DNA from: an uncultured Clostridia bacterium
GTDB taxonomy: Bacteria > Bacillota > Clostridia > TANB77 > CAG-508
Direction: 5' to 3'
DNA: 38,427 nt
NCBI GenBank assembly: GCA_948528155.1
Contig: CAOSZT010000002.1
Span: 1-38,427 of the forward strand
Positions 1 through 38,427 of this stretch are shown here, one piece after another (positions within the stretch are counted from its first letter, which is position 1; the number at the start of each line of letters is the position of its first letter). The translations under genes and the position numbers were made by a program. The notes under the pieces are model-generated. The model had not been told where the DNA came from. It saw nothing but the letters and a program-made list of their open reading frames with translations, and did not search any database.

Positions 1-2
1 AG

Positions 3-563
3 TTTATTGAAAATCCACCTAGAAAAATATGGAATATAGATATAGAAGATACTTTAAAAATAGAGGAAGGAAAAATTGATTTAAAGGGAAATAATTTTGA
101 AGATTACAAAAGAAAAGTAAAGAAGTTTTTAGATGGAAATATGGATAATATGGTTATCTATAAAATTAAACATAATGAAAAATTAACAGAATTAGAAAAA
201 CAAGACTTAGAAAGAATTATGTTTGAGGAGTTAGGAAATAATAAAGACTTTGTAGATACTTTTGGAAATTCAAATGTAATACAAGTTGTTAGAAACTTAG
301 TAGGACTAGACAGAGAAACAGCAAATCAAATATTTTCAAAATATATAAATGATAATAAATTAAACAGCAAACAAATTGAATTTGTAAAAGCATTAAAAGA
401 ATATCTTATTGTAAATGGAATCATCAGTTTAGATAAATTAAAAGAACAACCATTCAGCACAATAGGTTCAATATCAGAAATTTTTAAAGATAATATTAAT
501 ACTTTTAATGAAATAAAAGAGGATATAGAAAGTATAAATGATAATGTTGTTAAGTTTGGTTAA
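3..563 (+). CDS. hsdR: Type I restriction enzyme R subunit (HsdR), C-terminal fragment; 5' end lies upstream of the window
   Basis: Frame 3 is open from nt 3 with no stop before the ATG at 141 listed in the ORF track. The tail VRNLVGLDRETANQIFSKYI..NSKQIEFVKALKEYLIVNGII..EQPFSTIG resembles, from memory, the EcoEI-type HsdR C-terminal domain. No search run. Confidence 0.5.
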   Translation, partial: FIENPPRKIWNIDIEDTLKIEEGKIDLKGNNFEDYKRKVKKFLDGNMDNMVIYKIKHNEKLTELEKQDLERIMFEELGNNKDFVDTFGNSNVIQVVRNLVGLDRETANQIFSKYINDNKLNSKQIEFVKALKEYLIVNGIISLDKLKEQPFSTIGSISEIFKDNINTFNEIKEDIESINDNVVKFG

Positions 564-611
564 AATTACAAAAGAAGGAGATTAGAAGAAAACTGGAGCA
601 GGAGAATTGGT

Positions 612-863
612 ATGGCAAAAATATATAAAGAAGCTAATAAAAGAGAAACAGAAACTACAATAAATGTGTTATATAGTGAGGAAATATTATCAATTTATAC
701 TAATAAAGTAGATTTACAAAAGAAACTATTTAAGATTTTAGGAGAACCTAAAAAAGAATACATAAAAGGAAGATCTGTTTTAGGTAGTTGTTGGGAAATA
801 TCATTAAAAGATAAAGGTAAAATAAATCAAATTATATTAAGAGCTAATATTTATGATGAATAA
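612..863 (+). CDS. hypothetical protein (83 aa)
   Basis: ORF with GGAGAA 6 nt upstream of the ATG. No recognisable motif. Confidence 0.55.
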   Translation: MAKIYKEANKRETETTINVLYSEEILSIYTNKVDLQKKLFKILGEPKKEYIKGRSVLGSCWEISLKDKGKINQIILRANIYDE

Positions 864-899
864 AAGAGTAAAATATATGAATTATATAGGAGATATACA

Positions 900-1493
900 A
901 TGGATTTATTAGAAGAAATTAAAAATAATGATAGGCAAATACAGAATATAAATATTGATTATATTAAAATAGATAACATATCTTTAGAAGATGTGGAATT
1001 TCAAAAAGTAGTTTTTAGTAAATGTAATATAACAAGTAGTAGATTAGAAAATAGTTCATTCTATAATGTTTCTTTTAATAATTGTAACTTTTCTAATACA
1101 TCATTTGAAAACAGTACATTTCATAATTGCAAATTTGATAATTGTAAAATAGAAGGTGCAAGTTTTATAGAAAATTCAATTTTTGAAGTAACATTTCAAG
1201 ACACAAATGCTAATTTAATAAACTTATCAAATACTCATTTAAGAAATACAAAATTTATCAATACAACATTAAAAAATAGTTATTTTCAAGAAAATAAGCT
1301 AAAAAATATTGAATTTGAAAATACAGATTTAAGACAAGTACAGTTTTTTAAAACGAGTTTAGCAAATGTAGATTTATCTAGTTCAATAATTGAAGGAATG
1401 TCAATTTCACTAGAAGATATAAAAGGTGCTGTAATAAATGAATTACAAAGTATAGATTTATTATATCTGATAGGAGTAAAATTAAAAAAGTAA
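900..1493 (+). CDS. pentapeptide-repeat protein
   Basis: Continuous 5-residue periodicity over about 150 aa (SRLENSSFYNVSFNNCNFSNTSFENSTFHNCKFDNCKIEGASF...). AGGAGA RBS 7 nt upstream. Confidence 0.8.
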   Translation: MDLLEEIKNNDRQIQNINIDYIKIDNISLEDVEFQKVVFSKCNITSSRLENSSFYNVSFNNCNFSNTSFENSTFHNCKFDNCKIEGASFIENSIFEVTFQDTNANLINLSNTHLRNTKFINTTLKNSYFQENKLKNIEFENTDLRQVQFFKTSLANVDLSSSIIEGMSISLEDIKGAVINELQSIDLLYLIGVKLKK

Positions 1494-1516
1494 ATTACTA
1501 AAATTCGTTACGATAA

Positions 1517-1843
1517 GTGGAGGTGGTACAAATAAATTACTGGTGGATTTGGTTTATAATACTTTTTTGTTGTATAATAATACCAAGAAGAAATAAGTTA
1601 TATTTAGGAATACTGAATAGAAAAAGGAAAGGTAGGAAAAGAAAAATGCCACAAGAATTAATGAAAGAATTTATAGGAAAAGTATGCACAATTATATTAT
1701 TTAATGAATCTTTTGGAGTACAGGGAAAAATAGTCGCAGTAGAGGATAATTGGATAAAAGTTGAAGAAAAAAATAAGATTCGTATAATTAATGGAGATAT
1801 GATAAGAGATATATCAATAGCACCTGAAAAATATCAAAAGTAA
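1517..1843 (+). CDS. hypothetical small protein; start uncertain (GTG 1517 with TM-like N-terminus, or ATG 1646)
   Basis: ORF track. The C-terminal 65 aa (MPQELMKEFIGKVCTIILFNESFGVQGKIVAVEDNWIKVEE..) look like a small beta-barrel protein. A purine-rich stretch precedes 1646. Confidence 0.45.
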   Translation: MEVVQINYWWIWFIILFCCIIIPRRNKLYLGILNRKRKGRKRKMPQELMKEFIGKVCTIILFNESFGVQGKIVAVEDNWIKVEEKNKIRIINGDMIRDISIAPEKYQK

Positions 1844-1859
1844 CTACAAAATTACAATT

Positions 1860-2147
1860 TTGAAACGAGGTTTATATAAATTGAAAACTGATTTAATAAC
1901 AATACCAAATATCGGTAAAAAAACAAAACAATCACTATTAAACATAGGAATTACTTGCGTTGAAGATTTAATAGGAAAAGATCCAGAAGATTTATATTTT
2001 AAAGACTGTATAAAGAAAGGATTTCAAGAAGATAGATGTCAGTTATATCTTTTTAGAATGGCTATATATTATGCAGAAAATGATATTTATGAAGAAGAAA
2101 AATTGAAATGGTGGTATTGGAAAGACAAGCAATATCCAGAAAAATGA
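1860..2147 (+). CDS. helix-hairpin-helix domain protein (Cdd1 / pathogenicity-locus-like)
   Basis: TTG start. IPNIGKKTKQSLLNIGITCVEDLIGKDPEDLY ... DRCQLYLFRMAIYYA matches the HhH plus Cys/LY-FR-A-YYA pattern of that family as I remember it. Confidence 0.5.
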   Translation: MKRGLYKLKTDLITIPNIGKKTKQSLLNIGITCVEDLIGKDPEDLYFKDCIKKGFQEDRCQLYLFRMAIYYAENDIYEEEKLKWWYWKDKQYPEK

Positions 2148-2169
2148 AAAGTACAATATGTAGAGAGGA

Positions 2170-2204
2170 TTGACTTTTATGCCTAAAATACATTAGGAAA
2201 AATG
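2170..2204. repeat. candidate left copy of the island-flanking direct repeat (attL-like)
   Basis: TTGACTTTTATGCCTAAAATACATTAGGAAAAATG resembles 38336..38389 (TTGACCTTT-[19 nt]-TATGGCTAATACATTACAAAACAATG). It lies between convergent gene ends. Confidence 0.35.
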
Positions 2205-2238
2205 ACATCTATTGATATATACCAAATAAATAAAAAAT

Positions 2239-2269
2239 AATAGATAGCAACTAATCAATGCTATCTATT
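2239..2269. terminator. bidirectional hairpin terminator between convergent genes
   Basis: Perfect 11 bp stem AATAGATAGCA / TGCTATCTATT with a 9 nt loop, A-run upstream and T-run downstream. Confidence 0.6.
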
Positions 2270-2511
2270 TAATCTTTAACTAAATTTTTTAAGTTATTGT
2301 AATCGACTTCTAATATTTTACAAATAATAATCAGTTCAAAATCTTTTAATATAACTTTACCATTAATAATTTTATATAAATGCCATCTATCTATATTAAT
2401 TCCTCGTAATTGTAATTGCTTACACAAATCTTCTTTTGTCATATTTTTTTCACGAAGAGATTTTTCAATAAAATCTCCTGCAACATTTGATTTTCCATTA
2501 TATTTTCTCAC
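2269..2511 (-). CDS. XRE-family helix-turn-helix transcriptional regulator (80 aa)
   Basis: MTKEDLCKQLQLRGINIDRWHLYKIINGK is a typical HTH_XRE core. This is the only credible minus-strand gene, divergent from 2664. Confidence 0.75.
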   Translation of the reverse strand: MRKYNGKSNVAGDFIEKSLREKNMTKEDLCKQLQLRGINIDRWHLYKIINGKVILKDFELIIICKILEVDYNNLKNLVKD

Positions 2512-2541
2512 AACAAAATTCTCCTAAAAATTACATATATA

Positions 2542-2571
2542 TTGATTTTATTACAAATTCTATGATATAAT
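2542..2571 (+). promoter_or_regulatory. sigma-A type promoter (TTGATT-18-TGaTATAAT)
   Basis: -35 at 2542..2547. Extended -10: TG at 2563-2564, TATAAT at 2566..2571. Confidence 0.45.
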
Positions 2572-2596
2572 GTGGTCAAGTCAACCAATAATATTT

Positions 2597-2625
2597 TTGA
2601 CAGTTAGAATTTTTTTATGTAAGAT
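2597..2625 (+). promoter_or_regulatory. sigma-A type promoter (TTGACA-17-TAAGAT)
   Basis: Consensus -35 at 2597..2602, 17 nt spacer, TAAGAT at 2620..2625, upstream of ORF 2664. Confidence 0.5.
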
Positions 2626-2663
2626 AATTTAAAATATAGAAAAAATGATAAGAACAATTAAAA

Positions 2664-3473
2664 ATGTATTATACATTGGGAGAGAATATGAAAGAAAAGA
2701 TTATCCAGATAGTGGTTTTTAGCAGAAAACAAGAATTAGCAGAGAAATTTAAGTATGCAATAAATTGGGAATCAAGATATTTTAGGCAAGAAACTAAAAT
2801 TATAAATGATATTGAAGAACTTAGGAAAGTAAAAAAAGTAAATATACTTATAGTTCTTATTGATGAGCAAATGAATTGGGAATTTATTGAATTTAACAAA
2901 GAAGTCTTAAATAGCAAAACTAAAGAATGTTTTATTATTGATATGCAAAAAAGAACTATAACAAAGAATGGTATAACAGAATTATTAAGAGATAGCCAAG
3001 ATGATAAAGCACTAGCATTTAAAATAGTATATGATTATTATATAGAGTTAAAGAAAAAGAATGAAAAATCACAATTATCATATAATTACAAAAAACTAAA
3101 AAAAACTATGAATAAGTTTGAACAAGGCGATAACAAAAGTATTATACTAGATAAAATAGATGAAGTTGTGATGGAGAATAGACGTAATAATTCTGCAGGA
3201 TATGAAAAATTAAAAACAATGATATATTTTTCTATTGTAAATAAATTAGAGGTTGATAGTGAAAAAAATTATAATTACTTTCATAAAGCTATTGCAAGGA
3301 TTTTTAATGAAAATGTAACTGTTATTTTAAATGAAATTAATAGTACCATAAGAATAATAAGAAAAAGAAAGAAACAATTAAAAATACAAGAATATTTAGA
3401 GGAAATAAAAGGAAAACAAATAATAGAACAGATTATATTGATAAGTAAAATAGTAGAGAAAAGTATGAATTAA
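2664..3473 (+). CDS. hypothetical protein, possible regulator; likely start ATG 2688
   Basis: GGGAGAG precedes the ATG at 2688 (MKEKIIQIVVF..). The N-terminal ~100 aa weakly resemble a receiver-like alpha/beta fold (NILIVLIDEQMN). Not verifiable by eye. Confidence 0.55.
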   Translation: MYYTLGENMKEKIIQIVVFSRKQELAEKFKYAINWESRYFRQETKIINDIEELRKVKKVNILIVLIDEQMNWEFIEFNKEVLNSKTKECFIIDMQKRTITKNGITELLRDSQDDKALAFKIVYDYYIELKKKNEKSQLSYNYKKLKKTMNKFEQGDNKSIILDKIDEVVMENRRNNSAGYEKLKTMIYFSIVNKLEVDSEKNYNYFHKAIARIFNENVTVILNEINSTIRIIRKRKKQLKIQEYLEEIKGKQIIEQIILISKIVEKSMN

Positions 3474-3511
3474 TAATCTATAAGAAATTTTTTAGAAAGG
3501 AGCGATTAATT

Positions 3512-3709
3512 ATGACAATGCAATTATGGGAACATTGGGATAATATGTCAAATGAAGAAATACTTAGAGAATTATTATTGATGATATTAATAACAATAGT
3601 AATAGGAATAGTTACAGGATTATTGACATATTTAAAGAATAAATACAAAGATAAAGTAAATGAATCAAATAGTAAAGCGTTAAAATTTATTTTTAACAAT
3701 ATTCTATAA
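3512..3709 (+). CDS. small membrane protein (65 aa)
   Basis: AAAGGAG RBS. One hydrophobic helix, LLLMILITIVIGIVTGLLTYL. Confidence 0.55.
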   Translation: MTMQLWEHWDNMSNEEILRELLLMILITIVIGIVTGLLTYLKNKYKDKVNESNSKALKFIFNNIL

Positions 3710-3710
3710 T

Positions 3711-3780
3711 GTAAACATAAAATTTTGCAAAAACCTTGCAAAATCCTGCAGTATACATTCAGTTTTTTTAGTGTTAAAAT
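3711..3780 (+). promoter_or_regulatory. TTGCAAAA-box promoter cassette, copy 1
   Basis: GTAAACATAA-ATTTTGCAAAAACCTTGCAAAATCCTGCAGTATACA, then a 17 nt spacer and TGTTAAAAT (extended -10, hexamer 3775..3780). TATACA sits in the -35 position (3752..3757). Near-identical to copies at 15536, 26862 and 36649. Confidence 0.65.
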
Positions 3781-3806
3781 ATTAGTATGAAAAATTGTAG
3801 GTAACG

Positions 3807-3846
3807 AAGAGAGCTAATTAGAGAAATCTAACTAGCTTTCTTTTTT
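3807..3846 (+). terminator. leader hairpin plus T-tract between promoter cassette 1 and the first gene
   Basis: AAGAGAGCTAATTAG / CTAACTAGCTTTCTT, a 15 bp stem with 1 wobble and 1 mismatch, and a 6 nt loop. It runs into TTTTTT, 19 nt before ATG 3865. Confidence 0.6.
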
Positions 3847-3864
3847 GCTATTTTAGGAGGAATT

Positions 3865-4896
3865 ATGAAAAGTATAGTAAAAGGAAGTATAGTAACAGGA
3901 CTATTAGCAATATGTTTAATAACAAATGTATATGCAACACAAGGAACAAAAACAATAAAAAAAGATATTTTAAAATCAGAAGAGAATAATTTTTTAACAA
4001 CAATAGAACAAGAATATATAGAAGAAAACAAACAATATGAATTAGTAAATTATTTAAAAACAGAAGATGAAGAAAATGAGAAAACTGTAACAGCATATAA
4101 GAAAGATATTATTAAAACTAATTCAAGAGAAGCTATTATTGAACATTTTGGAGAAACATTACAATATTTAGATAGTGAATATTTTGGAACAATTGATTTA
4201 AAGGATTATGAAATAAAAGAAATTAACAATGGAAAATATGAAACAATTGATGAGAAGAAGATTAATTTTAGTAAATATAGTAAAAATGATTTAGATAATA
4301 TTGAAAAAGAAAAAGTTATAAATGGAGTAACATATTATCTTATAAATGTTAATTGGGAAAATGATGAAACAGAGAATATTGATAGTCAAGAAGTACCTGT
4401 AACTTATAAAGGTGTAATGGTATATCAAGCTATTGTAACAAGAAATAATCCATTTAGTTATGAGATAACAGTTACATACAAAGGGAATGTAAGAAAAAAA
4501 GATCCTATCTACTTATATACATTAGAATATGAAAAAGTAGAGGAAGAAGCTGTTGTTATTCAGGAAGGATCAAAAGATTATATAGTACCTACAATTATTA
4601 TAAGTGGATTAGGTATAGCATTAGTAATTGTTTATTGTATTGGAAAAACAACAGCAAGAGTATATGTTAAAACAGACAATGGGTTCAAATTAATAAAAGT
4701 TGTTAGATTAAGTAAGAAGCACAATACAATCAATATAAGTAATTATAAACACAAAACAATTACAAATATGTTTGCGATAAAAACTACAAATGGATTCTAT
4801 AATAAAAATCAAAATATGCTTATAAAAGTAAAGAAAGATAAGTTTACTAAAAATGTATATCTTAATAGTGCTTATATTGATTTTATTTTAGGATAA
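3865..4896 (+). CDS. membrane-anchored surface protein (signal peptide, C-proximal TM helix)
   Basis: AGGAGG RBS. Signal-like N-terminus MKSIVKGSIVTGLLAICLITNVYA and TM helix IVPTIIISGLGIALVIVYCIG, followed by a basic ~85 aa tail. Confidence 0.7.
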   Translation: MKSIVKGSIVTGLLAICLITNVYATQGTKTIKKDILKSEENNFLTTIEQEYIEENKQYELVNYLKTEDEENEKTVTAYKKDIIKTNSREAIIEHFGETLQYLDSEYFGTIDLKDYEIKEINNGKYETIDEKKINFSKYSKNDLDNIEKEKVINGVTYYLINVNWENDETENIDSQEVPVTYKGVMVYQAIVTRNNPFSYEITVTYKGNVRKKDPIYLYTLEYEKVEEEAVVIQEGSKDYIVPTIIISGLGIALVIVYCIGKTTARVYVKTDNGFKLIKVVRLSKKHNTINISNYKHKTITNMFAIKTTNGFYNKNQNMLIKVKKDKFTKNVYLNSAYIDFILG

Positions 4897-4909
4897 TACG
4901 GAGGGGAAA

Positions 4910-5917
4910 ATGGAGTTAGAAAATGCAACTGTAATTGATTTTGGAGATGTAGAATTACTAGCCACCAAAAAAGAATTATATATGGGATATAACAATGAAG
5001 CTAAGTTTAGAATAAATTGGTGTAGATTAAAAAATAAACCAGATGAATTAATATGCTTAAATGAAGAGATTGATAAATTATCAGAAGAAATTAAAAAAAA
5101 GAATATACCAATAATTAACATAGGAAGAATAATTGAAAAGCAATTTGCAGAGATATTAGAAAAAGAACTCAATAGCTTTATAGGAAAAAATATTAATAAT
5201 ATTTCTTATTTCTTTCAAAAACAAGAACGTGTAAACGCAGATGGGGAGAAATATTATACCAATCCAGATTTTTTAGATATATCAGACATTGGAATAGATT
5301 ATCTTAAAGAAAAGGCTGATATAAACCATAAAGCAAGAGTATATACATCATCTGTTTATTATGAAGAAATAAATCATTCTAAGCTTAAATATAGAGCTTC
5401 TTATTATAGCTCCGAATTTAGTGCAATAGAAGTTGATATGAGAAAACAAGAAATATTAACTCAACCAGGATTCATTATGAATCAAATATATAGTGATGTT
5501 AGTTTATGCAAAATTCTAGCATACAAACAATATGAATTAGGAATAACACCACCATTTTATAATGAAGTTGCAAAAATTAATCAGTTTTTAAAAGATAAAA
5601 AGACAGTTACAGTAATATTAGCAGATGATAGAGAAGTCAAAACAAAAGCGAATATAACTGATATTATGGATTTCTATAATGGTGTGTTTATCTTAAAAAA
5701 AGATTTGTTTGATATACCTTTTAATGAAGATAATTTGGAGTTAAGAAATATAAATAATATAAAAGCTATAAGACACGGAAAAACAGAAATTGAAATAGAT
5801 ACAAGAAATTTAAAACCAGTGAAATTACAGCTTGATGACATTATTCAAAATGATAATAAAGGGATAATCTGTAATATTCAAAATGAAGAAATAGAGGAAT
5901 TAGAAAATGAATGTTAG
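4910..5917 (+). CDS. hypothetical protein (335 aa)
   Basis: GGAGGGG RBS, long ORF, acidic C-terminus. No motif recognised. Confidence 0.7.
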   Translation: MELENATVIDFGDVELLATKKELYMGYNNEAKFRINWCRLKNKPDELICLNEEIDKLSEEIKKKNIPIINIGRIIEKQFAEILEKELNSFIGKNINNISYFFQKQERVNADGEKYYTNPDFLDISDIGIDYLKEKADINHKARVYTSSVYYEEINHSKLKYRASYYSSEFSAIEVDMRKQEILTQPGFIMNQIYSDVSLCKILAYKQYELGITPPFYNEVAKINQFLKDKKTVTVILADDREVKTKANITDIMDFYNGVFILKKDLFDIPFNEDNLELRNINNIKAIRHGKTEIEIDTRNLKPVKLQLDDIIQNDNKGIICNIQNEEIEELENEC

Positions 5918-6797
5918 AAAAGAACAAGAAATAAAAAATGTTATAAGTCATATTGAAGAAGCAGTTTGGAATGGAAGGCATAATGATTCAAGAGGGTATG
6001 TGATTGATTTAAGTAATATAAATAACAAGATTGAAATATCAGCAGATATTATAGAACCAGTACACGAATCTTTTACAACAGAGCCACATTTTAAAATAGG
6101 AACAGAGCCAGGAAATATGGAACAGGCTATTAGTAAATATATAGAGATGAAAAAACCTTATATTTTTAATCTTATAGAATATAACAACTTATTAAAATTA
6201 CCAGAAGAAACACAAAAAATGTTTATAAGTAATTTATTAAAAATTGAAACGAAACTTGAAAATATAAAGAATAATGGGATTGGTGCTAATAGTTTAAGAG
6301 TTCAATTATTTAAAAAGGAAACTGAAAAAGAAAAATTATATACAGAGAAACAAAATATAGAAAATGAATATATAGAAATATCTAAAAAGAAAGAGCAAAA
6401 TATTAAAGATATTAATAAATATGTAGAAAAACTAAAAAGAAATAATAATTTATTTAGTCCTATAAGCATTATTAATAGAGTATTTTCAAAGCAAGAAATT
6501 AAAGATCAAAACAAGTTTTATAAAAATGAAGCTGTAAGATTAGAGAAAGAAAATATTAAAAATACCGAATTAATATTTGAAAAGATGTTTTACAAGAATG
6601 ACTTAACTAAAAAGATTAATAAAGTTGAAAAAGAAGTTCAGGAATTAAGAAAACAATACGAATTAGAAAATAAAGAACAAGTAAAAGAATCAGATATATT
6701 AAAAGAAAAAAATATGTTATTCAAAGTTTTCAATATAGATGTTGAAAACATAAATCTTAAAGAAAGGGAAATAGAGGAGCAAGAGGAAAGTGAGTAA
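5907..6797 (+). CDS. hypothetical coiled-coil protein (296 aa)
   Basis: Overlaps the upstream stop by 11 nt. GAGGAA RBS. The K/E-rich C-terminal half has heptad character. Confidence 0.65.
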   Translation: MNVRKEQEIKNVISHIEEAVWNGRHNDSRGYVIDLSNINNKIEISADIIEPVHESFTTEPHFKIGTEPGNMEQAISKYIEMKKPYIFNLIEYNNLLKLPEETQKMFISNLLKIETKLENIKNNGIGANSLRVQLFKKETEKEKLYTEKQNIENEYIEISKKKEQNIKDINKYVEKLKRNNNLFSPISIINRVFSKQEIKDQNKFYKNEAVRLEKENIKNTELIFEKMFYKNDLTKKINKVEKEVQELRKQYELENKEQVKESDILKEKNMLFKVFNIDVENINLKEREIEEQEESE

Positions 6798-6803
6798 TAC
6801 TAT

Positions 6804-7634
6804 ATGTGCCAGGTTGATACATATTTAAAAGAACTAAAAAACAGATTTAATATGATTAATCCGAAAGAATATTATTTAAGTTATTCAGGAGGAAAAGATA
6901 GCCATTTATTATATTGGTTTATAAAGGAATATTTAAAAAATAACGATATAGCAATTATTGGAGTAGATACAAGATTGGAACATCAAGAAATTCTAAAAAG
7001 AATCAATAATAATTCTGATAAAGTTTTATATCCAGAGTTAGAACCATTTGAAATAAAAGAAAAATATGGAATACCTTGCTTTTCAAAATGGCAAGATGAG
7101 ATGATATATCGTTATCAAAAAGGATCTCGTAGACCATATCTTATAGAAAGGATAACAGGAATACATAAAGATACAGGAGAAAAAATAATTGGTAGATTTA
7201 AACTAAATAATACAGCAAAGAAATTATTATTAAATGAACAACTACATAAAGTTAGTCCAAAATGTTGCGAATATCTAAAGAAAAAACCACTTAGAGAATA
7301 TGAAAAAGCTACTAATAAAAAAGCAATTTTAGGAGTTAGAGGAGATGAAGGTACTTTAAGGAAACAACAGTACACAAGTTGCTTTACAAAAAATGGGAAA
7401 TTTACACCTATATTTGATTTAAGTGATGAACTTTTAAACCAAATATATAGTAAATATAATATAGAATTGCCAAAAATATATAAATATTTACAAAGAACAG
7501 GTTGTATGGGGTGTCCTTATGGAAGTTACAGAGGAGATACACAAAAAGAATTAGAATTAGTAGGAAAAGAACAAAGAAAATTGATATATGAATTATTTAA
7601 AGAAAGTTATGAGGTTTTAAAAATAAATCCTTAA
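6804..7634 (+). CDS. PAPS-reductase-like PP-loop ATP pyrophosphatase family protein
   Basis: PP-loop YLSYSGGKDSHLL near the N-terminus and a C-terminal Cys cluster RTGCMGCPYG, as in the PAPS reductase / DndC-like superfamily. Confidence 0.75.
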   Translation: MCQVDTYLKELKNRFNMINPKEYYLSYSGGKDSHLLYWFIKEYLKNNDIAIIGVDTRLEHQEILKRINNNSDKVLYPELEPFEIKEKYGIPCFSKWQDEMIYRYQKGSRRPYLIERITGIHKDTGEKIIGRFKLNNTAKKLLLNEQLHKVSPKCCEYLKKKPLREYEKATNKKAILGVRGDEGTLRKQQYTSCFTKNGKFTPIFDLSDELLNQIYSKYNIELPKIYKYLQRTGCMGCPYGSYRGDTQKELELVGKEQRKLIYELFKESYEVLKINP

Positions 7635-7650
7635 ATTAAGAGGTAAAAAA

Positions 7651-8145
7651 GTGAAAGAGTTATTATTAAAATTAAAGGAATACATAAAAGAAATAATACT
7701 TAATAAAGATGAAGAAAAAAGAGAAAATCAAGAACTAACAGGAAATATAATTAGAAATAAAGTAAGTAAAATTAACTTATCTGAAAATTACGATTTTAAT
7801 AGATTAAGATATGATTATGGGATTAGATTAAAAAATGATAGCATAGTAAAAGTAAAAAGTAATCAATTAATTATTAATGAAGAAGGTTTATTATATTTCT
7901 TAGATGAACAAAACAATGAAGAATTAGAAGTTGGTAAGATTGAAGATTATTTATATGAATTTGATATATTTAAGCAGGAATGGAAAAAAGCAGACATTAT
8001 TAGCATATTAGTAAATTTGGATTTTAGTGTAAAAAGACTAAAAGAAGCAGATAAAATGATAATAGAAAATAGAAATATAAACTTCTATTCTAATATTTGT
8101 AATAACAATTTTGAAATAAAAGGAGTAGAAGTATATGAAAGATAA
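7651..8145 (+). CDS. hypothetical protein (164 aa, GTG start)
   Basis: AGAGGT RBS 6 nt upstream of the GTG. Confidence 0.6.
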   Translation: MKELLLKLKEYIKEIILNKDEEKRENQELTGNIIRNKVSKINLSENYDFNRLRYDYGIRLKNDSIVKVKSNQLIINEEGLLYFLDEQNNEELEVGKIEDYLYEFDIFKQEWKKADIISILVNLDFSVKRLKEADKMIIENRNINFYSNICNNNFEIKGVEVYER

Positions 8146-8494
8146 TGATTTGACAATAGAAAATATAAAAAAACAAGTAGATGGCAGAAATTTAGAAGAT
8201 GTTAAATTAAAAGATATGGTTGAGATATTAAACAAACTAAAAGAAGATCTAAACAAAACAGATTTACAAGAAACGAAAACATTAGAAGAATGTAATAGTG
8301 TTGTATTTAATCCTTTAATGGAAGAATATATGGGATATAGAAAAGCCTATATACAAAATGCTATTAATAAACAAGAATTTGAACATTTAGTATTAGATTA
8401 TATAAAACAAGATCAATTTAAAGATATTTATGAAAAAGCATTAATAATAAATGAAAAAGCAGTATTGAATGAAAGCGAGGAATTATCAAAATGA
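8135..8494 (+). CDS. hypothetical protein (119 aa)
   Basis: AAGGAG RBS. 11 nt overlap with the upstream gene. Confidence 0.6.
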   Translation: MKDNDLTIENIKKQVDGRNLEDVKLKDMVEILNKLKEDLNKTDLQETKTLEECNSVVFNPLMEEYMGYRKAYIQNAINKQEFEHLVLDYIKQDQFKDIYEKALIINEKAVLNESEELSK

Positions 8495-18600: not shown

Positions 18601-19090
18601 GATTAGATATGATTTTGACGCAGTTGAAAGTTTATCTAATGTACCACTAGACAACTTTACATTTGTTGATGATTTACCTTATGAAAAAGTAAAACTAACA
18701 AAATTATTCACTGGAATTTATACAGATAAAGTTGAATTTGATGTTTACTATAAAACTAATCTTTCAGAAGATTGGATTTTAATAAAAGAAAATTTAGATT
18801 CAACTGTAAATAACTTCATTGATTTTTCAACTCTTGAATTAGCAGAAAATGAAGTAATAACAAGCTTCAAAATGGAATTTGGAACTGTACCAGAATACTT
18901 TAAAGCAAATACAACTCCTTTTATATTTACAAAAGTAAATGCAGACATTAAGCCAGATGATGTATGGACTAACAATGTTCATTTATATGGAACATATTTA
19001 GATGTAAATGTAAAAGATGATTCTGATTGGACTACAAAGACATATAAAAAAGAGCTAACTGTAAAGAAACTACCTCGTACAGGGGAATAG
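15698..19090 (+). CDS. thioester-domain (TED) / Cna-B-repeat surface adhesin with C-terminal LPRTG motif; probable true start ATG 15704
   Basis: Signal peptide ..IAPFMNVVNA. TED-like N-domain with YPAYCVNSDLPG (Cys codon 15956..15958), NGFPY and CATKQAVY (Gln codon 16127..16129). Six Cna-B/SpaA-type repeats, a pilin-like C-domain, then KKLPRTGE-stop. AGGAGG is 1 nt from 15698 and 7 nt from 15704. Confidence 0.85.
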   Translation: MLMKTTTKTTKEKMGIIMIILLLLSSYIAPFMNVVNAYSVSNAYIYPVKEPEYHLQYWSNTRQMWLYVSTTYVGYTGEDGKFYPAYCVNSDLPGVGEYEGYTVTVTEAIQNPEVWRALFNGFPYKTPSELGVENDYDAFCATKQAVYSVLYGYDPSTRYRGGDDRGTRIANAIVSIVNKARSGVGGNYTAPQVSINKIGELTKEGNYYSQTYSVSSNVPLRDYYVYQISGLPSGSYFADINGNQKTNFSAGENFKVYMPQTNIVSNITSYIGVDGSCKSYPALYGKAPNTSVQNYALTLDPFENGSADTELNIAPTGKVTIEKTSTANNIWNGVISGSLIPNAKYNLYNSNMNLINTYTTNAQGKIEVSGLSLGKYFIQETTPVPEFTTLNDEIYSFTLDYMGDSKEVKVTNAPVLGGYFSAVKISERNNVWTGTKKGEGVEGAKYGIYDMNENIVKSYATGKELIAVSGKDGKIFDNEKLKIGDYYMQEIEPAPHFKKSDKKYNFKVTENGGYVSVTASNDVEEGGYFNIHKTTNDDNLWTAEVSGSPLANATFKIEYANFEETKTWTVTTNEEGKIVDSNYSTDDLELKLGTYRVYEIKAPNHYELDSTEYYFRITENEQKIYLELENTPEVGNNVKITKVASDKNYITGTEKNQPVAGAKYEVRTDFAEGTEVTKDNFSTGKLVDTLVTDEKGNTKTITVGKGSYFIKEVSVPEGWQLDEKIYQIDVIDNGITHKLELEDEPIPQGFVNINKTALEKNYWTGEEAGTPLEGVKFELRDKDDNVLLELVTDKNGHFSKDIQLDVGTYYLWEVEAPEHYILSDEPDVFVIEKNGQKVTIDITNKVEPAGFVDVSKTPSKDNEITGEKEDTFLPNAVYRVENVDTDEFIVDLKTTAEGHLEEKLMLGAGNYRIFEIESPNYYLIDSSTYYFTVKENGQEVCFDFKDNPVEVKVNVEKSGIVQAQPNDEIRYDFDAVESLSNVPLDNFTFVDDLPYEKVKLTKLFTGIYTDKVEFDVYYKTNLSEDWILIKENLDSTVNNFIDFSTLELAENEVITSFKMEFGTVPEYFKANTTPFIFTKVNADIKPDDVWTNNVHLYGTYLDVNVKDDSDWTTKTYKKELTVKKLPRTGE
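16643..18547 (+). repeat. six tandem Cna-B / SpaA-type Ig-like repeats inside the adhesin gene (protein-level repeat)
   Basis: Recurring ~105-aa units: [VI]-x-[IV]-x-K-[TV] ... G-[AV]-K-[YF] ... G-x-Y-x-x-x-E-x-x-[AV]-P-x-x-[YFW] ... N-x-P. Cores are GKYFIQETTPVPEF, GDYYMQEIEPAPHF, GTYRVYEIKAPNHY, GSYFIKEVSVPEGW, GTYYLWEVEAPEHY, GNYRIFEIESPNYY. Confidence 0.75.
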
Positions 19091-19094
19091 AAGA

Positions 19095-19129
19095 ATAGGG
19101 CTAGTTTAGATAATCTATTCTAGCCTTAT
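19095..19129 (+). terminator. weak terminator-like hairpin after the adhesin stop
   Basis: ATAGGGCTAG / CTAGCCTTAT, 10 bp with one G-U pair. No clean T-tract, so read-through into the ArdC array is plausible. Confidence 0.35.
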
Positions 19130-19204
19130 ATATTATTTAAACAAGAATTTATTAACCTAAATTTTTATTTAAGTAATATATGAAACAAAAGAAAAGGTGT
19201 CAAA

Positions 19205-19895
19205 ATGAAGGAAAATAAGGAATATGAAGAATTTTTAAAAGAATTAGATTTAGGTACTGGAAGATATAAAAAGAAAGATGTTTTTAAAGATTTTATTATT
19301 ATATTAGCATTAGGAATTGATAATAAATATTATAAAAACAATGAAAGTGAAAAAGTTGCTTGTCAAATAGTAGAAAAATATACAAATAGCGAAAGAGAAA
19401 GATTTTTTCTTTTATCATATAAATTAAAAGAGATGTATAACAAAAAAAATGAAATTGTTGATATTTTAGGCGATATATATATGCAATTAAATGCACAAAA
19501 TAAAGAATTAGGACAAGATTTTACTTCTTATAGTATTACAAAATGTATGACAGAGCAACTTGAAATAGATGATAAGGTAATTAAAGAAAAAGGATATATG
19601 ACATTAATAGAACCAAGTTGTCGGATCAGGTGCATTAATATTATCAATGGCAAACAAACTAAAAACGAAAGGATATGATTATACAAGTGAAATGTTGGTA
19701 ATTGCAAGTGATGTGGATTCAATATGTGCTTATATGACTTATATACAACTTTATATTTATAACATACCAGGTGTAGTAAAGATAGAAAATTCATTAACAA
19801 AAGAAAGTAGAAAAGTATTTTATACACCAAGATTATTAGATGGTAGAAATATAGAAAATTTACAACAGACAGAAGAAAAAGAATTAGGAGAGTGA
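19205..19895 (+). pseudogene. N6-adenine-methylase-like (gamma-class motif X and I-III) gene interrupted by a +1 frame break at nt 19622; no NPPY motif
   Basis: ORF 19205..19678 has LGDIYMQL...LGQDFTSYSITKCM and ..LIEPSC. Frame 3 continues GSGALILSMANKL...VIASDVD...IENSL. Skipping C19622 (AGT TGT c GGA TCA GGT) restores the canonical EPSCGSG motif I. Confidence 0.65.
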
Positions 19896-19901
19896 TTATG
19901 T

Positions 19902-20924
19902 ATGCCTGTTAATACAAAAGAAAAAGTAAAAAAAGAAAATAAAAAGAAAAATGCAAAACAAATCATAGAGGAAAACAGAAAGAAAATTGTTGAAAAATTA
20001 ATTTCTAATATGGAAAAAGGATATATATTTTCAGAATGGGCGTGGAATAAACAAGCTTTTATTCCTAGAAATGCTGTAACTGGAACAAAGTATCAAGGAA
20101 TAAATAGATTAAATTTAAGTTTTGCTTCAATGGAAAATGGATATGAAGATCCTAGATGGCTAACATTTAAAAAAATACAGGAAATGGGATATAAATTAAA
20201 AGAAGGTTCAACAGGAGTATTCTGTGAAAAATGGATATGGCAAAAAGTACAAAAAGTTGTAAATCAAGAAACAGGAGAAGTTGAAAAAGATGAAAACGGA
20301 AAAGAAAAATATGAAATAGTAGAACTAAAAAGACCAATAATTAATTATTTTTATTTATACAATGCTAGTCAAATTGAAGGAATAGAACCATATATCAGTA
20401 ATGAAAAGATTGAAAAGTCAGATATAACAAATGTTGCAGACAGTTTTATGGTATCTTCAGAATGTCCTATAAAGGAAAAATTTCAAGATAGAGCTTTTTA
20501 TAGTCCAATGGAAGATAGTATAACACTACCACCTAGAAGATTTTTTAAATCAGATGAAGCTTTTTTAGGAACACTTTTACACGAAATGAGCCATAGTACA
20601 GGACACGAAAGTAGATTAAACAGAGATATAAAAAATAAATTTGGAACAGAAAAATATGCAATGGAAGAACTAACAGCTGAATTATCTTGTGTATTTTTAG
20701 AAGCAGAACTTGATATGAATTTAGATTTTACTAGACAAGAGCATATTAATTATTTTAGTTCGTGGATTAAAGCATTAAAAAATGATCCTAATGAATTATA
20801 TAAGGTGTGTAGTAATGCTAGTAAAAGTTGTAATAGGTTAATGGAGAATTATGAAAAAGTGATAGCTTTTGAAAATAAACAAGAAAAAAATAAAGATGAA
20901 GAAGAGATGGAAGAAGCTATCTAA
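19902..20924 (+). CDS. ardC: ArdC-type anti-restriction protein (N-terminal ssDNA-binding domain plus C-terminal zincin metalloprotease)
   Basis: ArdC-N-like WNKQAFIPRNAVTGTKYQGINRLNL...DPRWLTFKKIQEMGYKLKEGS and metallopeptidase motif LLHEMSHSTGHESRL. Confidence 0.85.
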   Translation: MPVNTKEKVKKENKKKNAKQIIEENRKKIVEKLISNMEKGYIFSEWAWNKQAFIPRNAVTGTKYQGINRLNLSFASMENGYEDPRWLTFKKIQEMGYKLKEGSTGVFCEKWIWQKVQKVVNQETGEVEKDENGKEKYEIVELKRPIINYFYLYNASQIEGIEPYISNEKIEKSDITNVADSFMVSSECPIKEKFQDRAFYSPMEDSITLPPRRFFKSDEAFLGTLLHEMSHSTGHESRLNRDIKNKFGTEKYAMEELTAELSCVFLEAELDMNLDFTRQEHINYFSSWIKALKNDPNELYKVCSNASKSCNRLMENYEKVIAFENKQEKNKDEEEMEEAI

Positions 20925-20945
20925 AAGAGAAGAGGTACAAAAGAT

Positions 20946-21521
20946 ATGAAAACAATGAAAGATTGGAAAAAATCAGGAATAGATAATTTTGAGGATTTTG
21001 TTTTACCAGGAGATGTAGTTGGAGAAGATTTTATAGAATACTTTAGAAATTTAACAACTCCAAAGATAGATAATACTTATATAATGCAAATGGGAGAGCC
21101 ACAAAATGTTATTGATAAAAAATATGTATATATGACTTTTACAAAGGAATGTAAAGGTTGGGTATATAGAGGAAATTGTTATAAAGGCGAAAAACAAACA
21201 CTTTTTGAAAAATGGTTAAATACTTTTATAGAAGAAAAAGACATTGATATTTTAGAAGAATTTAAAAGTACAAAAGATGGTATATCAAAAATATTTACAT
21301 ATGAAGAGGTATTAAATAACTTTAAAATGACATCAGAAAGAGAACAACAAGAGATAAAAGAAAAAATGATAAAAATTGATTTTTATAATGCAGATGTTAA
21401 AGAGTTCATAAGACATATGTCAAGGGCATTATTACCAAGTCGAGAAGAAGTTAAAAAATTAGAAGAAATATATGGAAAGAGTATTAATTTGGAAATTGAA
21501 GATGAAGAGGAAAGTATATGA
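20946..21521 (+). CDS. hypothetical protein (191 aa)
   Basis: GAGGT RBS. Acidic tail. No motif recognised. Confidence 0.65.
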   Translation: MKTMKDWKKSGIDNFEDFVLPGDVVGEDFIEYFRNLTTPKIDNTYIMQMGEPQNVIDKKYVYMTFTKECKGWVYRGNCYKGEKQTLFEKWLNTFIEEKDIDILEEFKSTKDGISKIFTYEEVLNNFKMTSEREQQEIKEKMIKIDFYNADVKEFIRHMSRALLPSREEVKKLEEIYGKSINLEIEDEEESI

Positions 21522-22654
21522 GTGAAAAAGTTCAATATAGTGCTATAGTAAAAGCAAAAGTTAAAAATATAAATGATAAAGAAGAAAGTGATTTATATTT
21601 ATTATGCAGACAATATAGTGATGAAAAAAAAGTAAAAATTGAAAATGAAGGATTAGATATTATTTTAGATAAAGGTTCTTTTGAAGACTTAGTATTTTTG
21701 AATGATTGTGAAATTTTAGAATTTGAACATATCGCTAATGTCTATAGTATATCAGAACTTAAAGAATTTTGTGATAAATATAATTTAACTGATATTAGTA
21801 AATGTATGAAAGGAAAACAACTAGATTGCTGTGGACTATTAATAAATGAGTATTTAGAGCCTTTAGGTTATGAAGAAGAGTTAGAAGACTATGAGATTGA
21901 ATATAATAAGACTGTTTCAAGACAAATAAGAGATGAAAAAAAATACCAAGCAAAGGGAGAAATAATACAAGGTTTATCAGAAGAAGAAATATACGAAATA
22001 ATTGGTGGATATTTAAAATCACTTTTAGAAGAACAAGATATAAATACAGATATAGTAGATATTCAAATTATAGGATCAAGACATAAAGGAATTGCAAAAG
22101 ATACTTCAGACTTAGATGTATTAATAGAATTTAACAATGATAGATATGGGGAAGATAGCCTATTTAATAGTTTAAATGATGAAGAAAACAGATTAGAAAT
22201 TAATGGAATACCTGTTGACTTCAATCCGATTACTCCATCAAAATCTGGAACAATAGATGAATGGCTACAAAGAAATTATAATTATGATAAGTACAAAGAA
22301 AATATGAAAGAATATGCAAGATATATTATTGATTGTTTAAAAGAAAAATTTAAAGATGAAATTAGTTATGTATATAAAATTACTTTTTTAAGAGATGAGA
22401 AGAATGATAGATATACTGTTTCTTTGGCAATAGATATAGATAATAATGGAAATAAAAATCAAATAAATTTTATTTCTGCTAATAAATTTTATAAAATGAA
22501 TCACAATGAGCAAGTAAAATATATTGGGAATTTTTATAATGCGTCTATCATAGGAAAAAGAAAAGAAGAGTTTGGATATGATGAAGCAAAAAAAGATTTT
22601 TTACTAATGTGTGATTTTAATTATACAAGAGATAAAGAAGAGGAGGAATTATAA
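21518..22654 (+). CDS. nucleotidyltransferase-domain protein (minimal pol-beta-fold NTase core embedded in a 378-aa protein)
   Basis: IIGSRHKGIAKDTSDLDVLIEF ... PVDFNPI fits the G-S-x(9-13)-D-x-D plus third acidic residue signature. ATGA overlap with the upstream gene. Confidence 0.6.
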   Translation: MSEKVQYSAIVKAKVKNINDKEESDLYLLCRQYSDEKKVKIENEGLDIILDKGSFEDLVFLNDCEILEFEHIANVYSISELKEFCDKYNLTDISKCMKGKQLDCCGLLINEYLEPLGYEEELEDYEIEYNKTVSRQIRDEKKYQAKGEIIQGLSEEEIYEIIGGYLKSLLEEQDINTDIVDIQIIGSRHKGIAKDTSDLDVLIEFNNDRYGEDSLFNSLNDEENRLEINGIPVDFNPITPSKSGTIDEWLQRNYNYDKYKENMKEYARYIIDCLKEKFKDEISYVYKITFLRDEKNDRYTVSLAIDIDNNGNKNQINFISANKFYKMNHNEQVKYIGNFYNASIIGKRKEEFGYDEAKKDFLLMCDFNYTRDKEEEEL

Positions 22655-23992
22655 ATGGAGAATGTAAATAATGAAAATATCAAGCTTCTTTTTTATGAAG
22701 GAATAAATTTTTTACAATTCCAAATTGAATTACTTGCAGAGAAAAATGAAAATTTAAAAAATTATACATATATTCAATATATTGAAAAAAATACACCACT
22801 AATAGTAAATGAAACAATTACAAAGATAATAAATAAAGATGATTTTACAGAAAAAGTTACAAAACTGGCAAATATATTTACTGATATAAAAGATTATATG
22901 CAGTTAAAAGTAAAAGAGATTGAAAACAGTAAATTGTATATAACGAAAGAACTTCAAGATGTTTTTACAGACTATACAAATATGTTATTTAATAATTTAG
23001 ATAGTTTTGATTTACACGAAAGCTTTAAAGGTTGGACTGAAGATGGCACAATTTATAATACAAGAGCAGAAGAACGTATAATTTCTTCTCATAGAGCAGG
23101 AACAGAAACGTTATTATTAAATCACTTTGCAGAGAATTTAGATAAGTTTACTTGGCAACTTGCAGATTTATTAGATGAATTTTTGCAACTAACAAAAGAC
23201 AATAATAGAGAAGAAAAACCAGAACTTAATAAAGAAATTATGACTAACTTAATAAAAATGAAAGACGATTTTAAAGTAGGAGATAAAAAAACATTTTTAT
23301 ACAAAAATAGTAATGGCAATATATGGGAACTTACTATAAGAAGAGAAGAAGAAATATATGAACCTTTTAAATTTGCAATAGTAGGAACAAAAGTAGGTAC
23401 AAATCAAACTTGGAGTAGAAGATATACAGATATAAAAAAAGCACTTTTACATATAGTAAATGATTTTAATGAAAATGCTAATATAAAAAATAGATATAGT
23501 AATATAGAAGAATACTTAAACGAAAAAATTAAATTAATATATAAATACGAAGAAAATGGCAATTACTATTATGAAGATGAAAATGAGAATTTATATTGTG
23601 AAAATGGAAATCAAAATGTAGGCGAAATATGTTTAATGTATTGCACAAAAGAGTATGGAGAGCCTATATGCGAGGTTGAAAATTTAGAAAAATATGAATT
23701 AGTTAATAATCCAAAAAATAATCCTAATTATGAAAGAAAAAAAGCTAACGAATATAATTATATGATGTTAGATAGATTAAGATCTGATTGTGATTACTTT
23801 TTAGGCAATGGAAATGGATTTTTAGGTCATCTTTATTACAAAGATATAGATAAACATATAGAAGAAATGAAGAAAATATATGAAGCTTTTTCAAATGAAG
23901 AAAAACCAGAATGGATAAGCTTAGAGGATATAAATAATTATAAAGAAAGAATGTGTGAAATGTTAGAAAAGAATGAGGAAGAAGAAATATGA
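22655..23992 (+). CDS. hypothetical protein (445 aa) with a conserved-looking C-terminal module
   Basis: GAGGAGG RBS. C-terminal YNYMMLDRLRSDCDYFLGNGNGFLGHLYYKDIDKHIEEMKKIY..KPEWIS resembles a module I recall from conjugative-element polyvalent proteins. Name not verifiable here. Confidence 0.65.
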   Translation: MENVNNENIKLLFYEGINFLQFQIELLAEKNENLKNYTYIQYIEKNTPLIVNETITKIINKDDFTEKVTKLANIFTDIKDYMQLKVKEIENSKLYITKELQDVFTDYTNMLFNNLDSFDLHESFKGWTEDGTIYNTRAEERIISSHRAGTETLLLNHFAENLDKFTWQLADLLDEFLQLTKDNNREEKPELNKEIMTNLIKMKDDFKVGDKKTFLYKNSNGNIWELTIRREEEIYEPFKFAIVGTKVGTNQTWSRRYTDIKKALLHIVNDFNENANIKNRYSNIEEYLNEKIKLIYKYEENGNYYYEDENENLYCENGNQNVGEICLMYCTKEYGEPICEVENLEKYELVNNPKNNPNYERKKANEYNYMMLDRLRSDCDYFLGNGNGFLGHLYYKDIDKHIEEMKKIYEAFSNEEKPEWISLEDINNYKERMCEMLEKNEEEEI

Positions 23993-24945
23993 GTAATAAA
24001 AATTATAAATATGATGGAACAGATACTTTCCCTAAAAAAATAAGAACATCAGATGGTTATATTTTAACAAAAGTAAATGATGGAATATATGAAAATAATT
24101 TTTTACCACAATATAGATATAAAAGAGGAGAGGTTACTCTGATTCCTGATGTAGAAAAATATGAAGTTATAATTGAAAAGAATGAATATAGATTTTATAT
24201 CTATGATTGGATACTAGGACAACAGTTAATAACCATAGACACGGATAAGAAAAAAAGTAAAATAGATGGCTTTAATATATATGGTCAATGCTATTCATTG
24301 GGAGATAAATGGAAAAAAATAACTTCAGCTATGATAAAAAGGACTACACAAAGAATTGGCTATCTTTATGACGATTTTATAGAAAAGCATTTTGTAAATC
24401 CTAATTACCATTTGTATAAAAAACTATTGTTTAAATCAAATGACTATAACGAATGTATAAAATTTTTAGCTGATTATGGAGCTGAAAATCTTAATAATAG
24501 TATATATAAGGGCGAAGAATATGACAAAATATATAAAGAATATTATAAATCCTATTTGGATATTCCAGAAAACAAAATTGGAGAGATACTAAAAGATGGA
24601 ACTGTAAGAAAAGAGTATTTTCAAGAAGGGCATATATATAAAAATATTTGTAATTTTTATAGACAAGATGGAATTTGTTACATTGCAGAAGGACAAGCAG
24701 ATAAAATAGATAAAAATAGCAAACTAGGAGAAGACTATGAAACATATCAAACAATATATGAAAAAGTAAAAGAAGCTTATGAAAAAGCAGGAATCAATGA
24801 AAAGAAATACAAGCTTAAAGATTTTGTAGCAACAATATTTAATGATTTGAATTGGCAATCAGTTGAAGCTTTAACAATGGATTCAATTGAAGCATTAGAT
24901 GATGAATATTTTTTGGATTATGAAGAAGAGCTTGAAAAGGAGTAA
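23989..24945 (+). CDS. hypothetical protein (318 aa)
   Basis: ATGA overlap with the upstream gene. GAGGAA RBS. Confidence 0.65.
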   Translation: MSNKNYKYDGTDTFPKKIRTSDGYILTKVNDGIYENNFLPQYRYKRGEVTLIPDVEKYEVIIEKNEYRFYIYDWILGQQLITIDTDKKKSKIDGFNIYGQCYSLGDKWKKITSAMIKRTTQRIGYLYDDFIEKHFVNPNYHLYKKLLFKSNDYNECIKFLADYGAENLNNSIYKGEEYDKIYKEYYKSYLDIPENKIGEILKDGTVRKEYFQEGHIYKNICNFYRQDGICYIAEGQADKIDKNSKLGEDYETYQTIYEKVKEAYEKAGINEKKYKLKDFVATIFNDLNWQSVEALTMDSIEALDDEYFLDYEEELEKE

Positions 24946-24956
24946 TAAAATATATT

Positions 24957-25166
24957 ATGAAAAAGGAAAGTATAAAAGAGAAAATAGAAAACTGTTTATT
25001 TGTATTAGATTTTGATACACAAAGAATGAGTACAGGTGGAAGGGAATCTTATAATGAATTAAAAAAAATTGTGGTGGATTTATATAATGATAATATTAGA
25101 ATGATAGATCAAATCAGAAGTTATGGAATAGAAAATGCTAAAAATGAGGAGAAGGAAGAAATATGA
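24957..25166 (+). CDS. hypothetical small protein (69 aa)
   Basis: ORF between coupled genes. AGGAG 14 nt upstream. Acidic tail. Confidence 0.5.
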   Translation: MKKESIKEKIENCLFVLDFDTQRMSTGGRESYNELKKIVVDLYNDNIRMIDQIRSYGIENAKNEEKEEI

Positions 25167-25954
25167 GTTACGAAATAGTAAAAAGTGTAGTAATAAAAGA
25201 TGGAAAGGTTTATACAAGACAAGAAAGTAATAATGTATCTCCAAAAGATTTTTGTAGTTGTGAGAATCCTGGTCTAACTAAACTATTAAAAAATAATGGA
25301 ACGATTGCAATATATAAATTATTAATAGAATTGAGTTTAGAAGGTTCAGTACATTTTAGTGTATCTGGAAATAAAATTGTAAATCAATTAAATCAAATCT
25401 CTAACAGTTTATATAATGATGAAAATTATAAAAAGATAAAAAATAAAGTTGATGAATTAGAGAACAAAATATGGAAATGTGAAGATGAAAAAGAAAAAGA
25501 CACTATAAGGGAAGAATTAGGTAGTAAAAGGCAAATTTTAGAAACATATATAGATCAGTATGTTAGAAGTTGCTTTAATGAAAAAATAAAAATTCCACAA
25601 TCAATAAAACAAGAACTAAATAATGTAAAAGAGATGTATGAAGAAGATTTAGAAAATGACGAAGAAGATGTATTTGGTGGAACAGAGGATAGTTATGCTA
25701 ATGAAATGTTAGGACAACATTTATATGATGTTTTTAATCAAGAAAACATAGAGAAAATTATGGCATTAAACAACAATATGTATACAGTATTAGATATAAA
25801 TTATAGAAACAAGAGTTATGAAGAAATACGAGATCAAATAACAGATAAATTAATAGAAAAGACAACTTATAATATTGATAATTTAGGTAGTTTTATAGAG
25901 GTAATAGAAGATGAAAAAGAGAAAGGAGAAGTTGATGAGCAAGATATTCTTTAA
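25163..25954 (+). CDS. hypothetical protein (263 aa)
   Basis: ATGA overlap. GAGGAGAAGGA RBS. Confidence 0.65.
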   Translation: MSYEIVKSVVIKDGKVYTRQESNNVSPKDFCSCENPGLTKLLKNNGTIAIYKLLIELSLEGSVHFSVSGNKIVNQLNQISNSLYNDENYKKIKNKVDELENKIWKCEDEKEKDTIREELGSKRQILETYIDQYVRSCFNEKIKIPQSIKQELNNVKEMYEEDLENDEEDVFGGTEDSYANEMLGQHLYDVFNQENIEKIMALNNNMYTVLDINYRNKSYEEIRDQITDKLIEKTTYNIDNLGSFIEVIEDEKEKGEVDEQDIL

Positions 25955-26411
25955 AAGATTATTAGAAGAAACATTAATAGCAAATGAAATGGAAATTTCA
26001 GAACAAGAAAAAGAAGAGTTTATAAATAATTGTGAAATTTTGACATCAGATATTTATTTTTACTATAACTTATTATTAAATACAAAAGATAGAGTTGGGA
26101 TTATATATTTAAAAGAGAAATATCCTAATAATTTTATTGTAAATGGACTATTAGAAAGTCAAATAAAGTATTTTGAGTTAAATAAGAAAGATAATGAAGA
26201 TTTATATTTCAAATTTTGTGATATATTCATAAGTTTTTATGGATTGGATCATAAAGATGTAAAAGAAAAATTGGAAAATATGACAAAAAGAGAAACTAGA
26301 AATAGATTTTGTGAGTGTAATAAAGAACGAATCAAAGAGTATGAAGAAAAATATTCAAATTTAGTAAAAGAATATAAAATGAAAGAGCAAGAGGAAATTA
26401 CTTTAATATAA
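25935..26411 (+). CDS. hypothetical protein (158 aa from ATG 25935; ORF track start 25911)
   Basis: AAGGAGAAG lies 4 nt upstream of ATG 25935, whereas 25911 has no RBS. Confidence 0.6.
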   Translation: MSKIFFKRLLEETLIANEMEISEQEKEEFINNCEILTSDIYFYYNLLLNTKDRVGIIYLKEKYPNNFIVNGLLESQIKYFELNKKDNEDLYFKFCDIFISFYGLDHKDVKEKLENMTKRETRNRFCECNKERIKEYEEKYSNLVKEYKMKEQEEITLI

Positions 26412-26507
26412 AAAGTAACTACAAGCTATTTTTTACGGCTTTCAGAATATTAAAAAATTTGTCGAAAAATAATATACTATAATTATAAAAAAGAAAGGTA
26501 GTATGTT

Positions 26508-26858
26508 ATGGAATTAGCAGTAGATTATTTAAGTATTGGAGATAGAATAAGAGAAAGAAGAAAATTTTTAAAATTAAGTCAAGAAAATTTAGCAAATGAA
26601 ATTGGTGTTTCTGCTTCATTTATATCTGATATTGAAAACGGAAGAAGAAAAATGAGTTTAGAAACAATGATAAAAATATCAATAGCACTAGATACAAGTT
26701 TAGATTATTTAGTTTTAGATAATAGAAATAGTCATAAAATAAAAAGTGAAACTAAGCTAGTAGAATTAAAAGGTATGCTAGAAAAAGTAGACATTGAAGC
26801 AGGAGAATTATTTTTAGATTTAACATTAAATTCTGCAAAGTTTTTAGCAAATAGATAA
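26508..26858 (+). CDS. XRE-family helix-turn-helix transcriptional regulator (116 aa)
   Basis: LSQENLANEIGVSASFISDIENGRRKMSLETMIKISIALDTSLDYLV is a canonical HTH_XRE. Own RBS AAAGGTAG. Sits directly upstream of promoter cassette 3. Confidence 0.85.
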   Translation: MELAVDYLSIGDRIRERRKFLKLSQENLANEIGVSASFISDIENGRRKMSLETMIKISIALDTSLDYLVLDNRNSHKIKSETKLVELKGMLEKVDIEAGELFLDLTLNSAKFLANR

Positions 26859-26861
26859 ATA

Positions 26862-26931
26862 GTATACATAACCTTTTGCAAAAACGTTGCAAAATACTGC
26901 AGTATACATTCAGTTTTTAATGTGTTAATAT
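26862..26931 (+). promoter_or_regulatory. TTGCAAAA-box promoter cassette, copy 3
   Basis: GTATACATAACCTTTTGCAAAAACGTTGCAAAATACTGCAGTATACA, 17 nt spacer, TGTTAATAT (hexamer 26926..26931). Confidence 0.65.
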
Positions 26932-26949
26932 TATATCATAGACAAATTG

Positions 26950-26983
26950 GAGAAAGAAGATTTTATTTCTTTCTCTATTTTTT
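26950..26983 (+). terminator. leader hairpin plus T-tract between promoter cassette 3 and the SpoVG-like gene
   Basis: GAGAAAGAA / TTCTTTCTC 9 bp stem, 8 nt loop, then TATTTTTT. A further TTGCAAAA sits at 26985..26992, just before the RBS. Confidence 0.5.
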
Positions 26984-27010
26984 GTTGCAAAAAAAGTAGG
27001 AGGTTTTAAT

Positions 27011-27637
27011 ATGAGTATTAAAGTTAAGTCATTAGGACTTGTAAAAAATGAAGAAATCGAAATAAAGGCAATAGCTTCTTTAGAAGCAGATGGAATAAGA
27101 ATTGATGGAATCAAAATAAACGAAAGTCAAAATGGTAATTTATATTTACAATTTCCAGAAAGAAAATTTAAAAAGAAAGATAGTGAAGAATTAATTACTA
27201 CTAAATTAATGTTTGCAGATAATGAAGTATTTAAGAAGATTAGTGAAACATTAATTAAAGCTTATCAAGATAAGAAAGAAAAAGGAGAATTTGAAATACA
27301 AGAAATAGAAACTTCAAAACAAGGAGTATCAATATCACAAGCTAATCCATTACAAGATCAAAGTAAAAAAACAAAAGCAATGGTTAGTATAGATGTAAAC
27401 GGAATCCACTTAAAAGATATAAGATTAAATGAAAATAATCAAGGGAATTTATATTTGCAATTTCCTAATAAAAAAACAAAAGAAGAAGAATATAAGGATA
27501 TGTTTTATCCAACTAATACAGATCTTAGAAAGCAATTAACAGATGAAGCTATTAATATTTATCAAGAAAAATTGATGGCAAAGGAATTTGATGAATCAGC
27601 AAAAGCTCAAGAAATGGACGAGGGAGAACGAGAATAA
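27011..27637 (+). CDS. tandem SpoVG-domain nucleic-acid-binding protein
   Basis: Two SpoVG-like units: IEIKAIASLEADGIRIDGIKINESQNGNLYLQFPERK... and KAMVSIDVNGIHLKDIRLNENNQGNLYLQFPNKK..YKDMFYPTNTDLRKQLTDEAINIY. Compare B. subtilis SpoVG ..[41 protein letters not shown]..AV...Y, from memory. Confidence 0.65.
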   Translation: MSIKVKSLGLVKNEEIEIKAIASLEADGIRIDGIKINESQNGNLYLQFPERKFKKKDSEELITTKLMFADNEVFKKISETLIKAYQDKKEKGEFEIQEIETSKQGVSISQANPLQDQSKKTKAMVSIDVNGIHLKDIRLNENNQGNLYLQFPNKKTKEEEYKDMFYPTNTDLRKQLTDEAINIYQEKLMAKEFDESAKAQEMDEGERE

Positions 27638-27726
27638 TGACTAATTCTACAAAAATAAAAAATGCAATTGACTTCACAACTACAAGTTTTGGAAATGTAG
27701 ATAAAATAATAGAGGAAGGACAATAG

Positions 27727-27927
27727 ATGAAAAAAGAAATAAACATAGTAGTACAGATATATCCAAAAGAAAAAGTAGTATATATGGCAGAGGAATCATC
27801 ATCAGGAGCGAGTTATAAATTTGATAATATAAATGATTTAACTGAAAGTATAAGTTTTTATTTGAATAATTATTATAAAAATGAAATTGAAGGAACTAAA
27901 GAGGATATTGAACAACAAGAAGTATAA
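27727..27927 (+). CDS. hypothetical small protein (66 aa)
   Basis: GAGGAAGGA RBS. Confidence 0.5.
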   Translation: MKKEINIVVQIYPKEKVVYMAEESSSGASYKFDNINDLTESISFYLNNYYKNEIEGTKEDIEQQEV

Positions 27928-27954
27928 AAAGAATAAAGAGAGGAATAGAGATTT

Positions 27955-28356
27955 ATGAGAAGATTAGAATTATTACAAAGTCCTTTTTATAAGCAAAAAT
28001 TTAAAAATATATATCAGTTACTTTTTAAAGCTGATTTAGAAGATATTACGGATTGTTCATATTGGCATATAAAAAATCCTAGCATAGTTGAAAAAAATCA
28101 ACCATTATGGATTATTGTAGAAAGCAAAATTATAAACAAAAGGATATGGATTACTAAAAATTGTGGAGAACTTAAAATAACAACTGCTAGACTAGATTTA
28201 GATATAGATAGTAGAGAATATCACGAAAGTTATGAAAGAAAAAAATTTAAAAATCAGAGTGAAATGAGTAGTTATTTAGAACAATTATTAGAACCTTGCA
28301 TTAAAGGATATGAACAAGAATTAAAAGAGTGGGAAATGGAAGAGGAAAGAGAATAA
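27955..28356 (+). CDS. hypothetical protein (133 aa)
   Basis: GAGGAA RBS. Acidic tail. Confidence 0.6.
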   Translation: MRRLELLQSPFYKQKFKNIYQLLFKADLEDITDCSYWHIKNPSIVEKNQPLWIIVESKIINKRIWITKNCGELKITTARLDLDIDSREYHESYERKKFKNQSEMSSYLEQLLEPCIKGYEQELKEWEMEEERE

Positions 28357-28397
28357 TTTATATGATTATAAATTGAGATATAAAGGAAGAAAATTAG

Positions 28398-29642
28398 ATG
28401 AATAATGATATAAAAATATCAAGAGTGATAGAAGATAAAGAACTATTAAGAGAATTGAAAATAAGTGAAAAAGATGTATTTAAAGCAATAAAATGTGGAA
28501 TAGAACAAATAGATGAATTACAAAAAATAATAGATGAAGAAAAGGAAAAAGGAACAAGTTTTCAAGAATTAAGCCACAAATTAAAAGGGCAAAATGAAAA
28601 TTTTAATAAAGATGGAATCTATTCACACAATTATTTTGATTTAAACTATGAATCATTATTAGTAACTATATACCAAAATACACAAGAGAATAGATTTGAA
28701 GTTGATAAAAGTGATGTATATATTTATCCAGATAATATTAGTAAAGTTTCAACAGAGGAATTGTTTGTTTTAGATTTAAGAAAGCCAATCAATATAGAGA
28801 AGTTTCAAGAATATATTACTGAAGATATAGAAAAAGTATTATTAAAGAACTATTATTCTGATATTAAAGATATAAGTAATATATACATAATTGCTTATGC
28901 TTTAAATACTAAAAGTAATTTTGCAAACAAATATATAAGAAAAGGAAAACTAACAGAAGAAAATTTTCAAAAAGTATTTAAAGAAGGAAAAGATATATTT
29001 AACACAAAAGAATGTTCAGAGTTTAAAATAGCAATGTTTAATGGAGAAAATAATCAATTTATATGTGAATATTCTTTTGATGGTTACAATTTTGAAAAAC
29101 AAATTAGCAATAATATATTTGAAGCACCTAAATTAGTAAGCTGTTTAACAGATAATGAATTATTAAATAAGAGAAGGAATAAGGAAAAATTTTGCACTAA
29201 ACAAATAATAGATAAATGTTTATTAAATGATTATAAAAGTATAAATGAAATACCAGATATAGAAATCCATACAAAGATTAGTTCTAATAAATATATACAA
29301 GAAAAAGAAGTGGAATTTGAAGATGGAATTTTAATACAAAATGGAGTTATAAATGCACTAACAACATTAGACGCAGGTCAAATAGAGAAAAATTTTGGAT
29401 TAAAAGAATTGAATTATGATGAGGATTATTATGACGCTTATTTAGATTATGATAGTAAAAATGATAGTTGTGAAATAACGATTGTAGCTGTTACAGATGA
29501 TAGTAGGCATTATTATACATATTTACCTAAATCAGAAGAAAAAGAAATGTTAAGAAAATCATTAGAAGAATATGTTAAATCAATTGAAGGAAAAAATTTA
29601 AAAGATTTATTTGAAGAAATAGAAGAAATAGAGCAAGAATAA
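28398..29642 (+). CDS. hypothetical protein (414 aa)
   Basis: AAGGAAG RBS, long ORF, acidic tail. Confidence 0.7.
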   Translation: MNNDIKISRVIEDKELLRELKISEKDVFKAIKCGIEQIDELQKIIDEEKEKGTSFQELSHKLKGQNENFNKDGIYSHNYFDLNYESLLVTIYQNTQENRFEVDKSDVYIYPDNISKVSTEELFVLDLRKPINIEKFQEYITEDIEKVLLKNYYSDIKDISNIYIIAYALNTKSNFANKYIRKGKLTEENFQKVFKEGKDIFNTKECSEFKIAMFNGENNQFICEYSFDGYNFEKQISNNIFEAPKLVSCLTDNELLNKRRNKEKFCTKQIIDKCLLNDYKSINEIPDIEIHTKISSNKYIQEKEVEFEDGILIQNGVINALTTLDAGQIEKNFGLKELNYDEDYYDAYLDYDSKNDSCEITIVAVTDDSRHYYTYLPKSEEKEMLRKSLEEYVKSIEGKNLKDLFEEIEEIEQE

Positions 29643-29677
29643 AGACAACACAAAAAATGAACTATAAGGAGATACAA

Positions 29678-30487
29678 ATGGAGAAAGATATTAAAGAACA
29701 AATTAATATAATTAATGCAAAAGAAGATATAAAAAAATTAGATCTGCTATATAGAAAAATATTAGATACTGATTTTAGTAATGAAAAATCAATTAGTTTA
29801 AAAGAGGATATTGCAAGTCAAATAGATAGAAAAATAGTTGAACTAATGAAAGAATATCATATATCCAATGAAGAATATTCAGAATTAATCTTTGAAAATA
29901 GAGATTATAAAAAAATAGAGAAAAGAACACAGCAAATGGCAGAAGATAGATACAATATGATATGGGAAAATTGCTCTTCAAAAGAAATTGTAGATATATT
30001 AAGAAACAGCTATTCTTATACTGATGAAGAAATAATAGAAGAATTTGTTGATGAAGAAGTTCGAGAAGAAATAGAAAACTATTTATTAGAATTAACAGAA
30101 AGAGAAGAAGCTCCTAAAAATGTAATGTTAGATAATGGATATACTTTCGTATTTGAAAATGGATATTATTTTTCTAAAATGAAAGAGATTTGTGAATATA
30201 GTCAAGATTTTGCAAGGATTCCAAATGGAAAAGAATTTGCAATTATCACTAATGCAGAAGTTACTAAAGAAGCTTTTTTAGTAAAGTGCGATCATAATAT
30301 AGAAATTGTATTTAATTTTCTAAATCAAAATTCAAACGAAATGGAAACCTACAAAACTAATGTATTTAATATGAACAAAATCAATTCTAAAGAAGAATTA
30401 ATAGAAAAAATGAAAGAAAATTTAGAAAAATTTGAAAAAGAATACAATAAATTAGAACAAGACGAAGAAAATATGGAGGTTGAATAA
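29678..30487 (+). CDS. hypothetical protein (269 aa from ATG 29678; ORF track start 29657)
   Basis: AAGGAG at 29666..29671 is 6 nt upstream of ATG 29678. ATG 29657 lacks an RBS. Confidence 0.65.
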   Translation: MEKDIKEQINIINAKEDIKKLDLLYRKILDTDFSNEKSISLKEDIASQIDRKIVELMKEYHISNEEYSELIFENRDYKKIEKRTQQMAEDRYNMIWENCSSKEIVDILRNSYSYTDEEIIEEFVDEEVREEIENYLLELTEREEAPKNVMLDNGYTFVFENGYYFSKMKEICEYSQDFARIPNGKEFAIITNAEVTKEAFLVKCDHNIEIVFNFLNQNSNEMETYKTNVFNMNKINSKEELIEKMKENLEKFEKEYNKLEQDEENMEVE

Positions 30488-30500
30488 CCAGGAGGAGTAA

Positions 30501-31340
30501 ATGGGATCTGATTATATAAAAAATTTAAGAATAGATATAAAAAATAATATGATGACTGCAGATATTGCAGATATGAAAAGCTATCCTATTACTTTTGATA
30601 ATGTAGAACTTTATAAGAAGAAAGAAAGCTTTGAAGAAAAATATAGTGCGTTAATATTTGATATTGTTTCAGGTATGCTACATTTTACAAATAGCTCTCA
30701 CAAACTTGCTAAGTTAGGTTTTGGAGAAAAAACAGCTGTTGAACTTAAAAATTACTATGATGATTATAGAGTATTAGGTTCAATCGGTGTTTATAAAAAA
30801 TACGAGAATAAAATAAATCAGATATTAAATAATGGAATTGAGGGAAGAAAGCTTGAAATTATTCCATCAGAAGTGGAACTACACTATAAAATGGAAACTT
30901 TACCTAACAGGAGTTTTAAAGATATAAGCAAATTATTTTATTCCCTTGAATCAATTACAGAGAATAATAGTCTATCAATTAGAGAAAAGAAACATTTGTA
31001 TGAAGAAATGATAAATAAAGAATTAAGTGAAGAAGATAGGAAAAAACCTTTATTTATTCAGTATAACAAAGATAATCCAGACATAATTGTTTCTGTATAT
31101 CCAATTATAAAAAAGAATACATACAAAGATGATGTATTTTTAACCTATTATTTTGATATTAAAAACTTGAAAACTAATTATGAAAAAATTTATGACGATA
31201 TTGGAATGATGATTAGTTATATTTTAGATGATGAATTAATGACTAAACAGGTTTTGCACGGAATGGAGCAACAATTTATAGAAGATGAAAGAAAAGAAAA
31301 AAATAAATATATTGAGGAAGAAAATTGTGAATTACTTTAA
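30501..31340 (+). CDS. hypothetical protein (279 aa)
   Basis: AGGAGG RBS. Confidence 0.7.
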   Translation: MGSDYIKNLRIDIKNNMMTADIADMKSYPITFDNVELYKKKESFEEKYSALIFDIVSGMLHFTNSSHKLAKLGFGEKTAVELKNYYDDYRVLGSIGVYKKYENKINQILNNGIEGRKLEIIPSEVELHYKMETLPNRSFKDISKLFYSLESITENNSLSIREKKHLYEEMINKELSEEDRKKPLFIQYNKDNPDIIVSVYPIIKKNTYKDDVFLTYYFDIKNLKTNYEKIYDDIGMMISYILDDELMTKQVLHGMEQQFIEDERKEKNKYIEEENCELL

Positions 31341-31357
31341 AACAGGAGGAAACAAAT

Positions 31358-31996
31358 ATGGATTTACATTATGAAATTGAAAAATATGACTTTACATTAG
31401 AAGAAAATTTACAACAATGGGAAACAATAAAAAAATTAAAACCAAAAGAAATGAATGAGTTAATATTCCAAAATATGATACAACAAGCAAGATTAGATAA
31501 CAAGATGATAAGTAGTTTTGACAACAATAATGTATTACAATGTAAAAATTTAATATATATGGGAGCAAATAAACAATATTTATATGATTATGTTTCTGGA
31601 ATTGGTGGTCGTAAATTAACAATGGTACAAGGTTGGTTACTAGAAGATTTGCATAATATACGAAAAGAAAAGCATTACCCATATGTATATGATAGGGAAA
31701 TTTCGGATATAAGAATTATTAATAAAAATGAATATAAAACATTACTTGATAAATTTGAGAAAAAGGAAGAATTTTCGTTTGATGAAAAAGATTGTTTCTT
31801 ATTAGAAGAATATGAAGATGGTAGAAAAATGTATATTGCAATAGATAATTCTACAAGCAATATGTGGGTAGAAGAATTTTTAGAAAAAGAAACAGCTGAA
31901 AGATATTTAAAAGGAGAAAATATTGATAAATTAAGAGAAGAAATGATTTCAGAAGATAAAGCTTCAGAAACAGAAGAAATAGGAGAGCAAGAATAA
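31358..31996 (+). CDS. hypothetical protein (212 aa)
   Basis: AGGAGG RBS. Its stop directly abuts the methyltransferase start. Confidence 0.7.
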   Translation: MDLHYEIEKYDFTLEENLQQWETIKKLKPKEMNELIFQNMIQQARLDNKMISSFDNNNVLQCKNLIYMGANKQYLYDYVSGIGGRKLTMVQGWLLEDLHNIRKEKHYPYVYDREISDIRIINKNEYKTLLDKFEKKEEFSFDEKDCFLLEEYEDGRKMYIAIDNSTSNMWVEEFLEKETAERYLKGENIDKLREEMISEDKASETEEIGEQE

Positions 31997-32755
31997 ATGA
32001 AGATAGATATAAAATTAGGGGATTGCATAAAATTAATGAATGATATTGAAGATAGTTCAATTGATTTAATTTTATGCGATTTGCCTTTTCAAAAGACAAA
32101 AAATGAATGGGATAAGATAATACCTTATGAAGAACTTTGGAAGCAATATAATCGAATTATAAAGGAAAATGGAGCTATCGTTTTATTTAGTCAAGGATCT
32201 TTCTATATTGATTTAGTAAATAGCAATAGAAAGTATTTTAGATATGATTTAATTTGGGATAAACAACTAACAACAGGATTTTTAAATAGTAATAAACAAC
32301 CATTACGAAAACACGAACAGATTGCAATATTTTACAAAAAACAACCTACATATAATCCTATCTTTAGAGAAGGTAAGCCATTGCATAGCAAAGGTATATC
32401 TTATAAAACAGCTAATATAAAAAATAATAATTATGGAAAATTTGATATGTTAGATGATTATAGACAAGGAAGTACAAAGAAATATCCTACATCTATAATA
32501 TCAATACAAAAAGTACACCCTTCTAAAACAATACACCCTACTGAAAAACCACTTGAATTAATTCAATACTTAGTAGAAACATATACTAATCCAGGAGAAA
32601 AAGTTTTAGATAATTGTATGGGATCTGGAACAACAGCAATAGCCTGTTTAAATTGTGCAAGAAATTTCATTGGAATTGAAATAAATGAAAACTACTATAA
32701 CCTAGCAAGTGAGAGAATATATAAAACAATTTTTAAGGAGAAAAGAAATGATTGA
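31997..32755 (+). CDS. beta-class N6-adenine / N4-cytosine DNA methyltransferase, no cognate endonuclease seen in the window
   Basis: Motif order IV then I. IDLILCDLPF (a variant of D/S/N-PP-Y/F), HPTEKP, VLDNCMGSGTTAIACLNCARNFIGIEINENYY. Confidence 0.85.
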   Translation: MKIDIKLGDCIKLMNDIEDSSIDLILCDLPFQKTKNEWDKIIPYEELWKQYNRIIKENGAIVLFSQGSFYIDLVNSNRKYFRYDLIWDKQLTTGFLNSNKQPLRKHEQIAIFYKKQPTYNPIFREGKPLHSKGISYKTANIKNNNYGKFDMLDDYRQGSTKKYPTSIISIQKVHPSKTIHPTEKPLELIQYLVETYTNPGEKVLDNCMGSGTTAIACLNCARNFIGIEINENYYNLASERIYKTIFKEKRND

Positions 32756-33539
32756 AATTATAGAAAAAGAATCTTTTAGAATTGAAGAAGCTATTACTTA
32801 TCCTTTTGTAATAACACCTGTTGTAATGATAAAAGATGGAAGGGAAATATATATAAGAAATAAAAGATATGGAGATAAAGAGTATGAAAGAACAATGAAT
32901 ATACTAAAAATTAGTGATGGAAAATATACAGTTATGTATGGTCTATATGATGATCCATTTGATATGCTTCAAGATATAGCACAAACAAAGAAAGTAATAA
33001 AAAAAGATTTTAAAGAAATATTTGATATTAGTGAATCAGATGGAGATTTTACAGATTTTGTAGGAAGTACATATCCTCTTTATTCAATTTTTAATTATAG
33101 AATTTATGATAATGTGCTATTACAAGATATAAAGGGAATTGTAGAACTGATAAATAGAAAGGAATGGAATATGGCAAAATCTGAAATTGAAGATAAAAGA
33201 AGTAAATATAAAGAAATAATTAAAAATAGAGAAGATAATACCTTAGGATTAGATTTTTATAAATTTTATGAATTAATTGATAAACAATTGGAAGGTGTAA
33301 AACAGAGTTCTAACTATAAAATTTTTAAAAAAGATGTTGAAATATTAAAAGATGCTAATACTGGTACAGGCTTATCTTCTATTACAGCAAATAAGTGGTT
33401 AAAACATATATGTAATTTAAGTGAAGTTGAACTTAAAGAATATGTAGATAATTATAAACAAGGACTGCTAGATCCATATTTTTATGAAAAACAAAATCAA
33501 TCTCTTGAGGAAATGGAGAATGAAGAAATAGAACAATAA
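32749..33539 (+). CDS. hypothetical protein, paralogue A (263 aa from ATG 32749; ORF track start 32709)
   Basis: AAGGAG RBS. ATGA overlap with the methyltransferase stop. Shares MIEIIEKESF, VMIKDGREIYIRNKR, GDFTDFVG, SIFNYRIYD and IKGIVELINRKEWNMAKSEI with ORF 33571. Confidence 0.65.
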
Positions 33540-33570
33540 AAGTTATAAAATGTATTAGTTGGAGGTATAA

Positions 33571-34086
33571 ATGATTGATTTTATTGAGAAAGAACCTTTT
33601 GAAACTTATGATAGTTGGAATGATTGTAAAAGTTTACTGTACCCTAATGTAATGGTAAAAGATGGGAAAGAATATTTTATTAAGAATAGACGAGAAACAG
33701 ACTACGATTTTGATGTTATTAGAGGCGTTTCAAAATTAATAGATCAACTAAAAGAAAATAATGGTATTTATGCTACGTTTTATGGTTGTAATATACAAAT
33801 TACAGATTTTCTTAATCTCATAATAGAACATCATTATTCTTTTTGTAAAGATAAAGTATTTGATGAAAATAGAGAAGGAAATTTTATAGATTTTCACGGA
33901 AATCTTAATGAAATATCATCAGTATTTATGTATAGAATGTATGATAGTCAATTAATAGAAGAAATAAAAGAAATTGTGGAACTTATTAATAATAAAGAAT
34001 GGGAAAAAGCAGAAAGTAAAATTCAGATAATAGAAGAGTGTTATAAACAAATAGAACAAGAAGAAGGAGAAGAAATGGAACAATAA
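33571..34086 (+). CDS. hypothetical protein, paralogue B (171 aa)
   Basis: GGAGG RBS. MIDFIEKEPF, VMVKDGKEYFIKNRR, GNFIDFHG, SVFMYRMYD and IKEIVELINNKEWEKAESKI align with ORF 32749. Confidence 0.65.
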   Translation: MIDFIEKEPFETYDSWNDCKSLLYPNVMVKDGKEYFIKNRRETDYDFDVIRGVSKLIDQLKENNGIYATFYGCNIQITDFLNLIIEHHYSFCKDKVFDENREGNFIDFHGNLNEISSVFMYRMYDSQLIEEIKEIVELINNKEWEKAESKIQIIEECYKQIEQEEGEEMEQ

Positions 34087-34109
34087 AGTAGTATAAAGAA
34101 GGTAATTGT

Positions 34110-34655
34110 ATGGAAGATAAAGATAAAAGAAATCAAGAACTTTTTATAGTAGGACAGGCTTTTTTACATACAGGAATAAGAGAAGTCGAAGATATTTTAG
34201 AAAGATACATAACAACAGCTACATATTATAACGATTCTTATACAGTTAGTTTATTAAAAAAAGCACAACAAGATATATCAAAAATTAAAGATACAATGGA
34301 TAAAGATAGAGAAGAAGCTTTAAAACAAAAAGAACCTCATATATTTGTATATTCAGGAAAAATTATAAAAGTGTATGATACAACAACTAAATGTGAATTT
34401 TGTGTAAAAAAAGATTATATAAATGACGAATTAGTTGAAATACAGGGGATATGCTTAGAATTTGAAAAAAGTCAAATTACAGAAATCGATCAAGAACAAT
34501 GTCAAATGGTAGAAGAAGTATATTGCGAAAGTGATAATAAATTATACCAATTGGCAATTAAGGAATTTAACAATAGAGATTATGGAAAAGTATTATATGA
34601 AAATATCAAGAATAGCTTTCTAGTTCTAAAAAAAGAGGAAGTTTTAGAAAGATAA
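34110..34655 (+). CDS. hypothetical protein (181 aa)
   Basis: GAAGGT RBS. Confidence 0.6.
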   Translation: MEDKDKRNQELFIVGQAFLHTGIREVEDILERYITTATYYNDSYTVSLLKKAQQDISKIKDTMDKDREEALKQKEPHIFVYSGKIIKVYDTTTKCEFCVKKDYINDELVEIQGICLEFEKSQITEIDQEQCQMVEEVYCESDNKLYQLAIKEFNNRDYGKVLYENIKNSFLVLKKEEVLER

Positions 34656-34685
34656 TTATATTTTATTATTTGGGAGGAAATAACA

Positions 34686-35021
34686 ATGAAAGAAATAAAT
34701 CAAGAAATAGTGAATAAAGGTAAAAATGCTGTTCAAAAATTACTAAAAGATATATTTAAGAATTATGATACAACAGTAAAATCACGTTTAGATAGAATAG
34801 AATATAAAAAATCAATTTACAATAGTAAAGCGTGGTTAGAGAAAGAAATTGATAATTTAGGTTATTCAGATTTATTAAGTTGTATGCTTGATATAGAAGA
34901 TGAATTTGAAGGTATAAAAGATTTTATTGATGAAAAACTAAATCAAATAGATATATTTAAACAGCAATATATGGATATACAGGAAGATAAAACGGAAGAG
35001 GAAGAGGAAGAAGAAAGATAA
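34686..35021 (+). CDS. hypothetical protein (111 aa) ending in TEEEEEEER
   Basis: GGGAGG RBS. Last gene of the array. Confidence 0.6.
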   Translation: MKEINQEIVNKGKNAVQKLLKDIFKNYDTTVKSRLDRIEYKKSIYNSKAWLEKEIDNLGYSDLLSCMLDIEDEFEGIKDFIDEKLNQIDIFKQQYMDIQEDKTEEEEEEER

Positions 35022-35127
35022 TTAAACAATTATTTTATTTCTAATTAATAGAACAATACAAAATTTGATTGCTAGACTAAAAGTTATTTTTATGATAAGA
35101 TAAATAAAAAGGAATAGGAGCAATAAA

Positions 35128-35484
35128 ATGGCAAAGTATGTTGTTAATGATGATATTAAAAATCAGATTTTAGATTTATATTTCAATAAAAATGAAACTA
35201 TGAAAAAAATAAGTGAAACAGTAGGTATAACTAGAAATACTATTAGTAACATCTTGCACCAGGATAATAGATTCTTTATCAAAAGAAAAATAATAAAAGA
35301 AGAAAGATTAAAAAAGCCACAAAGAAGGAAGTTGATTTTTAATAAAAATGGTCAAACGTATAATATAAAGATTAGTTTGCCTTATGATTACATAGAAAAA
35401 CTAGGATTTAATATTAGTAATAGAATTGCAAACGTAGAATTAGATGAAAAAAATGATCAAATCATTATATATAAAGAAAAGTAA
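35128..35484 (+). CDS. DNA-binding regulator: N-terminal HTH plus C-terminal AbrB/SpoVT-like domain (tentative)
   Basis: NETMKKISETVGITRNTISNILHQ (HTH). YNIKISLPYDYIEKLGFNISNRIANVELDEKNDQIIIYKE resembles a swapped-hairpin AbrB-type module. Confidence 0.5.
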   Translation: MAKYVVNDDIKNQILDLYFNKNETMKKISETVGITRNTISNILHQDNRFFIKRKIIKEERLKKPQRRKLIFNKNGQTYNIKISLPYDYIEKLGFNISNRIANVELDEKNDQIIIYKEK

Positions 35485-35513
35485 AAAGGAATTTTATACT
35501 TGAAAATACTGCA

Positions 35514-35560
35514 GTTTATATTTCTTAAAATTTTTGAGAAATATAAACTATTTTTTTATT
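35514..35560 (+). terminator. rho-independent terminator
   Basis: Perfect 12 bp stem GTTTATATTTCT / AGAAATATAAAC, 11 nt loop, then TATTTTTTTATT. Preceded by a degenerate box fragment AAAATACTGCAG (35503..35514). Confidence 0.8.
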
Positions 35561-35632
35561 GAAAGATATACTAAAAAATAAATGTATGATATAATACAAG
35601 TGATATTAGTTATAAAAAAGAGGGAGAAAGAA

Positions 35633-35824
35633 ATGAAGTTTGATAAAAAGGAAGTAAATTTATTACAAGAAGCAGGAGCTAATGCTGAAGAAGGAAAGGA
35701 ATATACAGAAGAAGAGTTAAAAGTATTTGGGAATGAAGTTATATCATATATTATGAACCATAGTAAAAATGAAATTTCAAAGGTAAGAAATAAGTATAAT
35801 GTATTATTGCAAAAAATAGATTAG
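35633..35824 (+). CDS. hypothetical small protein (63 aa from ATG 35633; ORF track start 35582)
   Basis: GGGAGAAAG RBS directly upstream of ATG 35633. The upstream extension lacks an RBS. Confidence 0.45.
   Translation: MKFDKKEVNLLQEAGANAEEGKEYTEEELKVFGNEVISYIMNHSKNEISKVRNKYNVLLQKID

Positions 35825-38427: not shown

What the first reader, a model, noticed from the sequence alone, without database searches (positions are those of the whole stretch)
3711..3846. Four-copy promoter cassette with helically phased TTGCAAAA/TGCA boxes heads nearly every long operon of the island
A near-identical block CATAA-n-TTTTGCAAAAAC(C/G)TTGCAAAAT(C/A)CTGCAGTATAC starts at 3716, 15541, 26867 and 36654. In all four copies TATAC(A/T) sits exactly 17 nt upstream of a TGn-extended -10 (TGTTAAAAT, TGCTAGAAT, TGTTAATAT, TGGTACAGT). 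The box therefore covers roughly -75 to -30 of a sigma-A type promoter. Three TGCA cores are spaced 11 and 10 bp apart (3726, 3737, 3747), so they fall on one helix face. TTTTGCAAAA, CTGCAG and GTATAC are each palindromic, and a GTAwACAT word brackets the box. The four copies precede the surface-protein/sortase array (3865), the adhesin with probable read-through into the ArdC array (15698), the SpoVG/methyltransferase array (27011) and xis-int (36801). That is about 30 kb of the ~36 kb island. Solitary half-boxes lie at 12689, 26985 and 35503. I do not recognise this operator. It implies one dedicated regulator for the whole island.
Basis: seen in the sequence. Interest (0 to 1): 0.78.

Follow-up and report, generated by a model that had tools for sequence, protein, structure and literature searches.

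The report
Shared promoter box of clostridial ICEs
A 42-base DNA box just upstream of the promoter of almost every operon of a large conjugative element from uncultured gut Clostridia is real, strongly conserved, and also used by smaller mobile elements; this suggests a single master switch for the whole element, but the protein that reads the box was not identified.

Summary
An exact 34-mer occurs four times in the window, all on the + strand, with 0 expected by chance. In each copy it lies 15 nt upstream of a TGn-extended -10.

Comparative data support the promoter reading:
- 79 of 82 hits in 185,579 species genomes carry the full 42-nt box (ACATAAnnTTTTGCAAAAAnnTTGCAAAATnCTGCAGTATAC).
- All 79 lie in uncultured gut Clostridia. 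The box sits at the same distance from a -10 in nine unrelated downstream contexts.
- 23 loci found independently, through a neighbouring protein only 53-100% identical, have 0 mismatches in the box.

- The window is the right part of a larger element, about 73 kb in this copy and at least 80 kb in relatives, which carry six boxes (F-E-A-B-C-D).
- The box is not island-specific. It also heads xis-int or serine-recombinase modules of three other kinds of small element.
- Six of the nine leader classes, including window copies 1-3, carry a hairpin plus U-run between the predicted TSS and the RBS.

Best reading: an operator for one trans-acting regulator occupying -72..-31 of a sigma-A extended -10 promoter. 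It is probably an activator, with logic like AcaCD/SetCD and their satellites. The regulator is unidentified. A global repressor or a host factor remains possible.

The parts
3715..3756 (+). Box copy 1 (class A): ACATAAaaTTTTGCAAAAAccTTGCAAAATcCTGCAGTATAC, predicted -72..-31
3772..3780 (+). Extended -10 TGTTAAAAT of copy 1; predicted TSS about 3787
   Evidence: (TATACA-17-TAAAAT with TG)
3800..3849 (+). Leader hairpin plus U-run (terminator-like) between the predicted TSS and the RBS of 3865..4896
   Evidence: dG -23, z -4.35; conserved in class A, with a compensatory GC->AT change in L061
15540..15581 (+). Box copy 2 (class B)
15597..15605 (+). Extended -10 TGCTAGAAT of copy 2; predicted TSS about 15612
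15619..15682 (+). Leader hairpin plus U-run ahead of the SpaA/thioester adhesin gene (likely start 15704)
   Evidence: dG -31.8, z -5.43
26866..26907 (+). Box copy 3 (class C), 8 nt after the stop codon of the Xre gene
26923..26931 (+). Extended -10 TGTTAATAT of copy 3; predicted TSS about 26938
26948..26983 (+). Leader terminator-like hairpin plus TTTTTT ahead of the SpoVG-like gene
   Evidence: 12-pair stem, T-run
36653..36694 (+). Box copy 4 (class D), ahead of xis-int
36710..36718 (+). Extended -10 TGGTACAGT of copy 4; predicted TSS about 36725
36756..36800 (+). Leader hairpin that pairs with the xis RBS region; there is no U-run, so it is not terminator-like
   Evidence: dG -12.4, z -3.3; class D has no terminator
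35500..35519 (+). Decayed half-box TTGAAAATACTGCAGTTTAT (1-nt deletion, poor -10) in the variable region
26508..26858 (+). Xre/cI-type HTH gene ending just before box 3. It is conserved in relatives (63-68% identity). A paralogue sits in the same position before box F. Candidate box-binding protein.
27011..27637 (+). SpoVG-domain protein, first gene driven by box 3; conserved in relatives
36783..38307 (+). xis (HTH_17; likely start 36801) and tyrosine integrase, driven by box 4; right end of the ICE

Best explanation
The box is the upstream half of a modular promoter used by a family of large (about 73-85 kb) integrative conjugative elements of uncultured gut Clostridia.

Anatomy:
- A near-consensus TGn-extended -10 is read by the host housekeeping sigma factor.
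- The -35 position and the 40 bp upstream of it (-72..-31) are replaced by an invariant composite operator.
- The operator consists of four hexamers on one helix face: ACATAA, TTGCAA, TTGCAA and CTGCAG, centred near -69.5, -59.5, -48.5 and -38.5. GTATAC follows at -36..-31.

Proposed mechanism:
- One trans-acting, element-encoded regulator binds this operator, probably as two adjacent dimers, and switches on all six operons together: F transfer genes, E, A surface proteins, B adhesin/anti-restriction, C SpoVG/methylase, D xis-int.
- The most likely mode is class II-type activation. The operator's 3' end sits where sigma region 4 would bind, as at AcaCD/SetCD-dependent promoters.
- The regulator would be made from the early/regulatory module at the left of the ICE. 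The Xre paralogues encoded immediately 5' of boxes F and C are the leading candidates.
- Small integrative elements that carry only the box in front of their recombinase genes would use the same signal to time their own excision.
- In six of nine leader classes a strong hairpin plus U-run follows the promoter within 40-65 nt. This insulates each operon from read-through, and full expression must require read-through or antitermination.

Shown: the anatomy, the conservation, the fixed spacing, the distribution and the leader hairpins.
Inferred: the promoter activity and TSS, the existence and identity of the regulator, the direction of control and the role of the terminators.
For: - Four exact copies in the window, 0 expected.
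- A pattern specifying 21 bases found 82 stretches in 185,579 species genomes. 79 of them carry the whole box, including unspecified positions (ACATAA, TATAC), and all 79 are in gut Clostridia MAGs.
- Information content is about 0 in the flanks. It is high across -10..+31 relative to the first TTGCAAAA and again at TG.TA.A.T exactly 15 nt later.
- Nine different downstream contexts keep this spacing while the spacer and leader differ.
- Unbiased sample: 23 loci retrieved through the pseudo-receiver protein (53-100% identity) have 0 of 37 mismatches in the box.
- On contigs JAAWDR010000026, CAKPDR010000002 and SVGD01000007 the boxes are co-oriented and lie in the order F-E-A-B-C-D over about 80 kb. 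The window's own element has box E 6.9 kb to the left of the window.
- The ICE has a separate immunity region with different operators: a cI-like Xre with 3x AGTACAGaCAATTGATAC, then a divergent HTH_26, a pseudo-receiver and an Xre immediately before box F. This fits an early-to-late cascade.
- Xre paralogues end 8-17 nt before boxes C and F.
- The box heads an HTH_17 xis plus tyrosine integrase (class H, 15 species) and large serine recombinases (classes G and I) in small elements with no regulator of their own in view.
- Published precedent: AcaCD sites end at the -35 position of promoters that lack a -35 box, and SGI1 Pxis uses the helper's activator (PMC5058578; PMC4605294, PMC4207636 and PMC4344509).
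- Leader hairpins.
Against: - No TSS or expression data exist for this element.
- TGn-extended -10 promoters can work without a -35 element or an activator, which would suit a repressor better.
- Xre/cI-type proteins are more often repressors.
- No regulator was identified. The pseudo-receiver's C-terminal domain has no DNA-binding fold match (best Foldseek E = 2) and no sequence match in the PDB.
- The box is invariant, so no protein-DNA covariation can be read.
- Many MAGs carry a satellite box without detectable ICE boxes. That fits helper dependence but fits a host factor equally well.
- The presence of box F and the regulatory module in the window's own contig is inferred from relatives and was not seen directly.
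Confidence: 0.55

Rival explanations
1. The box has the same promoter anatomy but is the operator of a global repressor, in the manner of KorB, ImmR or omega. An element-encoded protein would keep all six operons silent by covering -72..-31, and induction would remove it. Candidates are the Xre at 26508 or its F-side paralogue, or the ParB_N protein that is the first gene after box F.
For: - The core promoter has a strong TGn-extended -10 that may not need activation.
- Xre-family genes abut two boxes.
- A ParB_N protein is the first product of the box-F operon, as expected for an autoregulated KorB-like repressor.
- TTTTGCAAAA is a perfect 10-bp palindrome, reminiscent of the KorB OB site TTTAGCSGCTAAA (own knowledge).
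- The Xre before box 3 is itself expressed from the box-2 operon, which would give negative feedback.
Against: - The operator ends at -31 and leaves the -10 and the TSS free.
- The distance to the -10 is rigidly fixed in more than 100 copies, unlike KorB sites, which act from variable distances.
- Small elements that carry only the box before their recombinase (classes G, H, I) would be constitutively derepressed, and so unstable, wherever the ICE is absent. 26 of 45 MAGs with a box show only such satellites.
- The ICE already has a separate cI-like immunity region with other operators.
Confidence: 0.25
2. The box is read by a host-encoded regulator of this clostridial lineage, such as a stress or nutrient sensor. 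Several unrelated mobile elements would have adopted it independently to time excision and transfer, much as LexA boxes are used in integron and prophage promoters.
For: - The box is confined to one host group.
- It fronts four different recombinase modules (Tyr-ICE, Tyr-H, Ser-G, Ser-I) plus ICE operons.
- Satellites often occur in MAGs without ICE boxes.
- No element-encoded reader could be identified.
Against: - None of the 79 genuine genome hits lies in front of an evident host gene. All fall into nine mobile-element contexts.
- The box does not fit the known firmicute motifs that were compared. The CodY 15-mer gives 5-7 mismatches with a centre 1 nt short. The LexA GAAC-N4-GTTC, CtsR GGTCAAA repeat, Spo0A, cre and Rex motifs are absent (comparison by eye with consensus sequences from own knowledge).
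Confidence: 0.1
3. The box is a factor-independent strong promoter cassette. Phased A-tracts (AAAAA at about -58..-54 and AAAA at about -47..-44) would act as an UP element or curved DNA for the alpha-CTD. The block would be conserved because it spreads as a unit by recombination between elements.
For: - The A-tracts are phased at about 11 bp upstream of the -35 position (read from the sequence).
- Phased A-tracts stimulate clostridial promoters such as C. perfringens plc (own knowledge).
- Copies A, B and F share about 110 nt including the leader, so whole cassettes have been duplicated.
- L110 shows an F-upstream/B-leader junction at the box.
Against: - UP elements tolerate much sequence variation. 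Here every G/C position (three TGCA cores, CTGCAG, GTATAC, ACATAA) is invariant, while five interspersed positions vary freely.
- Flanking proteins have diverged to 53% identity while the box has not changed.
- That pattern indicates base-specific recognition, not curvature.
- A constitutive strong promoter in front of xis-int or serine recombinases would destabilise the elements.
Confidence: 0.07
4. The box is not primarily transcriptional. It could be a REP/MITE-like selfish repeat, a parS or partition site, an integrase arm site, an oriT, or a recombination hotspot.
For: - A ParB_N protein is encoded in the ICE.
- Homology between class H loci starts exactly at the box.
- A possible recombinant was seen at the box (L110).
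Against: - The box always has the same orientation relative to the downstream gene, always lies in an intergenic region, and always sits 15 nt from a TGn -10.
- It occurs in serine-recombinase elements, which have no arm-binding integrase.
- There are six copies per ICE rather than one, which argues against an oriT.
- No copies were found on the opposite strand or inside genes.
Confidence: 0.03

Closest known systems
AcaCD (IncA/C plasmids) and SetCD (SXT/R391 ICEs) master-activator regulons, with the SGI1/MGI satellites that use them (PMC4207636, PMC4344509, PMC4605294, PMC5058578)
   Same: One conserved operator heads most transfer operons, including xis/int. Its 3' end occupies the -35 position of promoters that lack a -35 box, with the -10 at a fixed distance. 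The same operator sits before the excision genes of unrelated small integrative elements.
   Different: The hosts are Gammaproteobacteria and the activators are FlhDC-family proteins. No FlhC/FlhD homologue was seen here, and the motif sequence is unrelated. These promoters have a TGn-extended -10 and, in six of nine classes, a leader terminator. Neither activation nor helper dependence has been shown here.
KorB/OB global regulon of IncP (RK2) plasmids (own knowledge)
   Same: A short palindromic operator is repeated across a conjugative element in front of transfer, maintenance and regulatory operons. A ParB-family protein is encoded by the element, and its own operon carries the operator.
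   Different: KorB represses, and it acts from variable distances including more than 1 kb. Here the distance to the -10 is invariant and the conserved block is 42 nt, not 13. The ParB_N protein here is not shown to bind DNA.
Pho-box promoters (PhoB/PhoP) and lambda cI at PRM (own knowledge)
   Same: Hexamers repeated every 10-11 bp on one helix face replace or abut the -35 element. The activator contacts sigma region 4.
   Different: No winged-helix response regulator is present. The only receiver-domain protein nearby has Asn in place of the phospho-acceptor Asp and an unclassifiable helical C-domain.
Terminator/antiterminator control in Gram-positive conjugative elements: conAn of pLS20-like plasmids (PMC8191782) and canT/T1 of Tn916 (PMC11658703)
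   Same: Intrinsic terminators inside the element insulate operons, so expression must depend on read-through.
   Different: conAn and canT are single large cis-acting RNAs near the start of one long operon. Here each operon has its own promoter followed within 40-65 nt by its own terminator, which is too short for such an RNA. Only the class E leader, outside the window, holds a large conserved structure.
Tn916 regulatory module (orf9, orf7, orf8, orf5, xis, int) (own knowledge)
   Same: An HTH protein with weak sigma-70 region 4 similarity (35128..35484) and small ORFs lie upstream of xis-int.
   Different: These genes are absent from related ICEs that keep the box. The box has no counterpart described for Tn916.

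Membership tests
Sigma-A (sigma-70) extended -10 promoter | TG at -15/-14 followed by a TAnAAT-like -10 hexamer | tested here: met
   TGTTAAAAT, TGCTAGAAT, TGTTAATAT and TGGTACAGT in the window. TG.TA.A.T is conserved across 61 non-redundant copies.
Sigma-A (sigma-70) extended -10 promoter | -35 hexamer close to TTGACA, 17 +/- 1 bp upstream | tested here: not met
   The hexamer at that position is the invariant TATACA/TATACT, only 3-4 of 6 matches. It is part of the conserved box.
Sigma-A (sigma-70) extended -10 promoter | Mapped transcription start about 7 nt after the -10 | not testable with these tools
   No transcript data are available.
Master-activator regulon of a conjugative element (AcaCD/SetCD type) | A conserved operator whose 3' end occupies the -35 position of promoters without a -35 box, at a fixed distance from the -10 | tested here: met
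   GTATAC at -36..-31, then N15 and TGn, in all copies. Compare PMC5058578.
Master-activator regulon of a conjugative element (AcaCD/SetCD type) | The operator heads most operons of the element, including xis/int | tested here: met
   Four operons in the window. Six co-oriented boxes F-E-A-B-C-D in relatives.
Master-activator regulon of a conjugative element (AcaCD/SetCD type) | The same operator sits before excision genes of unrelated small integrative elements | tested here: met
   Classes H (xis plus Tyr integrase) and G and I (Ser recombinases). Mobilisation by the ICE was not shown.
Master-activator regulon of a conjugative element (AcaCD/SetCD type) | An FlhC/FlhD-family activator encoded by the element | tested here: not met
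   No such Pfam hit in 53 window proteins or in the proteins of related loci that were scanned.
Master-activator regulon of a conjugative element (AcaCD/SetCD type) | Promoters silent without the factor and induced by it | not testable with these tools
   Needs reporter assays.
KorB/OB-type global repressor regulon | A ParB-family DNA-binding protein encoded by the element | tested here: inconclusive
   A ParB_N protein is the first gene after box F in relatives. It is not in the window and DNA binding is unknown.
KorB/OB-type global repressor regulon | The operator functions at variable distances from promoters | tested here: not met
   The distance to the -10 is identical in all 79 + 23 copies.
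Intrinsic terminator / leader attenuator | A stable hairpin immediately followed by a U-run, between the TSS and the start codon | tested here: met
   Copies 1-3 have dG -23, -31.8 and -15.9 (for copy 3). Classes A, B, C, F, G and I all have one, 39-64 nt after the predicted TSS. Copy 4 and classes D, E and H do not.
Intrinsic terminator / leader attenuator | A competing antiterminator structure or a conserved leader peptide | tested here: not met
   No alternative fold appears in the MFE or centroid structure. A mini-ORF at the predicted TSS of copies 1-2 is not kept in class A relatives, which have ATC instead of ATG.
conAn / canT processive antitermination | A large structured cis-acting RNA between the promoter and the first terminator | tested here: not met
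   Only 40-65 nt precede the terminator in classes A, B, C, F, G and I. The class E leader (L084:2552-2716) does hold a conserved 26-bp stem, but it is outside the window and untested.
REP/MITE-like dispersed repeat | Copies in either orientation, unrelated to gene starts | tested here: not met
   All copies are intergenic, co-oriented with the downstream gene and fixed to a -10.
Tn916-type Orf7/Orf8/Orf9 control | A conserved sigma-like Orf7 homologue upstream of xis-int | tested here: not met
   35128..35484 hits Sigma70_r4 only weakly (E 1e-5). It has no homologue upstream of box D in related ICEs.
CodY operator | The 15-bp palindrome AATTTTCWGAAAATT | tested here: not met
   The best register gives 5-7 mismatches with a centre 1 nt short. 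The outer AA/TT positions are the variable ones (consensus from own knowledge).
Known RNA family in the leader | An Rfam covariance-model hit at gathering score | tested here: not met
   No hit at gathering score in the window. Only sub-threshold chance hairpin matches were found.

The most novel reading that the evidence does not exclude
The box is the DNA loading site of an element-encoded factor with two functions. It recruits RNA polymerase to -35-less promoters, and it makes the polymerase resistant to the terminator 40-65 nt downstream, as lambda Q does at PR'/tR'. Transcription entering from outside or from a neighbouring operon would be stopped, and only box-initiated transcription would pass. 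Three kinds of small integrative elements would copy the box, and two of them also the terminator, to parasitise this signal. This would be the first AcaCD/SGI1-style helper-satellite regulatory network in Gram-positive gut anaerobes.
Probability: 0.12. Interest if true: 0.85.

Novelty: new variant of a known kind. Interest (0 to 1): 0.6.

Why it matters
- Prevalence: this ICE family is common in gut metagenomes. Single Xre or pseudo-receiver clusters lie on hundreds of contigs. The element carries adhesins, sortase-type surface proteins, restriction-modification and anti-restriction genes.
- Regulon: a single 42-nt signature marks the start of each of its operons. It provides a search key for related elements and for their candidate satellites in uncultured Clostridia.
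- Testability: a short list of candidate regulators can be tested in a heterologous host.
- If the helper-satellite reading holds, regulatory hijacking of conjugative elements would extend from Gammaproteobacteria to Gram-positive gut anaerobes. Master-regulator operators of this kind are, to my knowledge, not described there.
- The promoter-plus-immediate-terminator design is a distinct insulation logic that could be reused in synthetic biology for low-GC anaerobes.

Tried and rejected
1. Known RNA family: none at gathering score. Only chance hairpin hits at E > 0.09.
2. Similar DNA in PLSDB plasmids or INPHARED phages: none. The box pattern is absent from IMG/VR. The pseudo-receiver protein is absent from plasmids.
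3. Literature: a full-text search for TTGCAAAA with 'conjugative' gave only unrelated hits. Searches on master activators returned only the Gammaproteobacterial systems, pLS20, Tn916 and TnSmu1.
4. Alternative sigma factor: the only sigma-like proteins are not conserved across the family. These are 35128..35484 (weak r4) and a 498-aa ECF-fusion in the class E cargo of JAAWDR.
5. Pseudo-receiver protein as the DNA binder:
   - AlphaFold model pLDDT 92.8.
   - Foldseek hits only the receiver domain.
   - The C-domain modelled alone (pLDDT 85.9) has no PDB fold match (best E = 2) and no PDB sequence match.
   - There is therefore no support for or against DNA binding.
6. Early-operon proteins as a late activator: the 178-aa protein matches only phrog_1558, of unknown function. 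The next is an HNH endonuclease. No PDB sequence hit was found.
7. Comparison of the recognition helices of the two Xre paralogues shows only generic Xre similarity, which is not diagnostic.
8. Leader-peptide attenuation: the mini-ORFs are not conserved.
9. A minus-strand promoter TTAACA-16-TATACT overlaps copies 1 and 3. It is lost in copies 2 and 4, so it is treated as a by-product.
10. Restriction-site avoidance: counts of CTGCAG and GTATAC outside the boxes are unremarkable.
11. Host motifs (LexA, CtsR, CodY, Spo0A, cre, Rex, LytTR) were compared by eye from memory. None fits.
Full report
**1.

The four stretches were read directly. The 34-mer TTTTGCAAAAACSTTGCAAAATMCTGCAGTATAC occurs at 3723, 15548, 26874 and 36661, all on the + strand and without mismatch. 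None of 100 dinucleotide-preserving shuffles gave a match even with 3 mismatches allowed.

The repeat finder reports one four-copy family of 109 nt. The alignment shows an invariant core from ACATAA to GTATAC. TGCA cores lie at 3726, 3737 and 3747.

GTATAC is followed in every copy by exactly 15 nt and then a TGn-extended -10: TGTTAAAAT, TGCTAGAAT, TGTTAATAT and TGGTACAGT.

Three details are weaker:
- The 'GTAwACAT bracket' is not general.
- The sites at 12689 and 26985 are lone TTGCAAAA octamers, no more frequent than chance once the boxes are removed. The one at 12689 lies in an ordinary TGGTATAAT promoter.
- Only 35500-35519 is a true decayed half-box, with a 1-nt deletion.

**2. What the window is**

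All long ORFs are on the + strand and G+C is 24.4%. Pfam scans give this layout:

| Window position | Content |
|---|---|
| 1-3709 | C-terminal end of a type I restriction R subunit and small cargo genes |
| after box 1 | unannotated proteins, a DarA_C protein, a split sortase |
| after box 2 | 1130-aa SpaA/thioester adhesin, ArdC, a nucleotidyltransferase, an LPD11 protein, then an Xre-type HTH (26508..26858) |
| after box 3 | SpoVG-domain protein, an N6/N4 methylase and unknowns |
| after box 4 | xis (HTH_17) and a tyrosine integrase with an arm-binding domain |

A look-up of the window's own 83-aa protein recovered contigs that extend 9.4 kb to the left. These carry a fifth box 6.9 kb before window position 1 (L083/L084:2489). 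It is followed by two small genes, hsdM, hsdS and hsdR. The first 3.7 kb of the window is therefore the tail of a box-driven operon. The longest contig with this sequence is 73,004 bp.

**3. The box in other genomes**

A deliberately loose pattern, TTGCAAAA-N3-TTGCAAAA-N3-TGCAG (21 specified bases), was scanned over one genome for each of 185,579 species. It found 82 stretches.
- Three are chance hits in unrelated, GC-richer contexts.
- The other 79 are all from uncultured gut Clostridia MAGs (human, mouse, rabbit, ruminants).
- All 79 also carry the positions the pattern did not specify: ACATAA upstream, TATAC downstream, and TG.TA.A.T exactly 15 nt further on.
- Information content is about zero in both flanks and in the five 'n' positions.

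The downstream sequences fall into nine unrelated classes:

| Class | Context |
|---|---|
| A-D | the four window contexts |
| E, F | further ICE operons |
| G, H, I | other small elements (section 5) |

The spacer and leader differ between classes but the spacing never does. That is the signature of a promoter element working together with the -10.

The pattern itself forces identity at 21 positions, so an independent sample was taken. Loci were found through a neighbouring protein, the pseudo-receiver described below, in ENA assemblies and in 241 million metagenome records. All 23 loci have 0 of 37 mismatches in the box, although that protein is only 53-100% identical among them.

**4. The whole element**

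On three long contigs the boxes are co-oriented in the order F-E-A-B-C-D over about 80 kb. Loci centred on the left part show, in order:
- the host spoIVB gene;
- a leftward cI-like Xre (156 aa), faced by three copies of a different operator, AGTACAGaCAATTGATAC;
- an 'early' operon with a Phage_rep_org_N replication protein, several unknowns, an HNH protein and a type IA topoisomerase;
- a leftward HTH_26 protein, with another palindrome (TGTTTGA-N4-TCAAACA);
- a rightward pair: a receiver-domain protein with Asn in place of the phospho-acceptor Asp, and an Xre protein;
- box F, 10-17 nt after that Xre, followed by a ParB_N protein, a relaxase-like protein, a VirD4-type coupling protein and TrbL-like proteins.

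The element thus has three tiers of operators. The box belongs to the last and largest tier.

The Xre before box F and the Xre before box 3 of the window are paralogues (31-41% identity). Both end just before a box.

That the window's own copy carries box F and this module is inferred from relatives. It was not seen directly.

**5. The box outside the ICE**

- Class H (15 species): the box is followed directly by an RBS, an HTH_17 excisionase-like gene and a tyrosine integrase only about 27% identical to the window's. Variable, cargo-like genes lie upstream and host genes such as rumA lie beyond the integrase.
- Class G (10 species): the box, a hairpin plus U-run and a 541-aa serine recombinase lie at the end of a small element carrying an HTH_36 replication-initiator-like protein and a nucleotidyltransferase/HEPN pair.
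- Class I (4 species): the box, a hairpin plus U-run, a RepA_N protein, a 57-aa ORF and a 585-aa serine recombinase.

These assignments rest. None of these elements shows a regulator homologous to any ICE protein. In 26 of 45 MAGs with a box only such small elements were detected. MAG incompleteness limits what this count means.

**6. A second layer: leader hairpins**

From the predicted TSS, copies 1-3 fold into a strong hairpin followed by a U-run, just before the RBS:
- Copy 1: dG -23 kcal/mol, z -4.35.
- Copy 2: dG -31.8 kcal/mol, z -5.43.
- Copy 3: dG -15.9 kcal/mol, z -2.2. The terminator scan also called this one.

Across the family, classes A, B, C, F, G and I all have such a hairpin ending 39-64 nt after the predicted TSS. 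One class A relative shows a compensatory GC-to-AT change. Classes D and H (both xis-int) and class E lack it.

Copy 4 instead has a hairpin that pairs with the xis RBS region.

No terminator lies between the preceding gene and the box. The leader hairpin would therefore stop read-through from the upstream operon, and it would also stop transcripts started at the box promoter unless they are made resistant or termination is partial. No alternative antiterminator fold or conserved leader peptide was found.

Terminators used as insulators, together with cis-acting RNA antiterminators, are established in Gram-positive conjugative elements: conAn (PMC8191782) and Tn916 T1/canT (PMC11658703). Those are single large RNAs at the head of one long operon, which is not this arrangement.

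**7. Mechanism**

The operator consists of four hexamers centred near -69.5, -59.5, -48.5 and -38.5, all on one helix face. GTATAC sits exactly where a -35 hexamer would be, but it matches TTGACA at only 3-4 of 6 positions and never varies. TTGCAA-N5-TTGCAA has the geometry of a 17-bp operator for an HTH dimer. Four hexamers suggest two adjacent dimers.

Two lines of evidence favour class II-type activation by an element-encoded factor made from the regulatory module:
- AcaCD-dependent promoters have the same layout. They have no -35 box, and the 3' end of the activator site sits at the -35 position (PMC5058578).
- The satellites favour activation. An element with only the box before its recombinase would be silent and stable without the helper under activation, but constitutively excising under repression.

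I rate this reading at 0.55.

The main rival, rated 0.25, is a global repressor. The extended -10 may not need help. Xre proteins are usually repressors. A ParB_N protein opens the box-F operon, as KorB does in RK2.

A host factor is rated 0.10. It is not excluded, but no host promoter carries the box.

A factor-independent UP-like cassette is rated 0.07. It conflicts with base-by-base invariance at every G/C position alongside freely varying neighbouring positions.

**8. Who reads the box**

This was not resolved.
- The Xre at 26508 and the SpoVG-like protein are conserved.
- The pseudo-receiver family is small (41 clusters) and specific to this ICE family. Its model is confident (pLDDT 92.8), but its six-helix C-domain matches nothing in the PDB by fold or by sequence.
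- The early-operon proteins have no informative annotation.
- No conserved sigma factor was seen in the parts examined.

**9. Comparison and novelty**

No match was found in Rfam, plasmids, phages or IMG/VR. Nothing in the searchable literature describes this motif.

The logic is known from AcaCD/SetCD and from KorB: one operator for a whole conjugative element, copied by smaller elements. Four things here are not part of those systems:
- the motif itself;
- the host group;
- the lack of any homologue of those regulators;
- the extended -10 core combined with a terminator immediately after the promoter.

I therefore file this as a new variant of a known kind, with interest 0.6.

It is a sound, checkable regulatory signature for a prevalent family of elements in uncultured gut bacteria, with a possible helper-satellite network. 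Its central functional claims still rest on inference.

Noticed in passing
L084:2552-2716 (about 6.8 kb left of window position 1; same in L002, L007, L026, L046, L068): The class E leader is about 165 nt and has no terminator. It folds into a conserved 26-bp long-range stem with 2 compensatory and 4 wobble-compatible changes in 5 sequences. The stem encloses pyrimidine-rich loops (CUUGCUCCUUUC and AAUCCCCUUUUAUA) that are complementary to the downstream RBS AAGGAGGGG. There is no Rfam match. It may be a riboregulator or a cis-acting antiterminator.
   Followed up: partly
L089:3244-3396 and L089:9905-9925: Related ICEs have two further operator types. Three copies of AGTACAGaCAATTGATAC lie between a leftward cI-like Xre and the early operon. 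A palindrome TGTTTGAgcggTCAAACA lies between a leftward HTH_26 gene and the pseudo-receiver gene. Together with the box this gives a three-tier regulatory layout.
   Followed up: partly
window 11566-12148: The sortase appears to be split into two overlapping ORFs (11566..11901 and 11882..12148; only the second hits the Pfam Sortase domain). Relatives have a single ORF of about 187 aa (L013, L015). This is probably a frameshift or a sequencing error.
   Followed up: partly
window 3750-3777 and 26901-26928, minus strand: A promoter-like site on the opposite strand (TTAACA-16-TATACT, 10 of 12 matches) is formed by the complement of the extended -10 and of GTATAC. It is not kept in copies 2 and 4, so it is probably a by-product. 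It could give antisense transcription into the box.
   Followed up: partly
window 36727-36760 (xis leader) and class D relatives: The xis leader is CA-rich, with repeated AAAACCTTAAAA / AACCAAAAA words. Similar AAACTAAACC repeats precede the box in some class H loci. Their function is unknown; they could be Xis/Int sites or a translational enhancer.
   Followed up: no
window 14632-14660: A near-consensus sigma-A promoter (TTGACA-17-TAAAAT, 11 of 12) precedes 14755..15528, the last gene before box 2. This is a box-independent promoter inside the box-1 operon.
   Followed up: no
window 35824-36316: A stretch of about 490 nt has no ORF of 60 aa or more. It lies in the variable region upstream of box 4, next to genes (35128, 35582) that are absent from relatives. 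It looks like decayed cargo, and it lies a few hundred nt to the right of the relic half-box at 35500.
   Followed up: no
L110 (1,564-nt metagenome contig): The pseudo-receiver/Xre module is joined through the box to a class B (adhesin) leader instead of the class F leader. This is either a box-mediated deletion or recombination, or an assembly chimera across the repeat.
   Followed up: no
L086/L087 (Logan contigs), at the box homologous to window 3715-3756: A run of N followed by Illumina adapter sequence (ACACTCTTTCCCTACACGACGCTCTTCCGATCT) interrupts the box. This is an assembly artefact in those public contigs.
   Followed up: no
L083:6613-9952 versus window 141-563: The type I restriction R subunit upstream of the window is called as two overlapping genes (622 + 507 aa) in several contigs and as three in L088. 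It may be frameshifted or phase-variable.
   Followed up: no
L019, L029, L060 (class A relatives), about 1.1 kb to 30 nt upstream of the box: In some ICE variants the gene just before box A is a histidine-kinase C-terminal fragment (HATPase-like sequence). In the JAAWDR variant the class E operon carries a 498-aa ECF-sigma fusion. The cargo between boxes E and A therefore varies and includes signalling genes.
   Followed up: no

Follow-up and report, generated by a model that had tools for sequence, protein, structure and literature searches.

Glutamate-rich C-terminal tails on the accessory proteins of a clostridial ICE: a candidate shared recognition tag

The window, which is the whole 38,427-nucleotide stretch of DNA that was analysed, is an anti-restriction/polyvalent-domain accessory module of an ICE from an uncultured gut Clostridium. 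The soluble proteins of the module include some 20 orphans as well as ArdC, DarA_C, LPD11, nucleotidyltransferase and SpoVG-domain proteins, and almost every one of them ends in approximately eight residues that are rich in Glu and poor in Lys (Table 1). In relatives of the element, a module encoding a T4CP, a VirB4-like protein, TrbL_4 and an M23 peptidase lies directly upstream, and, starting with the M23 peptidase, the gene order on the window's own contig matches that of the relatives. Among the Pfam families listed for the relatives' T4SS genes there is no DotM-type receptor and no DotM, DotL or IcmSW family.

Table 1. Acidic C-terminal tails (last eight residues) encoded between 4910 and 35021; SD, Shine–Dalgarno sequence.
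Tail	Position	Strand	Protein	Remarks
IEELENEC	5891..5914	+	335 aa, 4910..5917	4 D/E, 0 K/R; SD of next gene inside
IEEQEESE	6771..6794	+	296 aa, 5907..6797	5 D/E; SD inside
NESEELSK	8468..8491	+	119 aa, 8135..8494	3 D/E; SD inside
QEELDEPE	8980..9003	+	171 aa, 8491..9006	5 D/E; 45-nt gap; tail without SD; small ORF absent
ENADELEQ	9322..9345	+	98 aa, 9052..9348	4 D/E; 25-nt gap; SD outside tail
EEGEIENE	10352..10375	+	DarA_C, 9374..10378	5 D/E; SD inside
EREENEQD	11553..11576	+	404 aa, 10365..11579	5 D/E; SD partly inside
EEEERIQF	12633..12656	+	144 aa, 12225..12659	4 D/E; 71-nt gap; neither SD nor small ORF
TEEKELGE	19869..19892	+	82-aa ORF, 19647..19895	4 D/E; SD inside; ORF maybe 3' half of split gene
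EEEMEEAI	20898..20921	+	ArdC-N + MPTase-PolyVal, 19902..20924	SD outside tail
IEDEEESI	21495..21518	+	191 aa, 20946..21521	5 D/E; SD inside
RDKEEEEL	22628..22651	+	Nucleotidyltransferase fusion, 21518..22654	New terminus after 110-aa extension
EKNEEEEI	23966..23989	+	LPD11, 22655..23992	Kept as EKSEEEEI (L100), EKSEEKEI (L011)
YEEELEKE	24919..24942	+	318 aa, 23989..24945	YEEDLEKE in L100
KNEEKEEI	25140..25163	+	69 aa, 24957..25166	4 D/E; SD inside
EVDEQDIL	25928..25951	+	263 aa, 25163..25954	4 D/E; SD of next gene upstream of tail
EQEEITLI (weak)	26385..26408	+	166 aa, 25911..26411	3 D/E; 96-nt gap; last gene of array
EMDEGERE	27611..27634	+	SpoVG-domain, 27011..27637	29-aa ORF begins at its stop codon
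EDIEQQEV	27901..27924	+	66 aa, 27727..27927	4 D/E; SD outside tail
WEMEEERE	28330..28353	+	133 aa, 27955..28356	5 D/E; 41-nt gap
EIEEIEQE	29616..29639	+	414 aa, 28398..29642	5 D/E; no SD found in tail
DEENMEVE	30461..30484	+	276 aa, 29657..30487	QDEENIEV in L100
EEENCELL	31314..31337	+	279 aa, 30501..31340	VEENYESI in L100
TEEIGEQE	31970..31993	+	212 aa, 31358..31996	EEEIGEQE in L100
MENEEIEQ	33513..33536	+	276 aa, 32709..33539	4 D/E; 31-nt gap
EEGEEMEQ	34060..34083	+	171 aa, 33571..34086	5 D/E; SD outside tail
KKEEVLER (weak)	34629..34652	+	181 aa, 34110..34655	3 D/E, 3 K/R; net charge 0
EEEEEEER	34995..35018	+	111 aa, 34686..35021	Last gene of operon; 106-nt gap

The + strand ORFs between 4910 and 35021 were re-translated and scored by the number of D/E in the last eight residues. 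An earlier note on this DNA had counted 28 acidic tails among 37 proteins; the 28 stand, but the denominator becomes 39, with a split sortase gene contributing two fragments and the ORFs starting at 19205 and 19647, which jointly match one 234-aa protein of relative L097, listed separately. At least four D/E are present in 25 of the 39, and every tail quoted in that note is found as written. For the arrays 19205..26411 and 27011..35021 the 20 acidic proteins are out of 22 rather than 21, and the methyltransferase, which does lack a tail, is not the only exception since 19205..19678 (..KQTKNERI) is another. The internal eight-residue windows of the same proteins lead to an expectation of 5.6 tails with at least three D/E and 1.1 with at least four; the observed counts were reached in none of 200,000 Poisson-binomial draws (maxima of 16 and 7, respectively).

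The signal is due to Glu and not to Asp. The frequency of Glu is 0.28–0.54 across positions −1 to −8 and falls to 0.21, 0.18 and 0.13 at −9, −10 and −11, a sharp stop at −8/−9 that by −11 approximates the interior level (0.12 in the tailed proteins), while Lys and Arg are depleted at positions −3 to −6. Nine tails in the window, and most of those of the ArdC orthologues, consist of an acidic run with a terminal Ile, Leu or Phe. None of the 28 tailed proteins has a TM segment. The HTH regulator and all four proteins with an N-terminal hydrophobic segment are tail-less, as had been noted for secreted, membrane and regulatory proteins, and so are the orphan methyltransferase and a PAPS-reductase-like protein.

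The window has a GC content of 23–25% and a strongly purine-skewed coding strand and its proteins are acidic in general (pI 4.2–5.7), but chance or pure composition is refuted both by the internal-window expectation and by the low tail frequency in same-strand, same-composition controls (0/11 in host genes adjoining the element beyond the integrase, 10/54 in other genes and modules of this element and of relatives, with a Fisher OR of 11 and p = 4e-7, and 5/46 in plasmid pCW3), and its probability is negligible. Acidic tails are likewise found on 8.5% of the ORFs of other ArdC loci (n = 1252), and in the four relatives with several array genes they are present on 45 of 56 array genes and on five of 39 other genes.

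Most of the genes are tightly packed, and a translation signal at the nucleotide level, namely an SD-like or GA-rich initiation or coupling sequence for the next gene that happens to be read as Glu, would explain part of the pattern, as the earlier note had allowed: the SD of the next gene lies within 12 of the 28 tails. This overlap is insufficient, since 16 of the 26 gene ends without an SD are still acidic, including ends followed by gaps of 41–106 nt and the operon-terminal gene, so that the enrichment persists when SD-containing tails are masked. The SD-free examples ending at 9006, 9348, 12659, 20924, 28356 and 35021 hold; that at 27637 is lost, because a 29-aa ORF (27637..27726) called in public assemblies starts on the stop codon and its SD may therefore fall inside the tail. 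Conversely, the tails of the methyltransferase and of 7651..8145 overlap the ribosome-binding region of the next gene and are not acidic. The tails are read in the GAR frame without exception, (AAG)n and (AGA)n being absent, tail Lys and Gly are at 0.35 and 0.64 times their internal frequencies, Arg-type purine codons are also depleted and the noncoding leaders with which operons begin contain no GAR runs. An RNA purine motif is ruled out by the fixed frame, the Lys and Gly depletion and these leaders. Changes from Glu to Asp (GAA to GAT) are common among orthologous tails, and L024 (GC 0.41) has similar tails, with a hairpin between each of them and the gene that follows. A translation signal is thus very unlikely to account for the tails, although some nucleotide-level pressure may act on them, as GAG makes up 28% of the Glu codons in tails and 13% inside genes, an approximately twofold excess.

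The tails are conserved as protein features. In ArdC orthologues of 68–87% identity the ends remain acidic, with a terminal Ile or Leu, through E/D swaps and indels; a predicted structure places the tail of the window ArdC at the end of the final helix (residues 298–339). Acidic ends are kept in the same manner in nine pairs of proteins from the window and L100, and orthologues of 34686..35021 end in ..QEDEIEEER and ..QEDEREEEEER, with indels within the Glu run. The tail of the SpoVG-domain protein is EIDEGERE in L100, L116 and L117, where the downstream genes are different. The relatives of the nucleotidyltransferase end in ..YEEDMEELQ* (L100), ..YEEELEE* and ..EDEEEEDEL*; in the window a fusion has made the ancestral end internal and it reads ..YKENMKEY.., and the new end is ..RDKEEEEL*. 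The loss of acidity from the internal position and the appearance of an acidic new end indicate selection on the terminus rather than a passive relic. Giant ArdC fusions carry a charged tail solely at their far end. Taken together, these observations make it very probable that the tail is a real, selected and terminus-specific feature of the proteins.

The same data bear on the possibility that the tails are an evolutionary footprint, either (GAR)n tracts whose microhomology lets cassettes be shuffled, fused and split, or acidic linkers left over from split polyvalent proteins. The relatives are highly mosaic in gene content and domain architecture, and in one natural variant (L106) everything that separates the adhesin from the methyltransferase in the window is missing. 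Acidic runs inside 21518 (residues 117–128) and 25163 (residues 157–171) lie near the ends of homologous proteins, as expected at fusion junctions, and in L021 two tails and the downstream hairpin are nearly identical in DNA. However, the window contains no DNA-level repeat family common to different gene ends, acidic runs are few inside giant polyvalent proteins, and four adjacent proteins of L024 keep the motif ..EEELER/..EEEMEY with synonymous differences (TTG/TTA, AGA/CGA and GAA/GAG). Together with the history of the nucleotidyltransferase terminus, this renders a footprint unlikely.

A survey of 58 other ArdC loci, made with a crude ORF caller, shows that, in many elements, tail charge is shared locally around ArdC. 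The charge of the ArdC tail correlates with that of the ±3 neighbours (rho = 0.55, p = 9e-6, uncorrected for shared ancestry) and not with that of more distant genes; the correlation within GC 0.33–0.50 is 0.69, and GC is no confounder. The flavour of the tails differs between elements, being ..EEEEDCL/..EDEL in L097 and Arg-rich (..VRKVRAR/..VRKNVRTR) in L047, and in many other elements ArdC homologues and the adjacent proteins have Arg-rich ends. In L018 and L053, with closely related T4CP and VirB4 (phmmer 1e-67 to 1e-98), Glu-run tails are absent from ArdC and its neighbours.

Selection retains the Glu run of nearly all soluble accessory proteins at the extreme C-terminus alone, which gives it the look of a common address label, and a shared recognition tag is our best reading of the tails. 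The terminus-specific selection at the protein level suggests that each polypeptide carries a single label and that a common partner reads it. The data fit the common tag suggested in the earlier note, as a signature beyond composition and SD overlap, under protein-level and terminus-level selection, and the signature withstands both of the refuting outcomes named there, a high background frequency and a loss of enrichment on SD masking. Candidate readers are a T4SS coupling protein and a chaperone or protease, with DNA mimicry as a further candidate role.

A tag of this kind could have a reader other than a transfer channel, or act on its own: as a solubility or anti-aggregation tail, as an anti-degron, as a handle for a common chaperone or the ArdC metalloprotease, or as a polyanionic mimic of DNA or SSB tails that tunes nucleic acid binding or competes for host DNA-binding proteins. 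The selection evidence fits such roles equally well, and so does the occurrence of elements with a related T4SS and no tails. Charged C-termini protect against C-terminal-degron proteases. The acidic C-terminal tips of SSB (..DDDIPF) and of T7 gp2.5 and gp4 dock partner proteins, and the tails with a hydrophobic end (..EEEMEEAI, ..EEEEL and ..EEEEDCL) resemble them; several carriers also belong to nucleic acid-binding families (ArdC-N and SpoVG). The SSB and T7 tips are, however, a single conserved motif in one family, whereas here a degenerate Glu run is found on about 28 unrelated proteins, mostly ending in Glu, Gln or Arg, and DNA mimicry by so many unrelated proteins is unlikely. A generic stabilizer would also be expected on the R-M subunits, the methyltransferase, regulators and cytosolic T4SS ATPases of the same element, where the tail is absent, and the Arg-rich tails on homologous neighbourhoods are not predicted. 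We regard such a reader outside a channel, or an action of the tail on its own, as somewhat less likely than reading by the T4SS.

The leading candidate for the reader of the shared tag is the T4SS of the element, to which we assign a probability of roughly 0.4 on the strength of the terminus-specific tags, the T4SS context and the precedents of E-block signals and protein co-transfer. The polyanionic tail would be recognized by a VirD4-type coupling protein or by one of its binding partners; the tailed proteins would pass from donor to recipient together with the transferred DNA and would there blunt restriction and other defences before the genes of the element can be expressed. The tail would then act much as the E-block of Dot/Icm effectors does, and would be a mirror image of the Arg-rich signals of VirB/D4 substrates. 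If so, the Glu tail would be a possible address for export into the recipient along with DNA. More speculatively, the poly-Glu tail might serve as an ssDNA mimic for the DNA-translocating coupling ATPase. Several observations run counter to reading by the T4SS: the tail-less methyltransferase and PAPS-reductase-like protein would plausibly be useful in the recipient too, L018 and L053 combine related T4SS proteins with ArdC neighbourhoods that have no Glu-run tails, and no DotM-like family is listed for the T4SS genes of the relatives.

The E-block of Dot/Icm substrates is an internal block within the last 20–30 or so residues, whereas the Glu run here occupies the extreme last eight. Both are short, low-pI, Lys-poor and Glu-rich C-termini on many unrelated soluble proteins encoded beside T4SS genes, and in the Legionella and Coxiella systems such tails are bound by DotM, for which net acidity is needed over and above Glu content (PMC5802825). 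The present element resides in a Gram-positive host, its coupling protein is of the VirD4 type, no DotM, DotL or IcmSW family is listed for the T4SS genes of its relatives, and the carriers are anti-restriction and establishment proteins whose proposed targets are bacterial recipients rather than a eukaryotic host. VirB/D4 substrates carry a positively charged, Arg-rich C-terminal transport signal, according to Vergunst et al. (2005) as cited in PMC8406263. That signal is likewise charge-based, degenerate in sequence, located at the extreme C-terminus and read by a VirD4-type coupling protein, and is matched by the Arg-rich ends on ArdC homologues and neighbours elsewhere; this element family, by contrast, has oppositely charged Glu in the same neighbourhood.

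Conjugative T4SSs also translocate plasmid-encoded maintenance proteins, and the F/pED208 'conjutome' includes PsiB, SSB, ParB and others, some of which use C-terminal signals (PMC8406263; PMC11288057). A comparable delivery through the conjugation channel is proposed here for the tailed proteins, but those systems are Gram-negative, their described signals are positive, hydrophobic or internal, and no module-wide uniform tail has been described for them. Entry into the target cell alongside the DNA has likewise been proposed for the polyvalent proteins of phages and conjugative elements (Iyer et al., 2017; PMC5512222), a paper in which a term search found no mention of an acidic terminal signature. 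The domains are the same (ArdC-N, MPTase-PolyVal, LPD11, DarA_C and nucleotidyltransferase), but in the window most of them stand alone as small proteins with individual tails.

The window carries the domains of an anti-restriction/polyvalent-protein module (ArdC-N with MPTase-PolyVal, LPD and DarA-type domains; see the table). Host genes (RF, RNase J, YabP/Q and Rho) follow beyond the integrase in two assemblies of the element (L106 and L107), and in four relatives (L102–L105) the orthologous R-M/accessory region is immediately preceded by a type IV secretion system (T4SS) module. This module comprises a VirD4-type coupling protein, a VirB6-like TrbL_4 protein, pilin-like proteins, a VirB4-type ATPase and an M23 peptidase (Pfam matches T4SS-DNA_transf/TraG-D_C, TrbL_4, T4SS_pilin, TraC-like/P-loop_TraG and Peptidase_M23). 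The window's own contig has the M23 peptidase, 106-aa and 393-aa genes in the order seen in the relatives, which supply the description of the rest of the T4SS. On the basis of the integrase at the host junction, the upstream T4SS module in relatives and the matching gene order of its own contig, the element is classified as an ICE. The genes encoding acidic C-terminal tails are assigned, from domains that are elsewhere fused in giant polyvalent proteins, to its anti-restriction/establishment module.

Features of the window assigned from domain matches
Feature	Position	Strand	Basis
DarA_C	9374	+	Pfam PF18789, above gathering score
ArdC-N + polyvalent-type zincin peptidase (MPTase-PolyVal)	19902	+	Pfam PF08401 + PF18818, above gathering score
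Nucleotidyltransferase	21518	+	Pfam
LPD11	22655	+	Pfam PF18824, above gathering score
SpoVG	27011	+	Pfam
N6/N4 methyltransferase	31997	+	Pfam
PAPS-reductase-like protein	6804	+	Pfam
Thioester/SpaA adhesin	15698	+	Pfam
Sortase, split	11566/11882	+	Pfam
HTH regulator	26508	+	Pfam
Sigma-r4/HTH protein	35128	+	Pfam
Tyrosine integrase	37036..38307	+	Pfam; element end

Gut MAGs and metagenomes contain identical or near-identical copies of the element, and among named relatives an uncultured Clostridium sp. is the closest. In L106 (11972–18225) and L107 (10392–16638) it is integrated beside a peptide-chain release factor gene, and from the host genes there (RNase J-like, YabP, YabQ, DivIC and Rho) the host is a spore-former within the Clostridia whose GC content is about 28%. 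Megablast of the two gene arrays (19205..26411 and 27011..35021) against plasmid and phage collections gave no matches, and plasmid matches by tblastn were almost all Gram-negative. The sole PHROGs match for ten orphan tailed proteins is of unknown function, and a PDB sequence search with four orphans gave none. A scan of metagenome contigs for ArdC returned one distant locus, because the back-translated patterns were of low complexity.

The GC content of the window is 23–25% and every real gene lies on the purine-rich + strand. Re-translation of all + strand ORFs between 4910 and 35021 (the island) gave 39 proteins, of which 28 have at least three Asp or Glu residues in the last eight (an acidic tail) and 25 have at least four. 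With all internal eight-residue windows of the same proteins as a composition-matched null (rate 14%), 5.6 and 1.1 ORFs, respectively, were expected, and none of 200 000 draws of a Poisson-binomial simulation came near the observed counts. The earlier note had counted 37 ORFs; the larger total includes the two halves of the frameshifted sortase and the 19205/19647 pair. For the arrays its 20 acidic tails stand, but the total is 22 rather than 21, since the 19205 protein is a second exception. The signal is Glu and not Asp: the Glu frequency is 0.28–0.54 across positions −1 to −8 and falls to 0.21, 0.18 and 0.13 at −9, −10 and −11, the interior level, while Lys and Arg are scarce at −3 to −6. 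Across the 28 tailed proteins Glu makes up 52% of the tail, 4.3 times its internal frequency, compared with 0.64 times for Asp and Gly, 0.35 times for Lys and about 0.1 times for Phe/Tyr. Acidic runs of at least five in eight residues are nearly restricted to C-termini. All 28 tailed proteins are predicted to be soluble. As first proposed, secreted, membrane and regulatory proteins lack the tail, which is absent from the four proteins with an N-terminal hydrophobic segment and from the regulator; the methyltransferase also lacks it.

The same pattern is found in the relatives. In L097, L100, L116 and L117, 45 of 56 array genes have acidic ends compared with five of 39 other genes; such ends also occur on small genes that are absent from the window (..DCEEEEI, ..KSEEEI and ..EEEEREYEI) and on the few array genes covered in L011. 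Outside the arrays, none of 11 host chromosomal genes just past the integrase (two assemblies of the same element) is acidic, and the count is ten of 54 for genes of the same strand and GC in the same element and close relatives (the T4SS tail end, type I R-M, cargo genes and window flanks). The island differs from this last set with a Fisher odds ratio of 11 (p = 4e-7) for at least three acidic residues and 17.5 (p = 2e-8) for at least four. The curated C. perfringens conjugative plasmid pCW3 (27.6% GC) has five of 46, and for 1252 ORFs surrounding the ArdC genes of 79 further genomes the rates are 8.5% and 1.9% at the two thresholds (13% and 3% for loci below 40% GC). The earlier note would have given up its claim on an equal tail frequency in the host proteome; none of the host-flank, element-family or pCW3 controls shows such a frequency, and a composition effect has next to no probability when these controls and the internal windows lie so far under the island.

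It is unlikely that the tails are a translation-level nucleotide signal. The Shine–Dalgarno sequence (SD) of the next gene does lie inside 12 of the 28 acidic tails, but of the 26 island genes whose last eight codons are free of an SD, 16 still have an acidic end, so that the enrichment outlasts SD masking. These SD-free ends include some followed by gaps of 41–106 nt without a small ORF and that of the operon's last gene. One end previously listed as SD-free, that of the SpoVG-domain gene at 27637, has to be withdrawn because a 29-aa ORF begins on its stop codon; the others hold. This ORF (27637–27726) is also called in six public assemblies of the same element (L001–L003, L005, L108 and L109). 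Conversely, the tail of the 7651..8145 protein (..KGVEVYER) holds the next SD yet is not acidic, and neither is that of the methyltransferase (..FKEKRND), although the start of the next gene falls within it in relatives. An RNA-level purine signal would give Lys or Arg readings in two of every three frames. The purine tract of the tails is always in the GAR (Glu) frame and never encodes Lys through (AAG)n or Arg through (AGA)n, and no island protein has four or more Lys/Arg in its last eight residues. GAR runs are absent from the non-coding leaders of the operons' first genes, so initiation here does not generally depend on them. This frame argument and the leader comparison led to the rejection of a purine-run or CsrA-like RNA motif. 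One residual pointer to the nucleotide level is a hint from codon choice: GAG accounts for 28% of Glu codons in tails compared with 13% in gene interiors, irrespective of the distance to the next start.

Comparison of orthologues places the constraint on the protein. The ends of ArdC orthologues (68–87% identity; ..EEEMEEAI, ..ENDLEEVI, ..KELEEII, ..EINEEII, ..EEEEDCL, ..DEEGLDL and ..DEGEDLEP) stay acidic despite Glu/Asp swaps, indels and altered neighbouring residues. Nine proteins of the window were paired with orthologues in L100, where ArdC is 83% identical; every pair keeps at least three acidic residues. Orthologues of the operon-terminal 111-aa protein end in ..TEEEEEEER, ..EIEEER and ..EREEEEER, and the SpoVG-domain protein keeps ..E[MI]DEGERE ahead of four different downstream genes. 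The clearest case for selection at the terminus itself is a natural experiment in the nucleotidyltransferase. In three relatives this protein terminates in ..NYDYNKYEEDMEELQ*, ..YEEELEE* and ..EDEEEEDEL*. The window protein has a 110-residue C-terminal extension; the homologous stretch, now internal, reads ..NYNYDKYKENMKEYARY.. and has lost its acidity, while the new terminus is ..RDKEEEEL*. Acidity is thus retained only at the chain end. An AlphaFold model of ArdC (mean pLDDT 85) places the tail at the end of the last helix (residues 298–339), where confidence is lower, and the tail lies beyond the recognized domain, as the Pfam peptidase match stops at residue 302 of 340. Taken together, the results show a Glu-rich, Lys-poor label under terminus-specific selection, carried once per soluble polypeptide of one functional module of the element. 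That the tails are instead traces left by cassette shuffling or by the splitting of polyvalent proteins is improbable, if less so than a nucleotide signal: internal acidic runs do occur at fusion junctions and one tail-plus-hairpin pair in L021 is nearly identical in DNA, but the internalized nucleotidyltransferase end has lost its acidity and the tails vary synonymously. DNA repeats at gene ends were sought in the window and rejected, none being present.

Terminal signatures extend beyond this family. Among ArdC homologues of less than 55% identity, 75 distinct tails comprise 30 acidic and 13 basic examples, against a background of 6% acidic and 14% basic, and one third of distant ArdC tails end in [LMI][ESGT][LRMI] compared with 2.8% of background ORFs. 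Examples of such ends (..ELSR, ..ELGR, ..GMSL, ..TLEL and ..GLEM, from distant homologues P0040–P0120 and the ArdC genes of L012–L090) span Firmicutes, Bacteroidota and Proteobacteria. In ArdC-domain polypeptides, including fusions of 900–2300 residues, the tail is at the far end. Neighbouring genes share a flavour: four adjacent Anthropogastromicrobium proteins (GC 0.41) end in ..EEEELER, ..EEELER, ..EEEMEY and ..EEEELER with synonymous codon differences, neighbours in an Anaerostipes locus end in ..DLEIE, ..EELEI and ..EELEI, and those in L097 end in ..EEEEDCL, ..EDEL and ..ENEL. Elsewhere the flavour is Arg-rich (..VRKVRAR adjoining ..VRKNVRTR), and Arg-rich tails of distant ArdC proteins are common to adjacent genes. 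Over 58 loci outside the window's family, the net charge of the ArdC tail rises and falls with the tail charge of its neighbours up to three genes away in both directions (Spearman 0.55, p = 9e-6, from a crude ORF caller and a statistic that ignores shared ancestry; 0.69 within GC 0.33–0.50). The correlation with more distant genes is 0.25 and not significant, and there is none with GC.

From these observations we infer a common reader of the tails, for which the best candidate, by analogy, is the coupling complex of the element's T4SS; it would recruit tailed proteins for delivery into the recipient. This candidate is favoured because maintenance proteins encoded on plasmids, PsiB and SSB among them, are translocated by conjugative T4SSs (PMC8406263, PMC11288057), because in Dot/Icm a Glu-rich tail of low pI is the signal and basic patches on DotM bind it (PMC5802825), because Arg-rich, VirB/D4-like ends occur in homologous ArdC neighbourhoods of other elements, and because polyvalent proteins with the same domains have been proposed to travel with DNA (PMC5512222). 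The nearest known counterpart is the Dot/Icm E-block, likewise a Glu-rich, net-acidic C-terminus on many unrelated proteins (here 28). The type of secretion system differs, Dot/Icm being type IVB with a DotL/DotM/DotN (+ IcmSW) coupling complex and no Dot/Icm families appearing among the relatives' Pfam matches, but the way of working may be alike. Against a T4SS reader, no DotM-like receptor was seen among the precomputed Pfam matches of the relatives' T4SS genes, in which several small module proteins have no match. The type of T4SS is also a mixed predictor of tail type: L021 combines a shared VirB4 type with acidic tails, whereas L018 and L053 have closely related coupling protein/VirB4 genes yet no Glu-run tails. 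We give a probability of roughly 0.3 to the full reading, in which a poly-Glu C-terminal signal on about 28 soluble anti-defence/establishment proteins of a Gram-positive conjugative element would be read by the VirD4-type coupling protein, the proteins being injected ahead of or with the DNA, and Arg-rich or [LM]-x-[LR] ends would serve the same purpose elsewhere. That the polyanionic tail might mimic ssDNA for the coupling ATPase is speculation. It is also possible, at well short of even odds, that the tails engage another common partner or have an intrinsic stabilizing or solubilizing role. Should the reader not be the T4SS, a terminus-specific tag on about 28 unrelated proteins would still imply an unrecognized common partner in element establishment.

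To our knowledge, next to no protein substrates or recognition signals have been defined for conjugative T4SSs of Gram-positive bacteria, and literature searches found none. Nor did full-text searches yield any account of acidic tails at the ends of ICE or plasmid accessory proteins or of polyvalent proteins, or of a C-terminal signal for ArdC. A uniform, easily recognized tail on a whole accessory module would be a directly testable candidate signal, and the main interest is that how Gram-positive conjugation systems choose their protein substrates becomes a simple experiment. The tail would mark translocated anti-defence proteins in Firmicute ICEs, most without known domains, and could serve as a short tag to deliver engineered proteins into clostridia by mating. 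On the full reading, it is the type of C-terminal tail that would act as a general code, specific to each element, by which proteins are delivered in conjugation, and it would help to discover new anti-defence proteins.

Several further features of these loci were observed. The window has four copies of a regulatory repeat of about 110 nt (3706–3814, 15531–15639, 26857–26965 and 36644–36752), just upstream of the operon starts at 3865, 15698, 27011 and 36783. The repeat has an invariant core, ACATAAnnTTTTGCAAAAACnTTGCAAAATnCTGCAGTATAC, which contains two TTGCAAAA half-sites; a −10-like box comes after it, and downstream of copies 1–3 is a terminator-like leader hairpin (GAAAGC..GCTTTCTTTTTT; located by a scan at 26948–26977). 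This arrangement suggests a shared promoter/operator of the accessory operons, possibly with antitermination control. In other ArdC loci each tail-bearing gene has one and the same short hairpin behind it: AGCGTGTCCGAttCGGACACGCT four times in L024 (9784–9823, 11048–11080, 18184–18230 and 18852–18885) and ACTTCGGACCCgccGGGTCCGAAGT twice in L021 (10547–10590 and 11750–11790), where tail codons and hairpin are nearly identical in DNA, as if 3' gene ends were exchanged as units. In a natural variant, L106 (4468–5200), the adhesin is followed almost directly by the methyltransferase, two short genes replacing the equivalent of approximately 19205–31996 with its 18 tailed genes; most tailed genes are therefore dispensable for the persistence of the element.

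The adhesin (15698–19090) ends ..KKLPRTGE*, directly after the LPxTG motif, and no frame of 19091–19204 encodes a hydrophobic segment or basic anchor, the interval holding only a hairpin. The ending is kept in relatives (..LPRTGE* in L011, L100, L116 and L117; ..LPKTGF* in L097). The sortase gene (11566–12148) is split by a frameshift, also present in public assemblies, into a 111-aa N-terminal ORF with a TM segment and an 88-aa ORF with the Sortase domain. In this element the type I restriction gene hsdR consists of two overlapping ORFs of 622 and 507 aa (window 1–563; L091 6325–9664), whereas it is one 1112-aa gene in L102–L104. The ORF at 141..563 is the tail end of the second fragment, and because it is part of this longer ORF its exact protein is not on record. 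The ORFs at 19205..19678 and 19647..19895 are probably also a split gene, since a single 234-aa protein of L097 matches the first in its N-terminal part and the second in its C-terminal part; the L097 protein itself has a basic tail (..RGKNKM) and not an acidic one.

What the first reader, a model, noticed from the sequence alone, without database searches (positions are those of the whole stretch)
19205..26411. ArdC-led array of stand-alone modules resembling a disassembled polyvalent anti-defence protein
Ten tightly coupled genes (ATGA overlaps at 21518, 23989 and 25163) run from the methylase-like gene through ArdC (ssDNA-binding N-domain plus HEMSH zincin). They include an NTase-domain protein and a protein whose C-terminal MLDRLRSDCDYFLGNGNG module I recall from giant polyvalent proteins of conjugative elements. 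Six further proteins are unassignable. In other elements ArdC-N, zincin, methylase and NTase domains occur fused in single polyvalent proteins delivered to or expressed early in recipients. Leading regions of conjugative plasmids are also known to concentrate anti-defence genes. Here the same logic seems to be spread over separate small genes, so the six unknowns (20946, 22655, 23989, 24957, 25163, 25935) are good candidates for new anti-restriction, anti-CRISPR or anti-abortive-infection functions.
Basis: inference. Interest (0 to 1): 0.72.

Follow-up and report, generated by a model that had tools for sequence, protein, structure and literature searches.

The report
ArdC-led gene array of shuffled modules
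A mobile DNA element from gut Clostridia carries a tightly packed run of small genes built from protein pieces that other elements fuse into giant invasion-helper proteins; this fits a pattern already described, and no anti-defence role has been shown for the unknown genes.

Summary
Region 19205-26411 contains ten co-oriented, tightly coupled ORFs. The three ATGA overlaps, ArdC (ArdC-N plus HEMSH zincin), a Pol-beta NTase and an LPD11 module are all confirmed. Two corrections apply. The two "methylase" ORFs are halves of one frameshifted gene, so there are nine genes. That gene also lacks a canonical NPPY motif.

The array lies in a roughly 65-kb integrative conjugative element of uncultured gut Clostridia. 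Close relatives supply a MobL relaxase, T4CP, VirB4/VirB6-like genes and a pilin; the window supplies the tyrosine integrase.

New evidence supports the "disassembled polyvalent protein" reading at the level of architecture:
- The NTase core matches the NTase module of a 3,234-aa polyvalent protein.
- A sister element fuses 20946 + NTase core + LPD11 into one 403-aa protein.
- Other proteins fuse 20946-N or the NTase C-domain to the C-module of 23989.
- LPD11 keeps its position while its N-terminal partners change.

Four unknowns (23989, 24957, 25163, 25911) have no family, defence-model or fold match, yet all tested ones evolve under purifying selection.

Anti-defence function and a "leading region" position are not shown. 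Solo versions of these domains were already described (Iyer 2017), so this is a new member of a known kind.

The parts
19098..19185 (+). Conserved double hairpin between the adhesin gene and the array. The first hairpin is GGGCTAG...CTAGCC followed by a U-rich run. The second is an AU-rich hairpin of about 22 bp.
   Evidence: RNA fold -30.9 kcal/mol, z = -6.2. The same two hairpins occur in four sister elements whether the next gene is the methylase-like gene or ardC; differences sit mainly in the loops. Nucleotide identity is 85-91%, similar to the flanking genes. A regulatory role is inferred only.
19205..19895 (+). Small HsdM-like 'N-6 DNA methylase' family gene, frameshifted (extra base at 19622): a pseudogene in this lineage.
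   Evidence: Two ORFs match consecutive parts of phrog_5696. The repaired product has GQDFT and EPSCGSG motifs. The split is present in independent assemblies. An intact 235-aa homologue in L056 matches only positions 3-103 of 311 of PF02384. The family has N-x-L...YTP where NPPY would be. Homologues occur on 2,128 PLSDB plasmids, 1,473 of them conjugative.
19902..20924 (+). ArdC: ssDNA-binding ArdC-N domain plus zincin metallopeptidase (HEMSH, aa 227-231).
   Evidence: PF08401 and PF18818. phrog_7245 'anti-restriction protein', E 8.5e-69. Solved R388 ArdC 6I89/6SNA, E 1e-31 over aa 28-318.
20946..21521 (+). Protein of two modules: N module (aa 1-84) and phrog_6004 module (aa 86-163).
   Evidence: The two modules hit different plasmids and phages separately. 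The whole protein is fused to the NTase core and LPD11 in P0001. The N module is fused to the 23989 C module in P0097. The phrog_6004 module is fused to a 29657-like protein in L021-L029 and stands alone in L013.
21518..22654 (+). Minimal Pol-beta nucleotidyltransferase with extra modules: N part (aa 1-130), NTase core (aa 131-275), C domain (aa 260-377).
   Evidence: PF01909. GS-x10-DLD motif at aa 186-200. Core matches the NTase module of a 3,234-aa polyvalent protein, E 2.5e-24. The C domain is a separate 127-aa gene in L021-L029 and is fused to the 23989 C module in P0080.
22655..23992 (+). LPD11-tailed protein: N part (aa 1-186), mid domain (aa 187-288), linker, LPD11 (aa 360-433).
   Evidence: PF18824, E 2.2e-27. 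Sister elements carry mid+LPD11 (193-200 aa), mid+linker+LPD11 (259 aa), N+LPD11 (333 aa), mid+LPD11+extension (312-319 aa), or 20946+NTase+LPD11 (403 aa). The mid domain occurs alone on a Priestia plasmid and on faecal phage contigs.
23989..24945 (+). Unknown protein of three modules: A (aa 1-63), B (aa 64-190), C (aa 194-318).
   Evidence: Only 43 hits among 1.84 billion representatives, each covering one module, alone or in other combinations. The partner proteins scanned have no Pfam family except DUF4313. In the AlphaFold model, module C has pLDDT 93-98 and the rest is low. No match in PDB or BFVD. Homologues at 55-68% identity are in all sister elements.
24957..25166 (+). Unknown 69-aa protein.
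   Evidence: No family hit. Conserved at about 50-55% identity at the same position in L021-L029 and L054; absent from L013 and L056.
25163..25954 (+). Unknown 263-aa protein: a narrow family of uniform length.
   Evidence: 76 clusters, nearly all about 262 aa, 45-92% identical, no Pfam domain. AlphaFold model has pLDDT 81 and shows an N-terminal beta hairpin plus helices. No PDB match (best E 0.25, TM below 0.2). The N half is duplicated as a 155-aa gene in L021/L024. A distant C-half homologue sits beside primase and relaxase genes in another ICE, L053.
25911..26411 (+). Unknown 166-aa protein (alternative start at 25935 gives 158 aa).
   Evidence: No family hit. Homologues only in L056 (57%) and L054 (45%); replaced by an unrelated gene or absent in the other sister elements. 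dN/dS 0.24.
26508..26858 (+). XRE-type HTH_3 regulator that follows the array in every sister element.
   Evidence: PF01381, E 3.4e-15. Same position in L013, L021-L029, L054 and L056. A repressor role analogous to Reg of p576 or to anti-CRISPR-associated repressors is inferred only (PMC8708921).

Best explanation
The region is the ArdC-led accessory ('establishment') segment of an integrative conjugative element of about 65 kb in uncultured gut Clostridia. It encodes solo and few-domain versions of the domains that other conjugative elements join into large polyvalent proteins: ArdC-N plus zincin, a minimal Pol-beta NTase, LPD11 and a truncated HsdM-like methylase domain. It also encodes several uncharacterised small modules from the same recombining pool.

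Shown:
- the domain identities;
- the conjugative nature of the element family;
- purifying selection on the genes that could be compared;
- conserved linkage to ardC among close relatives;
- fusion and fission of the modules between sister elements.

Inferred:
- The genes are translated as one coupled unit, because each Shine-Dalgarno sequence lies inside the end of the preceding gene. Their products would then appear together, which gives the 'coeval action' that a polyvalent protein achieves by covalent linkage.
- ArdC binds the incoming single strand and counters type I restriction in the recipient, as R388 ArdC does.
- The NTase nucleotidylates a protein target, as proposed for this clade.
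- LPD11 acts as a constant handle for interchangeable N-terminal heads.
- The remaining modules act on other host factors during establishment.

Only the ArdC step rests on an experimentally characterised homologue.
For: - Domain hits.
- NTase core matches the NTase of a 3,234-aa Eco57I-methylase/SNF2/NTase/DUF6926/MutS_I protein.
- Fusion proteins linking separate array genes: P0001 = 20946 + NTase core + LPD11; P0097 = 20946-N + 23989-C and P0080 = NTase C domain + 23989-C.
- LPD11 is constant while its N-terminal partners vary across six architectures.
- Conserved order adhesin - (methylase-like) - ArdC - variable slot with LPD11 - 23989-like - (69 aa) - 25163-like - HTH - SpoVG in L013, L021-L029, L054 and L056.
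- dN/dS 0.16-0.24.
- Element backbone, taken from relatives in which the 394-aa backbone protein is 87% identical (L030) and the T4CP 96% identical (L032 vs L030): MobL relaxase, T4CP, TrbL_4, T4SS pilin, VirB4-like ATPase and M23 hydrolase. The tyrosine integrase, the element boundary near 38397 and chromosomal flanking genes are.
- Other counter-restriction-type genes in the same co-oriented 38 kb: DarA_C and an orphan N6_N4 methylase, with Dam in the variable slot of sister elements.
- Embedded SD sequences and overlaps.
- Literature: solo NTase and LPD versions in firmicute conjugative elements (PMC5512222); ArdC is needed in the recipient against hsdRMS (PMC7213743 abstract); ardC-containing, highly variable establishment regulons made mostly of unknown genes in the pLS20 family (PMC8708921).
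Against: - No experiment or homology links 20946, 23989, 24957, 25163 or 25911 to any anti-defence activity. They lack hits in Pfam, PHROGs (apart from unannotated families), NCBIfam, PADLOC and PDB sequences. The two modelled proteins, 23989 and 25163, have no Foldseek match.
- The array is not next to the relaxase gene, and oriT is unknown.
- A natural variant (L010) lacks the whole array, so it is dispensable for maintenance.
- The methylase-like gene here and hsdR of the same element copy are frameshifted.
- One more distant element (L058) carries the 20946-N/23989-C fusion in an adhesin-led array with no detectable ArdC.
- The T4SS and relaxase genes were seen in relatives, not in the unseen part of the window's own contig.
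Confidence: 0.6

Rival explanations
1. Apart from ArdC, the unknown genes are ordinary ICE accessory or 'dark matter' genes with no counter-defence role. They might act in DNA processing, priming, regulation of transfer, exclusion or host-physiology modulation, and simply sit downstream of the adhesin gene.
For: There is no similarity to any known anti-defence protein. The array lies far from the relaxase gene. It is dispensable in a natural deletion variant. Modules also occur in an adhesin-led array without ArdC. A distant 25163-like gene lies beside primase and relaxase genes, which also fits a DNA-processing role.
Against: Linkage to ArdC, LPD11 and NTase is tight and conserved among close relatives, and the modules are physically fused to those domains. 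These are the domains assigned to early-invasion functions in PMC5512222. High gene-content turnover in a fixed slot is the pattern reported for establishment genes (PMC8708921).
Confidence: 0.25
2. The array encodes host-protective or addiction functions (defence, abortive infection, toxin-antitoxin) rather than counter-defence. For example, the minimal NTase could act as an MNT-type antitoxin.
For: The NTase is of the minimal type related to MNT antitoxins and NTox45 (PMC5512222). There are weak PADLOC hits to NTase-containing candidate systems (PDC-S09 and a cyclase; E 5e-5 to 6e-4). The same element carries a type I R-M system just upstream.
Against: The PADLOC hits cover only the 35-50 residues around the generic NTase motif, and no other array protein matches a defence model. 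By eye, I saw no HEPN-type RxxxxH motif in the adjacent modules; this was not run as a search. The closest NTase relative is a module of a polyvalent protein.
Confidence: 0.08
3. The array is a decaying, largely non-functional remnant in this copy of the element.
For: Frameshifts are present in the methylase-like gene and in hsdR. A 12.16-kb deletion variant exists in nature.
Against: Eight of the nine genes have intact frames with SD sequences and coupled starts. dN/dS is 0.16-0.24. An identical array was recovered from many independent samples.
Confidence: 0.05

Closest known systems
Polyvalent proteins of conjugative elements and their solo-domain relatives (Iyer, Burroughs, Anand, de Souza, Aravind 2017; PMC5512222)
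   Same: The domain inventory is the same: ArdC-N, MPTase-PolyVal zincin, minimal Pol-beta NTase, LPD11, adenine-methylase-like domain, and DarA_C nearby. The host range (Firmicutes) and the T4SS context also match. The paper explicitly describes solo NTase and LPD versions in related firmicute elements.
   Different: Here no polypeptide has more than two or three modules, and stop codons separate them. Several modules (23989 A/B/C, 24957, 25163, 25911, 20946-N, 22655 mid) match no Pfam family, including the LPD models that Pfam holds. Fusion and fission can be seen directly between sister elements.
ArdC of IncW plasmids R388/pSa (PDB 6I89, 6SNA; PMC7213743)
   Same: Two-domain architecture with an HExxH motif, and full-length sequence similarity at E 1e-31.
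   Different: About 30% identity by eye from the alignment. The host is a Gram-positive ICE. Activity has not been tested.
Establishment regulons of the pLS20/p576 family of Bacillus conjugative plasmids (PMC8708921, PMC6294495)
   Same: ardC is accompanied by a highly variable set of mostly unknown genes. A small repressor-type gene is associated. Conserved structured sequences lie upstream. The relaxase is MobL-type by Pfam; that pLS20 itself uses a MobL relaxase is from my own knowledge, not from the paper text read.
   Different: This is an integrated element, not a plasmid. There is no sequence similarity to EGeRS1 or EGeRS2 as far as can be judged, because their sequences were not compared. 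The regulator here is HTH_3, not RHH. Transient expression has not been tested.
Leading-region anti-defence islands of plasmids (Samuel and Burstein 2024; PMC11541004)
   Same: A strictly co-oriented gene run that contains an anti-restriction gene, orphan methylases and many uncharacterised families.
   Different: The position relative to oriT is unknown and probably 20 kb or more away. No ssDNA promoter was recognised.

Membership tests
ArdC anti-restriction protein | N-terminal ArdC-N ssDNA-binding domain | tested here: met
   PF08401, E 4e-22, 79 bits against a cut-off of 22.6
ArdC anti-restriction protein | C-terminal zincin metallopeptidase with HExxH | tested here: met
   PF18818, E 8.5e-37. 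HEMSH at aa 227-231. Aligned over both domains to solved ArdC 6I89/6SNA, E 1e-31.
ArdC anti-restriction protein | Protects transferred DNA from type I restriction in the recipient | not testable with these tools
   Needs a mating assay. The function is taken from PMC7213743.
Polyvalent protein (Iyer et al. 2017) | Many functionally diverse domains (2-15) joined in a single polypeptide | tested here: not met
   The modules are split over nine genes, each with its own stop and start. The largest product is 445 aa. Only ArdC has two catalogued domains.
Polyvalent protein (Iyer et al. 2017) | Domains drawn from the polyvalent inventory | tested here: met
   ArdcN, MPTase-PolyVal and LPD11 in the array, with DarA_C upstream. 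The NTase core matches the NTase of a 3,234-aa polyvalent protein, E 2.5e-24.
Polyvalent protein (Iyer et al. 2017) | Encoded alongside T4SS and relaxase genes of a conjugative element | tested here: met
   MobL relaxase, T4CP, TrbL_4, pilin and a VirB4-like ATPase were found in close relatives L030/L032. The corresponding part of the window's own contig was not seen.
Pol-beta superfamily minimal nucleotidyltransferase | hG[GS]-x9-13-Dh[DE]h signature and a Pfam NTP_transf_2 match | tested here: met
   GSRHKGIAKDTSDLDV at aa 186-201. PF01909, 29.6 bits against a cut-off of 21. PF18765 Polbeta scores only 17.6 bits, below its cut-off of 26.9.
LPD11 (PF18824) | Match to the family model above the gathering score | tested here: met
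   95.3 bits against a cut-off of 27, covering profile positions 2-69 of 69
N6-adenine DNA methyltransferase | Intact reading frame with SAM-binding motif I | tested here: not met
   An extra base at 19622 splits motif I (EPSC|GSG). The split is seen in independent assemblies.
N6-adenine DNA methyltransferase | Catalytic motif IV (D/N)PP(Y/F/W) and a target-recognition region | tested here: not met
   The family alignment shows N-(S/P/T)-L at that place and ends about 30 residues later. The intact homologue covers only positions 3-103 of 311 of PF02384.
Leading-region anti-defence island | Lies within the first roughly 30 ORFs transferred from oriT | tested here: inconclusive
   oriT was not located. 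The relaxase gene in relatives maps about 40 kb upstream of ardC, or at least about 20 kb round the other way (inference).
Leading-region anti-defence island | Genes co-oriented on one strand, with known anti-defence genes and orphan methylases | tested here: met
   All substantial ORFs over the 38 kb are on the + strand. ArdC, DarA_C and an N6_N4 methylase are present.
Leading-region anti-defence island | ssDNA (Frpo/ssi-type) promoter | tested here: inconclusive
   No Rfam match. The conserved hairpins upstream of the array have stems of about 22 bp or less, too short to carry both promoter hexamers. No dedicated Frpo model was available.
Known anti-phage defence systems (PADLOC) | Match of array proteins to defence-system models | tested here: not met
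   Only generic NTase-motif and HTH hits were found.

The most novel reading that the evidence does not exclude
LPD11 may be a constant docking or targeting handle that carries interchangeable N-terminal heads. The co-inherited trio 23989 / 24957 / 25163 and the other fold-orphan modules may be new families of counter-defence effectors. On this reading, these small ICE genes form a polymorphic effector system caught in the act of assembling into, or breaking out of, polyvalent proteins.
Probability: 0.2. Interest if true: 0.65.

Novelty: new member of a known kind. Interest (0 to 1): 0.38.

Why it matters
If the unknown modules do counter host defences, this element family offers a compact, naturally variable panel of candidates. 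There are six LPD11 architectures, a variable slot, and a natural deletion variant that could serve as a control. The family also gives direct examples of the fusion/fission route that was proposed for the origin of polyvalent proteins. As it stands, the finding mainly confirms an already described pattern in a new gut Clostridia ICE family.

Tried and rejected
- **Concatenated query, word-indexed protein search.** Low-complexity words saturated the candidate list, and only one (useful) hit was returned. This cost one of the three searches.
- **Megablast of the region against PLSDB.** No match.
- **LPD11 protein against IMG/VR.** No relative found.
- **ArdC against GTDB genomes.** Three loci, none sharing the other array genes.
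- **tblastn of the unknowns against plasmids and phages.** Nothing for 23989, 24957, 25163 or 25911.
- **Foldseek.** The 25163 model was searched against PDB; the 23989 model against PDB and BFVD. No hit had E below 0.1, and TM scores were about 0.2 or lower.
- **PDB sequence search.** For the NTase protein, only chance-level hits. For the methylase-like protein, only a weak hit to lmo1582 (2F8L).
- **PADLOC and Rfam.** Nothing specific.
- **Promoter scan.** Uninformative in 24% GC DNA (81 sites against 90 expected).
- **Exact DNA pattern in JGI metagenomes, to walk upstream.** No match.
- **Recombination between paralogous methylase genes as the cause of the L010 deletion.** Rejected: the flanking genes are unrelated and the junction is a microhomology of about 10 bp.
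- **Acidic C-termini as a secretion or DNA-mimic signal.** Considered, but the more economical explanation is that the next gene's Shine-Dalgarno sequence is embedded in the coding end. D/E count in the last 10 residues is 4.15 when the next gene is within 25 nt and 2.85 otherwise, and GAG is enriched in the tails. That explanation is incomplete.
- **The upstream hairpin region as unusually conserved.** Rejected: its identity is similar to that of the flanking genes.

Full report
**What is in the sequence.** The window has 24% G+C, and every substantial ORF lies on the + strand. Between 19205 and 26411 there are ten ORFs, with gaps from -44 to +21 nt. ATGA overlaps are present at 21518, 23989 and 25163, and there is a direct TAA-ATG junction at 22654/22655. 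Each start codon is preceded by a GAGG-type Shine-Dalgarno sequence that lies inside the last codons of the preceding gene.

- ArdC (19902-20924) carries ArdC-N (E 4e-22) and the MPTase-PolyVal zincin (E 8.5e-37), with HEMSH at aa 227-231. It aligns over its full length with the solved R388 ArdC structure, E 1e-31.
- The 21518 product has a Pol-beta NTase domain: PF01909 above its cut-off, and GS-x10-DLD at aa 186-200.
- The MLDRLRSDCDYFLGNGNG stretch of the 22655 product is Pfam LPD11, 95 bits.

**The methylase-like gene.** The first two ORFs are one gene. An extra base at 19622 breaks it inside motif I (EPSC|GSGALIL).
- The split is present in independent assemblies, and the gene is intact (235 aa) in sister locus L056.
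- Even the intact protein covers only the first third of PF02384. Where NPPY should be it has N-x-L...YTP.
- The family is nevertheless widespread. It occurs on 2,128 PLSDB plasmids, 1,473 of them conjugative, and is annotated there as 'N-6 DNA methylase' of about 220 aa.

**What the element is.**
- Source: the identical array occurs on a 73-kb contig of an NCBI MAG (GCA_948491035.1) and in several independent metagenome assemblies.
- Right end: a tyrosine integrase with an HTH_17 gene. Similarity to other copies stops at about 38397, where chromosomal genes (prfB-like, yabP, yabQ, divIC, rho) begin.
- Upstream of the window: an M23 peptidase gene and a type I R-M system whose hsdR is split in this copy.
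- Relatives: in L030 the 394-aa backbone protein is 87% identical to the window contig's, and the T4CP of L032 is 96% identical to that of L030. There the backbone continues upstream as topoisomerase, ParB-like gene, MobL-type relaxase, BofA-like gene, T4CP, TrbL_4 (VirB6-like), T4SS pilin, a VirB4-like ATPase (P-loop_TraG/AAA_10) and M23 peptidase.
- Conclusion: this is an integrative conjugative element of roughly 65 kb in uncultured, spore-forming gut Clostridia.
- Caveat: I did not see the matching part of the window's own contig, so the backbone is inferred from relatives.

**Position relative to oriT.** Mapped onto that backbone, ardC lies about 40 kb downstream of the relaxase gene. Going the other way round the excised circle, the distance is at least about 20 kb. 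oriT was not located, so 'leading region' is not established. The uniform gene orientation is compatible with expression from the transferred strand, but this is inference only.

**The unknowns are mosaics of small modules.** Searches of annotated plasmids and phages, of 1.84 billion representative proteins and of sister loci split the 'unassignable' proteins into modules that occur alone or in other combinations.

| Gene | Modules |
|---|---|
| 20946 | N (aa 1-84) + phrog_6004 domain (aa 86-163) |
| 21518 | N (aa 1-130) + NTase core (aa 131-275) + C domain (aa 260-377) |
| 22655 | N (aa 1-186) + mid (aa 187-288) + LPD11 (aa 360-433) |
| 23989 | A (aa 1-63) + B (aa 64-190) + C (aa 194-318) |

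**Links between modules and to polyvalent proteins.**
- The NTase core matches, at E 2.5e-24, the NTase module of a 3,234-aa Prevotella plasmid protein. That protein also carries an Eco57I-type methylase, an SNF2 helicase, DUF6926 and MutS_I domains.
- In sister element L013 one 403-aa protein (P0001) joins the whole 20946 homologue, the NTase core and LPD11.
- P0097 joins 20946-N to 23989-C, and P0080 joins the NTase C domain to 23989-C.
- The NTase C domain is a free-standing 127-aa gene in L021-L029. The phrog_6004 domain is fused there to a 29657-like protein.
- LPD11 keeps its place while its N-terminal partners change: mid+LPD11 (193-200 aa), mid+linker+LPD11 (259 aa), N+LPD11 (333 aa), N+mid+LPD11 (445 aa, this window), mid+LPD11+extension (312-319 aa) and 20946+NTase+LPD11 (403 aa).
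- These fusions give the 'disassembled polyvalent protein' idea direct architectural support.

**What stays dark.**
- 23989, 24957, 25163 and 25911 have no hit in Pfam, NCBIfam or PADLOC. They also have no tblastn hit in PLSDB or INPHARED.
- 25163 belongs to a narrow family: 76 clusters, nearly all about 262 aa. Its AlphaFold model is good (pLDDT 81) but has no PDB neighbour.
- Module C of 23989 is modelled with pLDDT 93-98, yet has no neighbour in PDB or BFVD.
- The genes that could be compared with L056 are under purifying selection, dN/dS 0.16-0.24.

**Linkage to ardC.**
- Close relatives (L013, L021-L029, L054, L056) share one order: TED/SpaA adhesin, (methylase-like), ArdC, a variable slot that always contains an LPD11 protein, a 23989-like gene, (69 aa), a 25163-like gene, HTH_3, SpoVG-like.
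- The variable slot holds Dam in some relatives and the NTase in others.
- Further away the linkage loosens. A C-half homologue of 25163 sits between polyvalent-type methylase/helicase genes, a DUF3991-Toprim primase gene and NikA/relaxase genes in L053. The P0097 fusion lies in an adhesin-led array with no detectable ArdC in L058.
- A natural variant (L010) has lost 19594-31752 through a microhomology of about 10 bp, which truncates both flanking genes. The array is therefore dispensable for maintenance.

**Most likely mechanism.** This is an establishment or counter-defence segment built from solo polyvalent-protein modules.
- Translational coupling would deliver the products together, which is what covalent linkage achieves in polyvalent proteins (inference).
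- ArdC would bind the incoming strand and overcome type I restriction in the recipient, as shown for R388 ArdC (PMC7213743).
- The NTase belongs to the minimal clade predicted to nucleotidylate proteins (PMC5512222).
- For the remaining modules, only context speaks.
- Rivals: ordinary accessory functions (0.25), defence or addiction functions (0.08) and decay (0.05).

**Comparison with what is known.**
- Iyer et al. [quoted passage not shown] - The pLS20/p576 work describes ardC-containing establishment regulons that are highly variable and mostly of unknown function. These have associated repressors and structured upstream sequences.
- Samuel and Burstein 2024 describe co-oriented anti-defence islands with orphan methylases.
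- The present locus fits all three descriptions. It is not itself a polyvalent protein, because the single-polypeptide criterion fails.
- In the library searched, LPD11 is mentioned in a biological sense only in the 2017 paper.

**Verdict.** This is a new member of a known kind. It adds a clear natural series of module fusions and fissions, plus several fold-orphan candidate families. Interest is moderate (0.38).

Noticed in passing
window ~3712-3790, ~15535-15615, ~26862-26940, ~36650-36725: A nearly invariant block of about 60 bp (ACATAA..TTTTGCAAAAACCTTGCAAAATCCTGCAGTATAC...) followed by a -10-like GTGnTAnAAT lies upstream of four transcription units: the 3865 operon, the adhesin gene, the SpoVG-like gene and xis/int. 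Three copies are followed by a strong leader hairpin with a T-run (z -6.2, -4.2 and -1.9). This looks like a shared promoter/operator with attenuators, that is, an element-wide regulon. The ArdC array has no copy of its own.
   Followed up: partly
window 19594-31752 versus L010 4717-4732: A natural variant in a JGI metagenome lacks 12.16 kb, comprising the whole ArdC array and the next 5 kb. The deletion runs between two copies of AGAAAAAGGA and truncates the genes on both sides.
   Followed up: yes
window 141-563 and L007 6325-9664: The type I restriction subunit gene hsdR of this element copy is split into 622-aa and 507-aa ORFs, whereas it is one 1,112-aa gene in relative L030. Window ORF 141-563 is only its EcoEI_R_C tail. 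Together with the methylase-like frameshift, this copy carries at least two inactivated genes.
   Followed up: partly
window 19205-19895; L017 6986-7642; L018 6842-7504; L056 4817-5524: The approximately 220-235-aa proteins annotated 'N-6 DNA methylase' on 2,128 plasmids keep the HsdM-like motifs GQxFTP and CGSG. They have a conserved N-x-L...YTP instead of NPPY and lack a target-recognition region. They may not be methyltransferases at all; SAM binding or subunit mimicry are untested ideas.
   Followed up: partly
whole window, C-termini of most products: Most proteins end in acidic tails (EEEEI, EEEEL, EEIEQE and the like). The last 10 residues hold 4.15 D/E when the next gene starts within 25 nt, 2.85 otherwise, and 1.7 per 10 residues in protein bodies. 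GAG makes up 27% of Glu codons in the tails against 12.5% in the bodies. Embedded Shine-Dalgarno sequences explain part of this but not all, since tails also occur before long gaps, for example at 34686-35021. Homologues elsewhere show the same tails.
   Followed up: partly
window 900-1493, 1860-2147, 6804-7634, 9374-10378, 27011-27637, 31997-32755: The same co-oriented region encodes several other conflict-type or DNA-related proteins: a pentapeptide-repeat protein, a Cdd1/HhH protein, a PAPS-reductase-like protein, a DarA_C-domain protein, a tandem SpoVG-domain protein and an orphan N6_N4 methylase. Modules from these outer genes (4910, 27955, 30501) also turn up in the distant adhesin-led array L058.
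   Followed up: partly
window 13328-14569: A 413-aa protein with an N-terminal membrane segment has 27-35% identical homologues, annotated as hypothetical, on about 80 Enterococcus, Lactococcus and Lactiplantibacillus plasmids, most of them mobilizable.
   Followed up: no
L030 408-2568 and 7106-8798; L032 10001-12163 and 16727-18586: In relatives, the coupling-protein gene appears split in both loci. The VirB4-like ATPase is one 619-aa ORF in L032, but two ORFs (274 and 281 aa) occupy its position in L030; I did not align these to the L032 gene. Either many copies are decaying or these are assembly errors. This bears on whether the elements are still self-transmissible.
   Followed up: no
window 32709-33539 and 33571-34086; 9374-10378 and 29657-30487: There are paralogous pairs inside the window: 32709 with 33571 (36% identity over 160 aa, E 4e-25), and a weak shared segment between the DarA_C protein and the 29657 product (E 2e-4).
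   Followed up: no
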